Assembly: GCA_964558665.1 (NCBI GenBank) | Contig: CAZLFA010000011.1 | Coordinates: 4,617 to 68,616, forward strand | DNA length: 64,000 bases | Reading direction: 5' to 3' | From: an uncultured Syntrophaceae bacterium | GTDB taxonomy: Bacteria; Desulfobacterota; Syntrophia; Syntrophales; PHBD01 | Part shown: positions 1-64,000 of the stretch, in pieces | Layout of the letters: each line of letters starts with the position of its first letter | Position numbering within the stretch: the first letter of the stretch is position 1 | Notes under the pieces: model-generated | Databases searched by the model: none | Told to the model about the DNA's origin: nothing | The model's input: only the letters and a program-made list of their open reading frames with translations | Translations under genes and position numbers: made by a program

Positions 1-728
1 AGGAAGGAAAGGGAAAATTCGGGCATCTGCAGAGTCAAATCCAGTGACGGCTTTGTAAAGGTCGGGATGAAACCGCTTACTCCGAGGATGAAATGGATTA
101 TCGTCCCCAGAACAACGGCAACAAGCACTCCCGGAATACGTCCGGGAAGCTCCATCCTGCCGATCAGTACGGCAAAGATTATGCCCAGCGCCACCATCCC
201 CGCTATTATCTCATTGAATATCTCGACAAGCGGCAGGAAACCGAGCAGCAGAAGACCGATGCCGGCAATCGGCCCCAGAAGACCGGCGGTGGGAATTATA
301 CGCTGAATCCAGCGGCCGAAGAACGATATGACCACCTTGACAATACCGATCATAAAGAGCGTACACATCCCCAACTGCCAGGTAAGCTCTGGATCTTTTG
401 TGGCCAGCCAGGCGGGACCCAGAACGGCATAGGCAAGACCTATCGTTGACGGCGTATCGAGGCCCAGCGGCATGGCTGTGACGTCCGCACGGCCGGTCTT
501 TTTCTGAAGACGGACAGCCAGATAAGTATATACCAGATCGCCGAACAGGACGCCGACGGCCGTCCCCGGAATCATCTTCGTCAGGACAATACCCGCCGGA
601 TAGTTAAAGGTGAAAATCAGAATGGCGCTGAGAAAGACAAGCACGCCCACATTATCAAGAAATAACGCAAGGAATGCCGTTGTTTCTCCCCAGAATGCGC
701 TTTTTTGTGCGGGGGAATTCTGCCTCAT
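1..728 (-). CDS. Integral membrane permease, N-terminal part (gene runs off the left edge); possibly xanthine/uracil/vitamin C-type permease superfamily
   Basis: My own translation of the - strand from ATG at 728..726 gives MRQNSPAQKSAFWGETTAFLALFLDNVGVLVFLSAILIF...AMPLGLDTPSTIGLAYAVLGPAWL..., an open frame to position 1 with several hydrophobic helices. It is absent from the ORF track because there is no stop in the window. The family call is from memory only. Confidence 0.6.
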   Translation of the reverse strand, partial: MRQNSPAQKSAFWGETTAFLALFLDNVGVLVFLSAILIFTFNYPAGIVLTKMIPGTAVGVLFGDLVYTYLAVRLQKKTGRADVTAMPLGLDTPSTIGLAYAVLGPAWLATKDPELTWQLGMCTLFMIGIVKVVISFFGRWIQRIIPTAGLLGPIAGIGLLLLGFLPLVEIFNEIIAGMVALGIIFAVLIGRMELPGRIPGVLVAVVLGTIIHFILGVSGFIPTFTKPSLDLTLQMPEFSLSF

Positions 729-731
729 GAA

Positions 732-2927
732 TTACAGGTCTTTTAACAACGCGGCCATGTCTTCCGCCATCGCCGTCCCTGTCTGGTACCGTTTGTCGCG
801 ATCCTTGGCCATCGCCTTGCCTATAATCGCAATCAGCGCATCAGGCACAGCCGGATTAATCTCTTTAACGGGTTTGGGCTCAGACGTTGTAATCTGCAAA
901 AGGAGAGAAGTCAGGCTGTCTCCATGGAACGGCCTTTCACCGGTCAGCAGTTCATAAGCGACAACACCGAGGGAAAAGATGTCCGATCGCCCGTCAACCT
1001 TCTGTCCTTCTACCTGTTCGGGTGACATGTAGCTCGGAGAACCGATGATGACACCGGTATGCGTCCTCGATGTTTCCACAACCCTGGCAATGCCGAAATC
1101 GACGACCTTGACATCGCCTTTCTTTAGGACCCTTATGTTTCCCGGCTTGATGTCACGGTGGACAACGCCGTTGCTGTGCGCATAGTCGAGTGCCGCGGCA
1201 ACGGAAGATATGATCCTGAGTACCTCGTGAACCTCCAACCGCTTCTCCTTGCCGCAGAAAGGAACGAGATCCGTTCCGTCCAGAAGCTCCATGGCCATAT
1301 AGGCTGTGCCCTGGTACTCCCCGACATCATGCACGGTCACTATATTAGGGTGCGTCAATCGTCCTATGGCCTCCGCCTCGCGAAAGAAGCGGTTTTTCGC
1401 CTTGAGCATCTCTTCACTGTCGGTGTCCTGATAGCGAAGGGTTTTAATGGCCACTTCGCGGTTGATGAGCGGGTCTCTGCCGAGATAAACCGTTCCCATG
1501 GCGCCGCGGCCAAGCTCCCTGACAATTTCATAACGGCCGATGTTTTTCCCCGGTTCGGGACTTCGCACAATCATTGTGCCGTCCGCCTTAACTGCATCGC
1601 CCTGTACAAGGGTCTGGTCGGCCTCAACCGCCTTTTCGGCTGCCTCGCTTTTTACAGCCGGTTTCATCCCGTACTCGGAGATGGCAATCATTTCCGCTTC
1701 CCTCATCTGGGCAAGGAAAGACGTGTCCGCAACCTTGCCGATCAACTTGTTCTTGTCGAGGAGAGGATAGTACGATTCCAGCAATGAATAAACCTGTATT
1801 GTGCCTTTCTCCCTGTCGGCAAACAGCTTGGCAACCTGATCGGCTGTAAACAGAACCATGATGTATCGCAGCTGCTCCTCATCGACATTAAGCTTATCCG
1901 CTTCAATGAAGGAAGGCGCATGATGCATATCCACAGAGCTGATCATCAATTCCGAAAACCCCCACTGCTCAAGGGCGATTCTGCCTATCACGGCATGATT
2001 GATGCCCAGCAGGCTGTCCTCCTCGTAGATCACAGTCCGGGTAAAGGTGCTCCAGAACTCAGCCCCCTGCTCCTGAGCCTGCGGCATGCCCAGTATGATA
2101 AGTTTGCCGATGTCATGGATGATCCCCAGTGTAAAAAGAGTGCCCTTGTTGAGCCCCTCGTACATGTCATGCAGGAAAGAGGCGGCAATGGAAACCAGGC
2201 TCGAATGTTTCCAGAGAGTCGCCACAGCTTCTCTCTGCTTGGGCGATCCCGTCTGAAACAGTTGCAGCATGCCTTCCCTGTACAGGATATTCTTGATATT
2301 CTGCAACCCCAGAATCATGAGGGCATGGCTTATGGAATCTATTTTACCCTGCATCCCGAAATAGGGGGAATTGGCCATGCGGAGAATCTTGGCGGTAAGG
2401 ATGGGATCAGCCATGATGATTTTGGAAAGATCGGTCATCTGAACGGCCGGATCGTTTATCACCTTCTGCAGTTTGAAATGCTCGGAACGAACATTTTTCA
2501 TATTGGTTATATGACTGATGATAAGTTCCAGTATATCCTTGCTGATCCTGTCTTTACTGAATATGGGGGGCTGACCGTCCTTCAGAGCCGGAGCAGCGCT
2601 GAACATCGTTTCGATTCCCGCCTGCAGGTGCTTTTTGATGCCGCCGAAGATATCCCCCAATTCCAGCTCATCCGTCACAGGCACTACCGGTGTTTTGGTC
2701 GTTTCCGATGAATAGTCCGGAGAAGCGGATTTTTTGCCGTTTGTTTTGTCCGTTACGGCAGAGCGGCTGGTTGTGGTCCGCGAGGGAGGCGTCCTGGAGG
2801 TCTTGACAGGTTCCTCTTTTTTCTGGTGGGTGAATAGAACATAGAGAAGAACAAGCAGTATTATAACGGCTGCAGATATTATTATTATAATAGCCAAATC
2901 CATATTGAGGTTCTGTCCCCGTTCCAC
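732..2927 (-). CDS. Membrane-anchored HDOD domain / Ser-Thr protein kinase fusion
   Basis: N-terminal TM helix (DLAIIIIISAAVIILLVLLYVLF). HDOD-like block (ADPILTAKILRMANSPYFGMQGKIDSISHALMILGLQNIKNIL...HDIGKL). C-terminal Hanks kinase motifs (GRGAMGTVY, AIK, HRDIKPGN, DFGIA, SPSYMSPEQ). The track start is GTG at 2927; an alternative ATG lies at 2903. Confidence 0.85.
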   Translation of the reverse strand: MERGQNLNMDLAIIIIISAAVIILLVLLYVLFTHQKKEEPVKTSRTPPSRTTTSRSAVTDKTNGKKSASPDYSSETTKTPVVPVTDELELGDIFGGIKKHLQAGIETMFSAAPALKDGQPPIFSKDRISKDILELIISHITNMKNVRSEHFKLQKVINDPAVQMTDLSKIIMADPILTAKILRMANSPYFGMQGKIDSISHALMILGLQNIKNILYREGMLQLFQTGSPKQREAVATLWKHSSLVSIAASFLHDMYEGLNKGTLFTLGIIHDIGKLIILGMPQAQEQGAEFWSTFTRTVIYEEDSLLGINHAVIGRIALEQWGFSELMISSVDMHHAPSFIEADKLNVDEEQLRYIMVLFTADQVAKLFADREKGTIQVYSLLESYYPLLDKNKLIGKVADTSFLAQMREAEMIAISEYGMKPAVKSEAAEKAVEADQTLVQGDAVKADGTMIVRSPEPGKNIGRYEIVRELGRGAMGTVYLGRDPLINREVAIKTLRYQDTDSEEMLKAKNRFFREAEAIGRLTHPNIVTVHDVGEYQGTAYMAMELLDGTDLVPFCGKEKRLEVHEVLRIISSVAAALDYAHSNGVVHRDIKPGNIRVLKKGDVKVVDFGIARVVETSRTHTGVIIGSPSYMSPEQVEGQKVDGRSDIFSLGVVAYELLTGERPFHGDSLTSLLLQITTSEPKPVKEINPAVPDALIAIIGKAMAKDRDKRYQTGTAMAEDMAALLKDL

Positions 2928-3269
2928 TCAGAGCTGTGTCAGACCGGCCGTTATTATTAATCATAACTCTTATAAATATCAAGGATTTTATTATTTATTC
3001 CCCTCATCTGACAAATTATTTGCAGAACGCATGCGGATATTGATCGCCTATTGAGGAAGCAAGAATATCAGCCAGGCAAATCTCTTTATCTATCAACCGG
3101 TTATCTTCGCCAATTGCTGCTTGAGTCTTAATTATTGACTTTATTTTGTGAAGATTTTACTAAGACTGATATTCTTGACACCCAATATTTTTTAACCTAA
3201 GATAAAATATTAAAGTTGTCTGACAAAACAATGCATCGCATGACAGCCATTAACTTGATGGAATAATTA

Positions 3270-5156
3270 ATGAGTGATATTCGTTATCGACTTATCTTCA
3301 ACGGTGTAGCTACAGGCTCTGACCTGAAGAGGATTTTGTACTACTTTCAAAAAGATCTTGGACTGCCCTATGAAAAGATCCAGGGTCTGATGACCAGCTC
3401 TCCCCGTATACTCCAGGAGTTCAGCAACCAGCAGGCAGCGGAGCTTGCACAGGCGGCTCTGACAAGAATCGGCTGTCTAACGCAACTGGATACTGCTGTG
3501 TATTACTCCTATCTGCCGTTTTCCATGCCCCAGAAGCAGGAGATGCAGATCAAAAGAGAACTCAGCAAGGTTTTAAGATGCAGAACCAGCATGGTGATAT
3601 TGTGCGCCCAGATATCTATCGGCAACAGGCCGGCCATGCAGCATACGATGCTCGGATCATTTGAAGAGAAGCTCACCGGATACTTTCGCGAAAGCGATAC
3701 GGTCATCGCCGTGGATGAAGACAACATTATCGTCCTGGGCTTTGCAACGGACAAAGTCGGCGTTCCGGCCATTCAGGGGAAAACATTGCGTGTAATGAAA
3801 AAAATCCTGGGAAATGACGTGGAAATAAAATCCGGATACGCCGTCTTCCCCGAAGAAGGGCAGACGGTGTCAAAACTGATCTACCTGGCAGTCACGCGAA
3901 GAGATGGAAGCGCCGATGAATCCCGCGCAGGGCAGCAGGAAGAGATTGTACAGCAGCAGGAGACCGGAAAGACGGATGAAGGGCGGGAGGCGATTTCCCC
4001 TCTTCAGCTATGTTTTACCCGGGCGCGGGGAAGGATCTTCAAGAGGCTGATGAACATGGAGCTCCAGACGCTCTGGCTGGGATTGAGCCAGATACCCCAA
4101 GAACAGCAGAGAGATTTTCTGGCGAGGCTGCCGTTCGATTCCCCCCTCACCCCGGTTCTGGAAGACTATATCAGCAGCCAGTCCAAGGCATGCGCAAACC
4201 CCATGGAAGAAAGCCATTTCGCGGCAATTATACAGCAGATGGAGCTGGAAGAGGGTATCGCGGAAAGAGACATGCTTTATGACAGGATGACTTCTTCTCT
4301 TTCCCATTCGGAAGACCTCCCGACGCTTCCTTCGGTAGCGACGCAGATATATGACATCGCATCCAATCCGGAATCATCCGGTACTGAGCTGGCCAATCTC
4401 ATCATGAAGGATCCGGCTCTGACATCCAAGCTGCTCAAGACGGTGAATTCCGCCTTCTACGGCAATCCCCAGAAAATCAGTTCCGTTAAGCAGGCCGTCG
4501 TCCTTCTTGGTACGGAAGAAATCGTGGATCTTGCCTTTGGACTGGCAGCAGCCAAAGTCTTTGACACCAAACCTATCGGCGGGCTGATTGATCCGAAGAT
4601 GCTCTGGCATCACGCCATCTGTACCGCTCTGATTGCGCAGAATCTGTGCAAATCCGTTCCTGCGTACCGTGATTCCGGGGTGTTCACAGCCGGCCTTCTC
4701 CACGATGTCGGCAAGATATTCCTCATAGAGAAATTCCCTGACATCTATAAAAAAACATACAGCAGCACAGCAGAGCATGATCTGCCGCTGTTCGAACTCG
4801 AAGAGGATCATTTCGGCATGAACCACGCAACCATAGGCAGAAACCTGTCGTCCCGCTGGAATCTGCCTGAACAGCTTATTTACGCTATTACCTACCACCA
4901 TCAGCCGTTCAACGCATCGCGCCACTCCGGACTGGCCGCCGTAACGGGACTCGCCGACTATCTTTATTACAGGGCAACCGGCAAAGAAGACCCCTCTATG
5001 GATATTCACGGCGACAATCACTGGCTGACGGTCGGACACTGGATTTCACTGACGCAGATTTTTCCGGACATGAGCCCGCAAAAGCTGGACGAAATGACGG
5101 GAGACGCAATCTCCATTATTGAAGACAATAAGGATTACATCTCAGACACCCGCTGA
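3270..5156 (+). CDS. HDOD domain signalling protein with an uncharacterised N-terminal region (possibly a degenerate GGDEF-like segment)
   Basis: C-terminal HDOD signature (LPTLPSVATQIYDIASNPESSGTELANLIMKDPALTSKLLKTVNSAFYGNPQKISSVKQAVVLLG...LHDVGKIFL). The N-terminal 330 aa have no clear catalytic motif. Confidence 0.75.
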   Translation: MSDIRYRLIFNGVATGSDLKRILYYFQKDLGLPYEKIQGLMTSSPRILQEFSNQQAAELAQAALTRIGCLTQLDTAVYYSYLPFSMPQKQEMQIKRELSKVLRCRTSMVILCAQISIGNRPAMQHTMLGSFEEKLTGYFRESDTVIAVDEDNIIVLGFATDKVGVPAIQGKTLRVMKKILGNDVEIKSGYAVFPEEGQTVSKLIYLAVTRRDGSADESRAGQQEEIVQQQETGKTDEGREAISPLQLCFTRARGRIFKRLMNMELQTLWLGLSQIPQEQQRDFLARLPFDSPLTPVLEDYISSQSKACANPMEESHFAAIIQQMELEEGIAERDMLYDRMTSSLSHSEDLPTLPSVATQIYDIASNPESSGTELANLIMKDPALTSKLLKTVNSAFYGNPQKISSVKQAVVLLGTEEIVDLAFGLAAAKVFDTKPIGGLIDPKMLWHHAICTALIAQNLCKSVPAYRDSGVFTAGLLHDVGKIFLIEKFPDIYKKTYSSTAEHDLPLFELEEDHFGMNHATIGRNLSSRWNLPEQLIYAITYHHQPFNASRHSGLAAVTGLADYLYYRATGKEDPSMDIHGDNHWLTVGHWISLTQIFPDMSPQKLDEMTGDAISIIEDNKDYISDTR

Positions 5157-5167
5157 GGATTCAACCG

Positions 5168-6433
5168 ATGAGCGCAACAGATAACAAAGACAAGATATTG
5201 TCGTCAGCCGAAAAGGATGTCTTCAAGCGGCAGTACTTGAAGATGCGGGTCAACTACGAAAACAAGATAAGGGAGCTCTCCATCATTAAAGAGCTCGTCG
5301 ATACGCTTCGCCTCACCGGCGTGTATGACAGGAATGTCCTGTTTTACAACCAGTTGCAGATTGTCAAGAAATATACATCCCTGGAGCAGGCATTTCTCCT
5401 GCTGATGAATGATGAAGTTCAGAAACTGGAACTGGTGGCTAATGCAGACGACAACACCATGGTCGTCCAGAAATTTTTTCTTGAACCCAACCTGGGCACG
5501 GCAGGCCAGGTTCTGACTGAGAAAAGGCCGGTCATGATCAATGATATCGAGGAATCCTGCACACCGGCGGAGAAGAGATGGCTGCGCGGCAAGTCTCTCC
5601 TTGGGATCCCGGTAATGCATAATGACGATGCAGTGGGAATTCTGGCCCTCGTACACACCAGGAAAAGCGGATTCGACCAGAACGATGTCAACTTCTTCCG
5701 GCTGGTTGCAGACCAGGTATCGACAGCGGTTGTCCTTACAAGGATCTATTCCCAGATGCTGAAGGAAGAGAACAAGCGCTTCCTGCTGAGCCGGTTCTTT
5801 TCCAAGAATGTTACAGATGAAATACTGGGAAGCAAGGGATTGCTCAGGCTCGGGGGTGAGAGGAAAGAGGCGACGATCATGTTTGCGGACCTTCACGGCT
5901 TCACCGCCATTTCTGAGAGGCTTGACCAGGAAGAGGTCGTCAGGCTCCTCAATGCCTTCTTTTCCAACATGACACCGATCATCTTTAAAAACGAGGGTAC
6001 GCTGGACAAACTGCTGGGCGACGGCATGATGGCTATTTTCGGGGCACCCATATCCCGTGAAGACGATCCGATACGCGCCATCAAGGCCGCTATCGAGATG
6101 ATGACCGCCCTTCGCTCCTTTAACGACGTCCATCAACCCGACGGATGGCCCCGGCTTACGATGTGCATAGGCGTCAACACCGGCGAAGTTGTTGCCGGTT
6201 ATATCGGCTCCGAAGACCATCTCAACTACACGGTCGTCGGAGACGCCGTCAACGTTGCTCAGCGCCTGCAGTCGATCGCCTCAGAAAGCGAGATCCTGAT
6301 CAGTAAAACAGTCAGGGACGCCATCAAGGAAAAAGAGCATGAGCTGATAGAATTGAAGGGGCTTACAGCGCTTCCACCTCAAAAGGTCAAAGGGAAGCAG
6401 GAGGCTATAGAAGTATTCCGTGTCGAGTATTGA
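5168..6433 (+). CDS. GAF domain-containing class III adenylate/guanylate cyclase
   Basis: Cyclase core motifs (ATIMFADLHGFTAISE, GDGMMAIFGAP, GVNTGEVVAGYIGS..NYTVVGDAVNVAQRLQS) preceded by a GAF-like region. It starts 12 nt after the upstream HDOD gene. Confidence 0.85.
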   Translation: MSATDNKDKILSSAEKDVFKRQYLKMRVNYENKIRELSIIKELVDTLRLTGVYDRNVLFYNQLQIVKKYTSLEQAFLLLMNDEVQKLELVANADDNTMVVQKFFLEPNLGTAGQVLTEKRPVMINDIEESCTPAEKRWLRGKSLLGIPVMHNDDAVGILALVHTRKSGFDQNDVNFFRLVADQVSTAVVLTRIYSQMLKEENKRFLLSRFFSKNVTDEILGSKGLLRLGGERKEATIMFADLHGFTAISERLDQEEVVRLLNAFFSNMTPIIFKNEGTLDKLLGDGMMAIFGAPISREDDPIRAIKAAIEMMTALRSFNDVHQPDGWPRLTMCIGVNTGEVVAGYIGSEDHLNYTVVGDAVNVAQRLQSIASESEILISKTVRDAIKEKEHELIELKGLTALPPQKVKGKQEAIEVFRVEY

Positions 6434-6484
6434 GGGCTATTCCATATCAGAGTGCAGATTGCGTTGACATCTCCGTGAGATTAT

Positions 6485-6593
6485 GCCGGTCAAAGAGGTT
6501 TTCAAGCGGCGAATCAAATATTTTTCCTGTGAAAAATATTCTGAGCAGCGGAAAACCTCTTTGACCGGCATACCAAAGGGTATTACTTTTTTT
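6485..6593 (+). repeat. Palindromic intergenic repeat, copy 1 (+ orientation)
   Basis: GCCGGTCAAAGAGGTTTTCAAGCGGCGAATCAAATATTTTTCCTGTGAAAAATATTCTGAGCAGCGGAAAACCTCTTTGACCGGC followed by ..GGGTATTACTTTTTTT. It lies between convergent gene ends. Confidence 0.9.
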
Positions 6594-6609
6594 ATCTCGT
6601 AATATGGGA

Positions 6610-7665
6610 TTATCTCTGCGCTGAAATCGGACCGTTGATCTGTTTTATTGTCTTGAAGAGGACTTCCGCTACGCACTTGTTTCCTTCCGGGGTGAGGTGA
6701 TCATCCAGTATATAGAAGTTGTCACTTGTCAGATACTCCGACATGTCCAGAACAATCATTCTTTTTATGTATGGGGGATAATCTGCGCCGGCAATCCTTT
6801 TTTTCAGTGTCGAAGTGAAGGCGTTCATCTGATTCTTGCCGTTCATTTCAAAGGCGATGATTTGCACTTCAGCCAGGTCCAGGCCGCTCTTGACAATGGC
6901 GTGAAGAAACAATTCCGCCTCGTCTTTGTCAACCCGTATCGCTGTCACGTCCCTTTTCTCTTCTTTTTTTTCCTGTCTCTCTTTCGCCTCATGAATTTTC
7001 TTATCCAGCTTCAGCTTCAGATACTTGCCGAAGTAGTACGGCCTGTCGGCGCTGTGAATGGCTACGTATTTCTCGAACGTCTCACGGCGCATGGTTTTAA
7101 GGCTGTTGCCGTTAAGGTAAAAATCCCTGTTCTCTTCATAGTCATCATTGCAATACTGGATAATCAGGAATTTCATATGTTCTCTGTTCACGCGTCCCAG
7201 CATCTTCATCTCTCTCACCGTGCCGTACGACGGCACGGCGGTATTGAGGACATTCGTGCCGAGCATTCGTTTCAGCACACTGGAAAACATCTCATCCTGC
7301 TCCACTCCCCAACCCAGAGCGAAGGAATCGCCGACCACGACAATTTCCGGATGTGCAAGGGATGATTCCTCATCGCGTACGCCAAGGGAGTTGACAAGGT
7401 ACCGGTTGCTGAACTCTCTACCCGCAAAAATAAACTCTCCCGGGTTGAGGATATATCCCAAATCGGTATCAAAACGTCCGCATCCCTTCAGAAACTGCAT
7501 GATCCGCCTTTCACCGCTGAAGACATAGAGATGCCCCATACTGTTGATTATGCTTTGCGGGCACATGCGCAGAAGTGCCGGGTTCCGGACCAGAACAAGC
7601 ATGTACATTTCAAGAAGCACAAGCGCTCCCAGCACTGATCCAATTATGACAAAAAGAGACAGCAT
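6610..7665 (-). CDS. Membrane-anchored SGNH/AlgJ-like esterase or O-acyltransferase family protein
   Basis: N-terminal TM helix, GDS block (VVVGDSFALGWGV), and a DDHLTPEG motif that resembles the D-x-H-W/L-T..G motif of AlgJ/AlgX-type SGNH-like proteins. Confidence 0.55.
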   Translation of the reverse strand: MLSLFVIIGSVLGALVLLEMYMLVLVRNPALLRMCPQSIINSMGHLYVFSGERRIMQFLKGCGRFDTDLGYILNPGEFIFAGREFSNRYLVNSLGVRDEESSLAHPEIVVVGDSFALGWGVEQDEMFSSVLKRMLGTNVLNTAVPSYGTVREMKMLGRVNREHMKFLIIQYCNDDYEENRDFYLNGNSLKTMRRETFEKYVAIHSADRPYYFGKYLKLKLDKKIHEAKERQEKKEEKRDVTAIRVDKDEAELFLHAIVKSGLDLAEVQIIAFEMNGKNQMNAFTSTLKKRIAGADYPPYIKRMIVLDMSEYLTSDNFYILDDHLTPEGNKCVAEVLFKTIKQINGPISAQR

Positions 7666-7780
7666 ATCATGTGATCCTTATTTGAACAGATTTCAAACAA
7701 TCCAGAAATTTTCCGGCAACATACATTTTTTCAAATAAATGGGAAAGTAAAAGATGTTAAGAACTCTTCATAAACTGCAA

Positions 7781-7859
7781 CGGGGCTTTCCAGCGGCGAA
7801 TCAAAAATTTCTCCCGTAAAACGAGACGGGAAAAATATTCTGATCCGTAGAAAGCCCCG
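7781..7859 (+). repeat. Palindromic intergenic repeat, copy 2 (+ orientation)
   Basis: CGGGGCTTTCCAGCGGCGAATCAAAAATTTCTCCCGTAAAACGAGACGGGAAAAATATTCTGATCCGTAGAAAGCCCCG. The outer stem differs from copy 1 but is still self-complementary. Confidence 0.85.
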
Positions 7860-7902
7860 TGCGCACGACCACAGTTTTTATAAAATCTTCCGATCCGTTT
7901 AC

Positions 7903-9519
7903 CTATCTCCTGTTGCTTGTTTCGGCCGCAAAATCTAGAAAGCCGCCCTGTTCCCTGTCTTCGTCAGTATATCTCTTCACAGCCGGAGACCGCAGAGTTC
8001 TGACACTTTTTGCCTGCACGCCGTATGCCTTCCTGGCCTGCGGCACTACGCCATTCCCGCCTTCCATGATAATGTTCAGCTCCGCGACAATATGATTCAC
8101 CTCTTCCGCCAGTGCGGCCAGCTCCTCAGAGGCAGCGGCTGTTTCCTCCGAATTTGCCGCGTTCTGCTGGACGACCTTATCCAATTCCACAGTCGTTGAA
8201 CTTATCTGGCTTACCCGCATGCTCAGCTCTTTGCTGGCATTGGTTATGTCAAGCATCTTGTCGCCCATGACGGTTGCCGATTCCACGATCTCTTCAAAAT
8301 TGTCATTTATTCCCTTTATACCCTGTGATGTCTGAATGACGCGCTTTATATTGCTGTCCAGCTTATCACGGGTGTTCTTCGCAGCATCCGCGGCACGGAT
8401 GGCCAGATTCCTGACTTCTTCAGCCACGACGGCAAACCCGACCCCGGCATCACCCGCTCTGGCGGCCTCCACAGCCGCGTTCAGGGCAAGCAGATTAGTT
8501 TGAAAGGCAATCTCGTCAATCGTCTTGATGATCTTCAGCATTTCACTGGCATCGTCTTCGATCTGCCGCATACCCTGCGTCATCTCCACCAGCGACTTGA
8601 GCGACTGCCCTGATTTTTCGATGTTCTGCTTCATAAGATGGTCGGCGCCTGCCGTCAGTTTAGCAACATCCGTACTCATGTTCGCCATTTCTGACAGAGA
8701 CTCGGACGTATTCTCCAGTCCCGCCGCCTGTTCGCTCGCCCCTTCCGCCAGATGCTGGCTTGCCTCGGAAACTTGAGAAGATGCAGTTATCAACTGACTT
8801 GCCGCCTGCTTGAGCCGATTGCTTATGATATTCAGTTTGCCGGACATATAACGTGCAGCCAGATAACAGAACACTATCGCCAAGAGCAGGATGCTCAACT
8901 GAATACCCAGAATGACCATGCTGTTTTGTTTGCCGACGGCTTGCAGATTATGAGCCGTTGCCAGGATTTCATCCTCATAGGAACCGGCGCCAATGATCCA
9001 GTCAAGCGGCTTATAGTGAACCAACCGGGCAAGCTTCATCCTCGCCTCTTTGTCACCCTGATTCTTCCACGGATACCTCAATTCTCCTACAGTGCCCGGC
9101 TTAAGCGTCGTCGCTTTCCTGATAATCTCCTGGACGAAGAAATTGCCGTCAGAATCCTTTGCCTGCCAGATGTTTTCACCATCACGCTTCCCTTCCATGG
9201 AAACGATGTAGTTGCCCTTTGAATCAAGAACGTACACATACCCTGTCGTCCCTATCTTGATTGTCTTCATATAGTCCTTCAGATTCTTCTCCGCCGCGGC
9301 GTCTCCCCCTGCCGGCAGCATGAGGCACATTGCATAGAGGTTCTGGACCGTATGGTCAAGATCGATTCTGGCGGCTTTGACGCTCTCATCCGTTACGGTC
9401 TTCATCATCTGATTGTTCTGGTAAAATACAATGACGGAAATAATCAGCAGCGGGATTGCTGTAAGTAAAATTCCTCCGACAACAAGCTTAACCTTAAACG
9501 ACTGTTGCAGCATCGACAT
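7903..9519 (-). CDS. Methyl-accepting chemotaxis protein with a periplasmic Cache-like sensor
   Basis: Two TM segments flank a ~170 aa periplasmic region. Highly conserved MCP signalling hairpin ([40 protein letters not shown]). GGAGG lies 8 nt upstream of the ATG. Confidence 0.9.
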   Translation of the reverse strand: MSMLQQSFKVKLVVGGILLTAIPLLIISVIVFYQNNQMMKTVTDESVKAARIDLDHTVQNLYAMCLMLPAGGDAAAEKNLKDYMKTIKIGTTGYVYVLDSKGNYIVSMEGKRDGENIWQAKDSDGNFFVQEIIRKATTLKPGTVGELRYPWKNQGDKEARMKLARLVHYKPLDWIIGAGSYEDEILATAHNLQAVGKQNSMVILGIQLSILLLAIVFCYLAARYMSGKLNIISNRLKQAASQLITASSQVSEASQHLAEGASEQAAGLENTSESLSEMANMSTDVAKLTAGADHLMKQNIEKSGQSLKSLVEMTQGMRQIEDDASEMLKIIKTIDEIAFQTNLLALNAAVEAARAGDAGVGFAVVAEEVRNLAIRAADAAKNTRDKLDSNIKRVIQTSQGIKGINDNFEEIVESATVMGDKMLDITNASKELSMRVSQISSTTVELDKVVQQNAANSEETAAASEELAALAEEVNHIVAELNIIMEGGNGVVPQARKAYGVQAKSVRTLRSPAVKRYTDEDREQGGFLDFAAETSNRR

Positions 9520-9700
9520 GATAATATCCTCCTTTTCCTGAGCTTACGTATTTTGATTTACTGATATATTGTCGTGTCTTCCCGTTTCAGAGAAAACCTG
9601 TCTTCAATCTGAAGATTCCATCCCGGCGGTCTTTCAACTGTGTCACTGCACGGGATGCAGCTTTGCATCTTTATCCGCGGACAAGTATTCTGCGGCCTGA

Positions 9701-10003
9701 TCACTTGCCGGAGATGGTGAATATTGTTTCCAGCTTCAGTTCATGAAAAAGCTGCAGAATATCATTTTGCACATTCACCAGCAGGACCCTCCCTCCCTGC
9801 ATGGCAATGTTCTTGTAGAAAAGGAGGAGCTTTCCTATTCCCGAACTGCCGATGTAGGATACATCAGACATGTCTATGGTCACTTCCTTGAGAGCAGCCA
9901 GTTCTCGAAGTTTTGCCTTCAACGCCTCGGCCCCCTTTTCATCAACGTCACCCCTGATTTCAACTCTCCCGCTATTTTCATTCCGGCTTACTGTGATTTC
10001 CAT
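9701..10003 (-). CDS. STAS domain protein (anti-sigma factor antagonist, SpoIIAA/RsbV-like)
   Basis: 100 aa with the typical STAS phosphorylatable-Ser region DMSDVSYIGSSGIGKLL. It lies 33 nt downstream of the PP2C/kinase fusion gene. Confidence 0.8.
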   Translation of the reverse strand: MEITVSRNENSGRVEIRGDVDEKGAEALKAKLRELAALKEVTIDMSDVSYIGSSGIGKLLLFYKNIAMQGGRVLLVNVQNDILQLFHELKLETIFTISGK

Positions 10004-10036
10004 ATGGCATCTCCTTTGCTTATTTATTGTTTCCGG

Positions 10037-13000
10037 TCATGATTGCTTTTCCCGTCTCCAGATATTGAACGTTGAAGCCGGCTTCCTTGTATTAAAACCA
10101 TCCGCATGCCTTGAAAAATAGGCGATCAGGTGTCTTCCGCCGCTAAGCCATTCCACCTCTTCCGTCAGCAGCCGGATAAGGAAGTTGCCGCGGCCGTCCG
10201 AATTCAAAATATTCTGCATATCCGTCGGATCATAGCTCCTCTCTGAATCGAATCCGTCCCCTTCATCTATAACTTCGAGAACAGCGTCATTACCGTAACG
10301 TCTGCGGACGCTTATTTTTTTCAGCGGGTTCTGTTTGTTTCCATGGCGCCATGCGTTAGCCAGGGCCTCTTCCAACACCATCCTCAATCTCGTCTCCGGT
10401 GAGGCAAATCCCCTGTCCAGCCATTCTTTCCGCATTTTTTCCAAAAGCCCGTTAAGACAACCGGTGAATTCGTCGACATCACCGGGGCACACAACATCCT
10501 CAATGCTGTCCGTGCTGTCTTCCAGCTCCAGCCCCAGCAGAGTGATGTCGTCCCTGCCGTCCCGGGAAGCGGCTGAGGTATCCGGACCGCTGCCCTTGGC
10601 TGCGCTGAAGAGCATTTTCATGATTATCGATACGGGAAGGCGGGGGTCGGTCTTTACTATGGATGATGCTATAGCGACTATGTCATCCGTGCGCAGAACC
10701 GGTTTTCCATAACTGCGGGGAAGATCGGCAAGACCGTCCGTATAGAATATAAGTTTATCGCCTGTCTCGAGAGCAATTTCACCGGCGTCAAAAGCGATCT
10801 CCTTGCAGAATCCGATCGGAAGATTTCCGCCGTCCCCTTCGACGCCCGGCAGAGAGATAACTTCCCGGCCACGAATCAGCAGGAAAGGAGGATGACCTGC
10901 CGATGTAAAGCGCATTTTCATGTCTTGATGATGAATTTCAGCATTGATGGCCGTAAAGAAGTTATCCTCTCCGAAAAAGCTCAGGTTGCATATTTCCTCG
11001 TTCAAGCGGGTGACGACATGCTCAACCGCCGTGTCGGTCTTGTTTACCAGCAGGGCATTATGAATGAGGTCGGTTACAATGCTTCGCAGGATGCAGCTTA
11101 CTTCATGCCCCGATTGATCTTTCAGGCTGACTACCGATTTTTGCATTCCCGGGTACCATTTGGTAAAATTCTTGACGAAAAAATGGTCCCCGCCCTCCGC
11201 ATAACAGGGCACATACTCGGAAGTGACAAACAGATCCACGCCGCCGGCAAGTCTGGTGTGCCGGTAAGGCCGCGGATTGATCATGGCAAGGATGTTTTTA
11301 GCCAGGTCGATATTGACATCCTGCTTCTGCAGAAGATCCTTGAGATAGCTGTTCGCCGTCATCAGTTCACTTGTGCGTTCGGCAACCCGGGTTTCCAGTT
11401 CGGCATGAGCTTTTTGCAGCGACTGCTGCGCCTTCTTGTGCTCGGTTATATCCGCAAGCGAGGCGACACTTTTCGTTGTCCCGGGAATCATGTCGATATT
11501 TATATAGATATCCCTGACCACGCCGTTGATGTCTTTAAGCCTGAATTCATACTGCTTCAATGCTGATTCCGGACGGGAACGGCGTTTCCGGTGCATTCCC
11601 AGCATCTCCTCAAGGTTCTCGGGAACGACAAACTCCGTCCATTTCTTTTTTCCCTCTATCTCCTCTTTCGAATAACCGGTAAGCCTTGTAAACTCGTTAT
11701 TCACCAGAGAAATTGTTGTGTCCTTTTCTATTATCAGCATGGCGGAGCCGGTGTTTTCAAATACAGTGCGGTACTTCGTTTCCGAATCCCGCAGTTCCCT
11801 GTTTTTCTGCGCCCGCACAATTTCAATGGCGGCAAGATTACCGAAAAGCTGTATGGTATCCAGATCATTTTGTGAAAACTCGGTCAGCCTGCGGTTAGCT
11901 ACATGGAGATAACCCAGAACAAGCTCCCCGGCCTTGACCGGCACAGCCATTATCGAGACTATTCCCTCATCGATGACTGTTTCATCAACTAAACGCCTTA
12001 TTTCCCTGTTCCTGACATCTTTACCGGCAGAATCCTCCCCGGCGGAATTTCCACGTTTCCCGACTATGGGCAGGTGCAGATGCTTGAATGCATCCGACTC
12101 GATGCCGAAGAAAGAATGCATGCATAAGTGCTTATGCGTTTCATCCGCGTAGACGATAAAGGCGACATCCGCGCCCACGATGGTTCGGCTTTTTTCCACG
12201 ATGAAGGCCAGATTGTCTTCAAGGCTCTTCTCCGCCGACATATGGAGAGCCAGGTCATAAAGCACGTTGAATTTTCCCAGTTCGTTCTTGAGCCTGAACT
12301 CGATGTCCTTAATATGCGTAATGTCACGAATGCTTTCAATTGCCCCTATTATTTCCCCCTGTGAATCGTAAAAGGGTTTGGCTATGCCCCAGAGATACAC
12401 CTGCTTCCCTTTCAGGGAGACCACATGGGATTCGGCGACCAGCGCATCTCCCCTCTGGACAACATCCAGATATCTGTTGTCCTCCCGCTTTGAGGGATCA
12501 ACGGCTAAGTCGATAAGGATCGGCTGCCTTACGCCGTAAAAGGGAAGGGAGTATTCATAATCACCCCTGCCCAGGATATGCTGCATATCGACACCGGTAA
12601 GTTCCTCCATGGCGCGGTTCCAGACAATGACGCGGTTCTGCCTGTCGATAACAAAGGTGGGATCGGGAAGAAAATTAATAACCTCGGCAAGAATATACTC
12701 CGACCGCTGCTTTGCCTCTTCTGCCCGGACCCGTTCGTTTATTTCGGATTTAAGATCCTCGTACGCCTGAGAGAGCTCCCCTGTACGTTCCTGAACACGC
12801 TGTTCCAGTTGCACGTTCATATTCGCGACGGCATCTTCAGCGATTTTTCGTTCCGTAATGTCATGCAGAATGCCGACGACGTGCGTGATCTTTCCCGCCT
12901 CATTTCTGACAACTCTGGCGTTATCCTCCATGAAGCAGGTTTTTCCGTCAGCGGTCAGCATTTTTATTGTAATGGGTATTTCATCGCCAAAGGCAATGCG

Positions 13001-13318
13001 CCTCTTGTGGACATGGAAGACATTTTCACGATCGTCAGGATGAACGAACTCTATGATATTACGACCCACGATTTCGGATGAGCGATATCCGTAACATTCG
13101 ATATTGCTTGTAACATAATTGAGACACCCCTCCGTATTGTAGGTAAAGACAACATCGCGGAGGTTTTCTACAATCGCCCGGTAACGAGCCTCGCTTATCG
13201 CAAGCGATTCTCTGATAGCCTCGATGTCGGCCACCTTGTTCTCCAGCTCTTTTATTCTGACTTTGAGAATACTGACGTCATCCGGAGATATATTAGCGGA
13301 TTCGCATGCCATGTTCAC
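10037..13318 (-). CDS. PAS-PAS-GAF-PAS sensor fused to a PP2C (SpoIIE/RsbU-type) phosphatase and an RsbW-like HATPase serine kinase domain
   Basis: Recurrent PAS ends (HDITERK, RDITHIK, ADITEHKK) and a GAF-like segment. PP2C region (..YAEGGDHFFV..FTSAGHPPFLL..DKLIFYTDGL..DDITLLGLE). C-terminal anti-sigma kinase-like N/G boxes (EEALANAWRHGN...VIDEGDGFD). Confidence 0.8.
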   Translation of the reverse strand: MNMACESANISPDDVSILKVRIKELENKVADIEAIRESLAISEARYRAIVENLRDVVFTYNTEGCLNYVTSNIECYGYRSSEIVGRNIIEFVHPDDRENVFHVHKRRIAFGDEIPITIKMLTADGKTCFMEDNARVVRNEAGKITHVVGILHDITERKIAEDAVANMNVQLEQRVQERTGELSQAYEDLKSEINERVRAEEAKQRSEYILAEVINFLPDPTFVIDRQNRVIVWNRAMEELTGVDMQHILGRGDYEYSLPFYGVRQPILIDLAVDPSKREDNRYLDVVQRGDALVAESHVVSLKGKQVYLWGIAKPFYDSQGEIIGAIESIRDITHIKDIEFRLKNELGKFNVLYDLALHMSAEKSLEDNLAFIVEKSRTIVGADVAFIVYADETHKHLCMHSFFGIESDAFKHLHLPIVGKRGNSAGEDSAGKDVRNREIRRLVDETVIDEGIVSIMAVPVKAGELVLGYLHVANRRLTEFSQNDLDTIQLFGNLAAIEIVRAQKNRELRDSETKYRTVFENTGSAMLIIEKDTTISLVNNEFTRLTGYSKEEIEGKKKWTEFVVPENLEEMLGMHRKRRSRPESALKQYEFRLKDINGVVRDIYINIDMIPGTTKSVASLADITEHKKAQQSLQKAHAELETRVAERTSELMTANSYLKDLLQKQDVNIDLAKNILAMINPRPYRHTRLAGGVDLFVTSEYVPCYAEGGDHFFVKNFTKWYPGMQKSVVSLKDQSGHEVSCILRSIVTDLIHNALLVNKTDTAVEHVVTRLNEEICNLSFFGEDNFFTAINAEIHHQDMKMRFTSAGHPPFLLIRGREVISLPGVEGDGGNLPIGFCKEIAFDAGEIALETGDKLIFYTDGLADLPRSYGKPVLRTDDIVAIASSIVKTDPRLPVSIIMKMLFSAAKGSGPDTSAASRDGRDDITLLGLELEDSTDSIEDVVCPGDVDEFTGCLNGLLEKMRKEWLDRGFASPETRLRMVLEEALANAWRHGNKQNPLKKISVRRRYGNDAVLEVIDEGDGFDSERSYDPTDMQNILNSDGRGNFLIRLLTEEVEWLSGGRHLIAYFSRHADGFNTRKPASTFNIWRREKQS

Positions 13319-13373
13319 CTGATATGTACCTCACCGGTATTTTGCCGCGGCTGACAATCTCTGTTCACGCTTT

Positions 13374-14528
13374 TCAGGATTGAAAGAGCCTCATTATTTT
13401 CTCACTGGAATGTACAGTCGGCATTTTTATGGTGTCCACGTGAGGATCAGCATAATCATCAGCCGTTATGCGGAATTTATCCTTTGCAATCATAAAAGCC
13501 GACAGAACATCGCTGTCAAAATGTTCGGGTCTTGTGTGATCATCACCTTCCATGATGATCTTAACAGCCTGCTCATGGTTAAAGGGATGTTTATATATCC
13601 TGCGGCTGGTCAGCGCATCATAGACGTCAGCCAGCGCCATCAGCCTGCCGGAAACAGGAATATCGTCGCCGGCAAGCCCCAGATAACCGGAGCCGTCCGC
13701 CCTTTCATGATGAGTGAAGGCGATCTCTCCTGCGTGTTTCAGAAAATCGGAGGAAACATATCCGGCCACTTCAATCTCGATTTTCAGGATGGAGTCCCGT
13801 CCGATCTCCACATGGTTTTTCATGATCTGAATTTCATCGTTTGTGAGTTTGTCGGGCTTGAACAGAATGCGATCCGGTATGCCGACCTTTCCGATATCGT
13901 GAAGCTGGGCCGACTTGCTGATCACGCGGATATTTTCATCAGTAAGATAGTCTCTGTATTTCGGGGTTGCTTTCATCGCTTCGGCCAGATGCTGCACATA
14001 GAACTGAGTCCGCTTGATATGCCTTCCGGTTTCTATGTTCCTGTATTCTGCAAGGGTCGCCAGCCCGTAAATGATGGCATCCCTGGTCAGGGCGAGCTCA
14101 CGCGTTCTCTCATTCACAATCTCATCAATGTGATCTCTGCAGAGCTTGTGCATAATGTGACTGCGCAACCGTGACTTGAGCAGCGCCGGCCTTAGAGGTT
14201 TGTGTATATAGTCGACGGCGCCCAGCGAAAGACCCTTCTGTTCGTCATCTTCATCATCGCCTGAAGTGACGAAGATTACCGGGATGTCTCTGGTCCGCTT
14301 ATCTGATTTAAGAATCCGGCATACTTCATATCCATCCATGCCCGGCATCAATACATCCAGAAGGATGGCATCCGGCGGATTATCGCCGCCGGCCAGGTAA
14401 AGGGCCTTCCGTCCGTCAAGCGCTGCAATAACAGCATACTCATCACGTAGCGTTTCCATCATCACCTGGATATTATTCGGCGTATCGTCAACAATAAGCA
14501 CCTTTTTTCGCCCCATGTCCTGATTCAT
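13374..14528 (-). CDS. Response regulator receiver + HD-GYP-type phosphohydrolase (probable c-di-GMP phosphodiesterase)
   Basis: REC motifs (VLIVDDTP..DAILLDVLMPGMDG..K). HD (QLHDIGKVGIP) and HHERADGSGYLGL, where the motif reads GYL rather than canonical GYP. Confidence 0.85.
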   Translation of the reverse strand: MNQDMGRKKVLIVDDTPNNIQVMMETLRDEYAVIAALDGRKALYLAGGDNPPDAILLDVLMPGMDGYEVCRILKSDKRTRDIPVIFVTSGDDEDDEQKGLSLGAVDYIHKPLRPALLKSRLRSHIMHKLCRDHIDEIVNERTRELALTRDAIIYGLATLAEYRNIETGRHIKRTQFYVQHLAEAMKATPKYRDYLTDENIRVISKSAQLHDIGKVGIPDRILFKPDKLTNDEIQIMKNHVEIGRDSILKIEIEVAGYVSSDFLKHAGEIAFTHHERADGSGYLGLAGDDIPVSGRLMALADVYDALTSRRIYKHPFNHEQAVKIIMEGDDHTRPEHFDSDVLSAFMIAKDKFRITADDYADPHVDTIKMPTVHSSEKIMRLFQS

Positions 14529-14540
14529 CTGCCGGCTCCG

Positions 14541-17500
14541 TCATGACATTAATGCAGTATTCATAAACTCAAGATCTCTTCTGGCGTTATCGGTATCGTA
14601 AACGAGAAGATTCTTTTTCAGTTGTTCATACTTTTCGGCAAGCGTAGTCCCCTGCAAAAGCATGCCCAGAGGATTCAGCGCATCCATTGCCTTCGGCAAA
14701 TCCGTTTCCAGCGTGACAAGCATCTCACTGATGATCTCGTTCACGGATTTCCCATCCGGTATGCAGACATTTTCGGATCCGGAACGAGCATGATACCGGT
14801 CCAGGTATTCTCTTAAGACCGATATTGCACCGCTTAAATGATGATCGAAATCGGCAATCAGTTCCTCCCATGCCTCCTTCCTGACATCCTTTATGGCCTT
14901 CTCAAGGCCTCTGGAACTCCACTGAAGTCGCTTCGCTCCAATAAGTCCCGCCACAGACTTCATGGAATGTGAGATGCGCAGCGCCTTTTCCCGATCGCCC
15001 TTCTGTATGGCTTCACGAACGGCATGTGCATCATCGGCATGGTTTTCAACAAACGACTGAATTGCCTTCAGATATAATCTTGCGTCTCCCTGCATCATTC
15101 TTGTCACCGACTCTCTCACGGCAATACCCGGCAATTCTTCAGGAAGAGAATCATCCACGGCTTCCCGCCCCGACTTTTGCAAGGGAATGGCCATTCGCTG
15201 ACCGGGTTTGATCCACTTGAGAAGCATGGCATGAAGATTTTCAGGATTGATCGGCTTTGAGATGTAATCATTCATGCCGGACAGGAGACACTCTTCCCGG
15301 TCCCTGGACAGGACATGCGCCGTCAGGGCAATGATCGGCAGGTCCTTCAGATCAAGCCTGCGGCGGATGATCCTTGCGGCCTCATAACCATCCAGCAGCG
15401 GCATCTGCACATCCATAAGCACAATATCGAATATGCCCTGCTTTGCTTTTTCCACGGCTTCCAGGCCGTTGCCTGCCAGGCTTACAACCAGTCCCGCCTT
15501 TTCAAGCAGTTCTTTCGCAACCTGCTGATTCAGTTCATTGTCCTCTGCAAGCAGCACCTGCGCTCCGGCAATGCCTGCCAGATGAACGGAGGGTTTATGA
15601 TCTTCTGCTGCCGTACAGGGGGTTATCCTCTCCTTTCCAAAGAGAACCATGATTGTATCAAGCAGAACAGAGGGCGAGATCGGTTTGAGGAGAAATCCGT
15701 CAAGCCCGGCTTTTTCCGCCCGGGTTCTTATGTCTTCGTAGCTGTAAGCCGTCGCCATGAGAATTTTCGGAATATTCTTCAGTTTCAGATAGCTTTTTAT
15801 GTATTGCGCCGCTTCAATTCCGTTTGTTCCCTGTAATCTCCAGTCCATGATCACGAGGTCATAGGGCATGTCTGTGTCGGCTTTTTTTATCTCAGCTATG
15901 GCCTTCTCTGCCGAGGCGGTATCCTTTACTATGAGCCCCATGGCATCGAGCATTCCCTTCAATATCTGCCTCGCGGCATGGCTGTCGTCCACAACCAGAA
16001 TTCGCAGTCCCTTCAGCTCCGCTGACGTTTCGACATAATGTCTGGATGTCACGGCCCCGGCGCCGAAAACGGCAAAGAAACTGAAAATGCTGCCCTTGTA
16101 TAATTCACTGTCGACGATTATTCGTCCGCCCATCATTTCCACAAGCCTCCGGCTGATCGCCAGCCCCAGACCCGTTCCCCCGTACTTGCGGGTTACCGAT
16201 GAATCACCCTGCATGAAAGGCTGGAACAGTCTGCCCTGCTGCTCCTCCGTCATCCCGATGCCTGTATCGATTACGGAAAACTGGAGATGAATCTTCTCCT
16301 GCTCTCCTTCAAATTCACGTTTGACCAGTCTAGTTCGTATGATGACCTCGCCCTGCTCCGTAAACTTCACGGCATTGTTTCCCAGGTTGATGAGGACCTG
16401 TCCGAGCCTCAGCGCGTCTCCACTGAGAGACACAGGAACATCGGGCGCTGTATCCACCAGAAGTTCCAGCTTCTTTTCCGATGCCTTCATGCCGATGATC
16501 GTCACGGCGTTATCCAGAACATCCTCAAGCATGAAGTCGGTTTCCTCTATATCGAGTTTGCCGGCCTCGATTTTAGAAAAATCGAGGATGTCGTTTATAA
16601 TTCCCAGAAGCGATTGTCCCGCCGATTCTATCTTGTGCAGATAGTCGGCCTGTTTCCCTGTCAGATCAGTCTGCAGCGCCAGATGGGTCATACCCAGCAC
16701 TGCGTTCATCGGCGTTCTTATCTCATGGCTCATATTGGCGAGAAACTCGCTCTTGGACTGTGTGGCCGCCTCGGCAACCTTCTTTGCCGCAACCAGTTCC
16801 GCTGTTCTTTCATTTACAAGCTCTTCCAGGCGGTTCCGGTAGTTCTCAAGGTCTATCTCCGCCCTCTTGCGCTCCGTTATATCCTCATAGACGACCACAA
16901 CCCTGCCTTCCGAAAAATGATCGCCGATAGCCGAGATATTAATCCTGCAGACGATGTTTCTGCCGTCTTTCCTTATACATGTATATTCCGTGCTGTAATT
17001 TCTTTGATCCTTCATGGCGGAATAGAAAGTCATGCCGATATCCTTGTAATCACTTTCGCTGCCATATAAAACCCTTGTCGTCTGGCCGATGAGCTCTTCG
17101 GGGGTCCATCCGAAAACCTGCTCAACCGCATCATTGGCAAAGACTATCCGGCGGTTATGCAGACCCATCACGGCATGGGGAATAGCAATCAGGATGGATG
17201 ATTCCATTGCCTTCTGCTCCTCGATCTTCTCCATTGCCTCCTTAATTTCCGTAATATCCATCGAGTTGCCGAGGATCGCAGGTTTTCCTCCGAGATGGAC
17301 GGAAGTGACCGTCTCCATAATCCAGCGGGTTTTTCCTTCTCTGGTAACTATCCTGAACTCATAGGGGGCTCTGCGCTTCCCCCGAAGCATTTTAACGGCA
17401 TTGGCTCTGACCAGTTCACGGTCGTCATCATGAACAATTGCAGTAGCGACGCGTCCGATCAATTCATGCGGGCCATATCCCGCGTATGAAGCGGCATTTG

Positions 17501-19598
17501 CATTGAGAAAGCTGAACTTTCCTTCCTGCACTATGTAAACACCGGCGATTGATTTCTCCGCTATCAGCCGATATCTCTCTTCACTTTCCTGAACCGCCGT
17601 TTCAGCAACCCTCCCTCTGATGATTTTCTGCAATTCACTGGCAACCAGATTGACCTGCATGACATCAAGATCATTGTATTCCGCCGACTTGTTGCCTACC
17701 CCGAAAATAATTCTGACCTTTCCGTCTTCAATCACGGGTATGCTCATGAAGCGGCTGATCGTTGTATGCCCTTCGGGGAGGCCCTTTCTGTTCGGTGAGT
17801 TATTGTAGTCATTATAAACGACAGCACCCTTCAGACGGACACAATCCACCCAGTTTCCCGCGCTTTCGATTGAATAATGGGCATCATGAGAGACTGCGCA
17901 GTTTTCCATTGCCTGTCCGTTCCATGCTGTCAGAACGACGCTTGCCTGATCGTCGGAAACAAGATGAAAAAAGCCCACTTTGCTTTCTGTAAGGCTCACC
18001 GCCCTTTCAAGCACATAGTTGTACAGCTCTCTGTCGGTAAGCTTCGGCGCCTTTTCATACAGCTCGAGGAGATACCTGCCCCGTTCCAATTCTTTATGAA
18101 GGAGTTCTTCCCTCTTTATTTTTTCCGAAATGTCCCTGAATGTCAGAACTGCGCCGACAACTCTGCCTTCTTCGACAATCGGTGTGCTTGTATATTCAAC
18201 CGGAATGCCGGTTCCGTCCTTTTTCCAGAAAAGATCTTTTGCTATGTGATGAACCTTCCCGTCTCTGTATGCCGCATATATGGGACACTCCTCTTCAGGA
18301 TAACTGCCGCCGACGGCCCTTGTATGGTGAAATGTCTTGTGGCTTTCAAGCCCCGTCATTTCCCCGGTATCATAACCGAGCATTTGAGCGGCTACAGGAT
18401 TGACATAGACATGCCTTCCTTCGGTATCCAGCCTTATGATGCCCTCACCCGCCGATTGCAGGATCTGCTCTTTCTCATTTTTCAACTGCGCGATCTTCGC
18501 CTCGGCTATCCTGCGCTCCAGATGCCTCCGCTCGAGTATTTCAGCCATTTCATCAAACGATCTGGCCAACTGTCCGATCTCGTTCTCCTCGTAGGGAAGC
18601 CCTGTCCGGGCGTCCAGATTCCCCTGTCCAAGCTGTTTCGAAGCCTCGACCAGCACATCCATCCTCTTTGCTATTATCCGGTTGCCTATGAGATGCGCCA
18701 CAATCAGCGCCAGCAGAGCGGCAATCCCAAGCAGCTCCAGATTCCTCATCAACGCGCGATCAGCCGCGGCAAGAACCTGTTCTTCCGGAATTCCGACACG
18801 GATATAAAGGTACGGGGTCTTAACTCCCGGAAGATGAATACGCTTATATCCGTAAAGACGCCTTTTACCGTCAACTCCCGTGGCGAAAAAATTGCCTTCA
18901 CCTTCAGAGGACGACATTCTTGAGATCATTTCCGGCAGATCCTTCTCGCCTGCATACCTCTCAAAGGCCGGATAGCGGTAAAGGCGGACGCCATTGCCAT
19001 CGGTGAGCGCGATTGCCGATCCTTCCGGCAGCCTGGCTATTTCAAAATATTTTTCGTAATACGCCGCATTGAAGCCCGCGGCAGCAACAGCGCGAACCTT
19101 TCCATTCGCTCCGGTTACCGGATAGGCATAATGAAATACAGGCACACCGGCTGAGCGGCTCAGCACATACTCGCCGATGGAAAACTTGCCGGTTCGCATA
19201 ATTTCCTTGAAGTATTTGCGGTCGGCTATGTTGAATGACTTAACGAGAGGAGCAGAGGCAAAAACGGCGCCTTCCGGAGATGCGACATTTATGACTGCAT
19301 AACCGGGATTTTTAGCCAGCAGCTCATTCAGCAGCAGCTCACATTCCTTTACGTTCTGTTGCTCCACAGCCGGAATTTTGGAGATCATCATGAGCAGTTG
19401 GCGGGTGCTGTTTGTTATATTCTCCTGCTGAATGGCCACCCCCTGGGCAAGGTTTGTTATGTCGCGCCTGGCTTTTTCAATCTCTTCGCTTCTCCTTTCC
19501 ATGCCGGTCAGAACAATTATTCCCAGAGCCGGCAGGATGGCGAAAAAAACCAGCACAAATAGATGGATGCGGATAGGAAGCGAGAAAACCGACCTCAT
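14541..19598 (-). CDS. Hybrid sensor histidine kinase (periplasmic sensor-HAMP-PAS-GAF-PAS-PAS-HisKA-HATPase-REC-REC-HPt)
   Basis: 1685 aa. H-box SEFLANMSHEIRTPMN. N/G boxes (LINLGNNAVKFT, DTGIGM, GGTGLGLAIS). Two receiver domains (ILVVDDSH..DLVIMDWRLQG; VLLAEDNE..DIVLMDVQMP). C-terminal HPt-like SHSMKSVAGLIGA. Confidence 0.9.
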   Translation of the reverse strand: MRSVFSLPIRIHLFVLVFFAILPALGIIVLTGMERRSEEIEKARRDITNLAQGVAIQQENITNSTRQLLMMISKIPAVEQQNVKECELLLNELLAKNPGYAVINVASPEGAVFASAPLVKSFNIADRKYFKEIMRTGKFSIGEYVLSRSAGVPVFHYAYPVTGANGKVRAVAAAGFNAAYYEKYFEIARLPEGSAIALTDGNGVRLYRYPAFERYAGEKDLPEMISRMSSSEGEGNFFATGVDGKRRLYGYKRIHLPGVKTPYLYIRVGIPEEQVLAAADRALMRNLELLGIAALLALIVAHLIGNRIIAKRMDVLVEASKQLGQGNLDARTGLPYEENEIGQLARSFDEMAEILERRHLERRIAEAKIAQLKNEKEQILQSAGEGIIRLDTEGRHVYVNPVAAQMLGYDTGEMTGLESHKTFHHTRAVGGSYPEEECPIYAAYRDGKVHHIAKDLFWKKDGTGIPVEYTSTPIVEEGRVVGAVLTFRDISEKIKREELLHKELERGRYLLELYEKAPKLTDRELYNYVLERAVSLTESKVGFFHLVSDDQASVVLTAWNGQAMENCAVSHDAHYSIESAGNWVDCVRLKGAVVYNDYNNSPNRKGLPEGHTTISRFMSIPVIEDGKVRIIFGVGNKSAEYNDLDVMQVNLVASELQKIIRGRVAETAVQESEERYRLIAEKSIAGVYIVQEGKFSFLNANAASYAGYGPHELIGRVATAIVHDDDRELVRANAVKMLRGKRRAPYEFRIVTREGKTRWIMETVTSVHLGGKPAILGNSMDITEIKEAMEKIEEQKAMESSILIAIPHAVMGLHNRRIVFANDAVEQVFGWTPEELIGQTTRVLYGSESDYKDIGMTFYSAMKDQRNYSTEYTCIRKDGRNIVCRINISAIGDHFSEGRVVVVYEDITERKRAEIDLENYRNRLEELVNERTAELVAAKKVAEAATQSKSEFLANMSHEIRTPMNAVLGMTHLALQTDLTGKQADYLHKIESAGQSLLGIINDILDFSKIEAGKLDIEETDFMLEDVLDNAVTIIGMKASEKKLELLVDTAPDVPVSLSGDALRLGQVLINLGNNAVKFTEQGEVIIRTRLVKREFEGEQEKIHLQFSVIDTGIGMTEEQQGRLFQPFMQGDSSVTRKYGGTGLGLAISRRLVEMMGGRIIVDSELYKGSIFSFFAVFGAGAVTSRHYVETSAELKGLRILVVDDSHAARQILKGMLDAMGLIVKDTASAEKAIAEIKKADTDMPYDLVIMDWRLQGTNGIEAAQYIKSYLKLKNIPKILMATAYSYEDIRTRAEKAGLDGFLLKPISPSVLLDTIMVLFGKERITPCTAAEDHKPSVHLAGIAGAQVLLAEDNELNQQVAKELLEKAGLVVSLAGNGLEAVEKAKQGIFDIVLMDVQMPLLDGYEAARIIRRRLDLKDLPIIALTAHVLSRDREECLLSGMNDYISKPINPENLHAMLLKWIKPGQRMAIPLQKSGREAVDDSLPEELPGIAVRESVTRMMQGDARLYLKAIQSFVENHADDAHAVREAIQKGDREKALRISHSMKSVAGLIGAKRLQWSSRGLEKAIKDVRKEAWEELIADFDHHLSGAISVLREYLDRYHARSGSENVCIPDGKSVNEIISEMLVTLETDLPKAMDALNPLGMLLQGTTLAEKYEQLKKNLLVYDTDNARRDLEFMNTALMS

Positions 19599-19624
19599 GC
19601 ATCTGCCTCCTGCAGAGTCATCAT

Positions 19625-21169
19625 TCAGAAATCCTCAAAATTTTCATCGGTCGTCATGCCGTCTGCAACAGCCGGCAACCGTGTATAGCGCGGCATAGAT
19701 ATTCCCTTCTTCATTTCCGGAAACGGCTCTGTTTTTCCTGCTTTGTTGATCTGTGCCGATTTGCCTTTAAGTACATTGCCGTTCGATCCGGCGATTACAT
19801 TCGTCAGATCGCCGACATACCCCTTCATCTCGGCTGCCTGCGCATTGAGTTCTTCTGCTGCGGATGCAGCCTCTTCTGCGCCCGCAGCATTGCGCTGTAC
19901 AACAATATCCATCTCCACGACGGCCTTCCTGATCTGTTCAATTCCCTGCGCCTGCTCACGGGAGGCCGTTTCTATCTCATCAACCAGGACAGAGATCTTC
20001 ATGGCAATATCCTTATTTGCCGCAAAGGCCGCCTGTGTCGATCTGGTCAGTTCACTTCCCCGTCTGACCGCCTTTATGGAGTTTTCTATCAACGTACCCG
20101 TGCTCTTTGCCGCGTCCGCCGCCCTGATGGCCAGGCTCCTTACCTCCTCGGCAACCACAGAGAAGCCGGCGCCTGCCTCTCCGGCACGGGCCGCCTCAAC
20201 CGCTGCATTGAGCGCAAGCAGGTTCGTCTGAAAGGCTATTTCATCGATTGTTCTTATGATCTTTCCGATCTCTTCACTTGTTCTGGTGATTTCTTCGACG
20301 GCCCCGATCATCTGCCCCAGTTCGGAATTGGCCTTTTCAACAATGTTTTTCGCTTCATCCATCATCGATCTTGTTTCCGTGGCATTGTCCGCATTCTTTC
20401 TGGTCATAGCCGACAATTCCTCCAGAGACGCAGATGTTTCCTGAATTGCCGCGGCCTGTTCAGTGGCGCCTTCGGCCAATGACTGACTGGATGTAGACAC
20501 CTCGTTTGAGGCGGCGGAAACATGATTGGAACCCAGTTCCAGCCCTTCAATCACCTTGTTGATCGGCCTTGTGATGAGCCTGGTGATGCCCAGCGCAAAG
20601 CACAGCCCCATAGCGACAGCGAGCACAGCACCGCCGATAATAAGTTTATTGGCCCAGGATATTTGAAGCTGCAGCTTGCCGAAGTGATTGTTTTTCGCTT
20701 CGACACATTCCTTTTCCACTGCTCTTCCGGAATCGCGAAGGGACGCGTCAAAGACCTTCAATTGCTGCTCACGCACCTCAGGTGAAATATCTTTATTCCC
20801 CAGAAAGATCACCATTTCAGCAAAGGTTTTTTCATATCTGGAAGCCGCTGCCAGTATGTTGTCCATCTGCCGGGCATTTTTCTGGTCCCGGAAGCGTTTC
20901 TTAAGATTTTCTGCTGTTGTTTTCAGCTTCACGATTGCGGAGTTGGTTTCATCCACCCATTGCTGTTCTCCCCTGATGATGAAGTTTTTTTCATAGCGGC
21001 GCGCCTGCAGTATGTACTTGCTGATGTTGTCCGTCTCATCAACCTTAAAGAAACGATCGGTTACTACCGACAAACTGTCCCACCCCACATACGCAACAGA
21101 TGCCGTCAGCAGCATGATCACGACAAATCCGGCCATTATTTTCGTACGCAGCTTTATATTCCCGAACAT
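19625..21169 (-). CDS. Methyl-accepting chemotaxis protein
   Basis: MCP hairpin [41 protein letters not shown] place the start at ATG 21169 (MFGNIKL..) because AGGGAGG lies 5 nt upstream; the track ORF extends to 21199. Confidence 0.9.
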
Positions 21170-21330
21170 TTTAACCTCCCTGATTTCCGGAGGCGCCATC
21201 CAGCCACCTCCATGAATCTCACATCCAGACCGGCGACGGGCCTTTCATCCCCTTGGAGCCTGCCGCCGCTGAAAGTTAAGTTGCTTCATTTTCAACATGG
21301 ACCGCCTTGACTCCCGGTTTTCTGTTATGA

Positions 21331-21858
21331 TTAAGGGCAGTGAGGCGAGGCGCTCTGCTCGCTGTGGGGGACAACGGCATCTTCGCCGGCCTCACCTGCC
21401 CTGAGGTCGATGTTTTTCAGGTCAGGCGCCGCGTCGCTTTTCAGCAGAATGTCCTCTTTACTTTTTTTTACCTCGGCATCCGGTTCCTGCTGCTCATTCA
21501 GCCCTTGAAAAATTGTGGGGAGAAGTTCCGTTTTCATGATCCTCTTGGGCACATAGGCAAAGGCGCCGGCCTCCATGGCGGAAGTCCTGTGCGCCATGTC
21601 TTCATGGATGGAAACAACAATTATCCTCGACCCCGGGAGGGCGTCCTTGATCCTTCGGGTTGCTTCAATCCCGTCCATTTTCGGGAGGCTGATATCCATC
21701 AATATTACATCTGGAGACCATCTCTTTACCACGGCAAGAGCCTCTTCCGCCCCGGAGGCCTCAATAATCTGGCAATCAGGAACAGACAAAGTGAGCCAGT
21801 CCTTAAGTGCGTTTCTTACTGTATCGTGATCCTCGACGATCATTATGCATTGTTTCAT
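21331..21858 (-). CDS. Stand-alone response regulator receiver (REC) protein with a low-complexity C-terminal tail
   Basis: MKQCIMIVEDHDTV..PDVILMDISLPKMDG..VVSIHED.. REC motifs. The track ORF (to 22050) would overlap the upstream NarL-type gene, so the internal ATG at 21858 is preferred. Confidence 0.8.
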   Translation of the reverse strand: MKQCIMIVEDHDTVRNALKDWLTLSVPDCQIIEASGAEEALAVVKRWSPDVILMDISLPKMDGIEATRRIKDALPGSRIIVVSIHEDMAHRTSAMEAGAFAYVPKRIMKTELLPTIFQGLNEQQEPDAEVKKSKEDILLKSDAAPDLKNIDLRAGEAGEDAVVPHSEQSASPHCP

Positions 21859-21952
21859 GCCCGCCCCCCCCTGATGCTGATGAATGATTGATAATCGGCA
21901 AATCCTTCTTGTCTTATTTGACTGCAGGATTATCAGACGCATACAGAAATGT

Positions 21953-22007
21953 ATGTAGGAGATGATTGACAGTTGATGTAGGGATATCTTGACAGTTGAT
22001 GTAGGGA
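21953..22007. promoter_or_regulatory. Three ATGTAGG(G)A motifs at an exact 23-bp period, two embedded in identical 19-mers TTGACAGTTGATGTAGGGA; candidate operator/promoter region
   Basis: 19-mers at 21966..21984 and 21989..22007, with a third partial copy (ATGTAGGA) at 21953..21960. Located between the NarL-type RR stop (22011) and the REC-only gene start (21858). Confidence 0.45.
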
Positions 22008-22010
22008 CTA

Positions 22011-22670
22011 TTAAACTTTTTCGATGGTGATCAGCCCGTACTGGATGCAAAACTTAATAAGGCCGGGAAGATCTCTTACATTCAGCTTCTGCATAAGCCG
22101 GCTGCGGTACGTATCAACGGTTTTCGGGGAAAGGTGGAGCTTTTGAGCTATTTCAGCGCTTGTCCTGCCTTCTGCAACAAGCTGAAGAACCTCACGCTCC
22201 CTCAGGCTGAGCGTTTTCAACGGATCTCCGGAATCAATAGTCTTTCCCGGCGCCAGTTTGTCATCCCAGATACGGTCCGAGACTTTCCTGCTCATGAATC
22301 GCCTTCCGGCACGCACGGATTTCACCGCGTCTATCAACTCACTGCCGGCCGACTCTTTCAGTATATAACCGGCGACACCGGCACCCAGCGCCCGCATGAT
22401 GTGTTCGGATGAAGCATACATGGAAAGAATGATAACCCGTGTCTCGGGACATTGCTTGCAAATCAGTTCGGCCGCCTCAATACCGTTCATCTCCGACATG
22501 GCAATGTCCATAAGAACGATATCGGGGTTGACCTGCCTAACTTTTTTAACGGCATCCCGACCGTTGTCCGCTTCCCCGACGACGGAAAATCCTTCCTGAG
22601 CTTCCAGGAGATATCTCAGCCCGTCACGGACAATCGCGTGATCATCGGCTATAAAGATTGTGACGTTCAT
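22011..22670 (-). CDS. NarL/FixJ-family response regulator (REC + LuxR-type HTH)
   Basis: IFIADDHAIVRDGL..DIVLMDIAMSEMNG; C-terminal LSLREREVLQLVAEGRTSAEIAQKLHLSPKTVDTYRSRLMQKL. There is a 4-nt overlap with the upstream kinase gene. Confidence 0.9.
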   Translation of the reverse strand: MNVTIFIADDHAIVRDGLRYLLEAQEGFSVVGEADNGRDAVKKVRQVNPDIVLMDIAMSEMNGIEAAELICKQCPETRVIILSMYASSEHIMRALGAGVAGYILKESAGSELIDAVKSVRAGRRFMSRKVSDRIWDDKLAPGKTIDSGDPLKTLSLREREVLQLVAEGRTSAEIAQKLHLSPKTVDTYRSRLMQKLNVRDLPGLIKFCIQYGLITIEKV

Positions 22671-25600
22671 AGCGGAACCTCTATAATGATTTTTGTTCCC
22701 TTTCCGGGATTGGATGCAACGGTCAAATTGCCGCCGATTGACCGTGAACGCTCATCCATGGATGCTATCCCCCAGCTGTGCCTTTCTTCCGCCCTGGCAA
22801 TCTTTTTAGCATCGAAGCCTATACCGTCATCCTCAATGGTGACCATAACCTTACCGCCGGATATTCCCCCCGACACATCAACATGACCCGCCAGTGCATG
22901 CTTGCTGACATTGTTCAACGCTTCCTGGACAATGCGAAAGACCGCCACCTCCGTCTCCATTTTCGGCCGGGGAATGATATCTTCTCCCGTCACGGTCAAG
23001 TCAATTCCCGTCCGCTTTGTAAAAAGATCTCCATACCACCTTATTGATGCCATGAGACCGTAGTCGTCCATAACGGGAGGCCGCAGATCGGACATCAGGG
23101 TGCGGGTAAATTCCGTAATCCTCTCAATCAAAACCAGCGAGTCATCCACGCGCTGGATAAGTTTTTCATGGGTCTCCGGGGGAATAAAGGACCTGATTAT
23201 ACTGACATTGATCCCTAAAGCTGTCAGATTCTGTCCCAGATTGTCATGAAGTTCTCCGGCAACGCGCTTTCTTTCCGCCTCTTCCGCCTCGGCAAGCTTG
23301 GCAGCCAGCTTTTTCAGCTTTTCACTCTGAGCTCTCAGGATTTGCTCATTTAGCTTTCTTTCCGTGATATCAAGGATTGTTCCGGTAATATGATCGCTGT
23401 CAAAATAACAGTTTATAAGAGCGTGCTTTATATCACCGGGCCTCGTCATCATCTCGAGTTCATAATTTCGCACCAGCGGCGTCTTTTTCAGTTCATCCAG
23501 CAGCACCCGGCCGTCAGCAGATTTCTTGCACAGCATCAGAGCGTTAAGCGACATCAAATCTTCACTTGAGGGGTAGGAAAGCATCCTTGCCATGGCATGG
23601 TTCGCAAAGGTGATCGTTCCGTCATCCCGGCAGCGGAATACGCCCATCAGCGAACTGTCAACCAGATTGCGATATCTCTTTTCAGAACTTAAAAGATTGT
23701 TTTCCAGTTGACGGCGCTCGGTAATGTCTTCATATATTCCTTCATAATGACGAAGATTTCCATTCTCATCAAGAACGGAATGCATATTGATGGATATCCA
23801 TATCGGCTTTCCGTTTTTATGATAGAACTGGGTCTCAAACCCCTTGACCGATCCCCGCTTGGCGATGAGCTGCAGCATTGCATTGTTGGCCCCCGGCGCT
23901 ACGAAAAGCTGAGATGCCTTGACTCCCCGGGCCGTCAATTCATCCGGGGAGGCATAACCGAGAATATTTGCCAGGGCCTGATTTGCCATGAGGAAATATC
24001 CTTCCCGGCTTATCTGGCAGATTCCCTCCTGCGCATTTTCCACAATGCTGCGGTATTTTTCCTCTGCCCTTCTCAACCTTTCCTCTGCATCCCTGCGGGC
24101 GCTGACATCCTGGACGATGATCAGATAATGGTCGTCTTCATCGATGTTGATTATCTCGCTGGAGAAAAGGCAGGTTTTTACCCTGCCCGCTTTTGAGCGG
24201 AATCTGAATTCCTGATCAACCACCTTGTTTTTGCTTTGCAGGGCGCCGAGGCATTTCCTCTTATCCTCTGCCGATGCCCACAGGTTCAGCTCATTGGCGT
24301 TCCTGGCCAGGGCATCTTCCCGCGAGTATCCGGAAATCATTGAAAATCCCTCATTTATATCCACAATCGCGCCGTCTTTCACACGGGCAATCATTATTGC
24401 ATCGGGACTGAAGTGAAATGCCTTGAAAAACTTTTCTTCGCTTCTGATCCGCGCATCCTCTGAGAGCTTGCGCTCCGTCATATCGTGCGAGACGACAACG
24501 GCATGAGTTATGTGTCCGCCCGGTGAATAATACGGATAATAATTTATTTCATAATATCTTCTTTCCCCTGCCGGAAACTGAATCCAACTGGTTTCCCTTA
24601 CCCGGCTGCCGGACAGACAACGGTCTATCTTTTCCCTGATGACATTTGAGAATCGTTCTTTTCCCCAGATGTCGCCGACCGATTTTCCGATAACGTCGCC
24701 TCTGCCTTTTCCCATAACCCGGCAATAGGATTCGTTGGCAACCTCATAGACATAGTCCCTGTTGATCAGCGTCATGAGCTCGCTTGCCGAATTGACGATG
24801 AATTCACTTTTTCTCCACAGGCCCTCAAGCGCCATCCTCTCCGAAATATCCTGGCCGACCGAGAGGATGCCTGTAATACGGCCATCGGCATCCCTGAGCT
24901 CTTTTTCATACCATTCAATATCCCTGCGTCGACCGTCTTTCGTTAATATGGGGTTTACATTTCCCCGCACCCGCTCACCTTTCATTGCGTTATCGAGCAA
25001 AAGGGAAATCATCTCTCTGTCCTTCGGCGGCAGAAAGGTTTGAACCCAGTCTTTTCCTCTGACCTCTTCAAGACTGTATCCGGAAATCTCCTCCATGTAA
25101 GGATTGAAAAAGACAATGCGCCCGTCTGTGTCCAGGATCAGCACAATCGCCTGAGCTGTCTCTATCATACTTTCGGCAAACTCTTTTTCCCTTCTTATGT
25201 CCTCCTGTGCCCTTTTTCTGCTCTCCTCCGCTCCCAGTGCGGAAGCTATTATGCCGAAGACACGCCTGTCTTCTTCGGAAAAGCCGATATCCCGGCGGGA
25301 CATTACACAAAGGACACCCTGTTTCAGACCGCCGATTCGCACCAGATGGCCGCAGTATGTTTCCACGCCGGCCAGCCGTATCATGGGAATGCGGTCTGCC
25401 AGTTCACTGCCGCCCAGATGTCTTAGATACAGGTATTCTTCGTCTGCCTGATCAAACACCAGGCCGCAAAGGCTGTTATCCACGGATACACACTCCGGCA
25501 TTCCCTCGGGATAATTCCAGGCGCCGACACGGCGGATCAAGGCTCCCTCCAGAAGGGAATAGAGGGCAATGTCAACTCCGAATATCTCCCCGCAAAGGGC

Positions 25601-26980
25601 AACCAGGCTTTCTACATTTGCCTGGTAGTCGGAACCCAGAGCAAGCAGACACCTGTTGATTTTTTCCAGCCTGTCCTCCGATCGTCTGCGCTCCGTCACG
25701 TCCCTTAAGTACGAGAACAGGGCCGGTTTCCCTTCGAACTGAATCACTCCGCCCAGCGCCTCCATGCAGCGCAGGCTGCCGTCTTTGTATACGGCCCGAA
25801 ACTGCATCGGCATGGCGGTGGACATCCCCGACATGCGTTCCAGATAGCGTTTGATCATTGCATCGTGATCGCTTTTATGAACCATATCGAGAAAGGATTT
25901 GCCCAGCAGTTCCTCTTCGCTGTACCCGGAATCCATGATCAGCCTTCTATTGACAAAGCGGAAAAGACCGTCCTGAATAACGACAACACTGTCCATCCCC
26001 TGCTCAATCAGGGTGGCATACTTCTGTTCAGATTCCCGGAGCGCTTCCATTACCCTGTTGCGCTCGGTGATGTCACGCGACACGCCATGATATCCTGACA
26101 GGTTTCCCTGATCATCCCGGATTATCTTGACTACGCTCTCCAGCCACCTTGTCGATCCGTCCTTGTGATAGTATTCCAATTCAAGCGTCACCGCTCTGTC
26201 AGGATCGAGTCCTCTGCTCTCTTCTTCCTCCAGTTTCTGAGCCATAACCGATTCGACGACAAACATGGAGGCAGGCGTTATCTGGTCTCGAACGTTCTGA
26301 GTAATCCGCTCTTCGACGGTAAAACCCAGAACTCTCTCTATGGAAGGACTGACGTAAGTTGTGCGCAGGTTGAGATCCAATATCCAGACGATGTCATTCA
26401 TTCTATCGGTGAGCAGTCTGAGCTTTGCCTCACTGGCTTTGATTGCCTCCTCTGCCTGCCTGCGTCCGGTTATTTCCCGGCAGCCGACAACGATGCTTGT
26501 CGGCAATCCGTTCTCCCAAACAGCCCTGCCGGCGGCTTCAAACCATATATAACGACCGTCGACGTGGCGGAAGCGGAAAGTGGCTTCCTCTTCTTCTTTC
26601 TTCATTTCTATCGCCTTCATGAAGGCTGATATTACTCCGTCGCGATCGTCGGGATGAATGTAATCGAAACCGCTTCTGCCTATAAGTTCCATCATTTCAT
26701 AACCAAGGATTTTTTTCACCGACGGGGTCACGTATCGAAAAGATGCATCGACATCAAACAGGGCAACAATGTCAACGACGCTGTCCAGTATGGTTTTCAG
26801 CTTAATATCACCGGGCGGCACGATGGCTTCCTCCCGGGAAACCTTACCCCTCAGTTCGTTAAGCTCTTCTATCAGCTTCTTTTTTGTCTTTCTTTCATCT
26901 TTCATAGCGCAAATAACCAAATAAAAGCCCCGATCCTTTTTCAAAGAAACAGGGCTTGTGCAAGTCCATACCAACCTCAT
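22667..26980 (-). CDS. Multi-PAS/GAF sensor histidine kinase, HisKA_3 (NarX/DegS-like) class
   Basis: About eight PAS-end-like motifs (REITGRR, DITERN, DVTERR, DISERM, DMTERK, DVSARR, DITERR, DITERK) and one GAF-like segment. HisKA_3 H-box ELHDNLGQNLTAL. HATPase (QEALNNVSKHA..IEDDGIGFD..GGNLTVASNPGKGT). An alternative start lies at 26905 (MKDERK..). Confidence 0.85.
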   Translation of the reverse strand: MRLVWTCTSPVSLKKDRGFYLVICAMKDERKTKKKLIEELNELRGKVSREEAIVPPGDIKLKTILDSVVDIVALFDVDASFRYVTPSVKKILGYEMMELIGRSGFDYIHPDDRDGVISAFMKAIEMKKEEEEATFRFRHVDGRYIWFEAAGRAVWENGLPTSIVVGCREITGRRQAEEAIKASEAKLRLLTDRMNDIVWILDLNLRTTYVSPSIERVLGFTVEERITQNVRDQITPASMFVVESVMAQKLEEEESRGLDPDRAVTLELEYYHKDGSTRWLESVVKIIRDDQGNLSGYHGVSRDITERNRVMEALRESEQKYATLIEQGMDSVVVIQDGLFRFVNRRLIMDSGYSEEELLGKSFLDMVHKSDHDAMIKRYLERMSGMSTAMPMQFRAVYKDGSLRCMEALGGVIQFEGKPALFSYLRDVTERRRSEDRLEKINRCLLALGSDYQANVESLVALCGEIFGVDIALYSLLEGALIRRVGAWNYPEGMPECVSVDNSLCGLVFDQADEEYLYLRHLGGSELADRIPMIRLAGVETYCGHLVRIGGLKQGVLCVMSRRDIGFSEEDRRVFGIIASALGAEESRKRAQEDIRREKEFAESMIETAQAIVLILDTDGRIVFFNPYMEEISGYSLEEVRGKDWVQTFLPPKDREMISLLLDNAMKGERVRGNVNPILTKDGRRRDIEWYEKELRDADGRITGILSVGQDISERMALEGLWRKSEFIVNSASELMTLINRDYVYEVANESYCRVMGKGRGDVIGKSVGDIWGKERFSNVIREKIDRCLSGSRVRETSWIQFPAGERRYYEINYYPYYSPGGHITHAVVVSHDMTERKLSEDARIRSEEKFFKAFHFSPDAIMIARVKDGAIVDINEGFSMISGYSREDALARNANELNLWASAEDKRKCLGALQSKNKVVDQEFRFRSKAGRVKTCLFSSEIINIDEDDHYLIIVQDVSARRDAEERLRRAEEKYRSIVENAQEGICQISREGYFLMANQALANILGYASPDELTARGVKASQLFVAPGANNAMLQLIAKRGSVKGFETQFYHKNGKPIWISINMHSVLDENGNLRHYEGIYEDITERRQLENNLLSSEKRYRNLVDSSLMGVFRCRDDGTITFANHAMARMLSYPSSEDLMSLNALMLCKKSADGRVLLDELKKTPLVRNYELEMMTRPGDIKHALINCYFDSDHITGTILDITERKLNEQILRAQSEKLKKLAAKLAEAEEAERKRVAGELHDNLGQNLTALGINVSIIRSFIPPETHEKLIQRVDDSLVLIERITEFTRTLMSDLRPPVMDDYGLMASIRWYGDLFTKRTGIDLTVTGEDIIPRPKMETEVAVFRIVQEALNNVSKHALAGHVDVSGGISGGKVMVTIEDDGIGFDAKKIARAEERHSWGIASMDERSRSIGGNLTVASNPGKGTKIIIEVPL

Positions 26981-27054
26981 CAGGGGTTAACGGTTCTCTC
27001 TGTCGCGTCACACATGGCTTAGCGTAAAAACGAAGAGCTTTGCACAACTTGCAT

Positions 27055-27183
27055 AAAGGGTTTTCAACAGGCGAATCAAATATTTTTTCCGGAAGGCACG
27101 ATTGGTAATGTATAATCGCCAATACGCTGTATAGATGCTGCTGCAACAGAAAAAAATATTCTGAACCCCGGAAAAACCTCTGT
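27055..27183 (+). repeat. Palindromic intergenic repeat, copy 3 (+ orientation, with ~55 nt internal insert)
   Basis: ..GGGTTTTCAACAGGCGAATCAAATATTTTTTCCGGAAGGCACG...[insert]...CAGAAAAAAATATTCTGAACCCCGGAAAAACCTCT. Confidence 0.75.
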
Positions 27184-27327
27184 ATGAAAAATTATCTTCT
27201 GTGCAAAGCTTTCGATATATATTGAGAAAATAATAGCTATTTTAACTCATATGCCAAAAAATATCAACGGAACTTTTCCCTTATTTATCATCATCTTATT
27301 TAACACATACTGCACACCCGGAGTTTG

Positions 27328-28914
27328 TCATACATCCCTTTCCAGGACGGAAAAAGCCGCACGCATGCCATCCAGCGCCGAACTGACTATGCCGCCGGCG
27401 TAACCTGATCCCTCACCGCAGGGATACAACCCCGAAGTGCTGAGACTCTCGCCATTAGCTTTTCTTGTAATTCTCACAGGAGAAGATGTCCTGGTTTCCA
27501 CACCTATCAGCGTGGCCTCGGCTGTCACAAACCCCGGCATCTTCCTGTTGAACTGCGCAAACCCCTGCTTCAACGCCTCTGTCACAAAGGGCGGCAAGAC
27601 TTTACGAAGCGGCGCTTCTTTCACGGCAGGAAGATATGTGCACACGCCTGCACATCCTTCTCCGTCCCGCAGAAAATCGGTTAATTTCTGCGCCGGCGCC
27701 CGGTAGTCGCCACCGCCCATTATAAAAGCCTCTTCCTCCCATCGTCTGCGAAATGCGAGCCCGGCCAGGGAAGAATTATCTGCGAAATCCTCCCTCCTTA
27801 CGTTTACAACAACGGCGCTGTTGGCAAAATGTCCATCCCTCGCGCAAAAGCTCATGCCGTTTGTTACAACGCCGCCTGTGTCTGAACTGCAGGCGATAAC
27901 CTGTCCCCCCGGACACATACAGAAAGTATATACGGAGCGATCACCTCCGGGAGCCCCGGCCGTGATAAAATATTCGGCAGGAGGAAGGTCTGCATGCCCG
28001 GCCCATTTCCCATACTGAATACGGTTGATCAGTTCCTGAGGATGCTCAATGCGCACTCCCATGGCAAAAGGCTTGGGTTCCATGGCGATTCCTCTTTCAT
28101 GGAGGCATTCGTATGTGTCCCCGGCAGCCTGACCGAGAGCCAGGATAATGCTGTCGGCTCTTATTTCTTCACTGCCGTTGACCACAAGCCCGACGATCCT
28201 TTCCTTATGAACAAGGAAGTCCGTCACCTTTGCTTCAAACTTCACATCGCAATCCATGCCGGTCAGGCGCCTCCTGATATTGATCACGACATCTCTCAGC
28301 CTGTCCGTACCAATATGAGGCTTGGCGTCATAAAGGATATTTGCCGGCGCGCCCATATCGACAAAAGTTTTTTTTATCTGTCCCGTATAAGGATTACGTG
28401 CGCGGCTTGTAAGTTTTCCGTCGGAAAATGTTCCTGCCCCGCCCTCTCCAAAATGGACATTGCTTTCCGGATTCAGGATGCCTTTTTTCCAAAAATGATG
28501 AACGTCCTTTGCCCTCTCCGGTATCTTTTTCCCCCTTTCAAGCACAAGGGCGGGGACACCTCTCTCTGCAAGCGTCAGTGCGGCGAACAGTCCGGCCGGT
28601 CCTGAACCTATGACCACCGCCTTTTTCACGCTCCTCACAGCGACAGGTTTATTCTTCGAATCCGCCGTTAAAGATATCTTTTCCACGGTGGCATGGATGT
28701 TTTCATCAGGCAATACCGTCCCGTCCGGCACAGAACACTCTACCGAATAGACAAAACACGGCGGCCTTTCCCTGCGGGCATCCAGCGATTTTCTGACAAT
28801 GCGGAGCTGAGTGATGTCGCTGACATTGATTTCGAGAATCAAGGCAATCCGTTTCGGTAATTCGTCTTCAGACTCTCCGAGTTGAACCATTATATCCCTG
28901 ATCCGTATATCCAT
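27328..28914 (-). CDS. FAD-dependent oxidoreductase (COG2509-like NAD(FAD)-utilising dehydrogenase)
   Basis: Dinucleotide-binding motif VVIGSGPAGLFAALTLAERG, a length of ~528 aa and a C-terminal LYPCGEGSGYAGGI motif typical of this family (from memory). Confidence 0.7.
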   Translation of the reverse strand: MDIRIRDIMVQLGESEDELPKRIALILEINVSDITQLRIVRKSLDARRERPPCFVYSVECSVPDGTVLPDENIHATVEKISLTADSKNKPVAVRSVKKAVVIGSGPAGLFAALTLAERGVPALVLERGKKIPERAKDVHHFWKKGILNPESNVHFGEGGAGTFSDGKLTSRARNPYTGQIKKTFVDMGAPANILYDAKPHIGTDRLRDVVINIRRRLTGMDCDVKFEAKVTDFLVHKERIVGLVVNGSEEIRADSIILALGQAAGDTYECLHERGIAMEPKPFAMGVRIEHPQELINRIQYGKWAGHADLPPAEYFITAGAPGGDRSVYTFCMCPGGQVIACSSDTGGVVTNGMSFCARDGHFANSAVVVNVRREDFADNSSLAGLAFRRRWEEEAFIMGGGDYRAPAQKLTDFLRDGEGCAGVCTYLPAVKEAPLRKVLPPFVTEALKQGFAQFNRKMPGFVTAEATLIGVETRTSSPVRITRKANGESLSTSGLYPCGEGSGYAGGIVSSALDGMRAAFSVLERDV

Positions 28915-29065
28915 GTCATATTCTCCATTGAAAAATCGTTGTCTCTGTTATAGACGATATCAAAGTTTTCTACCCGAAAGCTTTGGATTTTGAAACTATC
29001 ATTTTTCTATCGGATATGACTTATTATCATTCCGATTCTCAATCACGGGAATAGGGTTGTGCGAT

Positions 29066-29569
29066 ATGCCATGGTATGCAATACACACAAAAAGCCGGCA
29101 CGAGGACAAGGTATATCTGGGATTTGTCCAGAAGAACATATCCGCCTTCCTGCCGAAGATCGAAGTCTGGAGCAAGAGAAAAGACCGGAAAAAGAAGATT
29201 CAGCTCCCCATGTTCCCCGGATATCTCTTTGTGGAAGCCCACACCATGCACAATGAAACGAAACTTGACATACTGAAGACCTATGGCGTTGTCAGGATTC
29301 TGGGTAAACCGAAGGGTCATGAACCAATCCCCGTCCCGGATGAGAAAATCGATGCCATCCGGCGTCTTGTCCAGTCAAAAGTCGAAATTCAGCATTTTCA
29401 GTATCCGAAGGTCGGGGAACCGGCCAGGATTGTCGACGGCCCTTTCATGGGGATAGAAGGAACCGTTACAGCTACCGATTTTGAGAAGGAACTGTTTGTC
29501 ATAACGATCGATATACTGCAGCGCGCTGTGGCGATTAGGTTAGAGGGCTTCCAGATCTCAAAACTCTAA
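29066..29569 (+). CDS. NusG-family transcription antitermination paralog (RfaH/UpxY-like)
   Basis: NGN domain start MPWYAIHTKSRHEDKV...FPGYLFVEA and a KOW-like GEPARIVDGPFMGIEGTV. The track start is 29057; ATG 29066 gives the family-typical N-terminus. Confidence 0.8.
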   Translation: MPWYAIHTKSRHEDKVYLGFVQKNISAFLPKIEVWSKRKDRKKKIQLPMFPGYLFVEAHTMHNETKLDILKTYGVVRILGKPKGHEPIPVPDEKIDAIRRLVQSKVEIQHFQYPKVGEPARIVDGPFMGIEGTVTATDFEKELFVITIDILQRAVAIRLEGFQISKL

Positions 29570-29796
29570 CGGCTTCGGGAAAAGTCCATATGCTGCGTTG
29601 TGCTTCGTCCCTCGTCACTGCGGCGTACCCTCAGGTACGCCTCATTCCTCGGTACTTGCACGCCTTGCCTCTGGAGCTTTTTGCGAAGCCTTCCGGTCTT
29701 GAACGTTATCCTGTTATCTGACGTTACATAAACTCTAGCGGCTTCGGAAAATAAAGGAAAAAATATTCTGAGCCGCGGGAAACCCTTTGCGCCGGC
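29561..29796 (+). repeat. Composite repeat: duplicated left arm (29561..29583 and 29730..29751) flanking a second palindromic element, followed by the family right arm
   Basis: AAACTCTAACGGCTTCGGGAAAA / AAACTCTAGCGGCTTCGGAAAA lie 169 bp apart. The inner element has GGCTTCGGGAAAAGTCC...GGAGCTTTTTGCGAAGCC arms and a GGCGTACCCTCAGGTACGCC core (29622..29641). The right arm is GGAAAAAATATTCTGAGCCGCGGGAAACCC. Confidence 0.75.
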
Positions 29797-29820
29797 AACT
29801 ATCTTTTTCCGAAGAAACGA

Positions 29821-30816
29821 TCAACCGTTAAAAGCCGCCACGGCCTCATCGATCAGGCGTTGAGCGCAGTTTTTGTATTTGGGCGAGTAATGAAACAGCG
29901 TGATTCGTTTTGCACCGGCCCTCCTCGCCAGAGTTCCCGCCTGCTTCGCCGTCAGATGATACTTCTGCGCCGCCTTTTCCGCATCCTCCGCCAGAAAGGT
30001 AGCCTCAATAAAGAGATGATCAGCCCCCTCCGCCAGCTCCACAATCCGATCAATATTGTCTTCGCTGTAGAGGACATCCGTGATGTAAGCAATACGCTGC
30101 CCTGTCGTGATCTTTATAATTGAGTCCTTTAATTCGCCGAGCGGCATGCATTTCTCCCGGATCTGCCTGTTCTCATCTTTCCACCATACGCGCACTTCCG
30201 TCTCATCGGGATCATTATTCAATACATGTTCTCTCAAGGTCATCAGCCAGGCGCCGGCAGGCAGGCCCCTCTCCAAAAGTGCCGTCTTTTTCACATTGAC
30301 GCGATTCTTCTCTTCAAAACGAAAGGCAAGACAGGGGACCTTATGATCAAGAAATGTACCCTTGATGGAAAAATATTTATTATCGACAATTGTACCGTCG
30401 TAACTTTCTTCAACAGCCTTTCCCGGTCTGAAGGCAGTGTGACAATCGAAAACTCTGGATATCTTCCTCTCCTCGTTTATCTCTGTAGCTACCAGGGCAA
30501 AATCATTCGTATAATTTTCGACAAGGTTCCATGTGTACGCTTTGAGTTTATTCTCAATCTGCTCCAGAAAACCGGGGGGACCGTACAAAAAGATGCGGCG
30601 GTCCCGCCCTAGACAGACCCGCAGCATCTGATCAAAACCTATGAAGTGATCCATATGCGTATGCGAAACGAAGACATGACCGATCTTGAGCAGTTTGCGC
30701 GGCGGCAGCAGGTGTAAATCTCCCAGGTCAAAGAGAATCGCCTCATGACGGTATTTAAATTCAATATAGACGGCCGGATCGCCGAAGGGATCGTTGATGA
30801 GAGCAGCGCTGAACAT
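29821..30816 (-). CDS. MBL-fold metallo-hydrolase (RNase Z/beta-lactamase superfamily)
   Basis: HxHxDH motif VSHTHMDHFIG and a downstream conserved His/Asp pattern. The substrate cannot be assigned. Confidence 0.75.
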   Translation of the reverse strand: MFSAALINDPFGDPAVYIEFKYRHEAILFDLGDLHLLPPRKLLKIGHVFVSHTHMDHFIGFDQMLRVCLGRDRRIFLYGPPGFLEQIENKLKAYTWNLVENYTNDFALVATEINEERKISRVFDCHTAFRPGKAVEESYDGTIVDNKYFSIKGTFLDHKVPCLAFRFEEKNRVNVKKTALLERGLPAGAWLMTLREHVLNNDPDETEVRVWWKDENRQIREKCMPLGELKDSIIKITTGQRIAYITDVLYSEDNIDRIVELAEGADHLFIEATFLAEDAEKAAQKYHLTAKQAGTLARRAGAKRITLFHYSPKYKNCAQRLIDEAVAAFNG

Positions 30817-30946
30817 AATTTCTACACCTGCATAACTTTAATATAAAACCATGTTCAATCATATATATCTTAAATATATCATGATTTATTTTAAAATTAA
30901 ACTTGACATTATGCGTAATATTCGCATAAATCCACCCACTGTTTAA

Positions 30947-31189
30947 ATGAATAATCATTCGCATGGAGCTTCCGTGGCCGCAAAAGGAAAGATAACAATC
31001 AATAGGGATTTGTGCAAAGAGTGTCACCTCTGCATATACGTCTGCAAACAGGAGCAGATAGCCCCGTCCAAAACGTACAATGCCAAGGGTTATCGTCCCG
31101 TCGTATTCATTGAAAATGGAAAGTGCACGGGGTGTGCTCTGTGTGCGACCATGTGCCCGGAAATCGCTATAGAGGTGTACCGTGAATAA
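30947..31189 (+). CDS. 2-oxoacid:ferredoxin oxidoreductase delta subunit (2x[4Fe-4S] ferredoxin)
   Basis: Two CxxCxxCxxxCP clusters (CKECHLCIYVC; CTGCALCATMCP). It overlaps the alpha subunit gene by 8 nt. Confidence 0.85.
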   Translation: MNNHSHGASVAAKGKITINRDLCKECHLCIYVCKQEQIAPSKTYNAKGYRPVVFIENGKCTGCALCATMCPEIAIEVYRE

Positions 31190-32258
31190 AGTGCTCATGC
31201 AGGGCAATATGCTTATCGGTGAAGCAGCCATAAGAGCAGGCTGTCGTTTCTATGCCGGTTACCCGATTACCCCCCAGAATGAACTGACTGAATACATGGC
31301 GGAAAACCTTCGCAAGGTGGAAGGCGGCGTATTTATCCAGTCGGAAAGCGAGATCGCTGCAGTAAACATGATCGCCGGGGCAAGCGCCGCCGGAGCTCGT
31401 GTGATGACATCATCCTCCAGCCCGGGAATATCGTTAAAACAGGAAGGTATTTCCTCCATGGCGGCATGTGAATTGCCCGGCGTCATTGTCAACATCATGC
31501 GGGGCGGGCCCGGTCTTGGAAACATCCGGCCCTCACAGGGTGACTATTTTCAAGCTACGCGCGGAGGCGGGCACGGTGATTACAGAGTGATCGTTCTGGC
31601 CCCTGCAACAGGACAGGAACTTGCTGATTTGACCATGGCGGCCTTTGATCTGGCCGACCAGTACCGCTCACCGGTGATGATTCTGGCTGACGGAATGATG
31701 GGGCAGATGATGGAACCTGTCACCTTTAAAAAACCGAAGACGCGCAAATATGATGAGCGCTATGTCCTGAAAGGATGCGGAACCGGTAAAAGCAAATTCA
31801 TAAGAGGGCTTATTCTTGACGCTCAACTCATGGAAGAGCACAACTGGAAGCTTTACAGAAAATACCAGGTCATTTCCCAGAAAGAAACGAGATGCGAAAG
31901 ATATAGGACAGAAGATGCGGAAATGGTCATTGTCGCATACGGGACAGCGGCGAGGGTTGCAAAGGGCGCCATAAAAAGACTGAGAGATTCCGGTCTCAAA
32001 GTGGGGCTTTTCCGCCCGATTTCTCTCTGGCCTTTCCCCACCAAGGAACTGCGGGAAATGTCGGAGAAGACAAAACATTATATAGTGTTTGAAATGAGCA
32101 CAGGCCAGATGCTGGAAGATGTTAGGCTTGCTCTGCAGGGATATGCGGAGATAGACTTCTTCGGACGCCCCGGTGGTGTTGTGCCGCCGCCGATGGAGCT
32201 GTATAACGTTGTCGCGCGCCGTTATCCCAAAAAAGACGAATATATGGATCGTTTTTAG
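31182..32258 (+). CDS. 2-oxoacid:ferredoxin oxidoreductase alpha subunit
   Basis: [30 protein letters not shown]...[10 protein letters not shown] typical of the Kor/Vor/Por alpha N-terminus. Substrate specificity is not determinable from the sequence alone. Confidence 0.85.
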
Positions 32259-32290
32259 TCAATTGGATCAAACCGAGGAATTTACAGCAG

Positions 32291-33058
32291 ATGAAAAAAG
32301 TATTCCAATACCCTGAAAGCCTGAAAAGCACCCCGTTTCATTATTGTCCGGGATGCGGTCACAGCATCATCCACCGGCTTGTAGCGGAGGTTATCGACGA
32401 GATGAAGATCAGGGGGATTACTATCGGCGTACCCCCGGCAGGATGCGCCGTACTTGCATACAACTACTTTGACGTCGACATGCAGGAAGCGCCTCACGGG
32501 AGAGGCCCGGCAGTGGCGACCGGAATAAAGAGAATGCTTCCCGATCGCGTTGTGTTCTCCTACCAGGGCGACGGTGATCTCGCTGCAATCGGAACCGCCG
32601 AAAGCTTCCATGCGGCAAACAGAGGGGAAAACATCACGATCATATTTATAAACAACGCAGTCTACGGCATGACGGGAGGCCAGATGGCGCCGACTACCAT
32701 TCTCGGCCAGAAGACCACAACATCTCCTCCGGGCAGAGATGCCCTTCTGGACGGTCATCCTGTACGCATCAGTGAGATTCTGGCGCATCTGCCGGGAACC
32801 GCCTATACGGAAAGATGTGCCGTCACGTCACCGGCAGGCATCAACAAAGCCAAGCGGGCTATCAGAAAGGCCTTCCAATACCAGATGGAGGGACGAGGAT
32901 TCACGCTTGTGGAACTGCTTTCTCCGTGCCCGACCAACTGGAAGATGAGCCCCGTCGATTCCTGCAAGTGGATCGACGACGTGATGACGAAGCAATTTCC
33001 TCTGGGAGTGATGAAGGACACACCGGCTTCTGAAAAAAAGGAGGCGCAGGCATCATGA
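32291..33058 (+). CDS. 2-oxoacid:ferredoxin oxidoreductase beta subunit (TPP-binding)
   Basis: CPGCGH motif and TPP-binding GDGDLAAIG...[11 protein letters not shown]. Confidence 0.85.
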
Positions 33059-33612
33059 TGGTAAAAACTATTTTCTCCGGATTCGGAGGCCAGGGCGTCC
33101 TCATGATGGGCTACACGTTTGCGTATGCAGCAATGAGCAGCGGTCTGCATGTTACCTATCTGCCGTCATACGGGGCGGAGATGAGGGGCGGCACGGCAAA
33201 TTGCACCGTTGCCATATCGGATGAAGAGATCGCTTCCCCCATTGCTTCCGAACCGGATTATATAATAGCCATGAACACTCCGTCACTTTACACTTTCCAG
33301 AATCGCGTCGCCAGCGGAGGCACCCTTTTTCTTAATGCATCAATTATCGAGGCACACCCCAGCAGAAAGGACATCGCTGTATGTTCTGTCCCCTGCGGCG
33401 AAATTGCGGAAAGCCAGGGAAATTCGAGAGGAGCCAACGTTGTCATGATGGGCGCCTTTCTCAAAAAAACGGGATTGCTGTCAACGGAGCTTTATCTAAA
33501 AAGCCTGGAAACTTATATGGGAACCAAAAAGAAGGCGTTAGTGGAAACAAACCGGAAGGCGTTCAAGGCAGGATATGAATTCCTGGATAAAGCGGCAGGA
33601 GGAACCAAATAA
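33055..33612 (+). CDS. 2-oxoacid:ferredoxin oxidoreductase gamma subunit
   Basis: [13 protein letters not shown]...[12 protein letters not shown] typical gamma-subunit motifs. There is a 4-nt overlap with the beta gene. Confidence 0.85.
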
Positions 33613-33614
33613 TC

Positions 33615-34043
33615 ATGGCTGTCAAGCAGATCTCAGTATTATTGGGCAATTTGCCGGGGACACTGTCCAGGCTTACCGATATCCTCGACAAAGAAGACAT
33701 TACCGCCAAGGCCATGCTCACGGCCAGCATTGCCGAAGACAGCATGGTTCGCCTGGTTGTCAACGACCCGCAGCGGGCTGCCGGCGTGATCGAGAGCTTT
33801 AATTTCAATTACGAGATAACGGAGGTTCTGGCGGCTGAAGTTCCTCTGCACCCGGGAGGAATGAACGCTATACTGAAGCCTCTGGCAAGCTCGGATATCA
33901 ATATTCACTACCTCTACACCACTATCAATCGCCTGGGCAAGGAGACCATTGTCATCCTGGGCGTGGACAAGATAGAAGAAGCCGCAGACATCCTGCGGCG
34001 AAACTGGATCAATCTTATCGATGACGAGATTTATTCGCTCTGA
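33615..34043 (+). CDS. ACT domain protein (small-molecule binding regulatory domain pair)
   Basis: 142 aa. ISVLLGNLPGTLSRLTDILDKEDITAKAM and a second VLAAEVPLHPGGMNAILKPLASSDINIHYLY resemble tandem ACT folds. It starts 3 nt after the gamma subunit. Confidence 0.6.
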   Translation: MAVKQISVLLGNLPGTLSRLTDILDKEDITAKAMLTASIAEDSMVRLVVNDPQRAAGVIESFNFNYEITEVLAAEVPLHPGGMNAILKPLASSDINIHYLYTTINRLGKETIVILGVDKIEEAADILRRNWINLIDDEIYSL

Positions 34044-34077
34044 AAGAAAAGTCCTGTAACCTTTTCCTGCTTTTCTT

Positions 34078-34494
34078 ATGTCTGTATCCCCTGAAAAAGA
34101 AAAAACGCTTCAAAAGCGCATGGAGGCTCTCGGAGTCCAGGAGAGCGACTTTCGGGAAACCTTTGTCCGTTCCTCAGGGCCTGGCGGCCAGAAGGTAAAC
34201 AAGACGTCGACCTGTGTGCTTCTGGTTCATATGCCTACCGGACTTTCAGTAAAATGCCAGCAGGAAAGGTCTCAGGCGTTGAACAGGTTTTTGGCCAGGC
34301 GGATCCTTGTAGACCGTATCGAAAGGCTGAAGACAGGGTTGGTTGCAGCCGAAAAGATGCGCATCGAAAAAGTCAGAAGACAGAAACGGCGCCGCTCGAA
34401 AAGAGCACAGGAGAAAATGCTGGAGCAGAAGCATATACAATCGGAAAAGAAAAACCTGAGGGTTAAAGTTTCTGGGGATACAGGAGAGGGTTAA
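34078..34494 (+). CDS. RF-1 domain protein (ArfB-like peptidyl-tRNA hydrolase / ribosome rescue factor)
   Basis: GGQ motif SSGPGGQKVNKTST, ~138 aa, and a basic C-terminal tail (KVRRQKRRRSKRAQEK). Confidence 0.75.
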   Translation: MSVSPEKEKTLQKRMEALGVQESDFRETFVRSSGPGGQKVNKTSTCVLLVHMPTGLSVKCQQERSQALNRFLARRILVDRIERLKTGLVAAEKMRIEKVRRQKRRRSKRAQEKMLEQKHIQSEKKNLRVKVSGDTGEG

Positions 34495-34561
34495 AAGAAT
34501 AAAAAAAGGGAGGAGAAGTCCTTTGTTATTTGCCTCTCCCCCCTTTATGCAATATGCCTTT

Positions 34562-34945
34562 TTACATACCAACCAGCTTCAGGAGCGGGTTAGCGTAAAG
34601 GATGACCAGCGCAATAACCAGAGCATAGATCGCGACGGACTCTGTCATAGCCATACCGACCATCATGGTCATCATGATTTTACCCTGCGCATCGGGGTTT
34701 CTGCCGACGGCATTGCTGGCGCCGCTTGTTGCCTGTCCAAGACCGAGACCGGCACCGATTGCACCAAATCCCATTGATACGCCTGCTGCCAACGTAGTAA
34801 TTGCAACGATAATCGTTTTTGAGTAATCAATAACGCCTGACGGAGCCGGAGCTGCTGCTGCCGCTTCTTTCGCTGCCAATGCCAACGGGGCGAGTACGAA
34901 AACTGCCATGATTACCAGCAAACTGCCTACGAATACTTTTTTCAT
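34562..34945 (-). CDS. atpE: F-type ATP synthase subunit c with an N-terminal signal-peptide-like extension
   Basis: GRNPDAQGKIMMTMMVGMAMTESVAIYALVIALVILYANP matches the c-subunit loop (R-N/Q-P) and carboxylate helix. I place the start at ATG 34945 (MKKVFVGSLLVIMAVFVLAPLALAAKE..) because AAGGAGGA lies just upstream; the track ORF extends to 35107. Confidence 0.8.
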   Translation of the reverse strand: MKKVFVGSLLVIMAVFVLAPLALAAKEAAAAAPAPSGVIDYSKTIIVAITTLAAGVSMGFGAIGAGLGLGQATSGASNAVGRNPDAQGKIMMTMMVGMAMTESVAIYALVIALVILYANPLLKLVGM

Positions 34946-35313
34946 TCTTTCCTCCTTAGTTTTTTGTTTTTTTGTTAACCATTTTCCTGGAAAAATCGCG
35001 TTTTGCTGCCTTCCTTCACCCCCCTTCCTTTTTTTTTGCGCCTCCCCGGACACATCCATCACGTGAACCTGAGAAGACATGGTATCTTGTAACTGCACAG
35101 GAGACAATTGTCAAGAAGATTTTGGGTTGCAAACATTGAAAGAATGTGCTTTTTAGAGTCACAAGAATAAAGCAGGATTATCAATAATATTTTATTTTCG
35201 AATCCTTGACATGAATGAATTCGTGTTTAACTTAGGCAGGATTTGAATACTTACCGCATCGCCTCATAACAAAAAAATATACAAAAAATGCAGAAAGGAG
35301 AGAGTATAGCATT

Positions 35314-37267
<1,954 letters not shown>

Positions 37268-37306
37268 GCAATGCCTCATAAGTATAAATAAGTTTTTTAA
37301 CACAAA

Positions 37307-37345
37307 AGCCCTCTGCAAGTTCATCCTGCAGAGGGCTTTATATTT
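37307..37345 (+). terminator. Rho-independent terminator downstream of groEL
   Basis: 11-bp stem AGCCCTCTGCA / TGCAGAGGGCT (37307..37317 and 37327..37337) followed by TTTATATTT. Confidence 0.75.
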
Positions 37346-37370
37346 CAAGTCCAATGTTTAACATAACTCA

Positions 37371-37481
37371 CTTAAAGAGTTGTTCCGCGGCTCAGAATAT
37401 TTTTCTTCCGAAGCAGTTGCAGATTTTACGAGTCGTGCCCGGCAGAAAAAAATTTGGTTCGCCGCTTGAAAACTATTTAAG
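37371..37481 (-). repeat. Palindromic intergenic repeat, copy 5 (- orientation, ~40 nt internal insert)
   Basis: CTTAAAGAGTTGTTCCGCGGCTCAGAATATTTTTCTTCCGAAGC...GGCAGAAAAAAATTTGGTTCGCCGCTTGAAAACTATTTAAG. Confidence 0.8.
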
Positions 37482-37508
37482 CATGCTTTTATCTTTTGTG
37501 CAGAGCTT

Positions 37509-39239
37509 TCATTTCAAAGGAATATTAAAAGAGAAGGTGCTGCCCTTGCCTGTCTCGCTTTCCACCCAGATTTTCCCTCCGTGATGTTCGATAATCTGTC
37601 GGCAGATGGCCAAGCCCAGGCCTGTTCCCCTTAATTGGCGGGTGAGTGCGCCATTTGCCTGACGGTACTTCTCGAATATCTTCTGTTTGTCTTCTTCAGC
37701 AATACCGATACCTGAGTCAATGACGCTAACAATAATTTCTCCATTGCTCTGTTTTGCTGCCAGGGTGACGATGCCATGCTCGGTAAATCTGACGGCATTG
37801 GAAAGAAGGTTTACAAGAACCTGTACCAGGCGATCCCTGTCTCCCGTAACAGAGGGCAGATTACTCTCCACATCCTTTGTCAGAGAGATGTCCTTTTGTG
37901 CAAAGATGGGTGCAGTTGCCGTTACTGCCTGCGCAATAATATCTTCAATAGACATGGAAACCATCTGCCAATCAATCTTGCCGGATTCGAACTTGGCCAT
38001 GTCATAAACGTTGTTTATCAGAGCGGACAGCCTCCTCCCCTCAGACAGCATTGTATTGATGTTGTCCTGCAACCGCTCGACAACTTTGTTCGTCTGTTCG
38101 TCTTCGGCATTCAGTTTTGGGAGAATGGATTCCTCCATCTTTTTTTTGATGCTTTCGGAGAAAACCAAAACGGATGAAAGGGGCGTCTTTAATTCATGCG
38201 CGACTGTTGCAAGGAAATCCATTCGTTTTTCTGTTTCCGCCAGCAATTGCTGATTCTTTTCCTCCAGGGCTTCTATTCTGCCCCTGGCATCGTTGAACCT
38301 GGATCTTAGCGCCATTAAAAAGATAGTGCCGCCAAATATAGTAGTGGCAAGAACTATCATCCAGAAGACAAGGTGCCAGGTTGACAGGCGTCCGTAAGAT
38401 TCAATTGCCGCCGTTATGCTTACCAATGAAAATGGCGTGTCCTTTATGGGAAAACGCAAGGCATAGGATTTTCTTTTTACGCCATCGGAAGTAACCGCAG
38501 CAAACTCAAAAGGCTTGCCGGTTTCTATTTCACCAAGATCCGGAACACCGCTAAGGCCTGGATCCGCGGGTGAGCCTTTTAAAAGTTCCTTGCCTTCCGT
38601 CAAAACAAACGCTTTCCTGTCCGGAATCTGTTCGTCCTTAAAGAGATGGTCATAGACTATATTCGACCTGATCAAGGCAACGATCTGTCCTTTATAAACG
38701 TTTTGATGATAGCATGGCCGGGAAATCATGATTTCCCGGTTCGCCTTTATGGTAAACAGCATTCTATCCCCATTTTTCGGAGGCGGCGGCGCTTTAAGAC
38801 CATTTTTCGCATCCATGAACGGTTTTGATGAAACATGATCTATAAGGATGATCCCTTTTTCATCAAAAAACACCATTCTTGTATAGACAGGGTTGCTGCC
38901 CACTTTTCGCCCATTAATCAATTCCAAAAAGCGGTGATTGACCGGAATGACACGAAGCTCCTGCTGCTGGGAATCAGCCTGATCGGGGGCCATGTTTTCA
39001 AAGAAGGCACTCATCTCCCCGGATGATGCAAGGCCGACCAGATCATCCCTGCGATCAGTAAAAAATGCAGCCAGGGCAGCGCTGCGTCTTTCTGTTTCAA
39101 TTCTCGCCTGCTCCAGCAGCGTGGTTTGCAGTCCGCTCATCGAAACGAAACCGGAAATAAACATGAAAAAGACGTATCCGATAATGGCTGCCCCGACAAT
39201 AAAGGCGATAAGGTTGAGTTTATTTTGATACCATTTCAT
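37509..39239 (-). CDS. Sensor histidine kinase with a large periplasmic (Cache-like) domain
   Basis: Two TM segments around a ~270 aa extracytoplasmic region. H-box FLATVAHELKTPLSS. HATPase boxes (LVNLLSNAVRFT, DSGIGI, GTGLGLAICRQI). No cognate RR gene is adjacent. Confidence 0.85.
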   Translation of the reverse strand: MKWYQNKLNLIAFIVGAAIIGYVFFMFISGFVSMSGLQTTLLEQARIETERRSAALAAFFTDRRDDLVGLASSGEMSAFFENMAPDQADSQQQELRVIPVNHRFLELINGRKVGSNPVYTRMVFFDEKGIILIDHVSSKPFMDAKNGLKAPPPPKNGDRMLFTIKANREIMISRPCYHQNVYKGQIVALIRSNIVYDHLFKDEQIPDRKAFVLTEGKELLKGSPADPGLSGVPDLGEIETGKPFEFAAVTSDGVKRKSYALRFPIKDTPFSLVSITAAIESYGRLSTWHLVFWMIVLATTIFGGTIFLMALRSRFNDARGRIEALEEKNQQLLAETEKRMDFLATVAHELKTPLSSVLVFSESIKKKMEESILPKLNAEDEQTNKVVERLQDNINTMLSEGRRLSALINNVYDMAKFESGKIDWQMVSMSIEDIIAQAVTATAPIFAQKDISLTKDVESNLPSVTGDRDRLVQVLVNLLSNAVRFTEHGIVTLAAKQSNGEIIVSVIDSGIGIAEEDKQKIFEKYRQANGALTRQLRGTGLGLAICRQIIEHHGGKIWVESETGKGSTFSFNIPLK

Positions 39240-39319
39240 TTTTCAATACACAGTGATAAAATATCCGAAAGCCTAAAAAGCTGCCGGTTGCAAATTCTCC
39301 GACTATCCGACGCATTGTA

Positions 39320-39490
39320 TCAATCAAGCCTTTTCGCTTCATCGATCAGCATGACAGGAATATCATCCCTGATCTCATAGAGAAGCCTGCATTTATCGCA
39401 TATCAGACCGTCCATCTTTTCATTCAGATGGATGTCGCCCTTACACTTAGGACATGCCAGAATATCAAGTAGTTCCTTGCTTATTGCCAT
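39320..39490 (-). CDS. Trm112/YcaR-family small zinc-ribbon protein (56 aa; below the ORF-track size cutoff)
   Basis: My own translation: MAISKELLDILACPKCKGDIHLNEKMDGLICDKCRLLYEIRDDIPVMLIDEAKRLD. CPxC..CxxC and the IPVML motif are typical of the Trm112 family. Confidence 0.75.
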   Translation of the reverse strand: MAISKELLDILACPKCKGDIHLNEKMDGLICDKCRLLYEIRDDIPVMLIDEAKRLD

Positions 39491-39528
39491 ACTCAACCTC
39501 CATGATTTGTTATCATATCATAGTATGA

Positions 39529-40587
39529 TTATAGCCCATAGACTTTTTCTTTTACAGCCTCAAAAACGTCATTAACGCTTATTTCCCGCATACATATATT
39601 TGTTTCACACTTTTTTAAAAAACAGGGGCGGCAGGGCAGGTTTTTCGTTATGACCGTATGCCCTTCCCCGTAAGGACCGGTTCTGTTAGCATCGGTAGGG
39701 CCGAAAAGGGCAACCACCGGCGTCCCCACTGCAGCCGCTAGGTGCATGGGGCCCGAGTCGGTGCTTACGAGGAGTGCAGACCTTTTATAGACGCAGGCGA
39801 GGTCCCTGAGGCTAGTTTTACCGCCCAGGTCGGCCGCCTGCTCCGACATGAGAGCCTCGATCCTGCCGGTGTCTTTACCATCAGCTCCCGTCAGCACAAC
39901 CCTGTATCCCAGTTCCCTGATTATCCGGTCGGCAAGGGCGGCAAATCTGCCGTCCTCCCACAGCTTGGTATCCCAGAGAGCTACGGAGCTTATTGCAATA
40001 AATCGTTCATCATCTTTTATTGCATCTTCCCGAAGAAGGGCGTTGACCCGTTTTACATTATCTTCTTCTACAGGTATCAGAAATTCCGGAGGAGGATTTT
40101 GTAATCCCAGATACCGCACAAAATCAAGATAGCGGTCTACGGCGTGTTTGTTCATGTCTTCGGGTATTTTTTCATTCAGGAAAAGACCGCTTGCCTCCTG
40201 AAGACTGTCATACCCCAGTTTCCGCTTCGCACTGCTCAGCAAGACAAACACGGCGCTTTTGAACAGGCCATGGAAATCGATGACAAGGTCATAATGACGA
40301 TCCCTGAGCGTTTTGAGAATTGTCCGGATCTCACTCCAAGGCTCGCGAAAAGAGCCGTGCCCGAACGCCTTCAGCCAGCGTTTCCGGCCGGAGACAATCA
40401 GCCTGTCGATTTGCGGATGGCCTTTGAGCAGATCGGATGCCGCCTCCTCAATGATCCATGTAATATGCGCCTCAGGATACAGCCTTCTCAATCCTGCCAG
40501 GGCGGGCAGTGTATGTATAACGTCGCCGATGGCGCTCAGCTTGACGATAAGGATATTCACTTTGATGACCTGTCCCTTATGACCCAC
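39529..40587 (-). CDS. Glycosyltransferase family 9 (LPS heptosyltransferase, WaaC-like)
   Basis: ILIVKLSAIGDVIHTLPALAGLRRLYPEAHITWIIEE N-terminus and C-terminal TDSGPMHLAAAVGTPVVALFGPT are typical of GT9. Confidence 0.75.
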   Translation of the reverse strand: MGHKGQVIKVNILIVKLSAIGDVIHTLPALAGLRRLYPEAHITWIIEEAASDLLKGHPQIDRLIVSGRKRWLKAFGHGSFREPWSEIRTILKTLRDRHYDLVIDFHGLFKSAVFVLLSSAKRKLGYDSLQEASGLFLNEKIPEDMNKHAVDRYLDFVRYLGLQNPPPEFLIPVEEDNVKRVNALLREDAIKDDERFIAISSVALWDTKLWEDGRFAALADRIIRELGYRVVLTGADGKDTGRIEALMSEQAADLGGKTSLRDLACVYKRSALLVSTDSGPMHLAAAVGTPVVALFGPTDANRTGPYGEGHTVITKNLPCRPCFLKKCETNICMREISVNDVFEAVKEKVYGL

Positions 40588-41126
40588 CGGACGGCATCCA
40601 GGACGTCTTCCGCTGTGTAATCCGGTTCTGCATCGCCGTTCAGGTGCTCAAGGCCGTGCCCTGTTTTTACGAGGATGCCTTTTGCCGACACTCTCTTTGC
40701 CGCCTGAATATCGGAAGCATGATCTCCGATAACGTATGATATGCTGAGGTCGATGCCGTGATCTTCTGCCGCTCTGATGAGCATCCCCGGCTCCGGCTTC
40801 CTGCATGAACACTGCTGCCGGTATGGCTCGCTGCCCACTGTCGGATGGTGGGGACAATAATAAAACCCGTCTATAACAGCCCCTTGCCCCGCCAGGTGAT
40901 CACGGATCCGTCCGTGAATTTCGCTCAGGAAGCCTTCATCTATCAGCCCCCGCGCCACTCCCGACTGATTTGTGATGACTACAGCCTTCATCCCTGCATC
41001 ATTGACCATGCGCACAGCCTCCACGGCGTTCGGATAGATGTGAAGATCCCGGAGGCTGCCGATATAGCCGGCTTCCTCGTTAATGGTCCCGTCCCGGTCG
41101 AAAAAAACCGCTGCCTTGCCGCTCAT
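40557..41126 (-). CDS. gmhB: D-glycero-D-manno-heptose 1,7-bisphosphate phosphatase
   Basis: HAD motif AVFFDRDGTINEE, zinc-loop CPHHP..C.CRKP and GD..SD. It sits between two heptosyltransferase genes. Confidence 0.8.
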   Translation of the reverse strand: MSGKAAVFFDRDGTINEEAGYIGSLRDLHIYPNAVEAVRMVNDAGMKAVVITNQSGVARGLIDEGFLSEIHGRIRDHLAGQGAVIDGFYYCPHHPTVGSEPYRQQCSCRKPEPGMLIRAAEDHGIDLSISYVIGDHASDIQAAKRVSAKGILVKTGHGLEHLNGDAEPDYTAEDVLDAVRWVIRDRSSK

Positions 41127-41160
41127 GAGACAGTCTCCTTTTTATCCCGGATTACGCGAT

Positions 41161-41269
41161 AAAAAAAGTAATACTCTTATGTTTCCCGGTCAAAGAAACT
41201 TTCCGCGGCTCAGAATATTTTTCACAAGAAAAATATTTGATTCGCCGCTTGAAAAACTCTTTGACCAGG
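41161..41269 (-). repeat. Palindromic intergenic repeat, copy 6 (- orientation)
   Basis: AAAAAAAGTAATAC...CCGGTCAAAGAAACTTTCCGCGGCTCAGAATATTTTTCACAAGAAAAATATTTGATTCGCCGCTTGAAAAACTCTTTGACCAGG. This is the reverse complement of the copy 1 and copy 7 architecture, including the GTATTACTTTTTTT flank. Confidence 0.9.
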
Positions 41270-41311
41270 TTAATGTTCGCTTACCTAAGTGCCTATATGT
41301 TAACTTCGGGT

Positions 41312-42394
41312 TTATGCCTTTCCTTCAAGCATCCCGGCCGCAGCGTTATAAACGTCATTCACGTCAATGAGATCCATACACCTGAAGTCAGTGGGGCACG
41401 TCACCTTGAGGCACGGACTGCAGGACACATCTTTGCGGATGACCAGAGAATGGTCTCCCACCGGCGAAGTAGTCAGCGGATTCGTCGAACCGAAAATGGC
41501 AACCGTGGGTATATTCAACGCTCCGGCAATGTGCATCAATCCGGAGTCGTTCGATATGTAAAGCGAACACTGCGATATAAGCGCAATGGCCTCTTTGAGA
41601 TTGGTCCTGCCGGCCAGATCCGTCATGGAATGCCCCGCATTTTTGATTACATTGCCCGTGGATTCCCTGTCAGCCTCACTTCCAAAAAGGATAACACGGG
41701 AATCGGGAAAGTCATTCATAAGACGGTCGGCTACAGCAGCAAATCTCTCCGGATACCACTTCTTCGCGGGACCGTATGTGGCTCCCGGAGCAATTCCTAT
41801 CAGTGTGGCCCCTCTTCTTATTCCGCATGACTCAAGAATTCTTTCTGCCGTGAGGCCGTATGAGGTCGGTACACTGAGGCCGGTTTTTCTTTCCGCAGGT
41901 CCCTTCAACCCCAGACTCTTCAGCATTTCCAGATAGTATTCCACCTGGTGGATCTTTCTTACGGCCTGTGTCCGTCGCACGGAATGGGTGAGCAGAGGGC
42001 CCCGCGCATCCGAGTTGTATCCCGCCCGGATGGGAATAGACGCCAGCCTGGCTATGATCGCCGCTTCTATAGCGTTCTGCAGCAGGATTGCGGCATCGAA
42101 CCTTTTCTTTTTCAGCTCTCCGGACAGCCTCAATATCCCGGCTGTCCCGGTGTGCCGTCCGGGATCGTCAAAGATGATGACCTCATCGACAAACGGAGAT
42201 ATGTTGAAAAGTTCAGCCACCCAGGGCTTCACGAGAATAGATATACGGGCATGAGGATAGGATTCGCGTATTGCAGCAACTGCCGGCATCGTCATAACCG
42301 CATCGCCGATCCAGTTGGTGCCCCTTACAAGGATATTGCCGATCTTATCAACCGGCAACCGCTTATTTCCCCGTACCTTCAGAGAATAGTCCAT
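41312..42394 (-). CDS. Glycosyltransferase family 9 (LPS heptosyltransferase, WaaF-like)
   Basis: ILVRGTNWIGDAVMTMPAVAAIRESYPHARISILVKPW and ..SNDSGLMHIAGALNIPTVAIFGSTNP. Confidence 0.75.
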   Translation of the reverse strand: MDYSLKVRGNKRLPVDKIGNILVRGTNWIGDAVMTMPAVAAIRESYPHARISILVKPWVAELFNISPFVDEVIIFDDPGRHTGTAGILRLSGELKKKRFDAAILLQNAIEAAIIARLASIPIRAGYNSDARGPLLTHSVRRTQAVRKIHQVEYYLEMLKSLGLKGPAERKTGLSVPTSYGLTAERILESCGIRRGATLIGIAPGATYGPAKKWYPERFAAVADRLMNDFPDSRVILFGSEADRESTGNVIKNAGHSMTDLAGRTNLKEAIALISQCSLYISNDSGLMHIAGALNIPTVAIFGSTNPLTTSPVGDHSLVIRKDVSCSPCLKVTCPTDFRCMDLIDVNDVYNAAAGMLEGKA

Positions 42395-42397
42395 TGT

Positions 42398-43303
42398 TTA
42401 TCCGTTTGCTTCTTTCACTCTTGCCGCCTGCCACTTCTTCGTCTTCCAGCGCTGATGAATCCACAGCCACTGATCGGGATATCTGCGCACTATCTCCTCT
42501 ATCCTCTTTGTAAACAGTTGGGTATTGGCAATGGCATCGGCATTGCGGTCACCGGTGTGAACCAGTTCGATCTCTTTCTCTATGACAAGCCGGTATCTGC
42601 CGTCGGGAAGCCGCGCCAGATAAGCGGGAATGACCGCCGCACCCGAGTGCATGGCGAGCAAAGCCGGACCGTCTGTAGTGCAGGCGGGCCTGCCGAAGAA
42701 ATCGACAAACACGCCTTCCTGCCAGGCCATGTTCTGATCGATCAGCAGTCCTATGGCTTCGTTATTCTTCAAGGTGCGAATCATCGGCCTCATTGCATGA
42801 GCCATTGCCAGGGGAATGTTCCCCGGTGAAGATCTTACGTACCGCACCAGTTCATCAAGGACAGGATTGTCCAGAGGGCGGTAAATCACAGTTGCCGGCC
42901 GCACATAGAGGGAAAAAGCGGCGGCGCTGAGTTCCCAGTTGCCGAAATGGGCGCCGATAAACAATACACCCTTTTTCTTTTCATAAGCTTGCGCGGCATT
43001 TTCCAGTCCCTCGACCTCCACCAGTTTGCCGATATTTTCCTTTGTCAGATAAGGAATATCGAAAAACTCACCGGCAATGGTTCCGATTGTACGATAAACG
43101 CCCTTGGCGATCTTTACAATTTCCTCCACGTCTTTCTCCGGAAAGGCGCAGCGGAGATTATAAAGCGTAATCATCCGATGCTTAGTCGAAACATGATAAA
43201 AAAGGCGGAAACAGGACACAAACATCGCTATCCGCATCCTTCTAGGAATCAGCCTGAACGTCTTGATAATTATCCTGGCGGTTGTTGCATGATCCATAAA
43301 CAT
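42398..43303 (-). CDS. Lipid A biosynthesis late acyltransferase (LpxL/HtrB family)
   Basis: ..GVLFIGAHFGNWEL.. (HX4D/E-type motif region) and the length fit LpxL-like proteins. The start is set at ATG 43303 because the track ORF (to 43432) would overlap the upstream lptF/G-like gene. Confidence 0.7.
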   Translation of the reverse strand: MFMDHATTARIIIKTFRLIPRRMRIAMFVSCFRLFYHVSTKHRMITLYNLRCAFPEKDVEEIVKIAKGVYRTIGTIAGEFFDIPYLTKENIGKLVEVEGLENAAQAYEKKKGVLFIGAHFGNWELSAAAFSLYVRPATVIYRPLDNPVLDELVRYVRSSPGNIPLAMAHAMRPMIRTLKNNEAIGLLIDQNMAWQEGVFVDFFGRPACTTDGPALLAMHSGAAVIPAYLARLPDGRYRLVIEKEIELVHTGDRNADAIANTQLFTKRIEEIVRRYPDQWLWIHQRWKTKKWQAARVKEANG

Positions 43304-43313
43304 TAAACCGGTT

Positions 43314-44399
43314 TTAAGTCTCCACCCTCTTGAACAGATATATGGCGGCTGTAACGAAGATGGCGTTCGCGAGCCAGGCGGAGATAAAAGGTGGAACAGT
43401 GCCCGAACGCCCCAGAGACATGGAAAAAGCATGTACTATCCAATAGGAAAATCCTATGACGATGCCCGCACCGATGCTTTTTGTCACGCCGCCGCTTCTC
43501 CCCATTTTCAGCGAAAATGATATGCCGATGAATACAAGTATCAGAGTTACAAAGGGGAAGGCCATCCTCCCGTACATATCTACCAGATGCCTTGTTACAT
43601 CGTATCCTTCACTTTCCATCTTGTTTATATAACGTCTGAGCTCCAGATATCCCATCTGCTCCGCATCCTTTTGAATGACCTGAAAATCGGCCGGCTCCTC
43701 CGCTATATCAATGTTCTTTTTATCAATCCACTTCAGCCTGGGAAATGTCCCGGCATCAAAGTAGCTCTCCATGATGTTGTGGAGCGTCCATGCCCCGTTT
43801 TTCCATTCCGCCCATTCCGCGTCGATGCGCGACGTCAGATGAAAGCCGGAATCGAGGTAGAAGATGGTAACCCCTTTCAGTATTTTATTATCCGGATCGA
43901 AAACCCTGAAATTATAAATGGCTCCTTTTCCCCGGTACCATATCTGGTTTTGCTTGAAGGCCCCCTGCCCCGCCTTTTTTTGCTTCTGTACCTCTACCAG
44001 CCTTATGTGCTCCGCCTTCTCGATGCCGTAAGGAGTCAAAAACTCCGTCACATAGAAGGTCACCAGACAGAGGATTCCGGCAATGATGATGACGGGAAGG
44101 GATATCCGGTAGAGGCTTATGCCGTTGGCTTTCATGGCTATTATCTCATTGTAGCGCGATAAGGAAGCAAAGGTCATCAGCGAGGCAAGCAGCACGGAAG
44201 CCGGAATAGTAAGAGATGCAAACAGGGGAATCTCATAAAAAAAATAGGACGACATCTGCGCGAAGGTCGCCTTATTGGACATAAACATCCGGATTTTACC
44301 GAAAAAATCAACCAGCAGGGAAAGCGAAATAAGCGTCAGCAAAATCAAAAAAAGCTGTTTTATAAATTCCCTTGATACATAACGATCAAGAATCGTCAT
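43314..44399 (-). CDS. LPS export ABC permease, LptF/LptG (YjgP/YjgQ) family
   Basis: MTILDRYVSREFIKQLFLILLTL.. N-terminus, a 6-TM layout with a large periplasmic loop and a length of 361 aa. Confidence 0.8.
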   Translation of the reverse strand: MTILDRYVSREFIKQLFLILLTLISLSLLVDFFGKIRMFMSNKATFAQMSSYFFYEIPLFASLTIPASVLLASLMTFASLSRYNEIIAMKANGISLYRISLPVIIIAGILCLVTFYVTEFLTPYGIEKAEHIRLVEVQKQKKAGQGAFKQNQIWYRGKGAIYNFRVFDPDNKILKGVTIFYLDSGFHLTSRIDAEWAEWKNGAWTLHNIMESYFDAGTFPRLKWIDKKNIDIAEEPADFQVIQKDAEQMGYLELRRYINKMESEGYDVTRHLVDMYGRMAFPFVTLILVFIGISFSLKMGRSGGVTKSIGAGIVIGFSYWIVHAFSMSLGRSGTVPPFISAWLANAIFVTAAIYLFKRVET

Positions 44400-44528
44400 C
44401 GGGTGTCCTCTATTCTAAATCAGTCTCCATCCGAAAGGTTAGAATGCGAGACCATAAGTTTCCTGCTCGGAGATGTAAAAGGAGTATTTGCTATCACGTT
44501 TAACTTTTGAAAATCAAATAGAAAATAA

Positions 44529-45710
44529 TTAGAAAAGACTCAACAGCAGACCCTTCAGATACGCCCCCTCCGGGTGCGCAAGATCTACGGGATGGTCTCC
44601 CCCTGGACTCAGCGAAGCTATGATCCTGGCTGATTTCCCGGCATCGGCGACAGCACTCTGCACGATCTTCCTGAACAGCTCCTCATTGATGTAATTGGAG
44701 CAGGAAAAGGTGGCCAGGATGCCCCCTTCCGACAAGCGCCTTGCCGCCTGCAGGTTGATGTCCTTGTAGCCTCTGGCCGCCCTCGGAACCTCTTTTTTTG
44801 TCTTGGCAAAAGCAGGGGGATCAAGGATAATGAGATCGTACATTTCTTCGGTCTGCCTGAGAAAAGTAAAGACATCCTCCCGGATTACCGGGTGGCGTCT
44901 GGGCGGAAAATAGTTTCTCTCCAGATTGCGCACCGCCGCTTCATTGGCTGACGCCGACGCCTCCACGGACACGACCCGTCTTGCCCCTCCATGGGCGCAG
45001 TACACGGAGAAGCCGCCCGTATAGGAAAAACAGTTGAGGACTCGCAGCCCTTCGGAAATCCGGCATAACTTCTCCCGGTTTGTCCGCTGATCCAGGAAGA
45101 AACCCGTCTTCTGCCCGGAGACGATGTCCGTTTCAAAGACAAAACCGTTCTCCGTGATTTCCACGAAATCGGGTATCTCATCGCCATAGACATGGCCGGT
45201 CCTGTCTGTCAGGCCTTCCGTCTTCCTGGCTCGCCCTTCGCTGCGCTCATACATCGCCAGGGGACGTATCTGGCGGATAAGGACATCGCTTATAGCCTCC
45301 CACGCCTTCTCAATACCCGCAGTGGAGATGGAAACGACGAGGTATTCACCATAACAGTCGACGATAAGTCCCGGCATGCCGTCTCCCTCGGCATTGATCA
45401 GCCGGTAGGCGGTGGTGCCGGGAGGGATGATCCTACTGCGCAGTTCAAAGGCGGAGGCGACCCGGCGGCGCCAGAACAGTTCGTTCACGGGCTGTGAGAC
45501 GTCCCTGCTCAGCATGCGGAAGGTGATATCCGCGTTGCGGTTGTAGAAACCCAGCGCCAGCGGCTCGCCTTCTGCAGATGCTGCGGCAACAATATCGCCG
45601 GATTCCGCTTTCCCCTCAACAGAGCGCACTGCCCCGGAAAAAATCCAGGGGTGCCCCTGTTTCAGCGACCTCTCGCGTCCGGGCTTCAATGTCAGAACAG
45701 GATAGTTCAT
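44529..45710 (-). CDS. SAM-dependent rRNA (cytosine-C5) methyltransferase, RlmI-like (PUA + class I MTase)
   Basis: LKPGRERSLKQGHPWIFSGAV N-terminus, a SAM-binding VLNCFSYTGGFS motif and DLIILDPPAF. Confidence 0.8.
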   Translation of the reverse strand: MNYPVLTLKPGRERSLKQGHPWIFSGAVRSVEGKAESGDIVAAASAEGEPLALGFYNRNADITFRMLSRDVSQPVNELFWRRRVASAFELRSRIIPPGTTAYRLINAEGDGMPGLIVDCYGEYLVVSISTAGIEKAWEAISDVLIRQIRPLAMYERSEGRARKTEGLTDRTGHVYGDEIPDFVEITENGFVFETDIVSGQKTGFFLDQRTNREKLCRISEGLRVLNCFSYTGGFSVYCAHGGARRVVSVEASASANEAAVRNLERNYFPPRRHPVIREDVFTFLRQTEEMYDLIILDPPAFAKTKKEVPRAARGYKDINLQAARRLSEGGILATFSCSNYINEELFRKIVQSAVADAGKSARIIASLSPGGDHPVDLAHPEGAYLKGLLLSLF

Positions 45711-45801
45711 ATTAACAGCATCAGGGACAGCAGAATGTATCCGGAAATCTTATTCACCAAGATACCCACACCTCTTCAAAACAGTTTCATCGGGGCTTCT
45801 T

Positions 45802-47313
45802 TCAGCAATCAACCATCGTCACGCCCAGGCCGCCGGTTCCCATCTCCCTGAACTGGGGAGGCAGGGCCTTGCCAGTCTCCAGCATGGCCATGATGACTCT
45901 GTCAAGGTCTTCCCAGTGCTGCGAGGTGATCTCGTTAGCCGCTATGAGATAGGCATTGTAGGCCTTGATGGCCCCGAAGGCGTTGCGTTCGATGCACGGT
46001 ATCAGCACAAAGCCTCCCACCGGGTCGCAGGACATGCCGAGATGATGCTCAAGGGCAATCGTTGCGGCTACCTCCGTGGCCTCAAGGGATGCGCCGGATG
46101 CATAGGCGATCATGGCAGCGGCCATCGATGACGCCACGCCTATTTCGCCCTGGCATCCCACTTCCGCTCCGGCAATGCCTGCATTGTTCTTGCACAGAAA
46201 CCCGACCAGCCCGGCGGCAAGCAGGCCTTTACGCATCGCGTCGCGCGACATTTTCATGTGGTTCTTCATTACATAGACAATTGCCGGCATGGTTCCCGCC
46301 GAACCAAGGGTGGGGGCGGTAACCGCCAGACGCCCGGCGGCATTGCCTTCCGATACGGCCAGGGCGTAGCTGCTCACCTGCTGCATATAACGGTCCCCTC
46401 CCTTTGCTTTCAGGGACTGCGTGTAAATTCTTTTCGCCTTACGGTGCATCTGAAACGGCCCTGGCAGGAGGCCTTCTTCCTTTAGCCCTTGTTTGACGCC
46501 GTTTTCCATGGTCTCCAGAACCATGTCGAGGTGCGCAAATATCTCCTTCTCGCCTGTTTTCATGATGGCCTTTTCGTTCTCGATCATAATCTCATGCAGG
46601 CTCTTATTTTTCTCCTTCGCCACACGCTTGAATTCTGTCATGCTGCCGTAGCGGTGCACCGGCTGTCCGCGATCCGGAGCCGGCTGCCCTTTCCACTGGA
46701 AGAAGCCTCCACCCGGAGAATAGTATTCCCGTTCGAAGAGTACCGATCCGTCCTTGCCGATCAGACGCATGATCAGCGTATTGGTAAACGGATAGTTATG
46801 CTCGATCTTGTCCCATACCAGCGTGTCTTTGCCCAGCACGAAGCTTTTCCCGTTGATTACGGTCGTGTACTTCTTTGTGGTGTCCTGAAGTTCATCCATC
46901 AGCTTCGGGTCGCATGTTTCAGGTTTCTGCCCCAGCAAACCCGCCAGTATGGCGCGGTCGGTACGGTGCCCTCTGCCGGTGGCGCTCAGGCTGCCGAAGA
47001 GCCTCGCCTCAATGGATTGCGCTTTATCCATGGTGCTTTTCGGAAGACCTTCCAGAGCCTCCCGGAAATTGCTCGAAATGCGCAGGGGCGCAATGGTATG
47101 GGAACTCGACGGTCCCGGACCGATCTTGAACATATCCTTAAGCGAAGTCACGATCACACCCTTGGGCGCGCCCTGGTAGCACTTGTCCGCTGCGATGCCG
47201 GGAAAGGCACGGGAAGGGATTCCCCTGGCAGATGCAGGATTCGGGTTCAGCAGAAGACTGCCGACGCCTGCCGATGAAATCAAGGCGACCTTCAAAAAAT
47301 TGCGACGATCCAT
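45802..47313 (-). CDS. sdaA: Iron-sulfur L-serine ammonia-lyase (single-chain L-serine dehydratase) with an N-terminal twin-arginine signal-like extension
   Basis: The core starts at DMFKIGPGPSSSHTIAPLR (canonical SdaA N-terminus) and is preceded by MDRRNFLKVALISSAGVGSLLLNPNPASARG (RRxFLK + hydrophobic region + ASA). Confidence 0.85.
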   Translation of the reverse strand: MDRRNFLKVALISSAGVGSLLLNPNPASARGIPSRAFPGIAADKCYQGAPKGVIVTSLKDMFKIGPGPSSSHTIAPLRISSNFREALEGLPKSTMDKAQSIEARLFGSLSATGRGHRTDRAILAGLLGQKPETCDPKLMDELQDTTKKYTTVINGKSFVLGKDTLVWDKIEHNYPFTNTLIMRLIGKDGSVLFEREYYSPGGGFFQWKGQPAPDRGQPVHRYGSMTEFKRVAKEKNKSLHEIMIENEKAIMKTGEKEIFAHLDMVLETMENGVKQGLKEEGLLPGPFQMHRKAKRIYTQSLKAKGGDRYMQQVSSYALAVSEGNAAGRLAVTAPTLGSAGTMPAIVYVMKNHMKMSRDAMRKGLLAAGLVGFLCKNNAGIAGAEVGCQGEIGVASSMAAAMIAYASGASLEATEVAATIALEHHLGMSCDPVGGFVLIPCIERNAFGAIKAYNAYLIAANEITSQHWEDLDRVIMAMLETGKALPPQFREMGTGGLGVTMVDC

Positions 47314-47356
47314 AAGACACCTCCTGGTTTATTATTAGATCTGTTGATGATTGATA

Positions 47357-48952
47357 TCAACCGGCTGCGAGAGCGATAATGATCTGGACGATTACGATCT
47401 TCAGTATCGTCGCGCCGGGGAAGATAATAGCATATCCGATATCGGGCCGGTCCGTCGGAACCAGTTTGGCGGCATACGCAAGAATGGCGGGATTCCCGGT
47501 AACGCCGGCCGTTATGCCGAGAAGGTCGTCGAAGGGAATCTTCATGACACGGTAGCCGACGCTCATTGTAATCAGGACGACAGACAGGAGCATAACTGCT
47601 CCGATCGCAAGAAACAGAAAACCTGTCTCATGAACTGTGGCCACAAATTTAGGGCCGGAACTCATGCCCACCTGAGCAAGGAAAAGCGTCAAGCCGAAAT
47701 TGCGCAGCGTCAGATTGGCCGATATCGGCATCGTCCAGGACATAATGCCGGTCCGTCCCAGTTTGCCCAGGATCAATGCCATGATCAGCGGGCCTCCCGC
47801 GAGTCCCAGTTCCAGCGTTCCCAGGCCGGGCACGGGAAACGGAATAGACCCGAGGATGACGCCGAGCACCATGCCGATGCCGATGGAGATATAGCTGAAT
47901 TCCGTCGTGCTCTTTATGGAGTCTCCGAATGCCTTGCGCAGCGCGGCATCGTCCTTCATGTCGACGAGAACTCCCACCAAGTCGCCGAATTCAAGAATCA
48001 GATTAGGCCGTGGAAGCAGCTGTGTATCGCCGCGTCTTACATTGACGATGGTATGGTCGATATCAGGAATCTTCAAATCGGCCAGACGGGTTCCGACCAT
48101 CGTTCTTTTGGAAACGAAGACTCGTGAATAAATCATTTTCTCACGGCCGGCCAGTATTCTGCCTCTGGGATCGTATTCTCCCAGAAGCTGTCTGGCCTGC
48201 TCAATGCCCTCGTGCTCGTTGCCGACAGCCATGACGACATTGTTCTCTTCCAGAACCAGATCCTGATGAGCTATCCGGTTGACGTGATTCTGGCGGACGG
48301 CAATTACCTGCACGCTGAGAGGAAGAAGCTGAGAGATCTCACAGAGCGTCTTCCCCGCAACGCCGGGATTTCTTACTATCATTTCCACCGTTTCCAGACC
48401 GCCTCCGGTGGCCGCTTCGATGCGCGGCTTTATGATGAGCATGGCGATATACATGCAGAGAATGGGGCCGATGACTCCGAAGGGATAGGCCACACTGTAA
48501 CCGATTGCCGGTTCGCTGTTTTTGGCCGCTTCCATCGCCGCCTGCAGTGTTGCGGTGCTTGTCATTGACCCGGCAAACATACCCGCCACGTATGTGCTCC
48601 TGATGTGCATAATCTCAATTGCCGCGAAAATGACTGCCACGCACGCGGAAAGGGCAAGGACGGCAAGGAGATTGTAGCGGCGGCCGGCAGCGCTCATCAG
48701 ACCGGAAAAGAACTGCCTGCCGTACTGGATGCCGATCCCGTAAAGAAACATCACTAGACCCAGAGTCCCCACAAGTCCCGGCGGCGCTGACTTGGGTGCG
48801 AACGCCCCCACAGCAAGACCGACAAAAAGAACGGCGCCGACGCCCAGGGAAAACCCGCGCATATTGATCTCTCCCAGGGCATAACCGATGCCGATGACCA
48901 GAAAGAGCGTCATGATCGGTGTCTGTTCGAGGATGAGCTTCAGATATTCCAT
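47357..48952 (-). CDS. AspT/YidE/YbjL-family transporter (duplicated membrane domains with central TrkA-C/RCK_C domains)
   Basis: 531 aa with N- and C-terminal multi-TM halves and a central soluble region (..VVMAVGNEHEGIEQARQLLG.. / ..GDLVGVLVDMKDDAALRKAFG..). The family call is from memory. Confidence 0.65.
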   Translation of the reverse strand: MEYLKLILEQTPIMTLFLVIGIGYALGEINMRGFSLGVGAVLFVGLAVGAFAPKSAPPGLVGTLGLVMFLYGIGIQYGRQFFSGLMSAAGRRYNLLAVLALSACVAVIFAAIEIMHIRSTYVAGMFAGSMTSTATLQAAMEAAKNSEPAIGYSVAYPFGVIGPILCMYIAMLIIKPRIEAATGGGLETVEMIVRNPGVAGKTLCEISQLLPLSVQVIAVRQNHVNRIAHQDLVLEENNVVMAVGNEHEGIEQARQLLGEYDPRGRILAGREKMIYSRVFVSKRTMVGTRLADLKIPDIDHTIVNVRRGDTQLLPRPNLILEFGDLVGVLVDMKDDAALRKAFGDSIKSTTEFSYISIGIGMVLGVILGSIPFPVPGLGTLELGLAGGPLIMALILGKLGRTGIMSWTMPISANLTLRNFGLTLFLAQVGMSSGPKFVATVHETGFLFLAIGAVMLLSVVLITMSVGYRVMKIPFDDLLGITAGVTGNPAILAYAAKLVPTDRPDIGYAIIFPGATILKIVIVQIIIALAAG

Positions 48953-49220
48953 GAGATGACCTCCCTCTGAGTACTGGATTTGATGAGTGGGTAAGTATAG
49001 AGAAGCAGCTCTCTTATGTCAATCAAAACCGGCCTGACATGCAGGGAATATAGGTGCCGACATTATTGGCTGTCGCACCGACCGGCAATTAATCAGTTGC
49101 CGGATGGAACTTTGTAAGGTCTGCGCAAAGGGTTTGCAAAGGTGAGAACGCAAGGAACAGGCATGCCTGTTCCCTACAAATAATTTCATCATGATGCCGA
49201 TGTGGCGAGCGCTCTGATTC

Positions 49221-49242
49221 AGAAAAGGAAAGAACTCTTTCC
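49221..49242 (-). terminator. Rho-independent terminator downstream of the OmpR-type RR gene
   Basis: On the - strand: GGAAAGAGTTCTTTCC (49242..49227) followed by TTTTCT, 11 nt after the stop codon. Confidence 0.6.
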
Positions 49243-49252
49243 GGATGGAAGC

Positions 49253-49984
49253 TTACTGATGGTCGAATATATATCCAATCGAACGCAGGCTCTGGAAATA
49301 TGCAGGGTTGTGAGGATCGTCCTCGAAGTATTTCCTCAGACGTACCAGAAAGATATCGACTGTGCGTGTGTTGGACTGGCCGGTATATCCCCATCCTACT
49401 TCCAGCAGGTATTTTCTGGATAAAGGCTTACCCCTGTTTGCGATAAATACCTTGAGCAGTCTTGCTTCCTGATCTGTGAGCTGTATCGTTCCCTGCCGGC
49501 ATACGGCCGTCATGGTTTCGAAATCCACTGTATTGCCGCCAAAGGAGTAGGTTTTCATCTCCGACGCCTCTGCCTGATCATCCGGCTTGTGATGTCCGTT
49601 CCACGAGGCGCGCATCATGAGACGCTCAATTCGCAGCAGAAACTCATCGAGGTTGAAAGGCTTGGCAAGATAGTCGTCCACTCCGCAGGCAAAACCTTTG
49701 ATACGGTCATCCGGTTCTCCCTTGGCGGAAAGAATCAACACGGGGATCCTCTCATCGGCAAGCCTGATATGCTTCAACACGGAGAAGCCGTCAAGCCCCG
49801 GAAGCATGATATCCAGTACGATAAGCTGGGGGTTCCAGTCCTTCCACCTCTGAATGCCCTGGGGACCGCTGCCCGCAATCTCCACATCGTACCCCTGAAG
49901 GGTAAGGTTCAGCTTCAATCCCTCGGCGATATGCCGGTCGTCCTCGACGACAAGTATGCGGCGGCGCTCACTGTGCTTCATCAC
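49253..49984 (-). CDS. OmpR/PhoB-family response regulator
   Basis: ILVVEDDRHIAEGL..LIVLDIMLPGLDG.., with a C-terminal winged helix (..TVDIFLVRLRKYFE..IGYIF). Confidence 0.9.
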   Translation of the reverse strand: MMKHSERRRILVVEDDRHIAEGLKLNLTLQGYDVEIAGSGPQGIQRWKDWNPQLIVLDIMLPGLDGFSVLKHIRLADERIPVLILSAKGEPDDRIKGFACGVDDYLAKPFNLDEFLLRIERLMMRASWNGHHKPDDQAEASEMKTYSFGGNTVDFETMTAVCRQGTIQLTDQEARLLKVFIANRGKPLSRKYLLEVGWGYTGQSNTRTVDIFLVRLRKYFEDDPHNPAYFQSLRSIGYIFDHQ

Positions 49985-50988
49985 TTAACCTCCATCTTGC
50001 CATCGAGAGGAAGCGTCAGCGTAAAGACGGACCCTTTGCCCTCCCCTTCGCTTTCGGCGGCGATTTTTCCCTTATGCAGCCTGGCAATGTGCTGCACAAG
50101 ATACAGACCTATGCCGCTGCCGTGCGCGGCGACTTTTTCATGGCGGATTCCCTGATGAAATTTCTGGAATATCTTTTTCCTCTCCCCTTTTGCGATGCCG
50201 ACTCCGTTGTCACGAAAATGAATTAATATATTTGTTTGCGTAACGTTAAAGGAGATATCGATGCGCGGTCTCGCCGATTCATTATATTTAACGGCGTTAT
50301 TGAGGATGTTCATGAGGAGGATTTCGAACAAAGACGTGATCACCGGATAGAAAACGGGCTTTCCCGAGACATTCTCGACGCTGATGTCGCAATCATTGAA
50401 TATGTGGCGGTTTGCCGACAGGAAGTGCTGGACGACCTCCACGAGATCGCGCAGTTCATGCTCTCCTTCATATACCTTGCTTTCGATGCGGGCCAGGTTA
50501 AGGATGCTGTTTATGTTTCCCGAAAGACGCTCTATGTCGCTGAGCATGAAATTTATATATTTCAACTGTTCTTCACGGGGAATTTCATGTCTGGCGAACG
50601 TTTCCAGATACAGCTTGAGCGAGGTCACCGGAGTTTTCAACTCATGCGTAAAATTGCCGATGAAGCTGTTCTGCATCCTGTACAACTGGTAGGTTTTGAG
50701 ATTGTAGATAAAGATGATGAGGATGCCTGCCAGAATCACGCCCACCAGCAATGAGAGGACAAGGATGACCACCCAGGTCTTCGCTTCATAAAACTGGTTG
50801 GGATCAAGTCGATAGTGGCGGATAAGCCAGTGCAGCCCCTCACTAACCGTTACGTACCAGTAAATATAGAGAAAAAGAGAGATCACCAGCGCGACGGTGG
50901 AAAGAGTAAATACGAAAATCGGGTGGATGTACCAGCTTGGCTGCTTCATAATGTGAAAGACATTATCGTAGGTCTCTGCCCATGTCAA
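49981..50988 (-). CDS. Sensor histidine kinase (PhoR/EnvZ-like, two TM segments)
   Basis: H-box FIGNFTHELKTPVTS and HATPase boxes (LNNAVKYN, DNGVGI, GSGIGLYLV). There is a 4-nt overlap with the RR gene. Confidence 0.88.
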   Translation of the reverse strand: MTWAETYDNVFHIMKQPSWYIHPIFVFTLSTVALVISLFLYIYWYVTVSEGLHWLIRHYRLDPNQFYEAKTWVVILVLSLLVGVILAGILIIFIYNLKTYQLYRMQNSFIGNFTHELKTPVTSLKLYLETFARHEIPREEQLKYINFMLSDIERLSGNINSILNLARIESKVYEGEHELRDLVEVVQHFLSANRHIFNDCDISVENVSGKPVFYPVITSLFEILLMNILNNAVKYNESARPRIDISFNVTQTNILIHFRDNGVGIAKGERKKIFQKFHQGIRHEKVAAHGSGIGLYLVQHIARLHKGKIAAESEGEGKGSVFTLTLPLDGKMEVK

Positions 50989-51123
50989 CAGAGACCGCCT
51001 ATCGATTTTCTTTCCCCTGCCGGGACAATTGTAAAAGTATTGTAAAACACTGTATTTACTCTTTTTTTATCGACCAAAATCTCCTATGTTGCGCCCCAGC
51101 AAAAACAGAAAAGGAGACCCGAC

Positions 51124-52872
51124 ATGCCAGCTCAGACCCAACCTGTACATCCCCTTGGAACACGCACCCGCGTACTTTTGACCAGCGTCTTCGGACCGTA
51201 TGCGCAGGACGATGAATACGGAAGCCGCCGCATCAATCCGATGGAACTCTACCAGAATCAAGTTACAAGGGTTCAGGGAGGTTTTTCGCTTCGCATGTTT
51301 CACCGCTCCTTCGGCCTGCTCATGATCCAGAACAATATTGACGCCCCATGCACCCTGCTCGATTTTCCCACCCTCGATCGTTTTACGGAAACCATCCGCA
51401 ACAATAACTATGACATCATCGGCATCAGCGGCATCGTCGTTAACGTCATGAAGATTAAAAAGATGTGCGAACTCATCAGGCAATACCAGCCGCAGGCGAC
51501 CATCGTCATCGGCGGTCATGTAACGAACAAGGAAAATCTTCATGAAATAATTGATGCAGACCACATTGTCCGCGGAGAAGGTATCCGCTGGTTTCAGCGA
51601 TATCTCAGCCAGGACGACAAGCAGCCCGTAAAGCATCCGATGCTGCTTTCCGGGTTCGGGGCAAGAATGATGGGTGTCAATCTGGGAAGCAGACCGGGCG
51701 GCACGGCGGCGATTCTCATACCATCGGTCGGCTGCCCCATGGGGTGCAACTTCTGTTCGACCTCGGCACTGTTCGGCGGCAAGGGGAACTTCATCAACTT
51801 TTACGAGTCCGGGGATGAACTTTTCGACGTGATGTGTGAAATGGAAAGAACTCTCAATGCAAAGTCATTTTTCACCCTCGACGAGAACTTCCTTTTGCAT
51901 AAACAGCGGGCGCTTCGCCTTCTGGAGCTGATGGAAAAGCACGGCAAGAGATGGGCTTTGTATGTCTTCAGCTCCGCTGGCGTGCTGAAATCATACACCA
52001 TCGATCAACTTATCCGGCTGGGCGTCAGTTGGGTCTGGATGGGGCTGGAAGGGAAGGAAAGCTCCTACAACAAACTGAAGGGAGTGGATACGCGCGAGCT
52101 GGTCAATCTGCTGCAGTCCAACGGCATCCGCGTCCTGGGCTCTTCAATCATCGGCCTGGAGGAACACTCTCCCGACAACATCGATGAAGTCATCGACTAC
52201 TCCATAAGCCATGACACGGTCTTTCATCAGTTCATGCTCTACACGCCGGTGCCGGGAACGCCGCTCTATGAAAAGCACAAGCAGGAAGGCACACTGCTTC
52301 CGTCTTCAGCGATTAATGTGGCAGACATCCATGGGCAGTACAGGTTCAACTATGTCCACCGGCATATCCGCGACGGCAGGGAAGAGCAGTATCTCCTCAA
52401 TGCCTTTGAGCGAGATTTTAAAGTCAACGGTCCCAGTCTGCTGAGGCTTATCAGGGTGATGCTCAAAGGCTGGCAGATGAACGGCAATCATGCCAGCAAA
52501 CGCGTTCGTGACCGCATCAACTGGGAGATTTTTCCCCTGCGTTCCACATATGCGGGCGCCGTTTGGGCGATACGCAAATGGTACAGGGATGACGAGCAGA
52601 TCTACAACAAAGCTCATGAACTGCTCAAAGACATCTACGGGGCATTCGGATGGAAGACAAGGATTCTTGCTCCCTTCATCGGTATTTATGCATACCATTC
52701 GCTGAAGAAGGAAGAGAAGCGTCTTTCCGAAGGCTGGATGTACGAACCTCAAACCTTCCTTGAAAAGAATGAAGCGGCTTTGAAGCTTGATAGCGCACTG
52801 AAAGCCCGGCAGAAAGAAAAATCACAGCTCCATCTGCCCGCGGGTTCACCAACCGCAGCCGCCGCAGATTGA
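51124..52872 (+). CDS. B12-binding-domain radical SAM enzyme, substrate unknown
   Basis: N-terminal Rossmann-like B12-binding region (DIIGISGIV..IVIGGHV) and radical SAM cluster motif VGCPMGCNFCS. Confidence 0.75.
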   Translation: MPAQTQPVHPLGTRTRVLLTSVFGPYAQDDEYGSRRINPMELYQNQVTRVQGGFSLRMFHRSFGLLMIQNNIDAPCTLLDFPTLDRFTETIRNNNYDIIGISGIVVNVMKIKKMCELIRQYQPQATIVIGGHVTNKENLHEIIDADHIVRGEGIRWFQRYLSQDDKQPVKHPMLLSGFGARMMGVNLGSRPGGTAAILIPSVGCPMGCNFCSTSALFGGKGNFINFYESGDELFDVMCEMERTLNAKSFFTLDENFLLHKQRALRLLELMEKHGKRWALYVFSSAGVLKSYTIDQLIRLGVSWVWMGLEGKESSYNKLKGVDTRELVNLLQSNGIRVLGSSIIGLEEHSPDNIDEVIDYSISHDTVFHQFMLYTPVPGTPLYEKHKQEGTLLPSSAINVADIHGQYRFNYVHRHIRDGREEQYLLNAFERDFKVNGPSLLRLIRVMLKGWQMNGNHASKRVRDRINWEIFPLRSTYAGAVWAIRKWYRDDEQIYNKAHELLKDIYGAFGWKTRILAPFIGIYAYHSLKKEEKRLSEGWMYEPQTFLEKNEAALKLDSALKARQKEKSQLHLPAGSPTAAAAD

Positions 52873-52931
52873 GATTGCCAACATAAGCGCCTTCTGGTAC
52901 GTTTCTCTCACAATACATGGGAGGTTACGCT

Positions 52932-54002
52932 ATGTACGCAGTCATCATGGCGGGCGGCAAGGGAACCAGGTTCTGGCCGCGCAGCAGGCAGGGCATGCCC
53001 AAACACCTGCTTGATATTGTCAGCGAGAGGACTATTATCCAGGAAACTATCGATCGCATCCTGCCTTTGGTTCCTGCCGAAAAAATCATCATTGTAACAG
53101 GAAAAAGCCACGCCGGGGAATTGATGCGGCAACTGCCGCTCATTCCCCGTGAAAACGTCATTATCGAACCGGTGGGAAGAAACACAGCACCCTGCATAGG
53201 GATCGCAGCCCTGCATATCATGAAGAAGGCGGGAGACGACGTCATGGTTGTACTGCCTTCGGATCACAAAATTGATGATAAAGCGGAATTCATAAATGTT
53301 CTGAGGGCGTCCGCCGATATGGCATCAAGGGGAGATTACCTGGTCACGATCGGCATCAGCCCGACCAGGCCTGAGACAGGCTACGGCTATCTTGAAAAAG
53401 GCGCCGTTGCAGCCGCTATCGACGGAGAAAAAATATACAGGGTAAAATCAATAAGAGAAAAGCCGGATCTGGACCAGGCCAAGGCATTCATCAGGAGAAA
53501 AAACTTTTTCTGGAACAGCGGCATGTTTATCTGGAAGGCATCCGCAATTCTCAACGCCATTAACCGCTGGTTGCCCGCGCTTCACGAAGGGCTTGCCGAT
53601 ATCGGCCCGTCCATCGGAACCGATAAGGAAAAAGACGCCATGGAAAGCGTCTATGGATCGCTTCAATCAATTTCCATAGACTACGGCGTCATGGAGCGGG
53701 CCGATAACGTTCTTATAGTACGCGGCGATTTCGGCTGGTCTGACATCGGCAGTTGGGACGCTCTCTGGGAGGCATCTGCCAAAGACCCGTCAGGAAATGT
53801 CACCCGGGGGAGGATAGCAGCGATTGGCACAAGGAATTCACTCGTCTTTGCTTCGGATAAACTTATAGCCGCCGTAGGGGTGGAAGATCTCATTGTTGTA
53901 GATACGGGCGACGCTCTCCTTATATGCAGGAGAGGATCTTCACAGGACGTCAGGCAAATCGTCGACCTTCTGGAAGAAAAGGGAATGAAGCACCTGCTTT
54001 AA
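52932..54002 (+). CDS. Mannose-1-phosphate guanylyltransferase (nucleotidyltransferase domain only)
   Basis: MYAVIMAGGKGTRFWPRSR.. and the EKP motif (IREKPD). GGGAGG lies 7 nt upstream of ATG 52932; the track start is 52917. Confidence 0.85.
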   Translation: MYAVIMAGGKGTRFWPRSRQGMPKHLLDIVSERTIIQETIDRILPLVPAEKIIIVTGKSHAGELMRQLPLIPRENVIIEPVGRNTAPCIGIAALHIMKKAGDDVMVVLPSDHKIDDKAEFINVLRASADMASRGDYLVTIGISPTRPETGYGYLEKGAVAAAIDGEKIYRVKSIREKPDLDQAKAFIRRKNFFWNSGMFIWKASAILNAINRWLPALHEGLADIGPSIGTDKEKDAMESVYGSLQSISIDYGVMERADNVLIVRGDFGWSDIGSWDALWEASAKDPSGNVTRGRIAAIGTRNSLVFASDKLIAAVGVEDLIVVDTGDALLICRRGSSQDVRQIVDLLEEKGMKHLL

Positions 54003-54055
54003 ATCTCGACATGATGACATCTGTAAACTCATGACGTAAAAATATACTGTCTTTA

Positions 54056-54184
54056 AATCGGAAAGGAGATATTTTTCGTTCTGGCAAGGAGATCAAGGCG
54101 TTGCGCGGAGGCGTACATCGGTTCGTACGTCGCACAAGCAATGCCGCTGATCGACACAGTCAGAGCGGAAAAGAGCCCTTTCCG
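54056..54184 (+). repeat. Degenerate member of the palindromic repeat family carrying the GGCGTAC-core insert
   Basis: CGGAAAGGAGATATTTTTCG ... CAAGGCGTTGCGCGGAGGCGTACATCGGTTCGTACGTCGCACAAGC ... CAGAGCGGAAAAGAGCCCTTTCCG. The core resembles the reverse complement of the 29.6 kb inner element. Confidence 0.55.
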
Positions 54185-54188
54185 TTGT

Positions 54189-54836
54189 CTATGACGGATT
54201 GCCGATCGCCTCAAACGACGCCAGATATCGTGAGATTATTTCGGTGACTTCACTGGTTAATTCATTGAACTGAATGCCGACGTACACTTTTTTTTCATCG
54301 TTCTTTATGTGCTTGGGAATACCCAATATCTCAAGTTCTTTTTCAACTCCGGGCATAAAGAACTTCACCACAATATCTCCGCTTACGGAATTGAACCCTG
54401 ATGGAACCCTGGAGGCGGACATGGAAAATTTGCATCCCTGATCATTCATGTCCAGAAGGAGTCCCGGATATGTTTTTCCTTCGAAAACGGCCTTCAGGGG
54501 AAGATTGCATTCAATCCTTTTCTTCGCACGAAGTTCATGATGAAATATTTCCGAAGGATACTGGATAAAAATCAGCTTGGTCGGGTTTGACACGGACTCT
54601 ATCAAACTGGACTTGAAGCCGATGATTGTGCCTTTCATAATAAATCGAACGACGACTCTGTTGCCGATGAAAAGGTTGGTGCGGGCGGAAAAGAGATGGC
54701 TGGAAACGGGGGTCTTCAGAATAAGAAACTCGTCCGGCAGAATTCCCACGACGAAGCTGTTGAATTTCTGATCGGCAGTATCAACTTCGATCTGCACGGG
54801 TGTTCCTATCGGCAACATGGACAGTTTTTCAGTCAT
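54189..54836 (-). CDS. PilZ domain protein (YcgR-like two-domain c-di-GMP receptor candidate)
   Basis: RxxxR motif (RAKKR) followed by DMNDQGCKF (a D-x-S-x-x-G variant) in the C-terminal half, with an N-terminal YcgR-N/PilZ-like beta region. Confidence 0.7.
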   Translation of the reverse strand: MTEKLSMLPIGTPVQIEVDTADQKFNSFVVGILPDEFLILKTPVSSHLFSARTNLFIGNRVVVRFIMKGTIIGFKSSLIESVSNPTKLIFIQYPSEIFHHELRAKKRIECNLPLKAVFEGKTYPGLLLDMNDQGCKFSMSASRVPSGFNSVSGDIVVKFFMPGVEKELEILGIPKHIKNDEKKVYVGIQFNELTSEVTEIISRYLASFEAIGNPS

Positions 54837-54877
54837 AATCTTTACCTGATCAGAACCGGCAGAAAACCCTTCCGCAA

Positions 54878-55177
54878 CTAATTGATGTACGCCGGCTTCC
54901 CCTTAACAGTAACGCCACCTTTGTTTAGTTCCTTGATTATCTTACCCAGAGATGTCTTCTCATCATCAAAAGCAATGGAGACCGTGTCCTGTTTGGGGGT
55001 CTCGAACTTTATCACGCCGTTTATCTTTTTCAGGATAGCCCCTATCCTTGCCCTTCCTCCTCAGGTGCTGCATCCCGGAACAGTCAACTGGACGGCCTTT
55101 TCGGCGGCTTGCGCAGTTCCGGGGATTATCCAGACAGCAATGCAGACAAACAATAAAAGTAAAGATATTCGTTTCAA
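54878..55177 (-). CDS. Secreted MerP/CopZ-like heavy-metal-associated (HMA) domain protein with in-frame TGA (candidate selenocysteine) in the metal-binding motif
   Basis: My own translation from TTG 55177 (GGAGGA 9 nt upstream): MKRISLLLLFVCIAVWIIPGTAQAAEKAVQLTVPGCST[TGA 55063..55061]GGRARIGAILKKINGVIKFETPKQDTVSIAFDDEKTSLGKIIKELNKGGVTVKGKPAYIN, ending at TAG 54880..54878. The frame is the same on both sides of the TGA. Not in the ORF track. Confidence 0.7.
55032..55048 (-). promoter_or_regulatory. SECIS-like stem-loop 12 nt downstream of the in-frame UGA
   Basis: mRNA: UGA-GGAGGAAGGGCA-AGGAUAG-GGG-CUAUCCU. This is a 7-bp perfect stem with a G-rich apical loop, and the loop lies ~19 nt from the UGA. 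Confidence 0.5.
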
Positions 55178-55392
55178 AGATTTACATCCTCCCGGACGAC
55201 ATTAATTGTTAATTCATATCACTTACAACCATCCTGTTTCAACAAAAGAATCCGAAAAAATACACAATATATTATCAAAAAAATTCACCAAATCGGCAAT
55301 TTGCCTGCATTCACAGAAAAAAAAGTGGATTATTTGCATGAATTGTACTAGGCATAACGATAATTTATAAAGGAGCAGAAACTTAAGCAATT

Positions 55393-56697
55393 ATGAGATT
55401 CGACATCTGTAAAGGCGGCAGTGGTTTAACCTACGAAATACGAAACATCGTCAATGTGGCCAACAAACTTCAGGAGTATGGCATAGAAGTTCATTGGGAA
55501 AACATTGGTGATCCCGTACAGAAGGGAGAGCAGATTCCCAAGTGGATGAAGGACGTCCTTACCGAGATCATGTGCGACAACATGTCCTATGCATACTCTC
55601 CCACAAAAGGAGTCAACGAAACCAGAGAGTTCCTTGCGGAAAAGGTAAACAAAAGGGGGCATGTCCAGATCACCCCCGAAGATATAATCTTTTTCAACGG
55701 CCTTGGCGATGCCATTGCCCGCTGCTACAGCGCGATCCAGATCGACGCCCGGATCATTCTTCCCGAACCTACGTATTCAACGCACTTTCTGGCTGAAGTT
55801 CTGCATGCATCGTTTCCTCCGAACACCTACCGGATGGATCCGTACAGCAAGTGGTATCCCAATATGCGCGAGCTTGAGCATAAAGTGAAAAGCCATCAGG
55901 CCATTGTCGGCATTCTTGTAATCAACCCGGACAATCCCACGGGATTCGTCTATCCGGCCGATACGTTACGCCAGATTGTTAAAATCGCCAAAGAGTACGA
56001 CCTTTTTCTGATTTTCGACGAAACTTATCACAGCATTATTTATAATGGAAAGAAGACGGCCCCTCTTTCCGATGTGGTTGAGGATGTTCCCGCCATCAGC
56101 ATGAAGGGAATATCCAAGGAATTCCCGTGGCCGGGTTCCCGCTGCGGCTGGATAGAAATATACAACGCCGACAAGGACGAGTCGTTCCGCCGCTACATCA
56201 ATACCATCCTGAACCAGAAGATGTCGGAGGTATGCTCCACGACGCTGCCGCAGATTTCCATCCCCAAAATCATGCAGCATCCCGAATACAGCAACTATCT
56301 GAATGAACGCAAAAGCCACTATGAAAAACTGTCCAATATAGCCTTCAATATTCTCAAGGACGTCCCCTGGCTTACCGTCAACAGAACAAACGGCGCCTTT
56401 TACATGACCGCCGTCTTCAACGAATCGGTACTTAACAAACGCCAGACGCTTCCCATAGAGCAGACGGATATAAGAGATTATATAGAAAAACTGACCACAG
56501 GCAATATCGATTTCGACAAGCGGTTTGTCTATTATCTGCTGGGAGCTACGGGCATCTGCGTTGTACCTCTGTCCTCCTTCTCCACAGCACTACCCGGTTT
56601 CCGCATGACTTTGCTGGAGAAGGACCCCGACAAATTCGAGAGCCTGATAAGGATAATCGCGGAAAAAATCGTTCAATACATAGAATCGTCCAAGTAG
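55393..56697 (+). CDS. Class I/II PLP-dependent aminotransferase (alanine/aspartate aminotransferase-like)
   Basis: PLP-lysine region SMKGISKEFPWPGSRCGW (the S-x-S/G-K...G-x-R-x-G-W pattern), NPDNPTG and a length of 434 aa. Confidence 0.8.
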   Translation: MRFDICKGGSGLTYEIRNIVNVANKLQEYGIEVHWENIGDPVQKGEQIPKWMKDVLTEIMCDNMSYAYSPTKGVNETREFLAEKVNKRGHVQITPEDIIFFNGLGDAIARCYSAIQIDARIILPEPTYSTHFLAEVLHASFPPNTYRMDPYSKWYPNMRELEHKVKSHQAIVGILVINPDNPTGFVYPADTLRQIVKIAKEYDLFLIFDETYHSIIYNGKKTAPLSDVVEDVPAISMKGISKEFPWPGSRCGWIEIYNADKDESFRRYINTILNQKMSEVCSTTLPQISIPKIMQHPEYSNYLNERKSHYEKLSNIAFNILKDVPWLTVNRTNGAFYMTAVFNESVLNKRQTLPIEQTDIRDYIEKLTTGNIDFDKRFVYYLLGATGICVVPLSSFSTALPGFRMTLLEKDPDKFESLIRIIAEKIVQYIESSK

Positions 56698-56803
56698 CGG
56701 CAGCAAAACCAAATCCGCATCTGCGGGAAAAAGATATTGTACCTGCACGGGAACCGGCATCAATTTCCGTGCAGGCTGTTACTCTACTATCGGAGACGGC
56801 CTT

Positions 56804-57760
56804 TTGCCTCATTCAAATTTTATCTGCAGATTTTTTTTGTTCATCGTATTATCGATATTTATCTTTCCCAAACTCGTTATCGCCGCAGAGCCCCCATTCT
56901 CCCGTTTTTTCCTGATGGGAAGCGGCAGCATGCATATCATCAACAGCCATGACCGGCGTGAACTCAATGTGAATATTCTCCATGCCGACGGTTCATTCAA
57001 TGAAGATGCATTGAAGAAAGTGGATGCCCTCTTTAAATTCCCCACAGAGGAGAAGGGCGAACATATTTCTCTGCGGATGCTGTTCATGCTCTCCTACTTC
57101 TCAGACAAGCTGGCCCCCGGGAAAATCATCTATATGTACTCAGGATACAGAAGCCCCGAATACAACGAAAAACTGAAACAGGCAGGCGGATACGTGGCGC
57201 GGACAAGCACACATATCGACGGCATGGCTGTAGATTTTTCGTTCGACGGCCTGGACTGCAAACCGGTATGGGAATCCATTCGCAGCATGAACTGCTGCGG
57301 AATAGGGCATTACCCGGGGGAGATGCTGCATCTGGATGCGGCCCGGCCGCGTTACTGGGAGGCTACAAAGCCGAAAGGAAAACCGAAAAGGCCGGAACAC
57401 AACCGCAGCATCTACATATCATCAGAATATGACCGGTATATTCCCGGAGAGAGAATCCGGTTGTCCTTCTCATCGGTGAGCGATTTCGGCTTCGGTGTGG
57501 GAAAGAAAGTGTCGCTTGTAAAAGATCGCCAGGGCAAACAGCCGTTTAGAAAAATATCCCTTGAATCTGAAGATAAAAAGTCATGCCTGCTGATCAACGA
57601 TAGAAAAGAGTCGCGCTTTATTTATGTGCTGCTGCCGGAAAAAATAAAGACGGGAAGATACAGGATTAAAATCGACTTCTGCAAAAAGCCGTTTCCGGCA
57701 ATGCCCGCCCGGGTTGTGTCCAACGAATTTGAGATCGTTGCCGGAAAGACGGGCGGCTGA
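56804..57760 (+). CDS. Secreted peptidase M15A/DUF882 (YcbK/MepK-like) protein with an extra C-terminal domain
   Basis: SGYRSPEYNEKL...STHIDGMAVDF..GHYPGEMLHLD match the DUF882 metal-binding motifs. N-terminal hydrophobic signal. The start codon is uncertain (TTG 56804). Confidence 0.7.
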   Translation: MPHSNFICRFFLFIVLSIFIFPKLVIAAEPPFSRFFLMGSGSMHIINSHDRRELNVNILHADGSFNEDALKKVDALFKFPTEEKGEHISLRMLFMLSYFSDKLAPGKIIYMYSGYRSPEYNEKLKQAGGYVARTSTHIDGMAVDFSFDGLDCKPVWESIRSMNCCGIGHYPGEMLHLDAARPRYWEATKPKGKPKRPEHNRSIYISSEYDRYIPGERIRLSFSSVSDFGFGVGKKVSLVKDRQGKQPFRKISLESEDKKSCLLINDRKESRFIYVLLPEKIKTGRYRIKIDFCKKPFPAMPARVVSNEFEIVAGKTGG

Positions 57761-57785
57761 AACAGATCATGGAGGACAGATTGAT

Positions 57786-58583
57786 ATGAAAGTCGGGTTC
57801 GTGCAGATTGATTCCGCCTTTGGCGAAACAGATCGGAACATTGAAATAGTCGCACATTTGCTCAAATCATTTCAGGGAGACCTGGTTGTCCTGCCTGAAT
57901 TCTTTAACACAGGATATCTCTTTACCTCGCAGGAAGAGGCATACAACCTGGCCGAAGAGATTCCCACCGGAAGAACAGTTAAGGCACTGTGCGATCTGGC
58001 GGCTCAGGAAAAGACCTACATCGTGGCGGGTCTTCCCGAAAGGTCGGGCGGCATTCTTTATAATTCGGCAGTGCTGGTGTCACCCCATGGTTACATCGAC
58101 ACATACAGGAAGATGCATCTTTTCAACGAGGAGAAACTATGGTTCTCACCCGGAGACAAGGGATTTGCTGTTTATGACATCGGACACTGCCGCATCGGCA
58201 TCATGATCTGTTTTGACTGGTTCTTTCCGGAATCGATGCGCATCCTGTCCCTCAAGGGCGCTGATGTAATATGCCACCCGGCCAATCTTGTCCTGCCGTT
58301 CTGCCAGGACGCCATGACTACCAGATGTCTTGAAAACCGCGTTTTCGCCATTACCGCCAACCGGACGGGAACAGAGGCAAGAGGCGGCAAGTCGTTCCGT
58401 TATACGGGCAGGAGCCAGATTACCGGTCCCCAAGCCAATGTCATTCACCGGGCGAGCGAAACATCCGATGAGACAGGACTTACGGAGATCGATATCAACG
58501 CCGCCAGAAACAAGAGAATCAATCCCTACAATGATCTGTTCGAGGACAGGAGAACCGAGTTCTATCAGGATATAACAAGATGA
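57786..58583 (+). CDS. Carbon-nitrogen hydrolase (nitrilase superfamily)
   Basis: Catalytic E-K-C pattern: VLPEFFNTGY, YRKMHLF and the Cys region CRIGIMICFDWFFPE. The start is ATG 57786 with GGAGGA upstream; the track ORF starts at 57714. Confidence 0.85.
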   Translation: MKVGFVQIDSAFGETDRNIEIVAHLLKSFQGDLVVLPEFFNTGYLFTSQEEAYNLAEEIPTGRTVKALCDLAAQEKTYIVAGLPERSGGILYNSAVLVSPHGYIDTYRKMHLFNEEKLWFSPGDKGFAVYDIGHCRIGIMICFDWFFPESMRILSLKGADVICHPANLVLPFCQDAMTTRCLENRVFAITANRTGTEARGGKSFRYTGRSQITGPQANVIHRASETSDETGLTEIDINAARNKRINPYNDLFEDRRTEFYQDITR

Positions 58584-58685
58584 AAGTCAGAAAAACTGCA
58601 GCAAACAGAGAAGGATTAAAATCTTATGATTCGTTTTCTCAAAAAGTAATTGTTGTGCATATAACCTCACTTTAATATACAGCCG

Positions 58686-59789
58686 CTATCGAAATTTTTC
58701 CAATATAAAATCGGAGGCTTTGTCACTGCGCATCAATATGCACAAAACCATTCCTTCCCGATATTCTGGAGAATGGAGAAGGTGAACAGATATCTCAATC
58801 AGCTTACCTGTCCGGGCGTTTTTATACAGGAAGTAAACATATGATGTCTTGCTTTCTCCGAGCAATACCCATTTTCCCAATACCGCTTCGACTTCCTTGA
58901 ATTGCAAATACTGGCTGTTATAGTCGTTATTTGGATGAACAGTTACCCTGAAGGAGGGAGGGCAGGTTACTGAATCAATCACTTGTCGGGTCTTGTCATT
59001 TGATATCCTTATTTCATATCCGGGGATATTCAACCTGATCAACCTGAAGTTATTCTTTGCATTCGTCTCTTCAGTGGCCTTTATTCCAAAATGTTTTTCT
59101 ATCGCTTCAAGGGTCGGTGTTTCACCGGAGACAATTTCTGCAATAGGTATTAATATGGATGATATGGGAAATGGTTTTTCCGGTTGTTTATCACGCCTCC
59201 CCTCAAAAAAATCTATATCAAATTTGGTTACACCTCTCCAAATCGCTATTGACAAAACCCTGGCTTCCGGGTCGCTTGGAGGAGTGCTAAGGTGCACAGA
59301 GATACCGACCATTTCCTTAGTCTGTGGGTTCTTATGCAGAAAGAAAGCACGGTCTTCATTGCCATCCTTATCTATACCCGGCACAAATTTCCCCAACACT
59401 GCCGAAACTTCCTTGAATTTTAAATAGCGGTTATTTTGGGGAACGATTTCAACTACGTCCAGAATGTTTTTATATGTCTGAGATAATATTTTATATTCAG
59501 GAACCTTCAATCTGAAATACTTCATGGCTTTATATTTTTTTTCCTTAACAGCTTTAGTTCCAAGATGTTTTTCTATTGCTTCAACAGTTGGCGCTTCACC
59601 GGAGATAATTTCTATAATGGGTAGTATTATTGAAGATACAGAACCCACATCTTTGGTTTGCTCCTTATTTGTCCCGGCATTCTCCCCATCTGTTGATGCC
59701 TCACCGCATGAAAGCGAGAAGACCTGCAGCGAACAGAGAAGGATAAAAAAAACTACGATTAGGTTTCCTGAACAGCAATTCCGGTGCAT
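58686..59789 (-). CDS. Secreted/lipoprotein-like protein of unknown function built from two tandem ~150-aa repeats
   Basis: N-terminal hydrophobic signal with Cys residues (LLCSLQVFSLSCGE). Internal duplication: SSIILPIIEIISGEAPTVEAIEKHLGTKA / SSILIPIAEIVSGETPTLEAIEKHFGIKA; YLKFKEVSAVLGKFV / YLQFKEVEAVLGKWV; ISVHLSTPPSDPEARVLSIAIWR / ISVHLLHSPEYREGMVLCILMR. Confidence 0.6.
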   Translation of the reverse strand: MHRNCCSGNLIVVFFILLCSLQVFSLSCGEASTDGENAGTNKEQTKDVGSVSSIILPIIEIISGEAPTVEAIEKHLGTKAVKEKKYKAMKYFRLKVPEYKILSQTYKNILDVVEIVPQNNRYLKFKEVSAVLGKFVPGIDKDGNEDRAFFLHKNPQTKEMVGISVHLSTPPSDPEARVLSIAIWRGVTKFDIDFFEGRRDKQPEKPFPISSILIPIAEIVSGETPTLEAIEKHFGIKATEETNAKNNFRLIRLNIPGYEIRISNDKTRQVIDSVTCPPSFRVTVHPNNDYNSQYLQFKEVEAVLGKWVLLGESKTSYVYFLYKNARTGKLIEISVHLLHSPEYREGMVLCILMRSDKASDFILEKFR

Positions 59790-59987
59790 ATATTTCTCCT
59801 GTCAATTCCCGGTAACGAGGTTATCTCTAGTGCCCCTCGCCATATATAACAATCCTCTTTTCAAGCGGAAAAAAATGAAATTCAAAAGGGGGTCTCCCCT
59901 GTCCACTTCTCATATCAAGCAGTCTGTGGCTATAAGAATGAATCACTACGGTATTGCCTTTTTTAAGATAAACAAAGAATATTAAAT

Positions 59988-60094
59988 CTGCCGAAGAGGC
60001 TTTCACGCGGCGAATCAAATCTTTTTCTTGTGAAAAATATTCTGAGCCGCGGAAAGCCTCTTTGACCGGGGCACTAAAAGGTATTACTTCTTTA
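59988..60094 (+). repeat. Palindromic intergenic repeat, copy 7 (+ orientation)
   Basis: CTGCCGAAGAGGCTTTCACGCGGCGAATCAAATCTTTTTCTTGTGAAAAATATTCTGAGCCGCGGAAAGCCTCTTTGACCGG followed by ..AAAGGTATTACTTCTTTA. Confidence 0.9.
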
Positions 60095-60151
60095 TAGCTC
60101 AATCCGGGATAATGTAATTGACATTCATAATCATCTCTGCGGGCACTTCAT

Positions 60152-61183
60152 TCAGCTATTTTTGCTCGGCAGATGACGCTTAACAAAGATTATTAAAGAT
60201 ACAAACGTGAATATTCCAAGAGGCAAAAGCCACCACATCACTGCAATCACGAACCCGCCATAGATGCTCATCCCTGATTTGGAACCCAGCATCAGCAAAT
60301 CACCCTGTGTCAATACTCTTGCATACGGATAAAGTGTATGCCAAACAAAAGCACCTATGCAAAGCGCTATACCGCATGATAACAATAGACATCTCTCCCC
60401 AATTTTTTCGTTAAGATAATCAGCTGCTATCTTTACTCTGGATTCAAAATCACACGAAAATATTATTGAAAGAAGCAGACCTCCTGACATCGCCACCAGA
60501 TTCATTACAGCAGCAATGAACTGAGTTGCCGGTACGGTCGTTCTCCGTCCTGTTTCTTTTACGAGGGGAACGATAGCCGACATTCCATCCGTAAATCCAC
60601 TGGCCAGTGAATTATCAAGAATATTATCCGGCGTGAAAACCCCAAGTAAAATCCCCAAAAGTAAATAACTAATTAAAACTGCAAACCATGCTCTAATAAA
60701 ATATTTTCCCTGAGCAAATATGATGTCCCCTTCCCGACACAAGCCAAAATATCTTTTAGCAAAGATCGAAAAAGGTCTCCTGATCGGAACTTTCAATCCA
60801 TGGGTCAACACTCTTTGCGGAGCCTGTAACACCGTTAAAGCAAACTTCTCTTCGCTTGAAAATAACGTAAAGCTTACCTCCCTCTCATTTTCAATTTTCA
60901 GATCACCAAAAATGCCCATCGTAAACATGCTGAAGATTTCTGCCCTGTCCAATACATTAAAGGATTGATCAAGAAGATAAATGGAAAGCGTTTCTTCAAA
61001 TGGGCAATCATGAGTAAGAAACAGAAGATAGTGATGACCACATACAAATTGCGCCTCTAAAATTAGTCCTTTCAAAACAACACCAGTATCAAATCCCTTA
61101 TGAAATAACCTTGAAGACCAATTTTCTTCAGGATGTTTTATTTGCCTGAATTTCTGTATACTGAATTCCTCAATCACATACAT
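60152..61183 (-). CDS. Unknown protein: ~165-aa soluble N-terminal domain + C-terminal multi-TM region (candidate immunity/partner of the upstream glycine-zipper protein)
   Basis: The start is set at ATG 61183 (MYVIEEFSIQK..), with AGGAG 10 nt upstream and 14 nt after the upstream stop. The C-terminal half has about 5 hydrophobic helices (FIRAWFAVLISYLLLGILLGVF; FIAAVMNLVAMSGGLLLSIIF; CLLLSCGIALCIGAFVW; IYGGFVIAVMWWLLPLGIFTFVSLIIF). Confidence 0.55.
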   Translation of the reverse strand: MYVIEEFSIQKFRQIKHPEENWSSRLFHKGFDTGVVLKGLILEAQFVCGHHYLLFLTHDCPFEETLSIYLLDQSFNVLDRAEIFSMFTMGIFGDLKIENEREVSFTLFSSEEKFALTVLQAPQRVLTHGLKVPIRRPFSIFAKRYFGLCREGDIIFAQGKYFIRAWFAVLISYLLLGILLGVFTPDNILDNSLASGFTDGMSAIVPLVKETGRRTTVPATQFIAAVMNLVAMSGGLLLSIIFSCDFESRVKIAADYLNEKIGERCLLLSCGIALCIGAFVWHTLYPYARVLTQGDLLMLGSKSGMSIYGGFVIAVMWWLLPLGIFTFVSLIIFVKRHLPSKNS

Positions 61184-61197
61184 CGTCGTCAACTCCT

Positions 61198-61902
61198 TTA
61201 AAGCATCCAGTGAAACCAGGCCTTGGCCCCCGATGCGCCCAAGGCTCCGCCGATAAAGACTCCTATGGTTACGCAAATGGGTGATGCCGGCCCGCATGCC
61301 ATGCCAGCAGCCGCCCCTCCGGCTATACCGCCAAGCAAGCCGCCCCCCAACTCTGCGCCTTCTTCCGCCACTGCCGTTAATTTGTCCTCTGCCGTGGCAA
61401 CATTGTAAACAATGACACCAACAGTGACAAACATTATCGCGCGGCCCAATGAAGATAATCTGCGTGCTAAAATTGTAGTCTCAAGCCTATCCCGCCCGGC
61501 ACTTTCGATTATTTCCAGATAAACCTTATTTTGCTCAGGGATGTTTAATTCACTAAAAGATTTGTTAAATTTTTTCATAGCGTATTTTCCTGTAAGCTCG
61601 GACATTGATTTACCGGCATATTTTTCTTTCTGAGAATACGCCAGTCCCAGTTCGCTTAAACTCTTTCGCTGGACTTTCATCAATTCGTTTCTGATCATAT
61701 TGACCTGTTGTGCAGCCTTCTCGATCGACAGTGAGCCATTTTGAACCTTCCACTTATATTCATCAGACAGCGCTTTGATATTTCTCATGTACTTACGCCT
61801 TACCTGCGGGTCATTGATAAACCTTGTGGAAAAACTCAAAGCCTCAATCTCCAACTTTCTCAACAAATCTTCGATCTCCCTGTCTTTTTGAGACATCATC
61901 AA
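61198..61902 (-). CDS. Unknown helical protein ending in a TM helix + glycine-zipper hydrophobic hairpin (possible pore-forming/colicin-like membrane-insertion domain)
   Basis: No signal peptide and a ~160-aa Lys/Glu-rich helical region. The C-terminus reads GRAIMFVTVGVIVYNVATAEDKLTAVAEEGAELGGGLLGGIAGGAAAGMACGPASPICVTIGVFIGGALGASGAKAW (GxxxG repeats). Confidence 0.5.
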   Translation of the reverse strand: MMMSQKDREIEDLLRKLEIEALSFSTRFINDPQVRRKYMRNIKALSDEYKWKVQNGSLSIEKAAQQVNMIRNELMKVQRKSLSELGLAYSQKEKYAGKSMSELTGKYAMKKFNKSFSELNIPEQNKVYLEIIESAGRDRLETTILARRLSSLGRAIMFVTVGVIVYNVATAEDKLTAVAEEGAELGGGLLGGIAGGAAAGMACGPASPICVTIGVFIGGALGASGAKAWFHWML

Positions 61903-62151
61903 ATCCTCCTTTTTTCAAATCAATAGAAAGCACTAAATTCTTTCGACTACTCGCTTCGGGACGCGGACACAGCAAAAAAACATTCAGAAATCCTGCGATA
62001 ACTTACTGTGTGAATATCCGGTGATTTGAACGGAGAAGATTTGATGGTAGAAATAAGTAAGGATGATTTTATTTAGCCTGGGACGTACATCAGGTCAACC
62101 CTCAAAAAACACCTGAAAAATACCCTGATTATTTAAGGGTTGAAAACCTGA

Positions 62152-62535
62152 TCGGGAATCCCGGTAAAAACACAAAGGGTTCTCAGGCGGAAAGATGCTG
62201 AGAACCTGCTTCACCATTCAGAAAGCGGCAGCCAGTATTGTTCCCAGGATTACGGCTTATTGCTCAGCAGCTATGGCGTCAAGATATCCATGAGTCGGAA
62301 AGGAAACTGCTATGATAATGCACCTATGGAAAGCTTCTGGGGAAAACTGAAAAGTGAAATGATTCATCACTGTCGATTTGCAACAAGGAAGCAGGCTATA
62401 CAGGCAATAACTGAATACATAGAGATTTTCTATAATCGTCAACGACGGCTGGCCAGGCTCAACTATCTTTCACCTGCTACTTTTGAACAGGTGTATTATG
62501 AAAAGCTTCAACAAGAAAAATTACTCGCAGCATGA
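62152..62535 (+). mobile_element. IS3-family transposase remnant (3' end of the integrase-core ORF only; 5' part missing)
   Basis: In-frame translation ..LLHHSESGSQYCSQDYGLLLSSYGVKISMSRKGNCYDNAPMESFWGKLKSEMIHH..EYIEIFYNRQRRLARLNYLSPATFE matches the conserved C-terminal rve region of IS3 OrfB. A stop lies at 62149..62151, and there is no upstream OrfA or N-terminal part. Confidence 0.85.
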
Positions 62536-62701
62536 AAGATTTGGTGTCCACTATTGACAACCGGGGACAGGCATTAATGGCGGAGAATTGACATGATCGA
62601 GAGGAAGCTATACGTACCCGTTCTCACCGAAGAAGTTATTTTTAGAATGTGCGTGCTTCTGACCGTCTTTTCGGCTTGTAATCTCGATCATTTCTAAAGC
62701 T

Positions 62702-63106
62702 TTAGTCAGCGAACAGAGATTCAAAATTGCGTGGATTAACGATAATTATGTTCTTATACTTTTTCAGAACAAGCAGATCTTCGTCGCCAGTAACGATATA
62801 ATCAGCAGTCGCATCGACAGCGCAGGCAATAATCTTATCATCAGTTTTATCCCTGCAAATGCTTGGAATGCTACTAAGCTCACTTCGTATTTCAGATGCC
62901 GCTTCCGAAACGATTTCTATGATTTCAGCAACCTCAACAAGTGAAAGTTTGAACTTTTTTGTAAGGACACCTTTAAATTCCCCAATTATATCATCACAAA
63001 GAATAAGACTGAAAACATGCTTACGGGCTTTTGACAGAAGTCCGGAACAAACCCCTTCTGTCAAAAAAGCAGCAATAAGAATATTTGTATCAAATACCGC
63101 TCTCAC
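62702..63106 (-). CDS. PIN-domain toxin (VapC-like, COG1569-type)
   Basis: MRAVFDTNILIAAF.. N-terminal acidic motif and C-terminal ..YIVTGDEDLL... There is a 4-nt overlap with the upstream antitoxin gene. Confidence 0.8.
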   Translation of the reverse strand: MRAVFDTNILIAAFLTEGVCSGLLSKARKHVFSLILCDDIIGEFKGVLTKKFKLSLVEVAEIIEIVSEAASEIRSELSSIPSICRDKTDDKIIACAVDATADYIVTGDEDLLVLKKYKNIIIVNPRNFESLFAD

Positions 63107-63321
63107 GACATTGCCTTAAAAACATCGTCATCCGTGACAAAGCCGGCTGCTTTCGCCTTGGGGATGAGACGTTTCTTCATACGGCGGAATCTTTTCTCCC
63201 ACAAAAACTCCCCCAGGGATTCTTTCACGATGTCACTTTTATTTCTCCCTGTTTCCTTAGCAAGGGAATCGAGTTCGGTGGCCATTTTCTCAGGCAGACT
63301 AACAGACAGCACACTTCTCAT
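63103..63321 (-). CDS. Ribbon-helix-helix (CopG-like) antitoxin
   Basis: 72 aa. The N-terminus SVSLPEKMATELDSLAKETGRNKSDIVKESL fits an RHH beta-strand plus two helices. It is translationally coupled to the PIN gene. Confidence 0.7.
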   Translation of the reverse strand: MRSVLSVSLPEKMATELDSLAKETGRNKSDIVKESLGEFLWEKRFRRMKKRLIPKAKAAGFVTDDDVFKAMS

Positions 63322-63545
63322 AACGCACCTCCTATACTACAATACACTACAGCAACAAAAGATTCAAGTTGAATAAGATCGATGATAACTATTCGTAATC
63401 TAACATGAATGGCAGATAGTTGACATGTTCGACTTCAGGAAGCTGTCCATTGCCGAAAACATTACTTGGTGCAGACATTTGTTCCGCTCGGCCAGGGGGC
63501 TGGAGATAGCCTTCTTACTGCTCATGTCTGTAACACTTTGCTTCT

Positions 63546-63947
63546 CTATTTGACCTTCAATTTAACACTGCCTCTGTCGCGTCCAGGTTCAACCCATCGT
63601 CCATCGAGAGAACCGCCTTCAATTATCATGGCATATTCACAGTTTAAATGAGCGCCGCCTTTTTTGATATAAGACACTTCCTTAAAAGTGAATGTATTCC
63701 CAATTAACCTTCCTTCAATACGATGAATAGAATTAAGGGATGGCCAGGAAACTTCTCCTGCAAAGCGTCCATTTGCATTGTCTATAGATACGATCTTAAC
63801 AACCATTGGGAATTTTTTATTACTTTTATCCAAAATAAAACCTTCAAGGACAGTACCTGTAGAAATGGTACTTTGGGCATATGCAAGAACAACCACAAGA
63901 AACATGCTTGTAAATACCAGCGATACACATTGACAAAATCTTCTCAT
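63546..63947 (-). CDS. Small secreted protein of unknown function
   Basis: Signal peptide MRRFCQCVSLVFTSMFLVVVLAYAQS. The mature ~108 aa appear beta-rich with no recognisable motif. Confidence 0.5.
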   Translation of the reverse strand: MRRFCQCVSLVFTSMFLVVVLAYAQSTISTGTVLEGFILDKSNKKFPMVVKIVSIDNANGRFAGEVSWPSLNSIHRIEGRLIGNTFTFKEVSYIKKGGAHLNCEYAMIIEGGSLDGRWVEPGRDRGSVKLKVK

Positions 63948-64000
63948 ACTTTACCTCCGCTTTCATTATTATTCATTATCTCAATATGACATAAACAAAC

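Follow-up and report, generated by a model that had tools for sequence, protein, structure and literature searches.

The window, that is, the whole 64,000-nucleotide stretch of DNA analyzed here, which comes from an uncultured bacterium, carries a family of short palindromic repeats dispersed singly between housekeeping and signaling genes. A profile built from the copies themselves and then run over these 64 kb detects exactly seven of them (c1 to c7). With at most three mismatches, the 27-mer of the left arm has six matches in the window and the 24-mer of the right arm has seven, whereas shuffled sequence has none. The preliminary description had counted at least eight copies. Seven lie where it placed them, with zero expected by chance, but the eighth is a member of F2, a distinct though related palindromic family that has motifs in common with the long-loop subfamily. 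The copies and the features associated with them are the following.

6438 to 6608, + strand: c1, type A with a 4-nt loop (profile match 6477-6634)
7781 to 7859, + strand: c2, 79-nt variant with a loop of about 16 nt (profile match 7777-7882)
27036 to 27210, + strand: c3, long-loop form with a 60-nt loop (profile match 27046-27200)
29737 to 29797, + strand: c4, right-half remnant (profile match 29713-29811, right half only)
37371 to 37481, - strand: c5, long-loop form with a 37-nt loop (profile match 37357-37502)
41141 to 41145, - strand: right copy of the c6 target-site duplication ATAAA (the relative has a single AAAAA here)
41146 to 41310, - strand: c6, complete type A element (profile match 41131-41286)
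41311 to 41315, - strand: left copy of the c6 target-site duplication ATAAA, from the comparison with the relative locus L134
49096 to 49142, + strand: type B (long-loop) fragment, beyond the seven profile copies
54056 to 54184, no strand assigned: whole-length hairpin of the F2 family, not detected by the family profile
59950 to 60108, + strand: c7, type A (profile match 59975-60125)

All seven profile-detected copies are intergenic in a window of which 88% is coding (P of about 3e-7 for seven random points), and each has a stop codon 1 to 117 nt away. This bears out the earlier remark that the repeats sit between genes, near their 3' ends. Both orientations relative to local transcription are seen. 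The first copy makes up nearly all of the 176-nt spacer bounded by the convergent stop codons at 6433 and 6610; its hairpin spans 6483-6571, its right terminal repeat spans 6595-6608, and its left end is irregular. Copy c7 retains its hairpin, and its right end, CTCAATCCGGG, stops at 60108; its left end is replaced by right-subterminal-like sequence in direct orientation. The remaining copies are more varied: c2 has a distinct outer stem (CGGGGCTTTC/GAAAGCCCCG) and no recognizable terminal repeat, c3 has an extra outer inverted repeat (AGCTTTGCACA/TGTGCAAAGCT), and c5, with the outer stem CTTAAATAG/CTCTTTAAG, is bounded by the stop codon of a histidine-kinase gene and, at about 37300-37345, by a GC-rich hairpin with a T-run that is separate from the element. 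Two pieces are partial. Copy c4 is made up of the inner arm and outer stem of the right side, as in the long-loop type, and in the fragment at 49096-49142 the left flank and left outer stem are followed by the first part of the left inner arm (GGAACTTTGTAAGGTCTGCGCAAAGGGTTTGCAAAGG). Motifs at the ends of the F2 hairpin recur in the type B flanks and loop, and the hairpin is not a copy of the core. The copies have no coding capacity. Neither a transposase nor any other Pfam domain was found in or beside those of the window, and the window as a whole contains no transposase.

The copies are united by an asymmetric hairpin. Its arms pair as GCGGC/GCCGC, TCA/TGA, and AATATTTTTC/GAAAAATATT, and they leave a GAA bulge on one side and an unpaired C on the other, as first described. 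Only these inner arms, together with the conserved bulges, are common to all subfamilies. Folded as DNA, the hairpins do far better than shuffled sequences (z of -10.3, -6.2, -2.3, -3.1, and -6.5). In complete copies of the short-loop form, type A, the hairpin takes up about 85 nt of a 165- to 185-nt element, in which a 14-bp terminal inverted repeat, about 31 nt of unique sequence, the long imperfect hairpin, about 25 nt of unique sequence, and a second 14-bp terminal repeat follow each other. The terminal inverted repeats read CCCGGATTACGCAA...TTGCGTAATCCGGG. With at most two mismatches, the CCCGGATTACGCAA repeats are found at both ends of the copies at loci L097, L107, L110, L115, L122, and L147, and in the window copies at the right end; c6 has an intact right repeat (GCGTAATCCGGG) and a partly deleted left one (CCCGAAGTTAAC). 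The flank that had been noted as common to copies 1, 6, and 7 is real but not external, since GGTATTACTT..TTT belongs to the element and continues to the terminal repeat. Perfect 5-bp direct duplications surround four of the six complete copies (TTCAA at L107, TTTAT at L115 and at L147, and ATAAA at c6), and imperfect ones surround the other two (four of five positions matching at L110 and three of five at L122). The flanks of all six are AT-rich, the targets being TTTAT/ATAAA and TTCAA. Terminal repeats and duplications are demonstrated for type A only; in type B, c2, c3, and c5 there is no sign of them beyond a hint in the second copy of L099.

The comparison with relatives revealed a precise empty site. 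At L134, the genes for a heptosyltransferase and a HAD-phosphatase overlap by 4 bp where the window has the 165-nt element c6 and the duplicated ATAAA. The left ATAAA introduces a premature TAA stop, and the heptosyltransferase therefore has 360 aa in the window and 367 aa in the relative. Other copies also differ in their presence: c3 is missing from the orthologous spacer of L124/L126, c5 is missing from L139, and L138 carries a further copy, about 205 nt long, without a counterpart in the window. Orthologous copies of c1 are retained at L103 and L138, c2 has one at L138 (8 of 79 core positions differ, the right arm being more degenerate in the window and nearer the family consensus at L138), and the half copy c4 is also present at L143. 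Since c1, c2, and c4 are common to relatives, the activity of the family spans the divergence of these lineages. Besides the seven copies in 64 kb, 17 further copies were found on metagenome contigs, and short-read contigs break off inside c1 and c6. The asymmetric core is also found on backbones other than type A, namely type B (long loop, other outer stems and flanks), c2, c3, and c5, and within one metagenome copy (L118) another palindromic element is nested. The family is thus a mosaic.

We conclude that these repeats are very probably mosaic, non-autonomous MITEs, small non-coding DNA transposons that are moved in trans. Prokaryotic MITEs are defined as elements of less than 500 bp with terminal repeats of 4 to 30 bp and, in young copies, direct repeats; AT-rich intergenic targets, stable stem-loops, and nesting are also described for them (PMC10969869). 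The elements studied here are shorter than about 500 bp, mobile, and dispersed in multiple copies, with terminal inverted repeats and target duplications in type A. The preliminary description had proposed a REP- or MITE-like element, a structured RNA, or a terminator module, and among these options the terminal repeats, the 5-bp duplications, the empty site, and the presence/absence differences favor the MITE-like one. The irregular left ends of c1 and c7 and the partly deleted left repeat of c6 are points against it. The family was previously undescribed, and it is an ordinary kind of element except for its unusually well conserved asymmetric core. We suggest that a transposase whose gene lies elsewhere in the genome moves the elements in trans, and that this would be a DDE enzyme cutting with a 5-bp stagger. 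Copies would persist only in AT-rich spacers beside stop codons, because insertions within genes would be lost.

The outer stems vary between copies but remain complementary, a pattern that had been taken for structural covariation. Across 23 copies, 90% of the outer-stem cells are paired, against 42 to 53% when the partner is slid, and both sides have changed in 59 cells, against 23.5 +/- 3.8 in shuffles. The covariation is therefore real, but it mostly separates subfamilies. On the + strand of the element, G-T and A-C mismatches occur in 57 and 25 cells, yet in just 23 and 14 pairs. Covariation of this kind is poor evidence for an RNA, because it lies mostly between subfamilies and because DNA palindromes gain complementary changes by templated mutation and conversion; such DNA-level mechanisms can suffice to produce it. 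In a MITE family, complementary outer stems could arise from palindrome formation, from templated mutation or conversion, or from selection on source copies, and they need not mean an RNA function.

The distribution of conservation along the element is the reverse of what is expected from a simple MITE. Pairwise identity is 96% in the core and about 81% in the termini, and among the copies of the window, whose choice did not depend on sequence, 2 to 5 of 53 core positions differ, against 14 to 19 of 68 elsewhere (p of 0.002 to 0.02). This raises the question of whether the inner hairpin GCGGCGAATCAAATATTTTTC/GAAAAATATTCTGAGCCGC is an independent module, set on at least two unrelated MITE backbones and kept either by selection, as a protein-binding site or as an RNA hairpin with an effect on the adjacent genes, or by palindrome-centered conversion. 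We hold this to be unlikely, though not negligibly so. Conversion centered on the palindrome would homogenize the middle of the element and yield compensatory changes. If the module were independent, the covariation and the gradient of conservation toward the center would reflect real constraint, beyond shared ancestry.

A little less probable, in our judgment, is that the core hairpin is itself the functional unit, a protein-binding site or a hairpin of 3' UTR or inter-cistronic RNA that is selected at each locus and carried by several MITE backbones. The sharing of the bulged inner arms by all subfamilies, the far better conservation of the core than of the remaining element in the window copies, and the proximity of each copy to a gene 3' end could all be explained in this way. 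So could the changes between c1 and its ortholog at L103: 8 of 89 hairpin positions differ, and they include two compensatory pairs (G-C to C-G and G-C to A-T), of which about 0.1 are calculated to be expected if changes were random. Furthermore, the left arm holds AATCAAATATTTT, close to the IHF core consensus WATCAANNNNTTR, and may be a candidate site for this protein. However, the ATCAA of this putative site is altered in type B (ATTAA) and in c5 (ACCAA), the copies point both with and against transcription, and the core of c2 has diverged from its ortholog, as mentioned above, its right arm being the more degenerate in the window. Inter-copy conversion, or breakage and repair of the hairpin, could also homogenize the center.

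It is very unlikely that the repeats are REP/BIME-like or IS200/IS605-derived hairpin elements (PATEs) moved by a HUH (Y1) transposase, e.g., RAYT, through recognition of the bulged hairpin. They do recall BIMEs in being intergenic, imperfect palindromes that conserved bulges make oriented, with covarying outer stems and mosaic combinations of palindromic modules. Yet REPs are 20 to 40 nt long, lack target duplications, and are accompanied by a RAYT gene, and transposition by HUH enzymes makes no target duplication. The elements described here are much longer, with a hairpin of about 85 nt, 14-bp terminal inverted repeats outside it, four perfect 5-bp duplications, and a clean empty site, and a search of Pfam domains found no RAYT or Y1 transposase gene in the window or in the relative loci examined. 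The REP option put forward earlier is thus disfavored.

The least probable explanation would make the repeats first and foremost intrinsic terminators, or members of another structured RNA family, that spread by duplication. Their strong hairpins (z down to -10), their location at gene 3' ends, and one terminator-like call for c2, on the transcribed strand, would suit it, but the whole window gives no Rfam match at gathering score (the only hit, MIR6297 at E 0.1 on both strands of c6, is meaningless), the AT-only inner stem is followed by CTGAGCC or TGATTCG and no U-tract, and the copies occur in both orientations. Moreover, the terminator scan did not call c1 or c6, and within c5 it called just one sub-hairpin, of 7 pairs and on the strand opposite to the element; c5 is upstream of the separate GC-rich hairpin and T-run (read from the sequence, without a call by the scan), and c6 lies within an operon, where it separates two genes whose counterparts in the relative overlap.

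If the repeats are MITEs, which transposase moves them? No cognate enzyme with matching ends was found in the window or in the relative loci examined, and the one transposase seen, of the IS256 family at L108, has different ends. The shape of the ends and the length of the duplication look most like those of IS1380-type elements (ISEcp1), which is only a lead. The ends of this family generally start with CC and its duplications are of 4 to 5 bp. A plasmid search returned almost solely ISEcp1 itself. The ends of ISEcp1 from pCTX-M3, CCTAGATTCTACGT and, as reverse complement, CCTAAATTCCACGT, are like ours in being 14-bp terminal repeats that start with CC, in having 5-bp AT-rich duplications, and in a common CC..GATT..ACG (PMC6061673). 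Still, the ends match weakly (6/14 ungapped, or CC..GATT..ACG with a gap), and ISEcp1 is the sole IS1380 member compared.

The repeats can finally be set against other known systems. They are like integron attC sites in being imperfect palindromes with extrahelical bases that give polarity and with very variable loop length, but attC sites conserve structure only, whereas the sequence here is highly conserved. This identity is disfavored because attC sites bound cassettes in arrays on one strand, usually close to intI, whereas the copies here are single and of either orientation, and no integrase was found in the window. The duplication is of 5 bp, against TA in Correia elements, and the 14-bp repeats begin with CCCGG, against the longer ends of the Tn3 family, which measure about 38 bp and begin with GGGG. 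The Tn3-derived TIMEs are otherwise alike, since they are non-autonomous and mosaic, insert in AT-rich sequence, and make 5- to 6-bp duplications (PMC4133298). The family also resembles Correia/NEMIS in Neisseria, ERIC in enterobacteria, RUP/BOX/SPRITE in pneumococcus, Chunjie in Geobacter uraniireducens, and QMITE2 in Coxiella: all are non-coding elements of less than 200 nt with terminal inverted repeats, short target duplications, and a stable stem-loop, placed at AT-rich intergenic or 3'-UTR sites, with size variants that have internal insertions and with presence/absence differences between strains (PMC10969869). Likewise, the nested copy at L118 resembles the nesting reported for pneumococcal repeats (PMC10969869). 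The repeats have no sequence similarity to any of these MITEs, and the motifs of their core do not occur in the searchable literature. What sets them apart is that the conserved part is a central asymmetric hairpin, found on differing backbones, rather than the termini.

The dispersed repeat reported in the preliminary description is real. At up to three mismatches (≤3), a left-arm 27-mer matches the window six times and a right-arm 24-mer seven times, against none in shuffled sequence, and searching the window with a profile made from the copies yields exactly seven matches (c1 to c7).

Copies of the repeat family in the window, all profile matches
6477-6634, + strand: c1
7777-7882, + strand: c2
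27046-27200, + strand: c3
29713-29811, + strand: c4, right half only
37357-37502, - strand: c5
41131-41286, - strand: c6
59975-60125, + strand: c7

The oriented pairing described at first, with its GAA bulge and unpaired C, is reproduced by a folding program. Compared with shuffles, the hairpins reach z scores of -10.3 (c1), -6.2 (c2), and -6.5 (c7), those of the long-loop copies c3 and c5 being weaker. The proposed location in intergenic regions near gene 3' ends also holds: although the window is 88% coding, all seven copies are intergenic, each with a stop codon 1-117 nt away. Insertions appear to be tolerated, or targeted, at AT-rich stop-codon junctions. Relative to local transcription, c6 is in the sense orientation, c2, c3, and c7 are antisense, and c1, c4, and c5 lie between convergent genes. 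Copy c1 occupies essentially the entire spacer (6434-6609) between two convergent stop codons.

A right-arm scan of metagenomes gave 17 further genuine copies, on short contigs. One contig, L103, is orthologous to 6288-7695 of the window (92.8% identity) and retains c1. A protein query made from the translated repeat (spurious ORFs) returned only 3 proteins, one of which led to a new complete copy, L147. Viral contigs searched for the repeat gave 0 matches, and the degenerate pattern AAAAATATTCTGANCNNNGRAA gave, over the genome collection, 92 single chance matches in unrelated taxa, none of them with a left arm. Aligning all copies on the right arm defines two main forms. Type A (c1, c6, c7, and 11 metagenome copies) has a loop of 4 nt, and its similarity reaches far past the hairpin. 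Complete type A copies consist of CCCGGATTACGCAA, ~31 nt of unique sequence, the hairpin ATCC(C/T)GGTCAAAGRGG-core-CCTCTTTGACC(A/G)GGAT, ~25 nt of unique sequence holding the flank GGTATTACTTTTTT that had been singled out in the preliminary description, and TTGCGTAATCCGGG; the terminal 14-mers are inverted repeats of each other. Type B (c3, c5, the half-copy c4, and six metagenome copies) has a loop of ~37-60 nt, with an outer stem, GTGCGCAAAGGG/CTCTTTGCGCAC, and conserved flanks that are both unlike those of type A. A third outer stem is found in c2. In the type A copy of L113, the left arm mirrors the usual right arm (CCTGGATTACGCAATAAAAAAAGTAATGCCC...), making the element more fully palindromic. 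In c7, the left side looks instead like a direct-orientation version of the right subterminal region. When we sought clean ends for type B, for c3, and for an extra copy in the relative L138, the boundaries were blurred. In L099, TTTAT precedes a second type B copy whose first bases are TCCGGATCACGCAA, and another TTTAT may follow its end; this hints that type B could use the same kind of ends as type A.

The family is mobile. Perfect 5-base direct repeats lie outside the terminal repeats in four of the six complete copies, and every flank of these copies is AT-rich.

Target duplications of the complete copies
L107: TTCAA
L115: TTTAT
L147, a different locus from L115: TTTAT
c6: ATAAA
L110: imperfect, 4/5 match
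L122: imperfect, 3/5 match

For c6, the empty site is seen in the close relative L134, where the genes for the heptosyltransferase and the HAD-phosphatase share a 4-bp overlap (...GGAAAGGCAAAAAAAGGGGAGATTCCTGCATGAGC). The filled site in the window reads GGC[ATAAA]CCCGAAG...165 nt...TAATCCGGG[ATAAA]AAGGAG...ATGAGC. The insertion splits the overlapping gene pair and brings a premature TAA into the heptosyltransferase, which has 360 aa versus 367 aa in L134 (7 residues shorter); the spacer now holding c6 (41127-41311) does not exist in that relative. Copies c3 and c5 are missing in the relatives L124 and L139, respectively, and L138 has an extra copy of ~205 nt with none at that place in the window. 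The extra copy (about 840-1045) lies between c2 and the downstream gene start, orthologous to window position about 7700, where the window has only AACAA; with its blurred ends, no clean duplication is visible. Copies c1 and c2 and the half copy c4 are common to the window and relatives. Since copies are partly shared and partly absent among relatives, insertions occurred both before and after the lineage split. Short-read contigs of the same strain end inside c1 and c6, as expected of a multi-copy repeat.

Terminal repeats, target duplications, and an empty site support the MITE-like half of the "REP/MITE-like" nature first suggested. The REP half is not supported: REP/RAYT and IS200-type elements leave no target duplication, and are disfavored because duplications are present here. 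The window genes concern signaling, LPS, chaperonin, and oxidoreductase functions, with no transposase, integrase, or RAYT among them. A structured RNA, also proposed, found no backing in Rfam: the whole window gave no match at the gathering score, and the c6 region gave only an miRNA match (E 0.1, on both strands), which is meaningless. Nor does the suggested terminator module agree with the element itself, as the inner stem is AT-only with no U-tract after it and neither c1 nor c6 is called in a scan for intrinsic terminators. Copy c5 has the stop codon of a kinase gene on one side and, on the other, a distinct GC-rich hairpin with a T-run, which was read from the sequence and not called by the pattern scan. 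This hairpin, GCCCTCTGCA...TGCAGAGGGC (window about 37300-37345), has T-runs on both strands, stands between groEL and a convergent histidine-kinase gene, is conserved in L139, and is probably a bidirectional terminator. Integron attC sites would be expected in same-strand arrays, in which the window copies are not arranged; the candidate sigma-54 promoter GGCACGA..GTAA, read from the sequence of the long loops, was rejected because it lacks the TTGC -12 element; TTGACC-N17-TACTTT, considered as an outward sigma-70 promoter at the right end of type A, reaches no more than 8/12 and is not called by the scan; and the key ATCAA of a candidate IHF site in the left arm varies across subfamilies.

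The covariation noted in the outer stem raises an additional question: how do the arms stay complementary? With 23 copies aligned, loops trimmed, and a 39-pair structure, 90.3% of cells are paired, versus 42-53% once the partner has been shifted by 1-3 columns, and both sides have changed in 59 cells versus 23.5 +/- 3.8 in shuffles. The pattern is therefore real, but the double changes mostly separate subfamilies and so represent few independent events. G-T exceed A-C mismatches by 57 to 25 cells, but by only 23 to 14 pairs, as a measure of strand asymmetry. Between c1 and its ortholog in L103, 8 of 89 hairpin positions differ, and these include two compensatory pairs (column 3/87, G-C versus C-G; column 16/74, G-C versus A-T), where we calculate that about 0.1 would be expected if the 8 changes were random. 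This suggests that pairing was restored in place. Template-switch mutation in quasi-palindromes and conversion during repair are established processes, and either could restore pairing without an RNA role.

Conservation is strongest in the core, the asymmetric inner part of the hairpin. Over the full set of type A copies, mean pairwise identity is 96% for the left inner arm, a part that played no role in copy selection, compared with 77-85% for the outer stems, 82% for the right unique segment, and 81% for the right terminal repeat. Among c1, c6, and c7, which were not selected by sequence, 2-5 of 53 core positions differ versus 14-19 of 68 elsewhere (p 0.002-0.02), and the orthologs c1 and L103 follow the same trend (2/53 versus 10/68, p 0.065). 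This is odd, because decay of a MITE should affect every part to the same degree, and in an active element the termini should be the best preserved. Perhaps the transposition machinery of every source lineage requires the core, perhaps the core serves the host, or conversion centered on the hairpin may homogenize it. Copy c2 is a counterexample: its core differs from the ortholog at 8 of 79 positions, the window right arm being the more degenerate. Hence, any constraint on the core is not universal.

The preliminary description also listed a degenerate copy at 54056-54184. The family profile does not detect it, and this stretch is instead a whole-length hairpin (z -5.2) of F2, a second palindromic family with ends CGGAAAGG.../...CCTTTCCG and one copy in the window. 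A further F2 copy, in reverse, is nested within a type A left arm on the metagenome contig L118 (about 1165-1345), and type B shares F2 motifs in its loop and right flank. A 152-nt insert adjoining c4 (window 29561-29748), absent in the relative L143, has F2-like motifs and 18-nt direct repeats at both sides, AAACTCTA(A/G)CGGCTTCGG (29561-29578 and 29731-29748). The stop codon of a NusG-like gene lies inside the first repeat and a hairpin, GGCGTACC...GGTACGCC, inside the insert; a duplication of 18 nt is unusual for an insertion sequence. Finally, 49096-49142 is a piece of the type B left end, comprising the left flank, the left outer stem, and the beginning of the left inner arm; an unrelated GGAACAGGCATGCCTGTTCC hairpin comes after it.

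The repeats have practical consequences: they break short-read assemblies of the lineage, create spurious small ORFs, alter gene ends, as c6 does in the heptosyltransferase, and mark strain-level differences. Interest centers mainly on the strongly conserved, oriented core and on the compensatory changes seen between orthologs. This core and the mosaic build make the family a workable case for studying how palindromic repeats keep their arms complementary and whether the host recruits such cores. If the transposase were identified, this abundant non-autonomous family of an uncultured organism would be tied to what drives it.

No cognate transposase was found in the window or in the other loci examined. 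At the locus L108 (about 117-1680), a transposase gene of the IS256 family (Pfam Transposase_mut, E 6e-85) belongs to an element whose end lies directly against the right terminal repeat of a type A copy; this seems to be a place where mobile elements gather. We rejected this transposase as the partner: its element ends are unrelated to those of type A. Duplications made by the IS256 family are 8-9 bp long. Closer in form is ISEcp1, a member of the IS1380 family: like our family, it has 14-bp repeats with CC at the start, and its duplications are likewise 5 bp and AT-rich (PMC6061673). Its ends, read from plasmid pCTX-M3, are CCTAGATTCTACGT and, reverse-complemented, CCTAAATTCCACGT, but their ungapped identity to the family terminal repeat is only 6/14. 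A plasmid search for diverse IS1380 ends returned almost only ISEcp1. This likeness in the shape of the ends makes IS1380-type mobilization a possible lead; we make no claim of membership. Tn3-derived TIMEs also make 5-6-bp duplications in AT-rich DNA (PMC4133298), but their ends differ. In the searchable literature, the family motifs matched nothing but HA-tag primers. Apart from an identified partner, the family shows every feature by which prokaryotic MITEs are defined in the literature (PMC10969869). Of the readings first offered, only the MITE-like one is supported; REP, RNA, and terminator are not. This is one more bacterial MITE family, without sequence relation to the palindromic MITEs of the Correia, ERIC, and RUP type but with the same way of working.

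Follow-up and report, generated by a model that had tools for sequence, protein, structure and literature searches.

Does a [4Fe-4S] L-serine dehydratase that begins with a twin-arginine (Tat)-type leader leave the cytoplasm? The question is raised by a gene in the 64-kb stretch of DNA analyzed here (referred to as the window), for which the original prediction proposed an Fe-S L-serine dehydratase carrying a Tat signal peptide and encoded in an operon with an AspT/YidE-type transporter. After weighing sequence comparisons, a structural model and gene neighborhoods, we consider it rather probable that this gene encodes a Tat-exported periplasmic paralog of the type-2 [4Fe-4S] L-serine dehydratases.

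The dehydratase and its translation start

The open reading frame at 45802..47313 (minus strand) codes for 503 amino acids plus a stop codon and corresponds to a single-chain type-2 Fe-S L-serine dehydratase. Pfam places the beta domain (SDH_beta, PF03315) at residues 57-208 (46690..47145, minus strand; E 6.6e-40) and the alpha, catalytic domain (SDH_alpha, PF03313) at residues 234-496 (45826..46614, minus strand; E 9.2e-70). Both domains are recovered by alignment to the Legionella pneumophila enzyme (PDB 4RQO; E 6.6e-90), and the beta domain is further marked by invariant columns. The NCBIfam model TIGR00720 (sda_mono, EC 4.3.1.17) gave 391.7 bits, above its equivalog cut-off of 345.1, while the cut-offs of the enterobacterial SdaA/SdaB-specific models NF011598 and NF011614 were not reached. 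The AF2 model (pLDDT 84.7) found 4rqo as its best Foldseek match, with a TM score of 0.86. Judged by its domains, its TIGR00720 score and the presence of all cluster and catalytic residues, the protein is a bona fide member of the Fe-S L-serine dehydratase family, as originally proposed.

Canonical enzymes, including 4RQO, begin to align at residue 54 of the window dehydratase, which gives an N-terminal extension of about 53-56 residues; the original estimate of some 50 extra residues before the SdaA core was therefore close. An internal start near the DMFKIG motif had been named as a possible refutation, as the extension would then be an annotation artifact that is never made, and in-frame GTG53, GTG55 and ATG61 codons do exist. 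However, the ATG at 47311..47313 is the first start codon after three in-frame stops that lie immediately upstream, and a perfect Shine-Dalgarno sequence, AGGAGG (47320..47325, minus strand), stands at ideal spacing 6 nt 5' of it; none of the internal candidates has a comparable site. The extension is also conserved as protein in 114 homolog clusters, and its divergence is greatest at third codon positions, followed by first and then second positions, which indicates that it is under coding selection, as expected for translated sequence. An internal start is hardly credible in the face of these data.

An N-terminal extension with the features of a Tat signal

The dehydratase starts with M-D-R-R-N-F-L-K, then VALISSAGVGSLLL, then NPNP-A27-S28-A29, followed by R30-G31-I32-P33. 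Residues 1-29 (47227..47313, minus strand) form a predicted Tat signal peptide with the D-R-R-N-F-L-K motif (47290..47310, minus strand) in its n-region, VALISSAGVGSLLL as its h-region and NPNPASA as its c-region. Direct reading gives 21 uncharged residues after RRNFLK, ending in A27-S28-A29, after which signal peptidase I is predicted to cut. The Tat consensus, h-region and A-x-A site that had been described are thus all present. The NCBIfam Tat model TIGR01409 scored the dehydratase at 18.7 bits against a cut-off of 16.7 and three other members of its clade (from Negativicutes, Lamprocystis and Maridesulfovibrio) at 17.4-20.9 bits; with the Pfam Tat model PF10518, the dehydratase reached 15.8 bits, under the cut-off of 22.7. 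A regular-expression scan found no other convincing twin-arginine signal in the window.

The extension, about 55 residues long, is not a one-off. Of the 120 best homolog clusters (64-100% identity), 114 possess it, a recurrence far above chance, and its carriers belong to Desulfobacterota, Nitrospirota, Gamma- and Alphaproteobacteria and diderm Negativicutes. Throughout these 114 clusters the twin arginine is invariant, with Phe at RR+2 in 110 and Lys at RR+4 in 108, giving a clade consensus of RR-x-F-[LI]-K. Around the predicted cleavage site, position -1 is Ala or Gly in 111 clusters, position -3 is always small or aliphatic, position -2 is free, and position +1 is Arg or Lys in 108.

The signal is followed by a clade-specific linker (residues 30-55, RGIPSRAFPGIAADKCYQGAPKGVIV; 47149..47226, minus strand), which the alignment shows to be missing from canonical enzymes. 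In the AF2 model, its pLDDT is 66-73. G31 and I32, at +2 and +3, are invariant in all 114 clusters, and Cys45 is frequent. A periplasmic disulfide between Cys45 and Cys134 was considered and dropped, since about 14 clusters have Cys134 without Cys45 and the two residues do not covary cleanly.

The conservation of this junction bears on the fate of the signal. Were it translocated but left uncleaved, an option that the original prediction also named, it would anchor the enzyme by its N-terminus to the inner membrane, facing the periplasm as Rieske proteins do, and the basic +1 residue with the invariant Gly-Ile behind it could then belong to a conserved junction and not to the start of a mature protein. 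However, we take the strict -3/-1 rule, together with the freedom at -2, as a mark of cleavage by signal peptidase I. Moreover, the h-region comprises about 14 uncharged, Gly/Ser-rich residues with a mean hydropathy of 1.3, and we judged it too short for a transmembrane helix and too weak for a stable membrane anchor. An uncleaved anchor is accordingly improbable, and a predicted cleaved signal is the reading that we carry forward.

An Fe-S cofactor requirement suits Tat over Sec export. The dehydratase would be a passenger of this kind, needing folding and cofactor insertion in the cytoplasm, and it is from its conserved [4Fe-4S] ligands that we infer the cofactor. The host encodes LptF/G, a lipid A acyltransferase and heptosyltransferases, which indicates a diderm cell with a periplasm. 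Neither tatA nor tatC was found in the 64-kb window by a TatA regular expression and a partial Pfam annotation covering 19 neighboring or large open reading frames.

The lack of tat genes within the window, the Pfam score below cut-off and the otherwise cytoplasmic location of L-serine dehydratases could be taken to mean that the enzyme stays in the cytoplasm and that its Tat-like peptide is a remnant or a handle for a chaperone or regulator, like the vestigial motif of NarG. Remnant Tat leaders lose both the consensus and the cleavage site. The leader studied here, however, keeps RR-x-F-L-K, the h-region and the AxA site across phyla and, as described below, in three clades, and some genomes have a second copy, without a signal, to serve the cytoplasm. 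We consider a leader without export very improbable, and we continue with the export reading.

Active-site residues and clade-specific replacements

By alignment to 4RQO, every cluster and catalytic residue of the Legionella enzyme is kept in the window dehydratase. S69-S70-S71-H72 correspond to Legionella Ser16-18 and His19, H116 to His61 and T335 to Thr290, and all of them are invariant in the clade (T335 across 51 members). Roles for Legionella Ser16-18 and Thr290 were reportedly assigned by Thoden et al. in 2014. Cys387 (46153..46155), Cys429 (46027..46029), Cys440 (45994..45996) and the C-terminal Cys503 (45805..45807), all on the minus strand, align to Legionella Cys343, Cys385, Cys396 and Cys458 and are likewise invariant in the 51 clade members. 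In the Legionella enzyme, His61 is the proposed catalytic base, Cys343, Cys385 and Cys396 are cluster ligands, and Cys458 acts as both the fourth ligand and an intrinsic inhibitor in a "tail in mouth" arrangement (PMC12647591).

The window clade (clade A) nonetheless departs from canonical enzymes at positions that those enzymes conserve. In a comparison with 55 canonical representatives, clade A had exchanged six residues whose conservation in those enzymes reaches 82% or more (E323G, N336L, S381A, E418T, Q437L and D483A), with the exchanges found in 90% or more of the clade. N336L adjoins the substrate-binding Thr335, and several of the six lie beside cluster ligands or this Thr. Additionally, G117, which is 64% conserved in canonical enzymes and stands beside the catalytic His116, is replaced by Arg. 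Given the loss of six conserved polar residues, L-serine specificity is something that we infer only, and the substrate or regulation of clade A enzymes may differ from the L-serine type.

Taken further, these exchanges could mean that clade A enzymes are exported by Tat but neo-functionalized, acting on another periplasmic substrate (L-threonine, L-cysteine, D-serine or an acidic beta-hydroxy amino acid) or with an altered cluster environment. The replacement of conserved polar residues by apolar ones, the Arg next to His116, the modest excess of the TIGR00720 score over its cut-off, and the loss of N336 in two further signal-bearing clades (B and C) as well would all fit. However, the residues known to touch substrate or cluster in the Legionella enzyme (Ser16-18, His19, His61, Thr290, the three cluster Cys and the C-terminal Cys) have equivalents that are invariant without exception, and clades B and C retain E323, E418, Q437 and D483 yet bear Tat signals. 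A new function is therefore unlikely in our view, and we keep to an exported enzyme that deaminates L-serine or a close analog.

Phylogenetic distribution and paralogs

In a neighbor-joining tree, clade A is monophyletic, and it spans many diderm phyla at identities of 64-94%. Clades B and C also carry Tat-like signals, and one of them is abundant in soil Verrucomicrobiota. As the phylogeny consists of one such tree without bootstrap, it leaves undecided whether the signal was gained once or several times. Some genomes hold both kinds of enzyme: the signal-bearing L013 occurs with the canonical, signal-less L079, and P0087 (signal) with L082 (canonical, signal-less), the latter two both on OY762289.1. 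In a Syntrophorhabdus MAG, a Trp_Tyr_perm (HAAAP, SdaC-like) permease accompanies a canonical copy, whereas signal-bearing copies lack this pairing.

All-against-all clustering of the open reading frames around 22 signal-bearing loci revealed no recurrent partner or dedicated chaperone. With clade A spread across many phyla and no conserved neighbor, the gene behaves as a self-sufficient single-gene trait. At one Negativicutes locus (L003), the signal-bearing gene has genes for a gamma-glutamyl transpeptidase (GGT) and an M20 peptidase within about 8 kb. The carriers include the cultured Lamprocystis purpurea DSM 4197 and Anaeroselena agilis, which makes export directly testable.

The upstream transporter

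A gene for a 531-residue transporter of the YidE/YbjL/AspT family (47357..48952, minus strand) lies upstream on the same strand, 43 nt from the dehydratase ATG. The protein contains two Asp-Al_Ex domains (PF06826) with two TrkA_C domains (PF02080) between them and matches the family-level model TIGR01625 well above its cut-off (208 vs. 72 bits). The equivalog cut-offs for AspT (TIGR03802; 193 vs. 547 bits) and YidE (NF003007; 311.6 vs. 449 bits) were not reached. Transporter orthologs with 61-67% identity lie in clusters in which the transporter is followed by pta-ackA, with no dehydratase. Given this association with pta-ackA, the substrate is probably not aspartate/alanine.

No terminator-like site was found in the 43-nt gap, and the two genes are probably co-transcribed in the window. 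A sigma-70-like candidate promoter upstream of the transporter (TTGACA-17-TATACT, 11 of 12 matches, 48994..49022, minus strand; from a consensus scan) is a possible start of a two-gene transcript. Another promoter-like site, at 47331..47360, would put the 5' end of the transcript right at the Shine-Dalgarno sequence or within it and is thus unlikely to be functional. No riboswitch or leader RNA was found by Rfam at E <= 1 within 44000..51500.

As a physical arrangement, the operon that had been predicted stands for this locus, with its 43-nt gap, shared strand and terminator-free spacer, but it is not a conserved functional pairing. The transporter is absent from the 5-10 kb examined on the flanks of some 20 further clade A loci, one of which holds a 94%-identical ortholog, and its adjacency recurs only in the nearest relatives (P0395/P0121; L087 and L088). 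Across the signal-bearing clade, no conserved co-directional transporter-dehydratase operon was found.

These neighborhoods bear on the idea that transporter and enzyme form a dedicated functional module in which substrate/product exchange is coupled to periplasmic deamination. Besides the arrangement in the window, with its promoter-like site, and the recurrence in close relatives, a clade B gene (L071) lies 3 kb from a 53%-identical transporter, and a canonical SdaA (L059) has a distant one directly upstream. However, one pair, in L087 and L088, is convergent and so forms no operon, and the transporter-free flanks and the dehydratase-free pta-ackA clusters also count against a shared function. 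A dedicated module is conceivable but doubtful, and we treat the exported dehydratase as a unit in its own right.

Putative mechanism and implications

Overall, we propose a putative pathway for the dehydratase. Translation begins at the ATG at 47313, as both the sequence and its conservation show. The protein would then fold in the cytoplasm and, by homology to 4RQO, acquire a [4Fe-4S] cluster on Cys387, Cys429 and Cys440, with Cys503 as the fourth ligand. The Tat translocase would recognize D-R-R-N-F-L-K and the weak 14-residue h-region, and the folded holo-enzyme would cross the inner membrane. Following the -3/-1 pattern, signal peptidase I would cut after A27-S28-A29 and release a soluble protein of about 474 amino acids beginning with RGIP. 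The host bears LPS and is probably anaerobic; in its periplasm, the enzyme would deaminate L-serine or a close analog to pyruvate and ammonium, which would then be taken up. It would act alongside a cytoplasmic SdaA and not in its place. In this lineage, product transport may fall to the YidE/AspT-type carboxylate transporter, which lies outside the conserved unit.

Two further considerations weigh against export. What a cell would gain from extracytoplasmic serine deamination is not evident, and an oxygen-labile periplasmic cluster sits awkwardly with the oxic-soil hosts of clade B.

The signal-bearing Fe-S dehydratases apparently form a large, undescribed group; literature searches, judged by titles and abstracts, gave incidental co-mentions but no description of an exported Fe-S serine dehydratase. 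We put forward, at about even confidence, a broader hypothesis. Tat-exported [4Fe-4S] serine dehydratase paralogs would be unrecognized, widespread periplasmic amino acid deaminases, and no Fe-S hydro-lyase with non-redox, Lewis-acid chemistry would have been known outside the cytoplasm before them. Their origin or spread would involve three or more clades, which take in anaerobic Desulfobacterota, Nitrospirota, Proteobacteria and Negativicutes as well as highly abundant Verrucomicrobiota of soil, Ca. Udaeobacter among them. The cluster pocket of clade A would have been remodeled and made more hydrophobic for extracytoplasmic conditions or a new substrate.

If export is true, a classic oxygen-labile cytoplasmic Fe-S enzyme would be placed in the periplasm, and a catalytic Fe-S lyase would join the redox proteins in the repertoire of Tat substrates. 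Deamination of serine or a related amino acid would take place outside the cytoplasm, with a bearing on carbon and nitrogen scavenging, periplasmic ammonia and serine toxicity. As all of these genes now bear the plain annotation "L-serine ammonia-lyase," metabolic reconstructions for syntrophs, sulfate reducers and the dominant Verrucomicrobia of soil would then assign the reaction to the wrong compartment.

Comparison with known systems

The closest known systems are the type-2 enzymes, namely that of L. pneumophila (4RQO) and E. coli SdaA, SdaB and TdcG. The window dehydratase has the same beta-then-alpha order and fold, the same three cluster cysteines and C-terminal Cys ligand, the SSSH motif, the catalytic His and the substrate-binding Thr. 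It differs by adding a signal of about 29 residues and a conserved linker of about 26, both missing from canonical enzymes; such a leader is atypical for the family. It also differs in the clade A replacement of the canonical E323, N336, S381, E418, Q437, D483 and G117, and in a predicted location that is periplasmic rather than cytoplasmic. A distant homolog with a related catalytic domain and chemistry is the [4Fe-4S] L-cysteine desulfidase CyuA (PDB 9FYI), the third Foldseek match; however, identity is only about 14%, and the window protein is clearly a member of the SdaA family and not a CyuA. The upstream transporter shares with the AspT/YidE/YbjL family (AAEx, aspartate:alanine exchanger) the duplicated Asp-Al_Ex domain with two intervening TrkA_C domains, but it falls under the equivalog cut-offs, and its orthologs go with pta-ackA.

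Among Tat-exported Fe-S proteins are hydrogenase small subunits, ferredoxin subunits of the NrfC/NapG/DmsB type and Rieske proteins. Cytoplasmic cofactor insertion, an RR-x-F-L-K signal and export in the folded state would be common to them and the dehydratase. In contrast, they carry out electron transfer, whereas the dehydratase cluster would be the non-redox Lewis-acid catalyst of a hydro-lyase/deaminase, and we know of no exported Fe-S enzyme of that class. Periplasmic conversion of amino acids itself has precedents in asparaginase II (AnsB) and GGT, for example in Campylobacter jejuni. These enzymes are cofactor-free, Sec-exported and unrelated in fold, but the exported dehydratase would follow a like logic, in which an amino acid is converted outside the cytoplasm into products for existing transporters.

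Gene structure and enzyme core

The original prediction placed an Fe-S L-serine dehydratase at 45802..47313, and an open reading frame of 503 codons was indeed found there on the minus strand. Its product carries the Pfam domains SDH_beta (residues 57-208) and SDH_alpha (residues 234-496) and scored 391.7 bits against TIGR00720, the NCBIfam equivalog for single-chain L-serine ammonia-lyase (cut-off 345.1). The sole full-length solved relative is 4RQO, the type-2 enzyme from Legionella pneumophila (E 6.6e-90), which aligns from residue 54 through the final residue and was also the top PDB match (TM 0.86) of an AlphaFold model built from a 51-sequence alignment (mean pLDDT 84.7). SSSH, Thr290 and His61 of the Legionella enzyme correspond to S69-H72, T335 and H116, all invariant in the alignment. 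Ser16-18 and Thr290 reportedly have assigned roles in that enzyme. His61 is its proposed catalytic base, and the roles of its cysteines have likewise been described (PMC12647591).

The N-terminal extension

Residues 1-29 comprise MDRRNFLK, VALISSAGVGSLLL and NPNPASA in that order, and the linker RGIPSRAFPGIAADKCYQGAPKGVIV connects NPNPASA to the canonical N-terminus. The protein passed TIGR01409, the NCBIfam Tat-signal model (18.7; cut-off 16.7), and scored 15.8 against the Pfam Tat model PF10518, below its cut-off of 22.7. Conservation of the extension is stronger evidence than these scores. The alignment with homologs that had been proposed to gauge its spread found it in 114 of the 120 best clusters (64-100% identity; nearly all 499-503 aa, with 100% coverage), the other six being N-terminally truncated fragments. 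All 114 signal-bearing clusters have the twin arginine (RR), followed by F at RR+2 (110/114), L, I, C, M or V at RR+3 and K at RR+4 (108/114). Around the predicted cut A29|R30, position -3 is A, S, T, V, L or G without exception, position -2 varies freely, position -1 is A or G in 111 clusters and position +1 is R or K in 108, while G and I at +2 and +3 are invariant. This pattern is as expected for a Tat signal that would be cut by signal peptidase I; the predicted Tat consensus with its h-region and AxA site was borne out. If the signal remained uncleaved, it would serve as a membrane anchor, which we consider improbable: the h-region, about 14 residues long on average and of modest hydropathy (1.3), was judged too short for stable anchoring, and the residues at -3/-2/-1 fit signal peptidase I cleavage.

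Initiation at an internal codon would have refuted the original prediction. Three in-frame stops precede the ATG, and a perfect AGGAGG lies 6 nt before it; the in-frame internal candidates GTG53, GTG55 and ATG61 have no comparable ribosome-binding site. In a nucleotide comparison of ten loci, third codon positions were the most divergent in signal and linker alike, which indicates that the extension is translated and under purifying selection. Shine-Dalgarno placement, conservation and codon-position divergence effectively exclude a wrong start. A remnant leader that does not export the protein is very improbable. We favor, with reasonable though not high confidence, a reading in which this Fe-S L-serine dehydratase paralog reaches the periplasm through Tat and is probably cleaved to a soluble form.

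Distribution and paralogy

Clade A, the signal-bearing clade of the window dehydratase, counts among its named carriers Syntrophorhabdaceae, Syntrophaceae/Syntrophales, Desulfobacteraceae, Desulfovibrionaceae and Maridesulfovibrio, as well as Nitrospirota, Competibacteraceae, Lamprocystis purpurea DSM 4197, Roseiarcus and other Alphaproteobacteria, and the diderm Firmicutes Selenomonadales and Anaeroselena agilis. Among 50%-identity representatives it forms one cluster (P0033) plus fragments. Its high similarity across phyla, in unrelated neighborhoods, suggests that the gene spread horizontally as a self-contained unit. One Alphaproteobacteria MAG (L020 10275-11505) has a signal-bearing homolog in two open reading frames (10275-10628 and 10666-11505), possibly a frameshift, pseudogene or assembly error.

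Two further clades carry Tat-like signals. Clade B (P0128, P0260, L055 and L071; ~45% identity) comprises proteins of ~540 aa whose n-region is long and whose signal reads ...IDRRTFI[IM]RNAVIGAAAAMTG...EARA|QQ; this N-terminus resembles the Tat regions of the formate dehydrogenase and EfeB models, with scores far under their cut-offs. A targeted search returned at least 119 clusters at 81% identity or more, 115 of them with the motif, named Ca. Udaeobacter, Chthoniobacterales or Verrucomicrobia, and the clade is very abundant in soil Verrucomicrobiota (P0128/P0276-P0394). Outside this phylum, it was seen in a Nitrospirota MAG (L055 9974-11524) and in Rhodospirillales URHD0017 (L071 9830-11539). 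Clade C (P0134), the third signal-bearing type (MTLRRTFLKMAG...), begins MTLRRTFLKMAGASALMLA... and reached 16.2 bits with TIGR01409, slightly below the cut-off.

In a rough neighbor-joining tree, clade A was monophyletic on a long stem, with the signal-less P0127 and P0129 as sisters, and clades B and C were separate and interleaved with canonical (signal-less) sequences; as a single tree without support values, it does not fix the number of signal gains. The nearest signal-less relative (L019, 54% identity) has the N-terminus MNAITTSVFELFRIGPGPSSSH. One Desulfovibrionaceae MAG encodes both a signal-bearing copy (L013; 70%, full length) and a canonical copy (L079; 48%, aligned from residue 54), and chromosome OY762289.1 likewise holds both (P0087 and L082). 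Such coexistence indicates that the predicted exported form adds to the canonical enzyme and does not replace it. In a Syntrophorhabdus MAG (L022 10106-12716), the gene after canonical SdaA encodes a Trp_Tyr_perm (HAAAP, SdaC-like) permease. This is the classic arrangement for the cytoplasmic enzyme and contrasts with the predicted exported paralogs from the same bacterial family.

Divergence of the catalytic domain

We compared 51 clade A sequences (consensus of at least 90%) with 55 canonical representatives. Clade A has E323G (E in 51/55 canonical sequences), N336L (N in 45/55) adjoining T335, S381A (S in 50/55) six residues before Cys387, E418T (E in 52/55), Q437L (Q in 53/55) three residues before Cys440, D483A (D in 45/55) and G117R (G in 35/55) adjoining H116. 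Clades B and C retain E323, E418, Q437 and D483; N336 is absent there too. These substitutions may tune the cluster environment for extracytoplasmic conditions or alter specificity. L-serine is therefore a substrate that we infer. The replacement of strongly conserved residues would also fit Tat export with a changed substrate, the leading alternative, which we regard as unlikely. A periplasmic Cys45-Cys134 disulfide was also considered and was unsupported by covariation.

Genomic neighborhood

The gene for a YidE/YbjL/AspT-family transporter (47357..48952, minus strand; Asp-Al_Ex x2 / TrkA_C x2) stops 43 nt short of the dehydratase ATG; its product scored under both the AspT and the YidE equivalog cut-off. 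The gap contains no terminator-like structure, a sigma-70-like site with a good match (TTGACA-17-TATACT) lies upstream of the transporter, and the two genes are likely co-transcribed in the window. Locally, the proposed operon is probable. However, the pairing is not conserved beyond the closest relatives: no transporter homolog was found within the 5-10 kb flanks examined at other clade A loci, including that of a 94%-identical ortholog. A 95% identical transporter (P0395) and a dehydratase that falls in one 90%-identity cluster with the window protein (P0121) appear to share one contig, since the longest contig of each is 7,846 bp. In L087 (2967-6134) and L088 (1121-4288), transporter (74%) and dehydratase (77%) are convergent neighbors, tail to tail across a 63-nt gap; here, adjacency has outlived the operon arrangement.

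On three of four long contigs, transporter orthologs (61-67% identity) lie in clusters with pta-ackA: L089 (5001-9926), L090 (4464-9968) and L092 (4215-9998) encode the transporter, phosphate acetyltransferase (AAA_26/DRTGG/PTA_PTB) and acetate kinase in order, with a small Ion_trans_2 protein directly upstream of the transporter and a CoA-transferase farther upstream in L090 and L092. This setting hints at a role involving acetate or another short-chain carboxylate, and we speculate that in the window lineage the transporter might serve the pathway at its pyruvate or acetate end. A dedicated transporter-enzyme module is a fairly unlikely idea, compatible with any reading of the enzyme. A 53% identical YidE-type transporter lies near a clade B dehydratase (L071 14270-15949). 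In a Desulfohalobiaceae MAG (L059 1890-4962), a distant YidE-family transporter (27% identity) sits directly upstream of canonical SdaA, so the loose, sporadic association of this family with serine dehydratases may extend beyond the exported form.

An OmpR-type response regulator and histidine kinase lie upstream of the pair; downstream are an RlmI-like methyltransferase and the LPS genes LptF/G, lipid A acyltransferase and two heptosyltransferases, which mark the host as diderm. Just past the two-component system, a B12-binding radical SAM gene (51124..52872, plus) and a mannose-1-phosphate guanylyltransferase-like gene (52917..54002, plus) have no evident link to the dehydratase. Signaling genes are unusually dense in the first third of the window (732..21199): an HDOD-containing Ser/Thr kinase (732..2927, minus), an HDOD/HD protein (3270..5156, plus), a GAF-adenylate/guanylate cyclase (5168..6433, plus), two methyl-accepting chemotaxis proteins (7903..9519 and 19625..21199, both minus), a PAS-GAF-SpoIIE-HATPase_c_2 protein (10037..13318, minus), an RR-HD protein (13374..14528, minus) and a 1685-aa hybrid histidine kinase (14541..19598, minus). 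In three unrelated genomes, a PFL-like glycyl-radical enzyme lies ~2-7 kb from signal-bearing dehydratase genes (Maridesulfovibrio, L004 4110-7642; Nitrospirota, L055 14992-18290; Rhodospirillales, L071 16732-19224), with a related activase beside it in L004 and L055.

Discussion

Public databases name the signal-bearing proteins only 'L-serine ammonia-lyase/dehydratase', and full-text literature searches, judged by title and abstract, returned no description of an Fe-S serine dehydratase that depends on Tat or resides in the periplasm. Export, our central claim, is a prediction made solely from sequence. The predicted class is coherent and widely distributed, and cultured organisms offer a means of testing it. 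In the putative mechanism, the cofactor-loaded dehydratase would leave the cytoplasm by Tat, and removal of the signal would yield a soluble periplasmic enzyme. The cofactor requirement would account for export by Tat over Sec. The proposed exported dehydratase would follow a logic similar to that of periplasmic asparaginase and gamma-glutamyl transpeptidase.

Follow-up and report, generated by a model that had tools for sequence, protein, structure and literature searches.

A preliminary description of the 64,000-nt stretch of DNA analysed here (the window), made from its letters, had singled out two adjacent genes as a toxin-immunity-like cassette. The first was read as a membrane-insertion protein with a glycine zipper, the second as its multi-TM partner. 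This raised the question what the two proteins are, and how such a toxin would be delivered from a locus in which no secretion-system genes were seen. With modest confidence we lean to the answer that gene 1 and gene 2 are an orphan T6SS-type membrane-inserting toxin and an immunity protein with an added membrane module. The argument rests on the sequences of the pair, on predicted structures and on the gene neighborhoods of relatives.

The locus and its surroundings

The pair and its translation signals are located as follows:

61905..61910, minus strand: AGGAGG ribosome-binding site of gene 1, 5 nt 5' of the ATG at 61899 (read from the sequence)
61198..61899, minus strand: gene 1, 233 aa, a stand-alone 'NC' unit of a helical N domain and a C-terminal module for predicted membrane insertion, i.e. 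the putative toxin (ORF and sequence)
61184..61197, minus strand: spacer of 14 nt between gene 1 and gene 2 (read from the sequence)
61193-61197, minus strand: AGGAG ribosome-binding site of gene 2, immediately after the stop codon of gene 1 (read from the sequence)
60152..61183, minus strand: gene 2, 343 aa, a soluble partner domain joined to a polytopic membrane domain (ORF)

Thus, the layout first described, two co-oriented genes 14 nt apart, the second with an AGGAG of its own, was borne out by the sequence. The ORF finder gave gene 1 as 61198-61902 with a TTG at 61902 as an alternative start. The ATG at 61899 is likely the start of gene 1, and the length of 234 aa given initially is then 233 aa. 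Gene 1 is a real gene and not a chance ORF because 68 homologue clusters were found and, at E <= 1e-3, 304 representatives. The same holds for gene 2 because a full-length homologue with 85% identity (P0070) is present on a syntenic contig. This conservation also argues against a sequencing artefact as the origin of the two-domain fusion. Promoter and terminator scans at the locus scored no better than shuffled controls.

Over 58-64 kb of the window the G+C content drops to 41-43%, from a level near 50%. An rve (integrase-core) fragment occupies 62260-62535; the gene for a PIN toxin at 62702-63106 is preceded by a small ORF. The A+T-richer setting near an IS remnant and a toxin-antitoxin module had been recognized correctly. 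VgrG, Hcp, VipA, VipB and PAAR-like queries were without a match in the whole 64-kb window (tblastn). For these five T6SS query types the absence of secretion-system genes, remarked on before, holds within the window.

Domain organization of the two proteins

The gene 1 protein is organized as follows:

61459..61899, minus strand: N-terminal helical domain, residues 1-147 (AlphaFold2 and alignment)
61390..61452, minus strand: hydrophobic helix TM1, residues ~150-170, GRAIMFVTVGVIVYNVATA (hydropathy)
61348..61389, minus strand: acidic linker, residues 171-184, EDKLTAVAEEGAEL (conserved in the alignment)
61222..61347, minus strand: Gly-zipper helical hairpin, residues 185-226 (motifs and alignment)

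The N domain is basic (net charge +9). AlphaFold2 predicted a compact, all-helical fold with high confidence (pLDDT > 90 at residues ~30-140), in agreement with the highly helical character proposed earlier. In the alignment columns R34, Y37, R70, R78, G85 and K93 are invariant, and N71 is conserved in at least 90%. The invariant polar residues hint at a role beyond keeping gene 1 soluble. The TM1 region carries a conserved YN(I/V)ATA motif, and K173 and E180 of the linker are conserved in at least 90%. The most conserved region of the family is the Gly-zipper hairpin, modeled by AlphaFold2 with pLDDT < 50. Its residues 185-224, GGGLLGGIAGGAAAGMACGPASPICVTIGVFIGGALGASG, are G/A-rich with stacked GxxxG and overlapping [GAS]xxx[GAS]xxx[GAS] motifs; the pattern (G/A/S)xxx(G/A/S) occurs many times within residues 178-227. 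The hairpin turn is a CGPxxPxC motif with the cysteines C202 and C209, and the glycines 187, 190, 199, 203, 217 and 218 are invariant. The Cx6C pair is kept in 131 of 149 representatives; several of those without it have lost both cysteines. Hydropathy and motifs thus bear out a C-terminus made of a TM helix, an acidic linker and a Gly-zipper hairpin.

Profile searches with gene 1 yielded no significant Pfam, NCBIfam or PADLOC model and no sequence relative in the PDB. At E <= 10 the sole match in Pfam-A was YusW (hmmscan, E = 0.76), and the families Gly-zipper_Omp (PF13488), Gly-zipper_YMGG (PF13441), Rick_17kDa_Anti (PF05433) and Transgly_assoc (PF04226) were not hit. In the PDB, Foldseek found nothing with a significantly similar fold (best E = 0.8, TM-score < 0.33). 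The likeness to colicins that had been suspected was not sustained: PF01024 did not match at E <= 10, no colicin was among the 50 Foldseek PDB matches listed, and nothing pointed to the ten-helix, globin-like bundle with a buried hydrophobic hairpin that forms a colicin pore domain. Nor was gene 1 found to be a housekeeping protein of the ElaB/YqjD type, an identity raised in the preliminary description, as neither DUF883 nor another family matched. ElaB, YqjD and YgaM (DUF883) are tail-anchored proteins of ~100 aa; gene 1 with its 233 aa has three hydrophobic or Gly-rich helices and is without a match in Pfam and NCBIfam.

Gene 2 is composed of two unlike halves:

60734..61183, minus strand: partner (putative immunity) domain, gene 2 residues 1-150 (homologues and AlphaFold2)
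60170..60706, minus strand: polytopic membrane domain, gene 2 residues ~160-338 (hydropathy)

The partner domain has no signal peptide and is predicted to be all-beta with 11 strands (pLDDT ~90 or higher). It carries the conserved motif GxxLEA...YLLFLTxDxPFEExLxIYLLD and belongs to a family of 41 clusters of ~150 aa to which no Pfam family corresponds. Neither gene 2 nor two stand-alone partners matched Pfam, and the partner family is without a sequence relative in the PDB. NCBIfam and PADLOC profiles likewise gave no usable hit for gene 2; for both proteins this agrees with the early statement of no assignable motif. Foldseek against the PDB retrieved weak and partial beta-propeller matches (E 0.03-0.3). 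In the membrane half four strong hydrophobic segments were apparent by Kyte-Doolittle hydropathy (residues ~160-189, 219-247, 261-286 and 304-338), and the AlphaFold2 model contains six helices; the original description of this 343-aa protein had put the number of TM helices at about five. This half of the model is of low confidence because it rests on two sequences. TM-only homologues were left out of the prediction, as MAFFT misaligned them when N-only and C-only sequences were mixed. The loop preceding TM2 has a conserved motif, V(K/R)ETGRRTTVPATQFIAAV.

Separate homologues were found for each half of gene 2. The membrane domain alone is represented by P0071-P0074 (37-41% identity), whose genes lie upstream of those for proteins with a Gly-rich hydrophobic N-terminal domain. 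Among the loci with a gene 1 homologue the four-TM fusion was seen only in the window and in its 85%-identical relative.

Partner genes and T6SS genes in relatives

The genome scan for relatives of gene 1 was built on 12 closer sequences; an alignment of 42 sequences was without a sufficiently conserved block. In 79 of 90 loci a homologue of the partner domain is encoded directly downstream of the gene 1 homologue and on the same strand. This pairing spans delta-, beta-, gamma- and alphaproteobacteria, acidobacteria and myxobacteria, and wherever a partner is present it is located downstream of the toxin gene. Carriers that can be cultured include Vibrio sp. MEBiC08052, Paracidovorax citrulli DSM 17060 and Pseudomonas fluorescens ISL-62, with T6SS-adjacent or orphan copies. 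The partner homologues are soluble, i.e. no TM segment was predicted in about 60 loci and a borderline single segment in two. Thus, the survey for conserved pairing that had been proposed demonstrated co-conservation, via the soluble domain of gene 2. The multi-TM half, originally taken for the immunity partner, turned out to be a lineage-specific add-on to the co-conserved soluble N domain of ~150 aa. Extra copies of the partner without a toxin gene are present in Duganella (loci L076, L084, L092). One subclade of the gene 1 family uses another partner, DUF7079, which is unrelated to the beta domain.

A T6SS structural gene (Hcp, VgrG or VipB) is the immediate neighbor of the pair in 7 of 80 genome loci; the expectation for random genes is ~1%, a rough estimate. 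A Smithella T6SS cluster contains the pair in the order VipB-Hcp-VgrG-...-toxin-partner-VgrG-DUF2169-PAAR-like. VgrG is located directly downstream of the pair in L014, L015, L024 and L042, Hcp upstream in L015, L016, L042 and L079, and VipA/VipB directly upstream in L091. An ImpE gene is upstream in one further locus, and on an Eleftheria plasmid VgrG is 9 kb away from the pair. About 90% of the loci do not adjoin T6SS genes, most neighbors being ordinary housekeeping genes; KwaB or zeta-toxin genes are upstream in some relatives.

A fusion to a T6SS spike domain was observed in P0157, in which a PAAR_motif (E 4.7e-18) is followed by a linker, the N domain (E 4.8e-50) and the C module (E 1.4e-35). 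Ten nt after this gene a gene of the partner family starts (hhalign probability 99.9%, E 4e-34). P0157 is the sole fusion to a PAAR, VgrG or Hcp domain among 103 scanned representatives of at least 200 aa. The other N-terminal extensions fall into many unrelated groups, with eCIS-core, LysM, PG_binding_1 and signal peptide heads. P0144, a protein of 1360 aa, starts with the NC unit and ends with an Endonuclease_NS_2 toxin domain. Of 149 representatives, 117 have both the N and the C module; P0268 has the C module and no detectable N domain.

Together, the pairing, the adjacency to Hcp, VgrG and VipB, and the PAAR fusion followed by its own partner gene support the toxin-immunity-like cassette that had been proposed. 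The T6SS-linked relatives also explain the delivery gap in the window, because they make the local pair an orphan copy. Because the 64-kb window is devoid of T6SS genes, T6SS delivery in this organism remains putative.

Readings of the pair and known membrane toxins

For the pair we infer toxicity, pore formation, immunity function and the role of each half of gene 2. Gene 1 would be the stand-alone orphan of a widespread, unnamed toxin domain of ~225 aa, built from a basic helical N domain, a TM helix, an acidic linker and a Gly-zipper hairpin with the CGPxxPxC turn, which other bacteria presumably export by a T6SS as Hcp/VgrG-linked cargo or fused to PAAR. Its C-terminal helices may enter the inner membrane of the target, oligomerize via the Gly zippers and dissipate the membrane potential, as do the Gly-zipper toxins Tse4 and EsxX. 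The all-beta domain of gene 2 would be the conserved soluble neutralizer in the cytoplasm. It probably masks the hydrophobic or Gly-zipper region, or else binds to a portion of the toxin that faces the cytoplasm, and would thereby protect the producer prior to export. The four-TM module, which elsewhere accompanies other Gly-rich membrane proteins, would have been fused to the neutralizer in this lineage. Fused in this way, the neutralizer would be held at the membrane, and the producer may also gain protection from toxin that comes from the periplasm.

Some observations count against this reading. The partner is soluble, whereas Sip4 (PMC12669606), Tmi (PMC7046647) and TpiX (TpeX preprint), three immunity proteins to T6SS membrane-disrupting or pore-forming effectors, are membrane proteins. 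The different partner in the DUF7079 subclade, the approximately 90% of loci away from T6SS genes and the window without T6SS genes also belong here, as do the low pLDDT of the modeled hairpin and the invariant polar residues of the N domain.

An effector with a cytoplasmic chaperone or adaptor is a rather unlikely explanation of the same data. The beta domain would shield the helices of gene 1 and hand the protein over to Hcp, VgrG or PAAR, on the model of the Eag (DUF1795) chaperones of TM-bearing T6SS effectors; true immunity would be located elsewhere, be unnecessary or come from the fused TM half of gene 2. Effectors with hydrophobic helices in general need shielding before export, and with three such helices gene 1 plausibly would too; Hcp is discussed as a chaperone in the publication on Ssp4 (PMC12669606). 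The lack of a TM segment or signal peptide in the partner in nearly all loci is consistent with this, as is the fact that Sip4, Tmi and TpiX, characterized immunity proteins against T6SS membrane-targeting effectors, reside in the membrane. The TM module, found beside other Gly-rich proteins, could then be the actual membrane immunity. Like the gene 2 N domain, Eag chaperones are soluble, beta-rich, of ~150 aa and encoded next to an effector with hydrophobic helices. Eag genes precede their effector genes, which encode prePAAR/Rhs proteins whose TM domains are N-terminal. The partner, however, is always downstream, even after the PAAR-fused form, i.e. in the classical position of an immunity gene, and extra copies without a toxin occur. 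Further, DUF1795, DUF4123 and DUF2169 did not match, and the 50 Foldseek matches listed contained no Eag protein; an Eag/DUF1795 identity was therefore rejected, those matches being partial beta-propellers. Fusion to a polytopic membrane protein is also hard to square with release of a cargo. Hcp is discussed as a chaperone in the publication on Ssp4 (PMC12669606).

We consider it improbable that the helical N domain is the toxic moiety, with the cytoplasm of the target or the inner face of its membrane as the site of action. Self-translocation or anchoring would then be the task of the TM helix and the hairpin, similar to that of the Agrobacterium Tde1 Gly zipper or the TM domains of prePAAR proteins, and the partner would neutralize the N domain. 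A cytoplasmic partner agrees with this, as do the confident compact fold and the polar residues R34, Y37, R70, R78, K93 and N71. In P0144 the NC unit occupies the place of a translocation module ahead of Endonuclease_NS_2, and translocation of Tde1 requires its Gly zipper (PMC10240207). On the other side, the searches linked the N domain to no family or fold of enzymes, it is usually accompanied by the C module, which is the more conserved of the two, and P0268 has only a recognizable C module. Very improbable is a two-gene abortive-infection system against phages, in which a beta-domain sensor would control a membrane-disrupting gene 1 and kill the infected cell. The window pair is in low-GC accessory DNA, with an IS fragment and a toxin-antitoxin module of the PIN type close by. 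Upstream of some relatives there are genes for KwaB or zeta toxin, and a membrane effector with a soluble partner is a common layout in defense systems. This is opposed by the neighbors, which are mostly ordinary housekeeping genes, and by PADLOC-DB, where neither protein matched at E <= 10; the gene 1 family was also without a match in phage collections. PAAR fusion, Hcp/VgrG/VipB adjacency and polymorphic delivery heads point to secreted toxins instead.

How does the favored toxin-immunity pair compare with known membrane toxins? By description, Tse4 from P. aeruginosa and Ssp6/Tpe1 are small depolarizing T6SS cargo proteins, often encoded as orphan pairs with the immunity gene downstream. 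Tse4 is associated with a Gly zipper. The immunity proteins of both are membrane or periplasmic proteins and are not known to be soluble in the cytoplasm. The gene 1 family differs from these toxins, as described, by its helical N domain of ~150 aa and the CGPxxPxC turn. Ssp6 from Serratia forms ion-selective pores and acts on the inner membrane (PMC6889166). The Tme domain of T6SS effectors, described from Vibrio parahaemolyticus, disrupts membranes, is widespread and has a TM helix at its C-terminal end; it occurs in orphan pairs, beside Hcp/VgrG/PAAR or fused to delivery domains (PMC7046647). It is defined by a nearly invariant DxxK before the TM helix and by TM immunity proteins that resemble DUF1240 (PMC7046647). 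Set beside this published definition, gene 1 shows no DxxK; its first TM helix is followed by A-E-D-K. The partner matched no Pfam family, DUF1240 included. The colicin pore domain (PF01024) and VasX/TpeX are, like gene 1, helical with a hydrophobic hairpin thought to enter the inner membrane. VasX and TpeX are MIX proteins of 119-120 kDa with TM immunity proteins (TpeX preprint). Both were rejected as relatives of gene 1 on published size and architecture, as was Tke5; Ssp4, with 13 helices and a sheet and with the four-TM Sip4, was likewise dismissed (PMC12669606).

A precedent for a soluble neutralizer combined with polytopic immunity against a Gly-zipper toxin is EsxX of the Staphylococcus aureus T7SS with ExiAB and ExiCD (PMC12744356). 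The membrane-depolarizing activity of EsxX rests on its Gly-zipper motif, which a soluble cytoplasmic protein sequesters; polytopic membrane proteins separately protect against EsxX arriving from outside (PMC12744356). Gene 2 resembles this system, as described, in having a soluble partner module and a polytopic membrane module. In gene 2 both are in one chain and their immunity functions are predicted, whereas the modules are separate in the EsxX system. Unlike gene 1, EsxX comes from a Gram-positive bacterium, is linked to the T7SS and has an LXG domain for delivery.

A more far-reaching proposal can be made tentatively, and we hold it to be on the doubtful side: gene 1 may represent a new, widespread family of T6SS, possibly eCIS, membrane toxins with immunity acting from the cytoplasm, and gene 2 a dual-compartment immunity protein in a single chain. 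The soluble beta domain would consist of three blades and, once the toxin is inserted, cap either its Gly-zipper hairpin or a loop exposed to the cytoplasm, and the membrane module might be borrowed from a different Gly-zipper toxin system. If true, the two-compartment immunity principle of EsxX would extend to Gram-negative T6SS effectors. The pairing of a predicted membrane-inserting toxin with a soluble cytoplasmic partner is unusual. It raises the question how Gram-negative producers withstand a toxin which may enter the inner membrane from either side. The fusion in gene 2 is a natural construct for separating the two proposed routes of protection.

To our knowledge, few membrane-acting T6SS effectors have been characterized. 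The gene 1 family, about 300 representative clusters over many phyla, was missed by annotation because it is absent from Pfam, NCBIfam and PADLOC, and we found no publication on it. Relatives make it possible to assign an isolated 'hypothetical' pair in accessory DNA to a secretion system. In plasmid collections two plasmid or chromid matches to the family were found, both annotated 'hypothetical'.

The gene pair and its surroundings

ORF calling placed two genes in the interval 60152-61902, gene 1 (a putative Gly-zipper toxin gene) and gene 2 (its downstream partner gene). A preliminary description of the pair was accurate as to the ORFs, their spacing, the AGGAG motif, the layout of gene 1 and the A+T-richer flanks.

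Features of the gene pair and its flanks
60152-61902, minus strand: gene 1 and gene 2, which fill the interval
ATG 61899, minus strand: most likely start of gene 1, AGGAGG 5 nt upstream; the alternative is TTG 61902 from the ORF finder
Gene 1, residues 1 to about 147: basic, helical N-terminal part, net charge +9
Gene 1, residues about 150-170: hydrophobic helix, from sequence
Gene 1, EDKLTAVAEEGAEL: conserved acidic linker
Gene 1, residues 185-226: G/A-rich helical hairpin with the turn CGPASPIC
14 nt past the gene 1 stop, minus strand: start of gene 2 (343 aa), preceded by AGGAG
58686-59789, minus strand: ORF of 367 aa, close downstream of gene 2, with a lipoprotein-like signal (…FSLSCGE…)
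62260-62535: integrase-core fragment, IS3-type (rve_2/rve_3), 91 aa, flanking the pair
62702-63106: PIN_3 toxin, flanking the pair
63103-63321: 72-aa ORF upstream of the PIN_3 toxin, overlapping it

The gene 1 product has 233 aa. AlphaFold2 modelled its N domain as confident helices (pLDDT > 90 over residues about 30-140); the model of the hairpin was of poor quality. The G+C content of the region is 41-43% compared with about 50% for the rest of the window, and the IS3 remnant and toxin-antitoxin module noted earlier were recovered as the integrase-core fragment and the PIN toxin module. Together with the 72-aa ORF this confirmed that this end of the window is accessory. The 367-aa ORF has an internal duplication, i.e. 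two copies of an ILPI(I/A)EI(I/V)SGE(A/T)PT(V/L)EAIEKH(L/F)G… unit; it forms a single-member cluster and has no match in Pfam. The other large genes of the window encode signalling proteins and ordinary enzymes. Very large signalling proteins are closely packed in the bulk of the window (732-28914):

732-2927: HDOD and Ser/Thr kinase fusion
10037-13318: PAS/GAF, SpoIIE and HATPase protein
14541-19598: hybrid histidine kinase, 1685 aa
22667-26980: kinase with at least 8 PAS domains, 1437 aa
within 732-28914: two MCPs

The gene 1 family and type VI secretion

An initial homologue search with gene 1 yielded 68 clusters of about 235 aa each. When its C-terminal 94 residues were used as the sole query, an exhaustive search retrieved 304 representatives at E <= 1e-3. 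The helical N domain and the C-terminal module were each converted into an HMM and 149 representatives were scored. The two modules occurred together, N before C, in 117; the 32 'C-only' representatives were mostly short fragments. Best kept are the zipper glycines, the CGPxxPxC turn and the AxDK linker. In the N domain the polar residues R34, Y37, R70, R78 and K93 are invariant and N71 is conserved to at least 90%. Both hairpin cysteines are present in 131/149 representatives, and several of those without the pair have lost both. This may point to a disulfide or another paired role.

As the preliminary description had stated, neither protein has an assignable motif: searches of Pfam-A, NCBIfam and PADLOC returned no meaningful match for gene 1 or gene 2, even at E <= 10. 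Thus, Pfam-A gave no support to the colicin-like fold proposed for gene 1. Family profiles of both genes found no relative among PDB sequences. One homologue is labelled 'hypothetical protein' in RefSeq, and no account of the family turned up in literature searches on Gly-zipper and pore-forming T6SS effectors. It is an undescribed, widespread and T6SS-linked family.

The link to T6SS is seen in relatives. A Smithella MAG has the pair within a T6SS cluster that runs VipB, Hcp, VgrG, four unknown genes, toxin, partner, VgrG, DUF2169 and PAAR-like. The four unannotated genes from VgrG to the toxin homologue (L005:4228-7952; 272, 295, 328 and 295 aa), at least two of which are paralogous by tblastn, might encode additional effectors, immunity proteins or adaptors. 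Adjacency was surveyed in 80 genome loci. VgrG comes immediately after the partner in L014, L015, L024 and L042, Hcp is ahead of the toxin in L015, L016 (Vibrio; Pfam E 5.5e-25), L042 and L079, and VipA plus VipB are ahead of it in L091. A T6SS structural gene directly abuts in 7/80 loci; for a random gene about 1% is a rough estimate. The representative P0157 consists of PAAR, a Ser/Thr/Pro-rich linker and the full NC unit, i.e. the helical N domain plus the C-terminal membrane-insertion module, and a partner-family gene starts 10 nt downstream (hhalign probability 99.9%). Further heads are eCIS-core, PG_binding_1, LysM and a signal peptide, and the N-terminal extensions are highly diverse. 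Such diversity is the behaviour of polymorphic toxin domains. The majority of loci are orphans in unrelated contexts. Orphan placement is usual among T6SS cargo effector-immunity pairs. In agreement with the preliminary description, tblastn with VgrG, Hcp, VipA, VipB and PAAR-like queries found no T6SS gene in the 64-kb window.

The 288-aa protein P0238 carries the C-terminal module of the toxin at residues 37-115 and, further along the chain, a region that by eye is similar to the motif of the partner domain (…FFRFLDNGLWKVKVLEEP…). Either toxin and partner are naturally fused here, or the pair is frameshifted or pseudogenised.

The two halves of gene 2

The first 150 or so residues of gene 2 have neither a hydrophobic segment nor a signal peptide. 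The multi-TM C-terminal half was as predicted, with four strongly hydrophobic segments rather than about five. Homologues fall into three sets: full-length (a single protein, P0070, 85% identity), TM-half-only of about 200 aa, and N-half-only. In other genomes the gene downstream of the gene 1 homologue encodes a protein of about 150 aa homologous to the N-terminal half of gene 2. The surveyed homologues bore out a conserved pairing, with this partner directly downstream and on the same strand in 79/90 loci. Where scored (about 60 loci) partners lack TM segments; two have a single borderline segment. The partner family comprises 41 clusters, none with a Pfam domain. What is conserved as the partner of the gene 1 family is the soluble N-terminal half of gene 2 and not its TM half; the preliminary description had taken the multi-TM protein as a whole for the partner. 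AlphaFold2 predicted the soluble half to be all-beta with 11 strands (pLDDT about 90 or higher); Foldseek against the PDB reported a weak likeness to three beta-propeller blades (E 0.03-0.3). Some Duganella loci have a second partner copy without a toxin. In a toxin subclade with a 130-aa N-terminal extension (P0052, P0056) a DUF7079 protein replaces the usual partner (L098:10082-10501 and L099:10119-10520), to which hhalign showed no relationship.

A survey of all loci with a gene 1 homologue detected the TM half in no sequences but those identical to the window. The P0070 protein has the same partner-TM fusion, and its contig (JGI 3300075153, 5939 bp) is syntenic with the window: a 234-aa toxin, an extra 156-aa ORF, the fused gene (346 aa), CN_hydrolase and Peptidase_M15_2. 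Here CN_hydrolase directly follows the fused gene and the 367-aa ORF is missing. The extra ORF may represent a free-standing partner gene since lost from the window. The TM half is a lineage-specific addition and the fused, putative immunity architecture was seen only in the window/P0070 lineage. Stand-alone TM-half homologues (P0073 in L001:4193-6389; P0071 in L094:192-1769) are each directly upstream of a protein whose N-terminal domain, about 140 aa long, is Gly-rich and hydrophobic; thus the TM module also associates with Gly-rich membrane-active proteins. These two independent examples fit a membrane-immunity role.

Proposed function and alternatives

From comparative genomics alone we infer a function for the pair. 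In the best-supported reading gene 1 would be an orphan T6SS-type toxin and gene 2 its immunity protein. The C-terminal helices of gene 1 would insert into the inner membrane, oligomerise via their Gly zippers and collapse the membrane potential, from which gene 2 would protect. The toxin-immunity proposal of the preliminary description was largely right, being supported by pairing and T6SS linkage in relatives; it needed correction over the fold, which is not colicin-like, and over the choice of the cognate part of gene 2. The location of the soluble partner is atypical of immunity to T6SS pore formers because Sip4, Tmi and TpiX, immunity proteins against T6SS membrane effectors, are membrane proteins (PMC12669606, PMC7046647, TpeX preprint). 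That the partner is instead a chaperone or adaptor is unlikely, though to be kept in mind; no Eag chaperone was among the 50 Foldseek PDB matches listed for the N-terminal half of gene 2. Functionally, the nearest precedent is EsxX of S. aureus, whose Gly zipper is sequestered in the cytoplasm of the producing cell by the soluble ExiAB complex; polytopic ExiCD proteins guard against toxin from outside (PMC12744356). Gene 2 may follow a similar scheme within one chain.

Somewhat less probable still is that toxicity resides in the helical N domain, with the hairpin as a translocation device. In its favour, P0144 (1360 aa) carries the NC unit N-terminally (residues 8-230) and an Endonuclease_NS_2 domain at its end (residues 1225-1308). 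In such an arrangement the NC unit may act as the translocation module of a nuclease toxin or be combined with such a module. Little supports an abortive-infection system, which we consider improbable.

The proteins beside the stand-alone TM-half homologues share an N-terminal domain, M-x-EQS-x-x-L-x-FAF followed by the Gly-rich hydrophobic stretch, and differ in their C-terminal parts (Ca-binding-like repeats in L001, LysM in L094). They may represent a further polymorphic system in which a Gly-rich membrane protein has a TM partner. Upstream of the TM-module gene in L001 a ThsB-like TIR gene is located beside a Peptidase_C14 (caspase-like) gene (1253-2622), which looks like a defence-island context.
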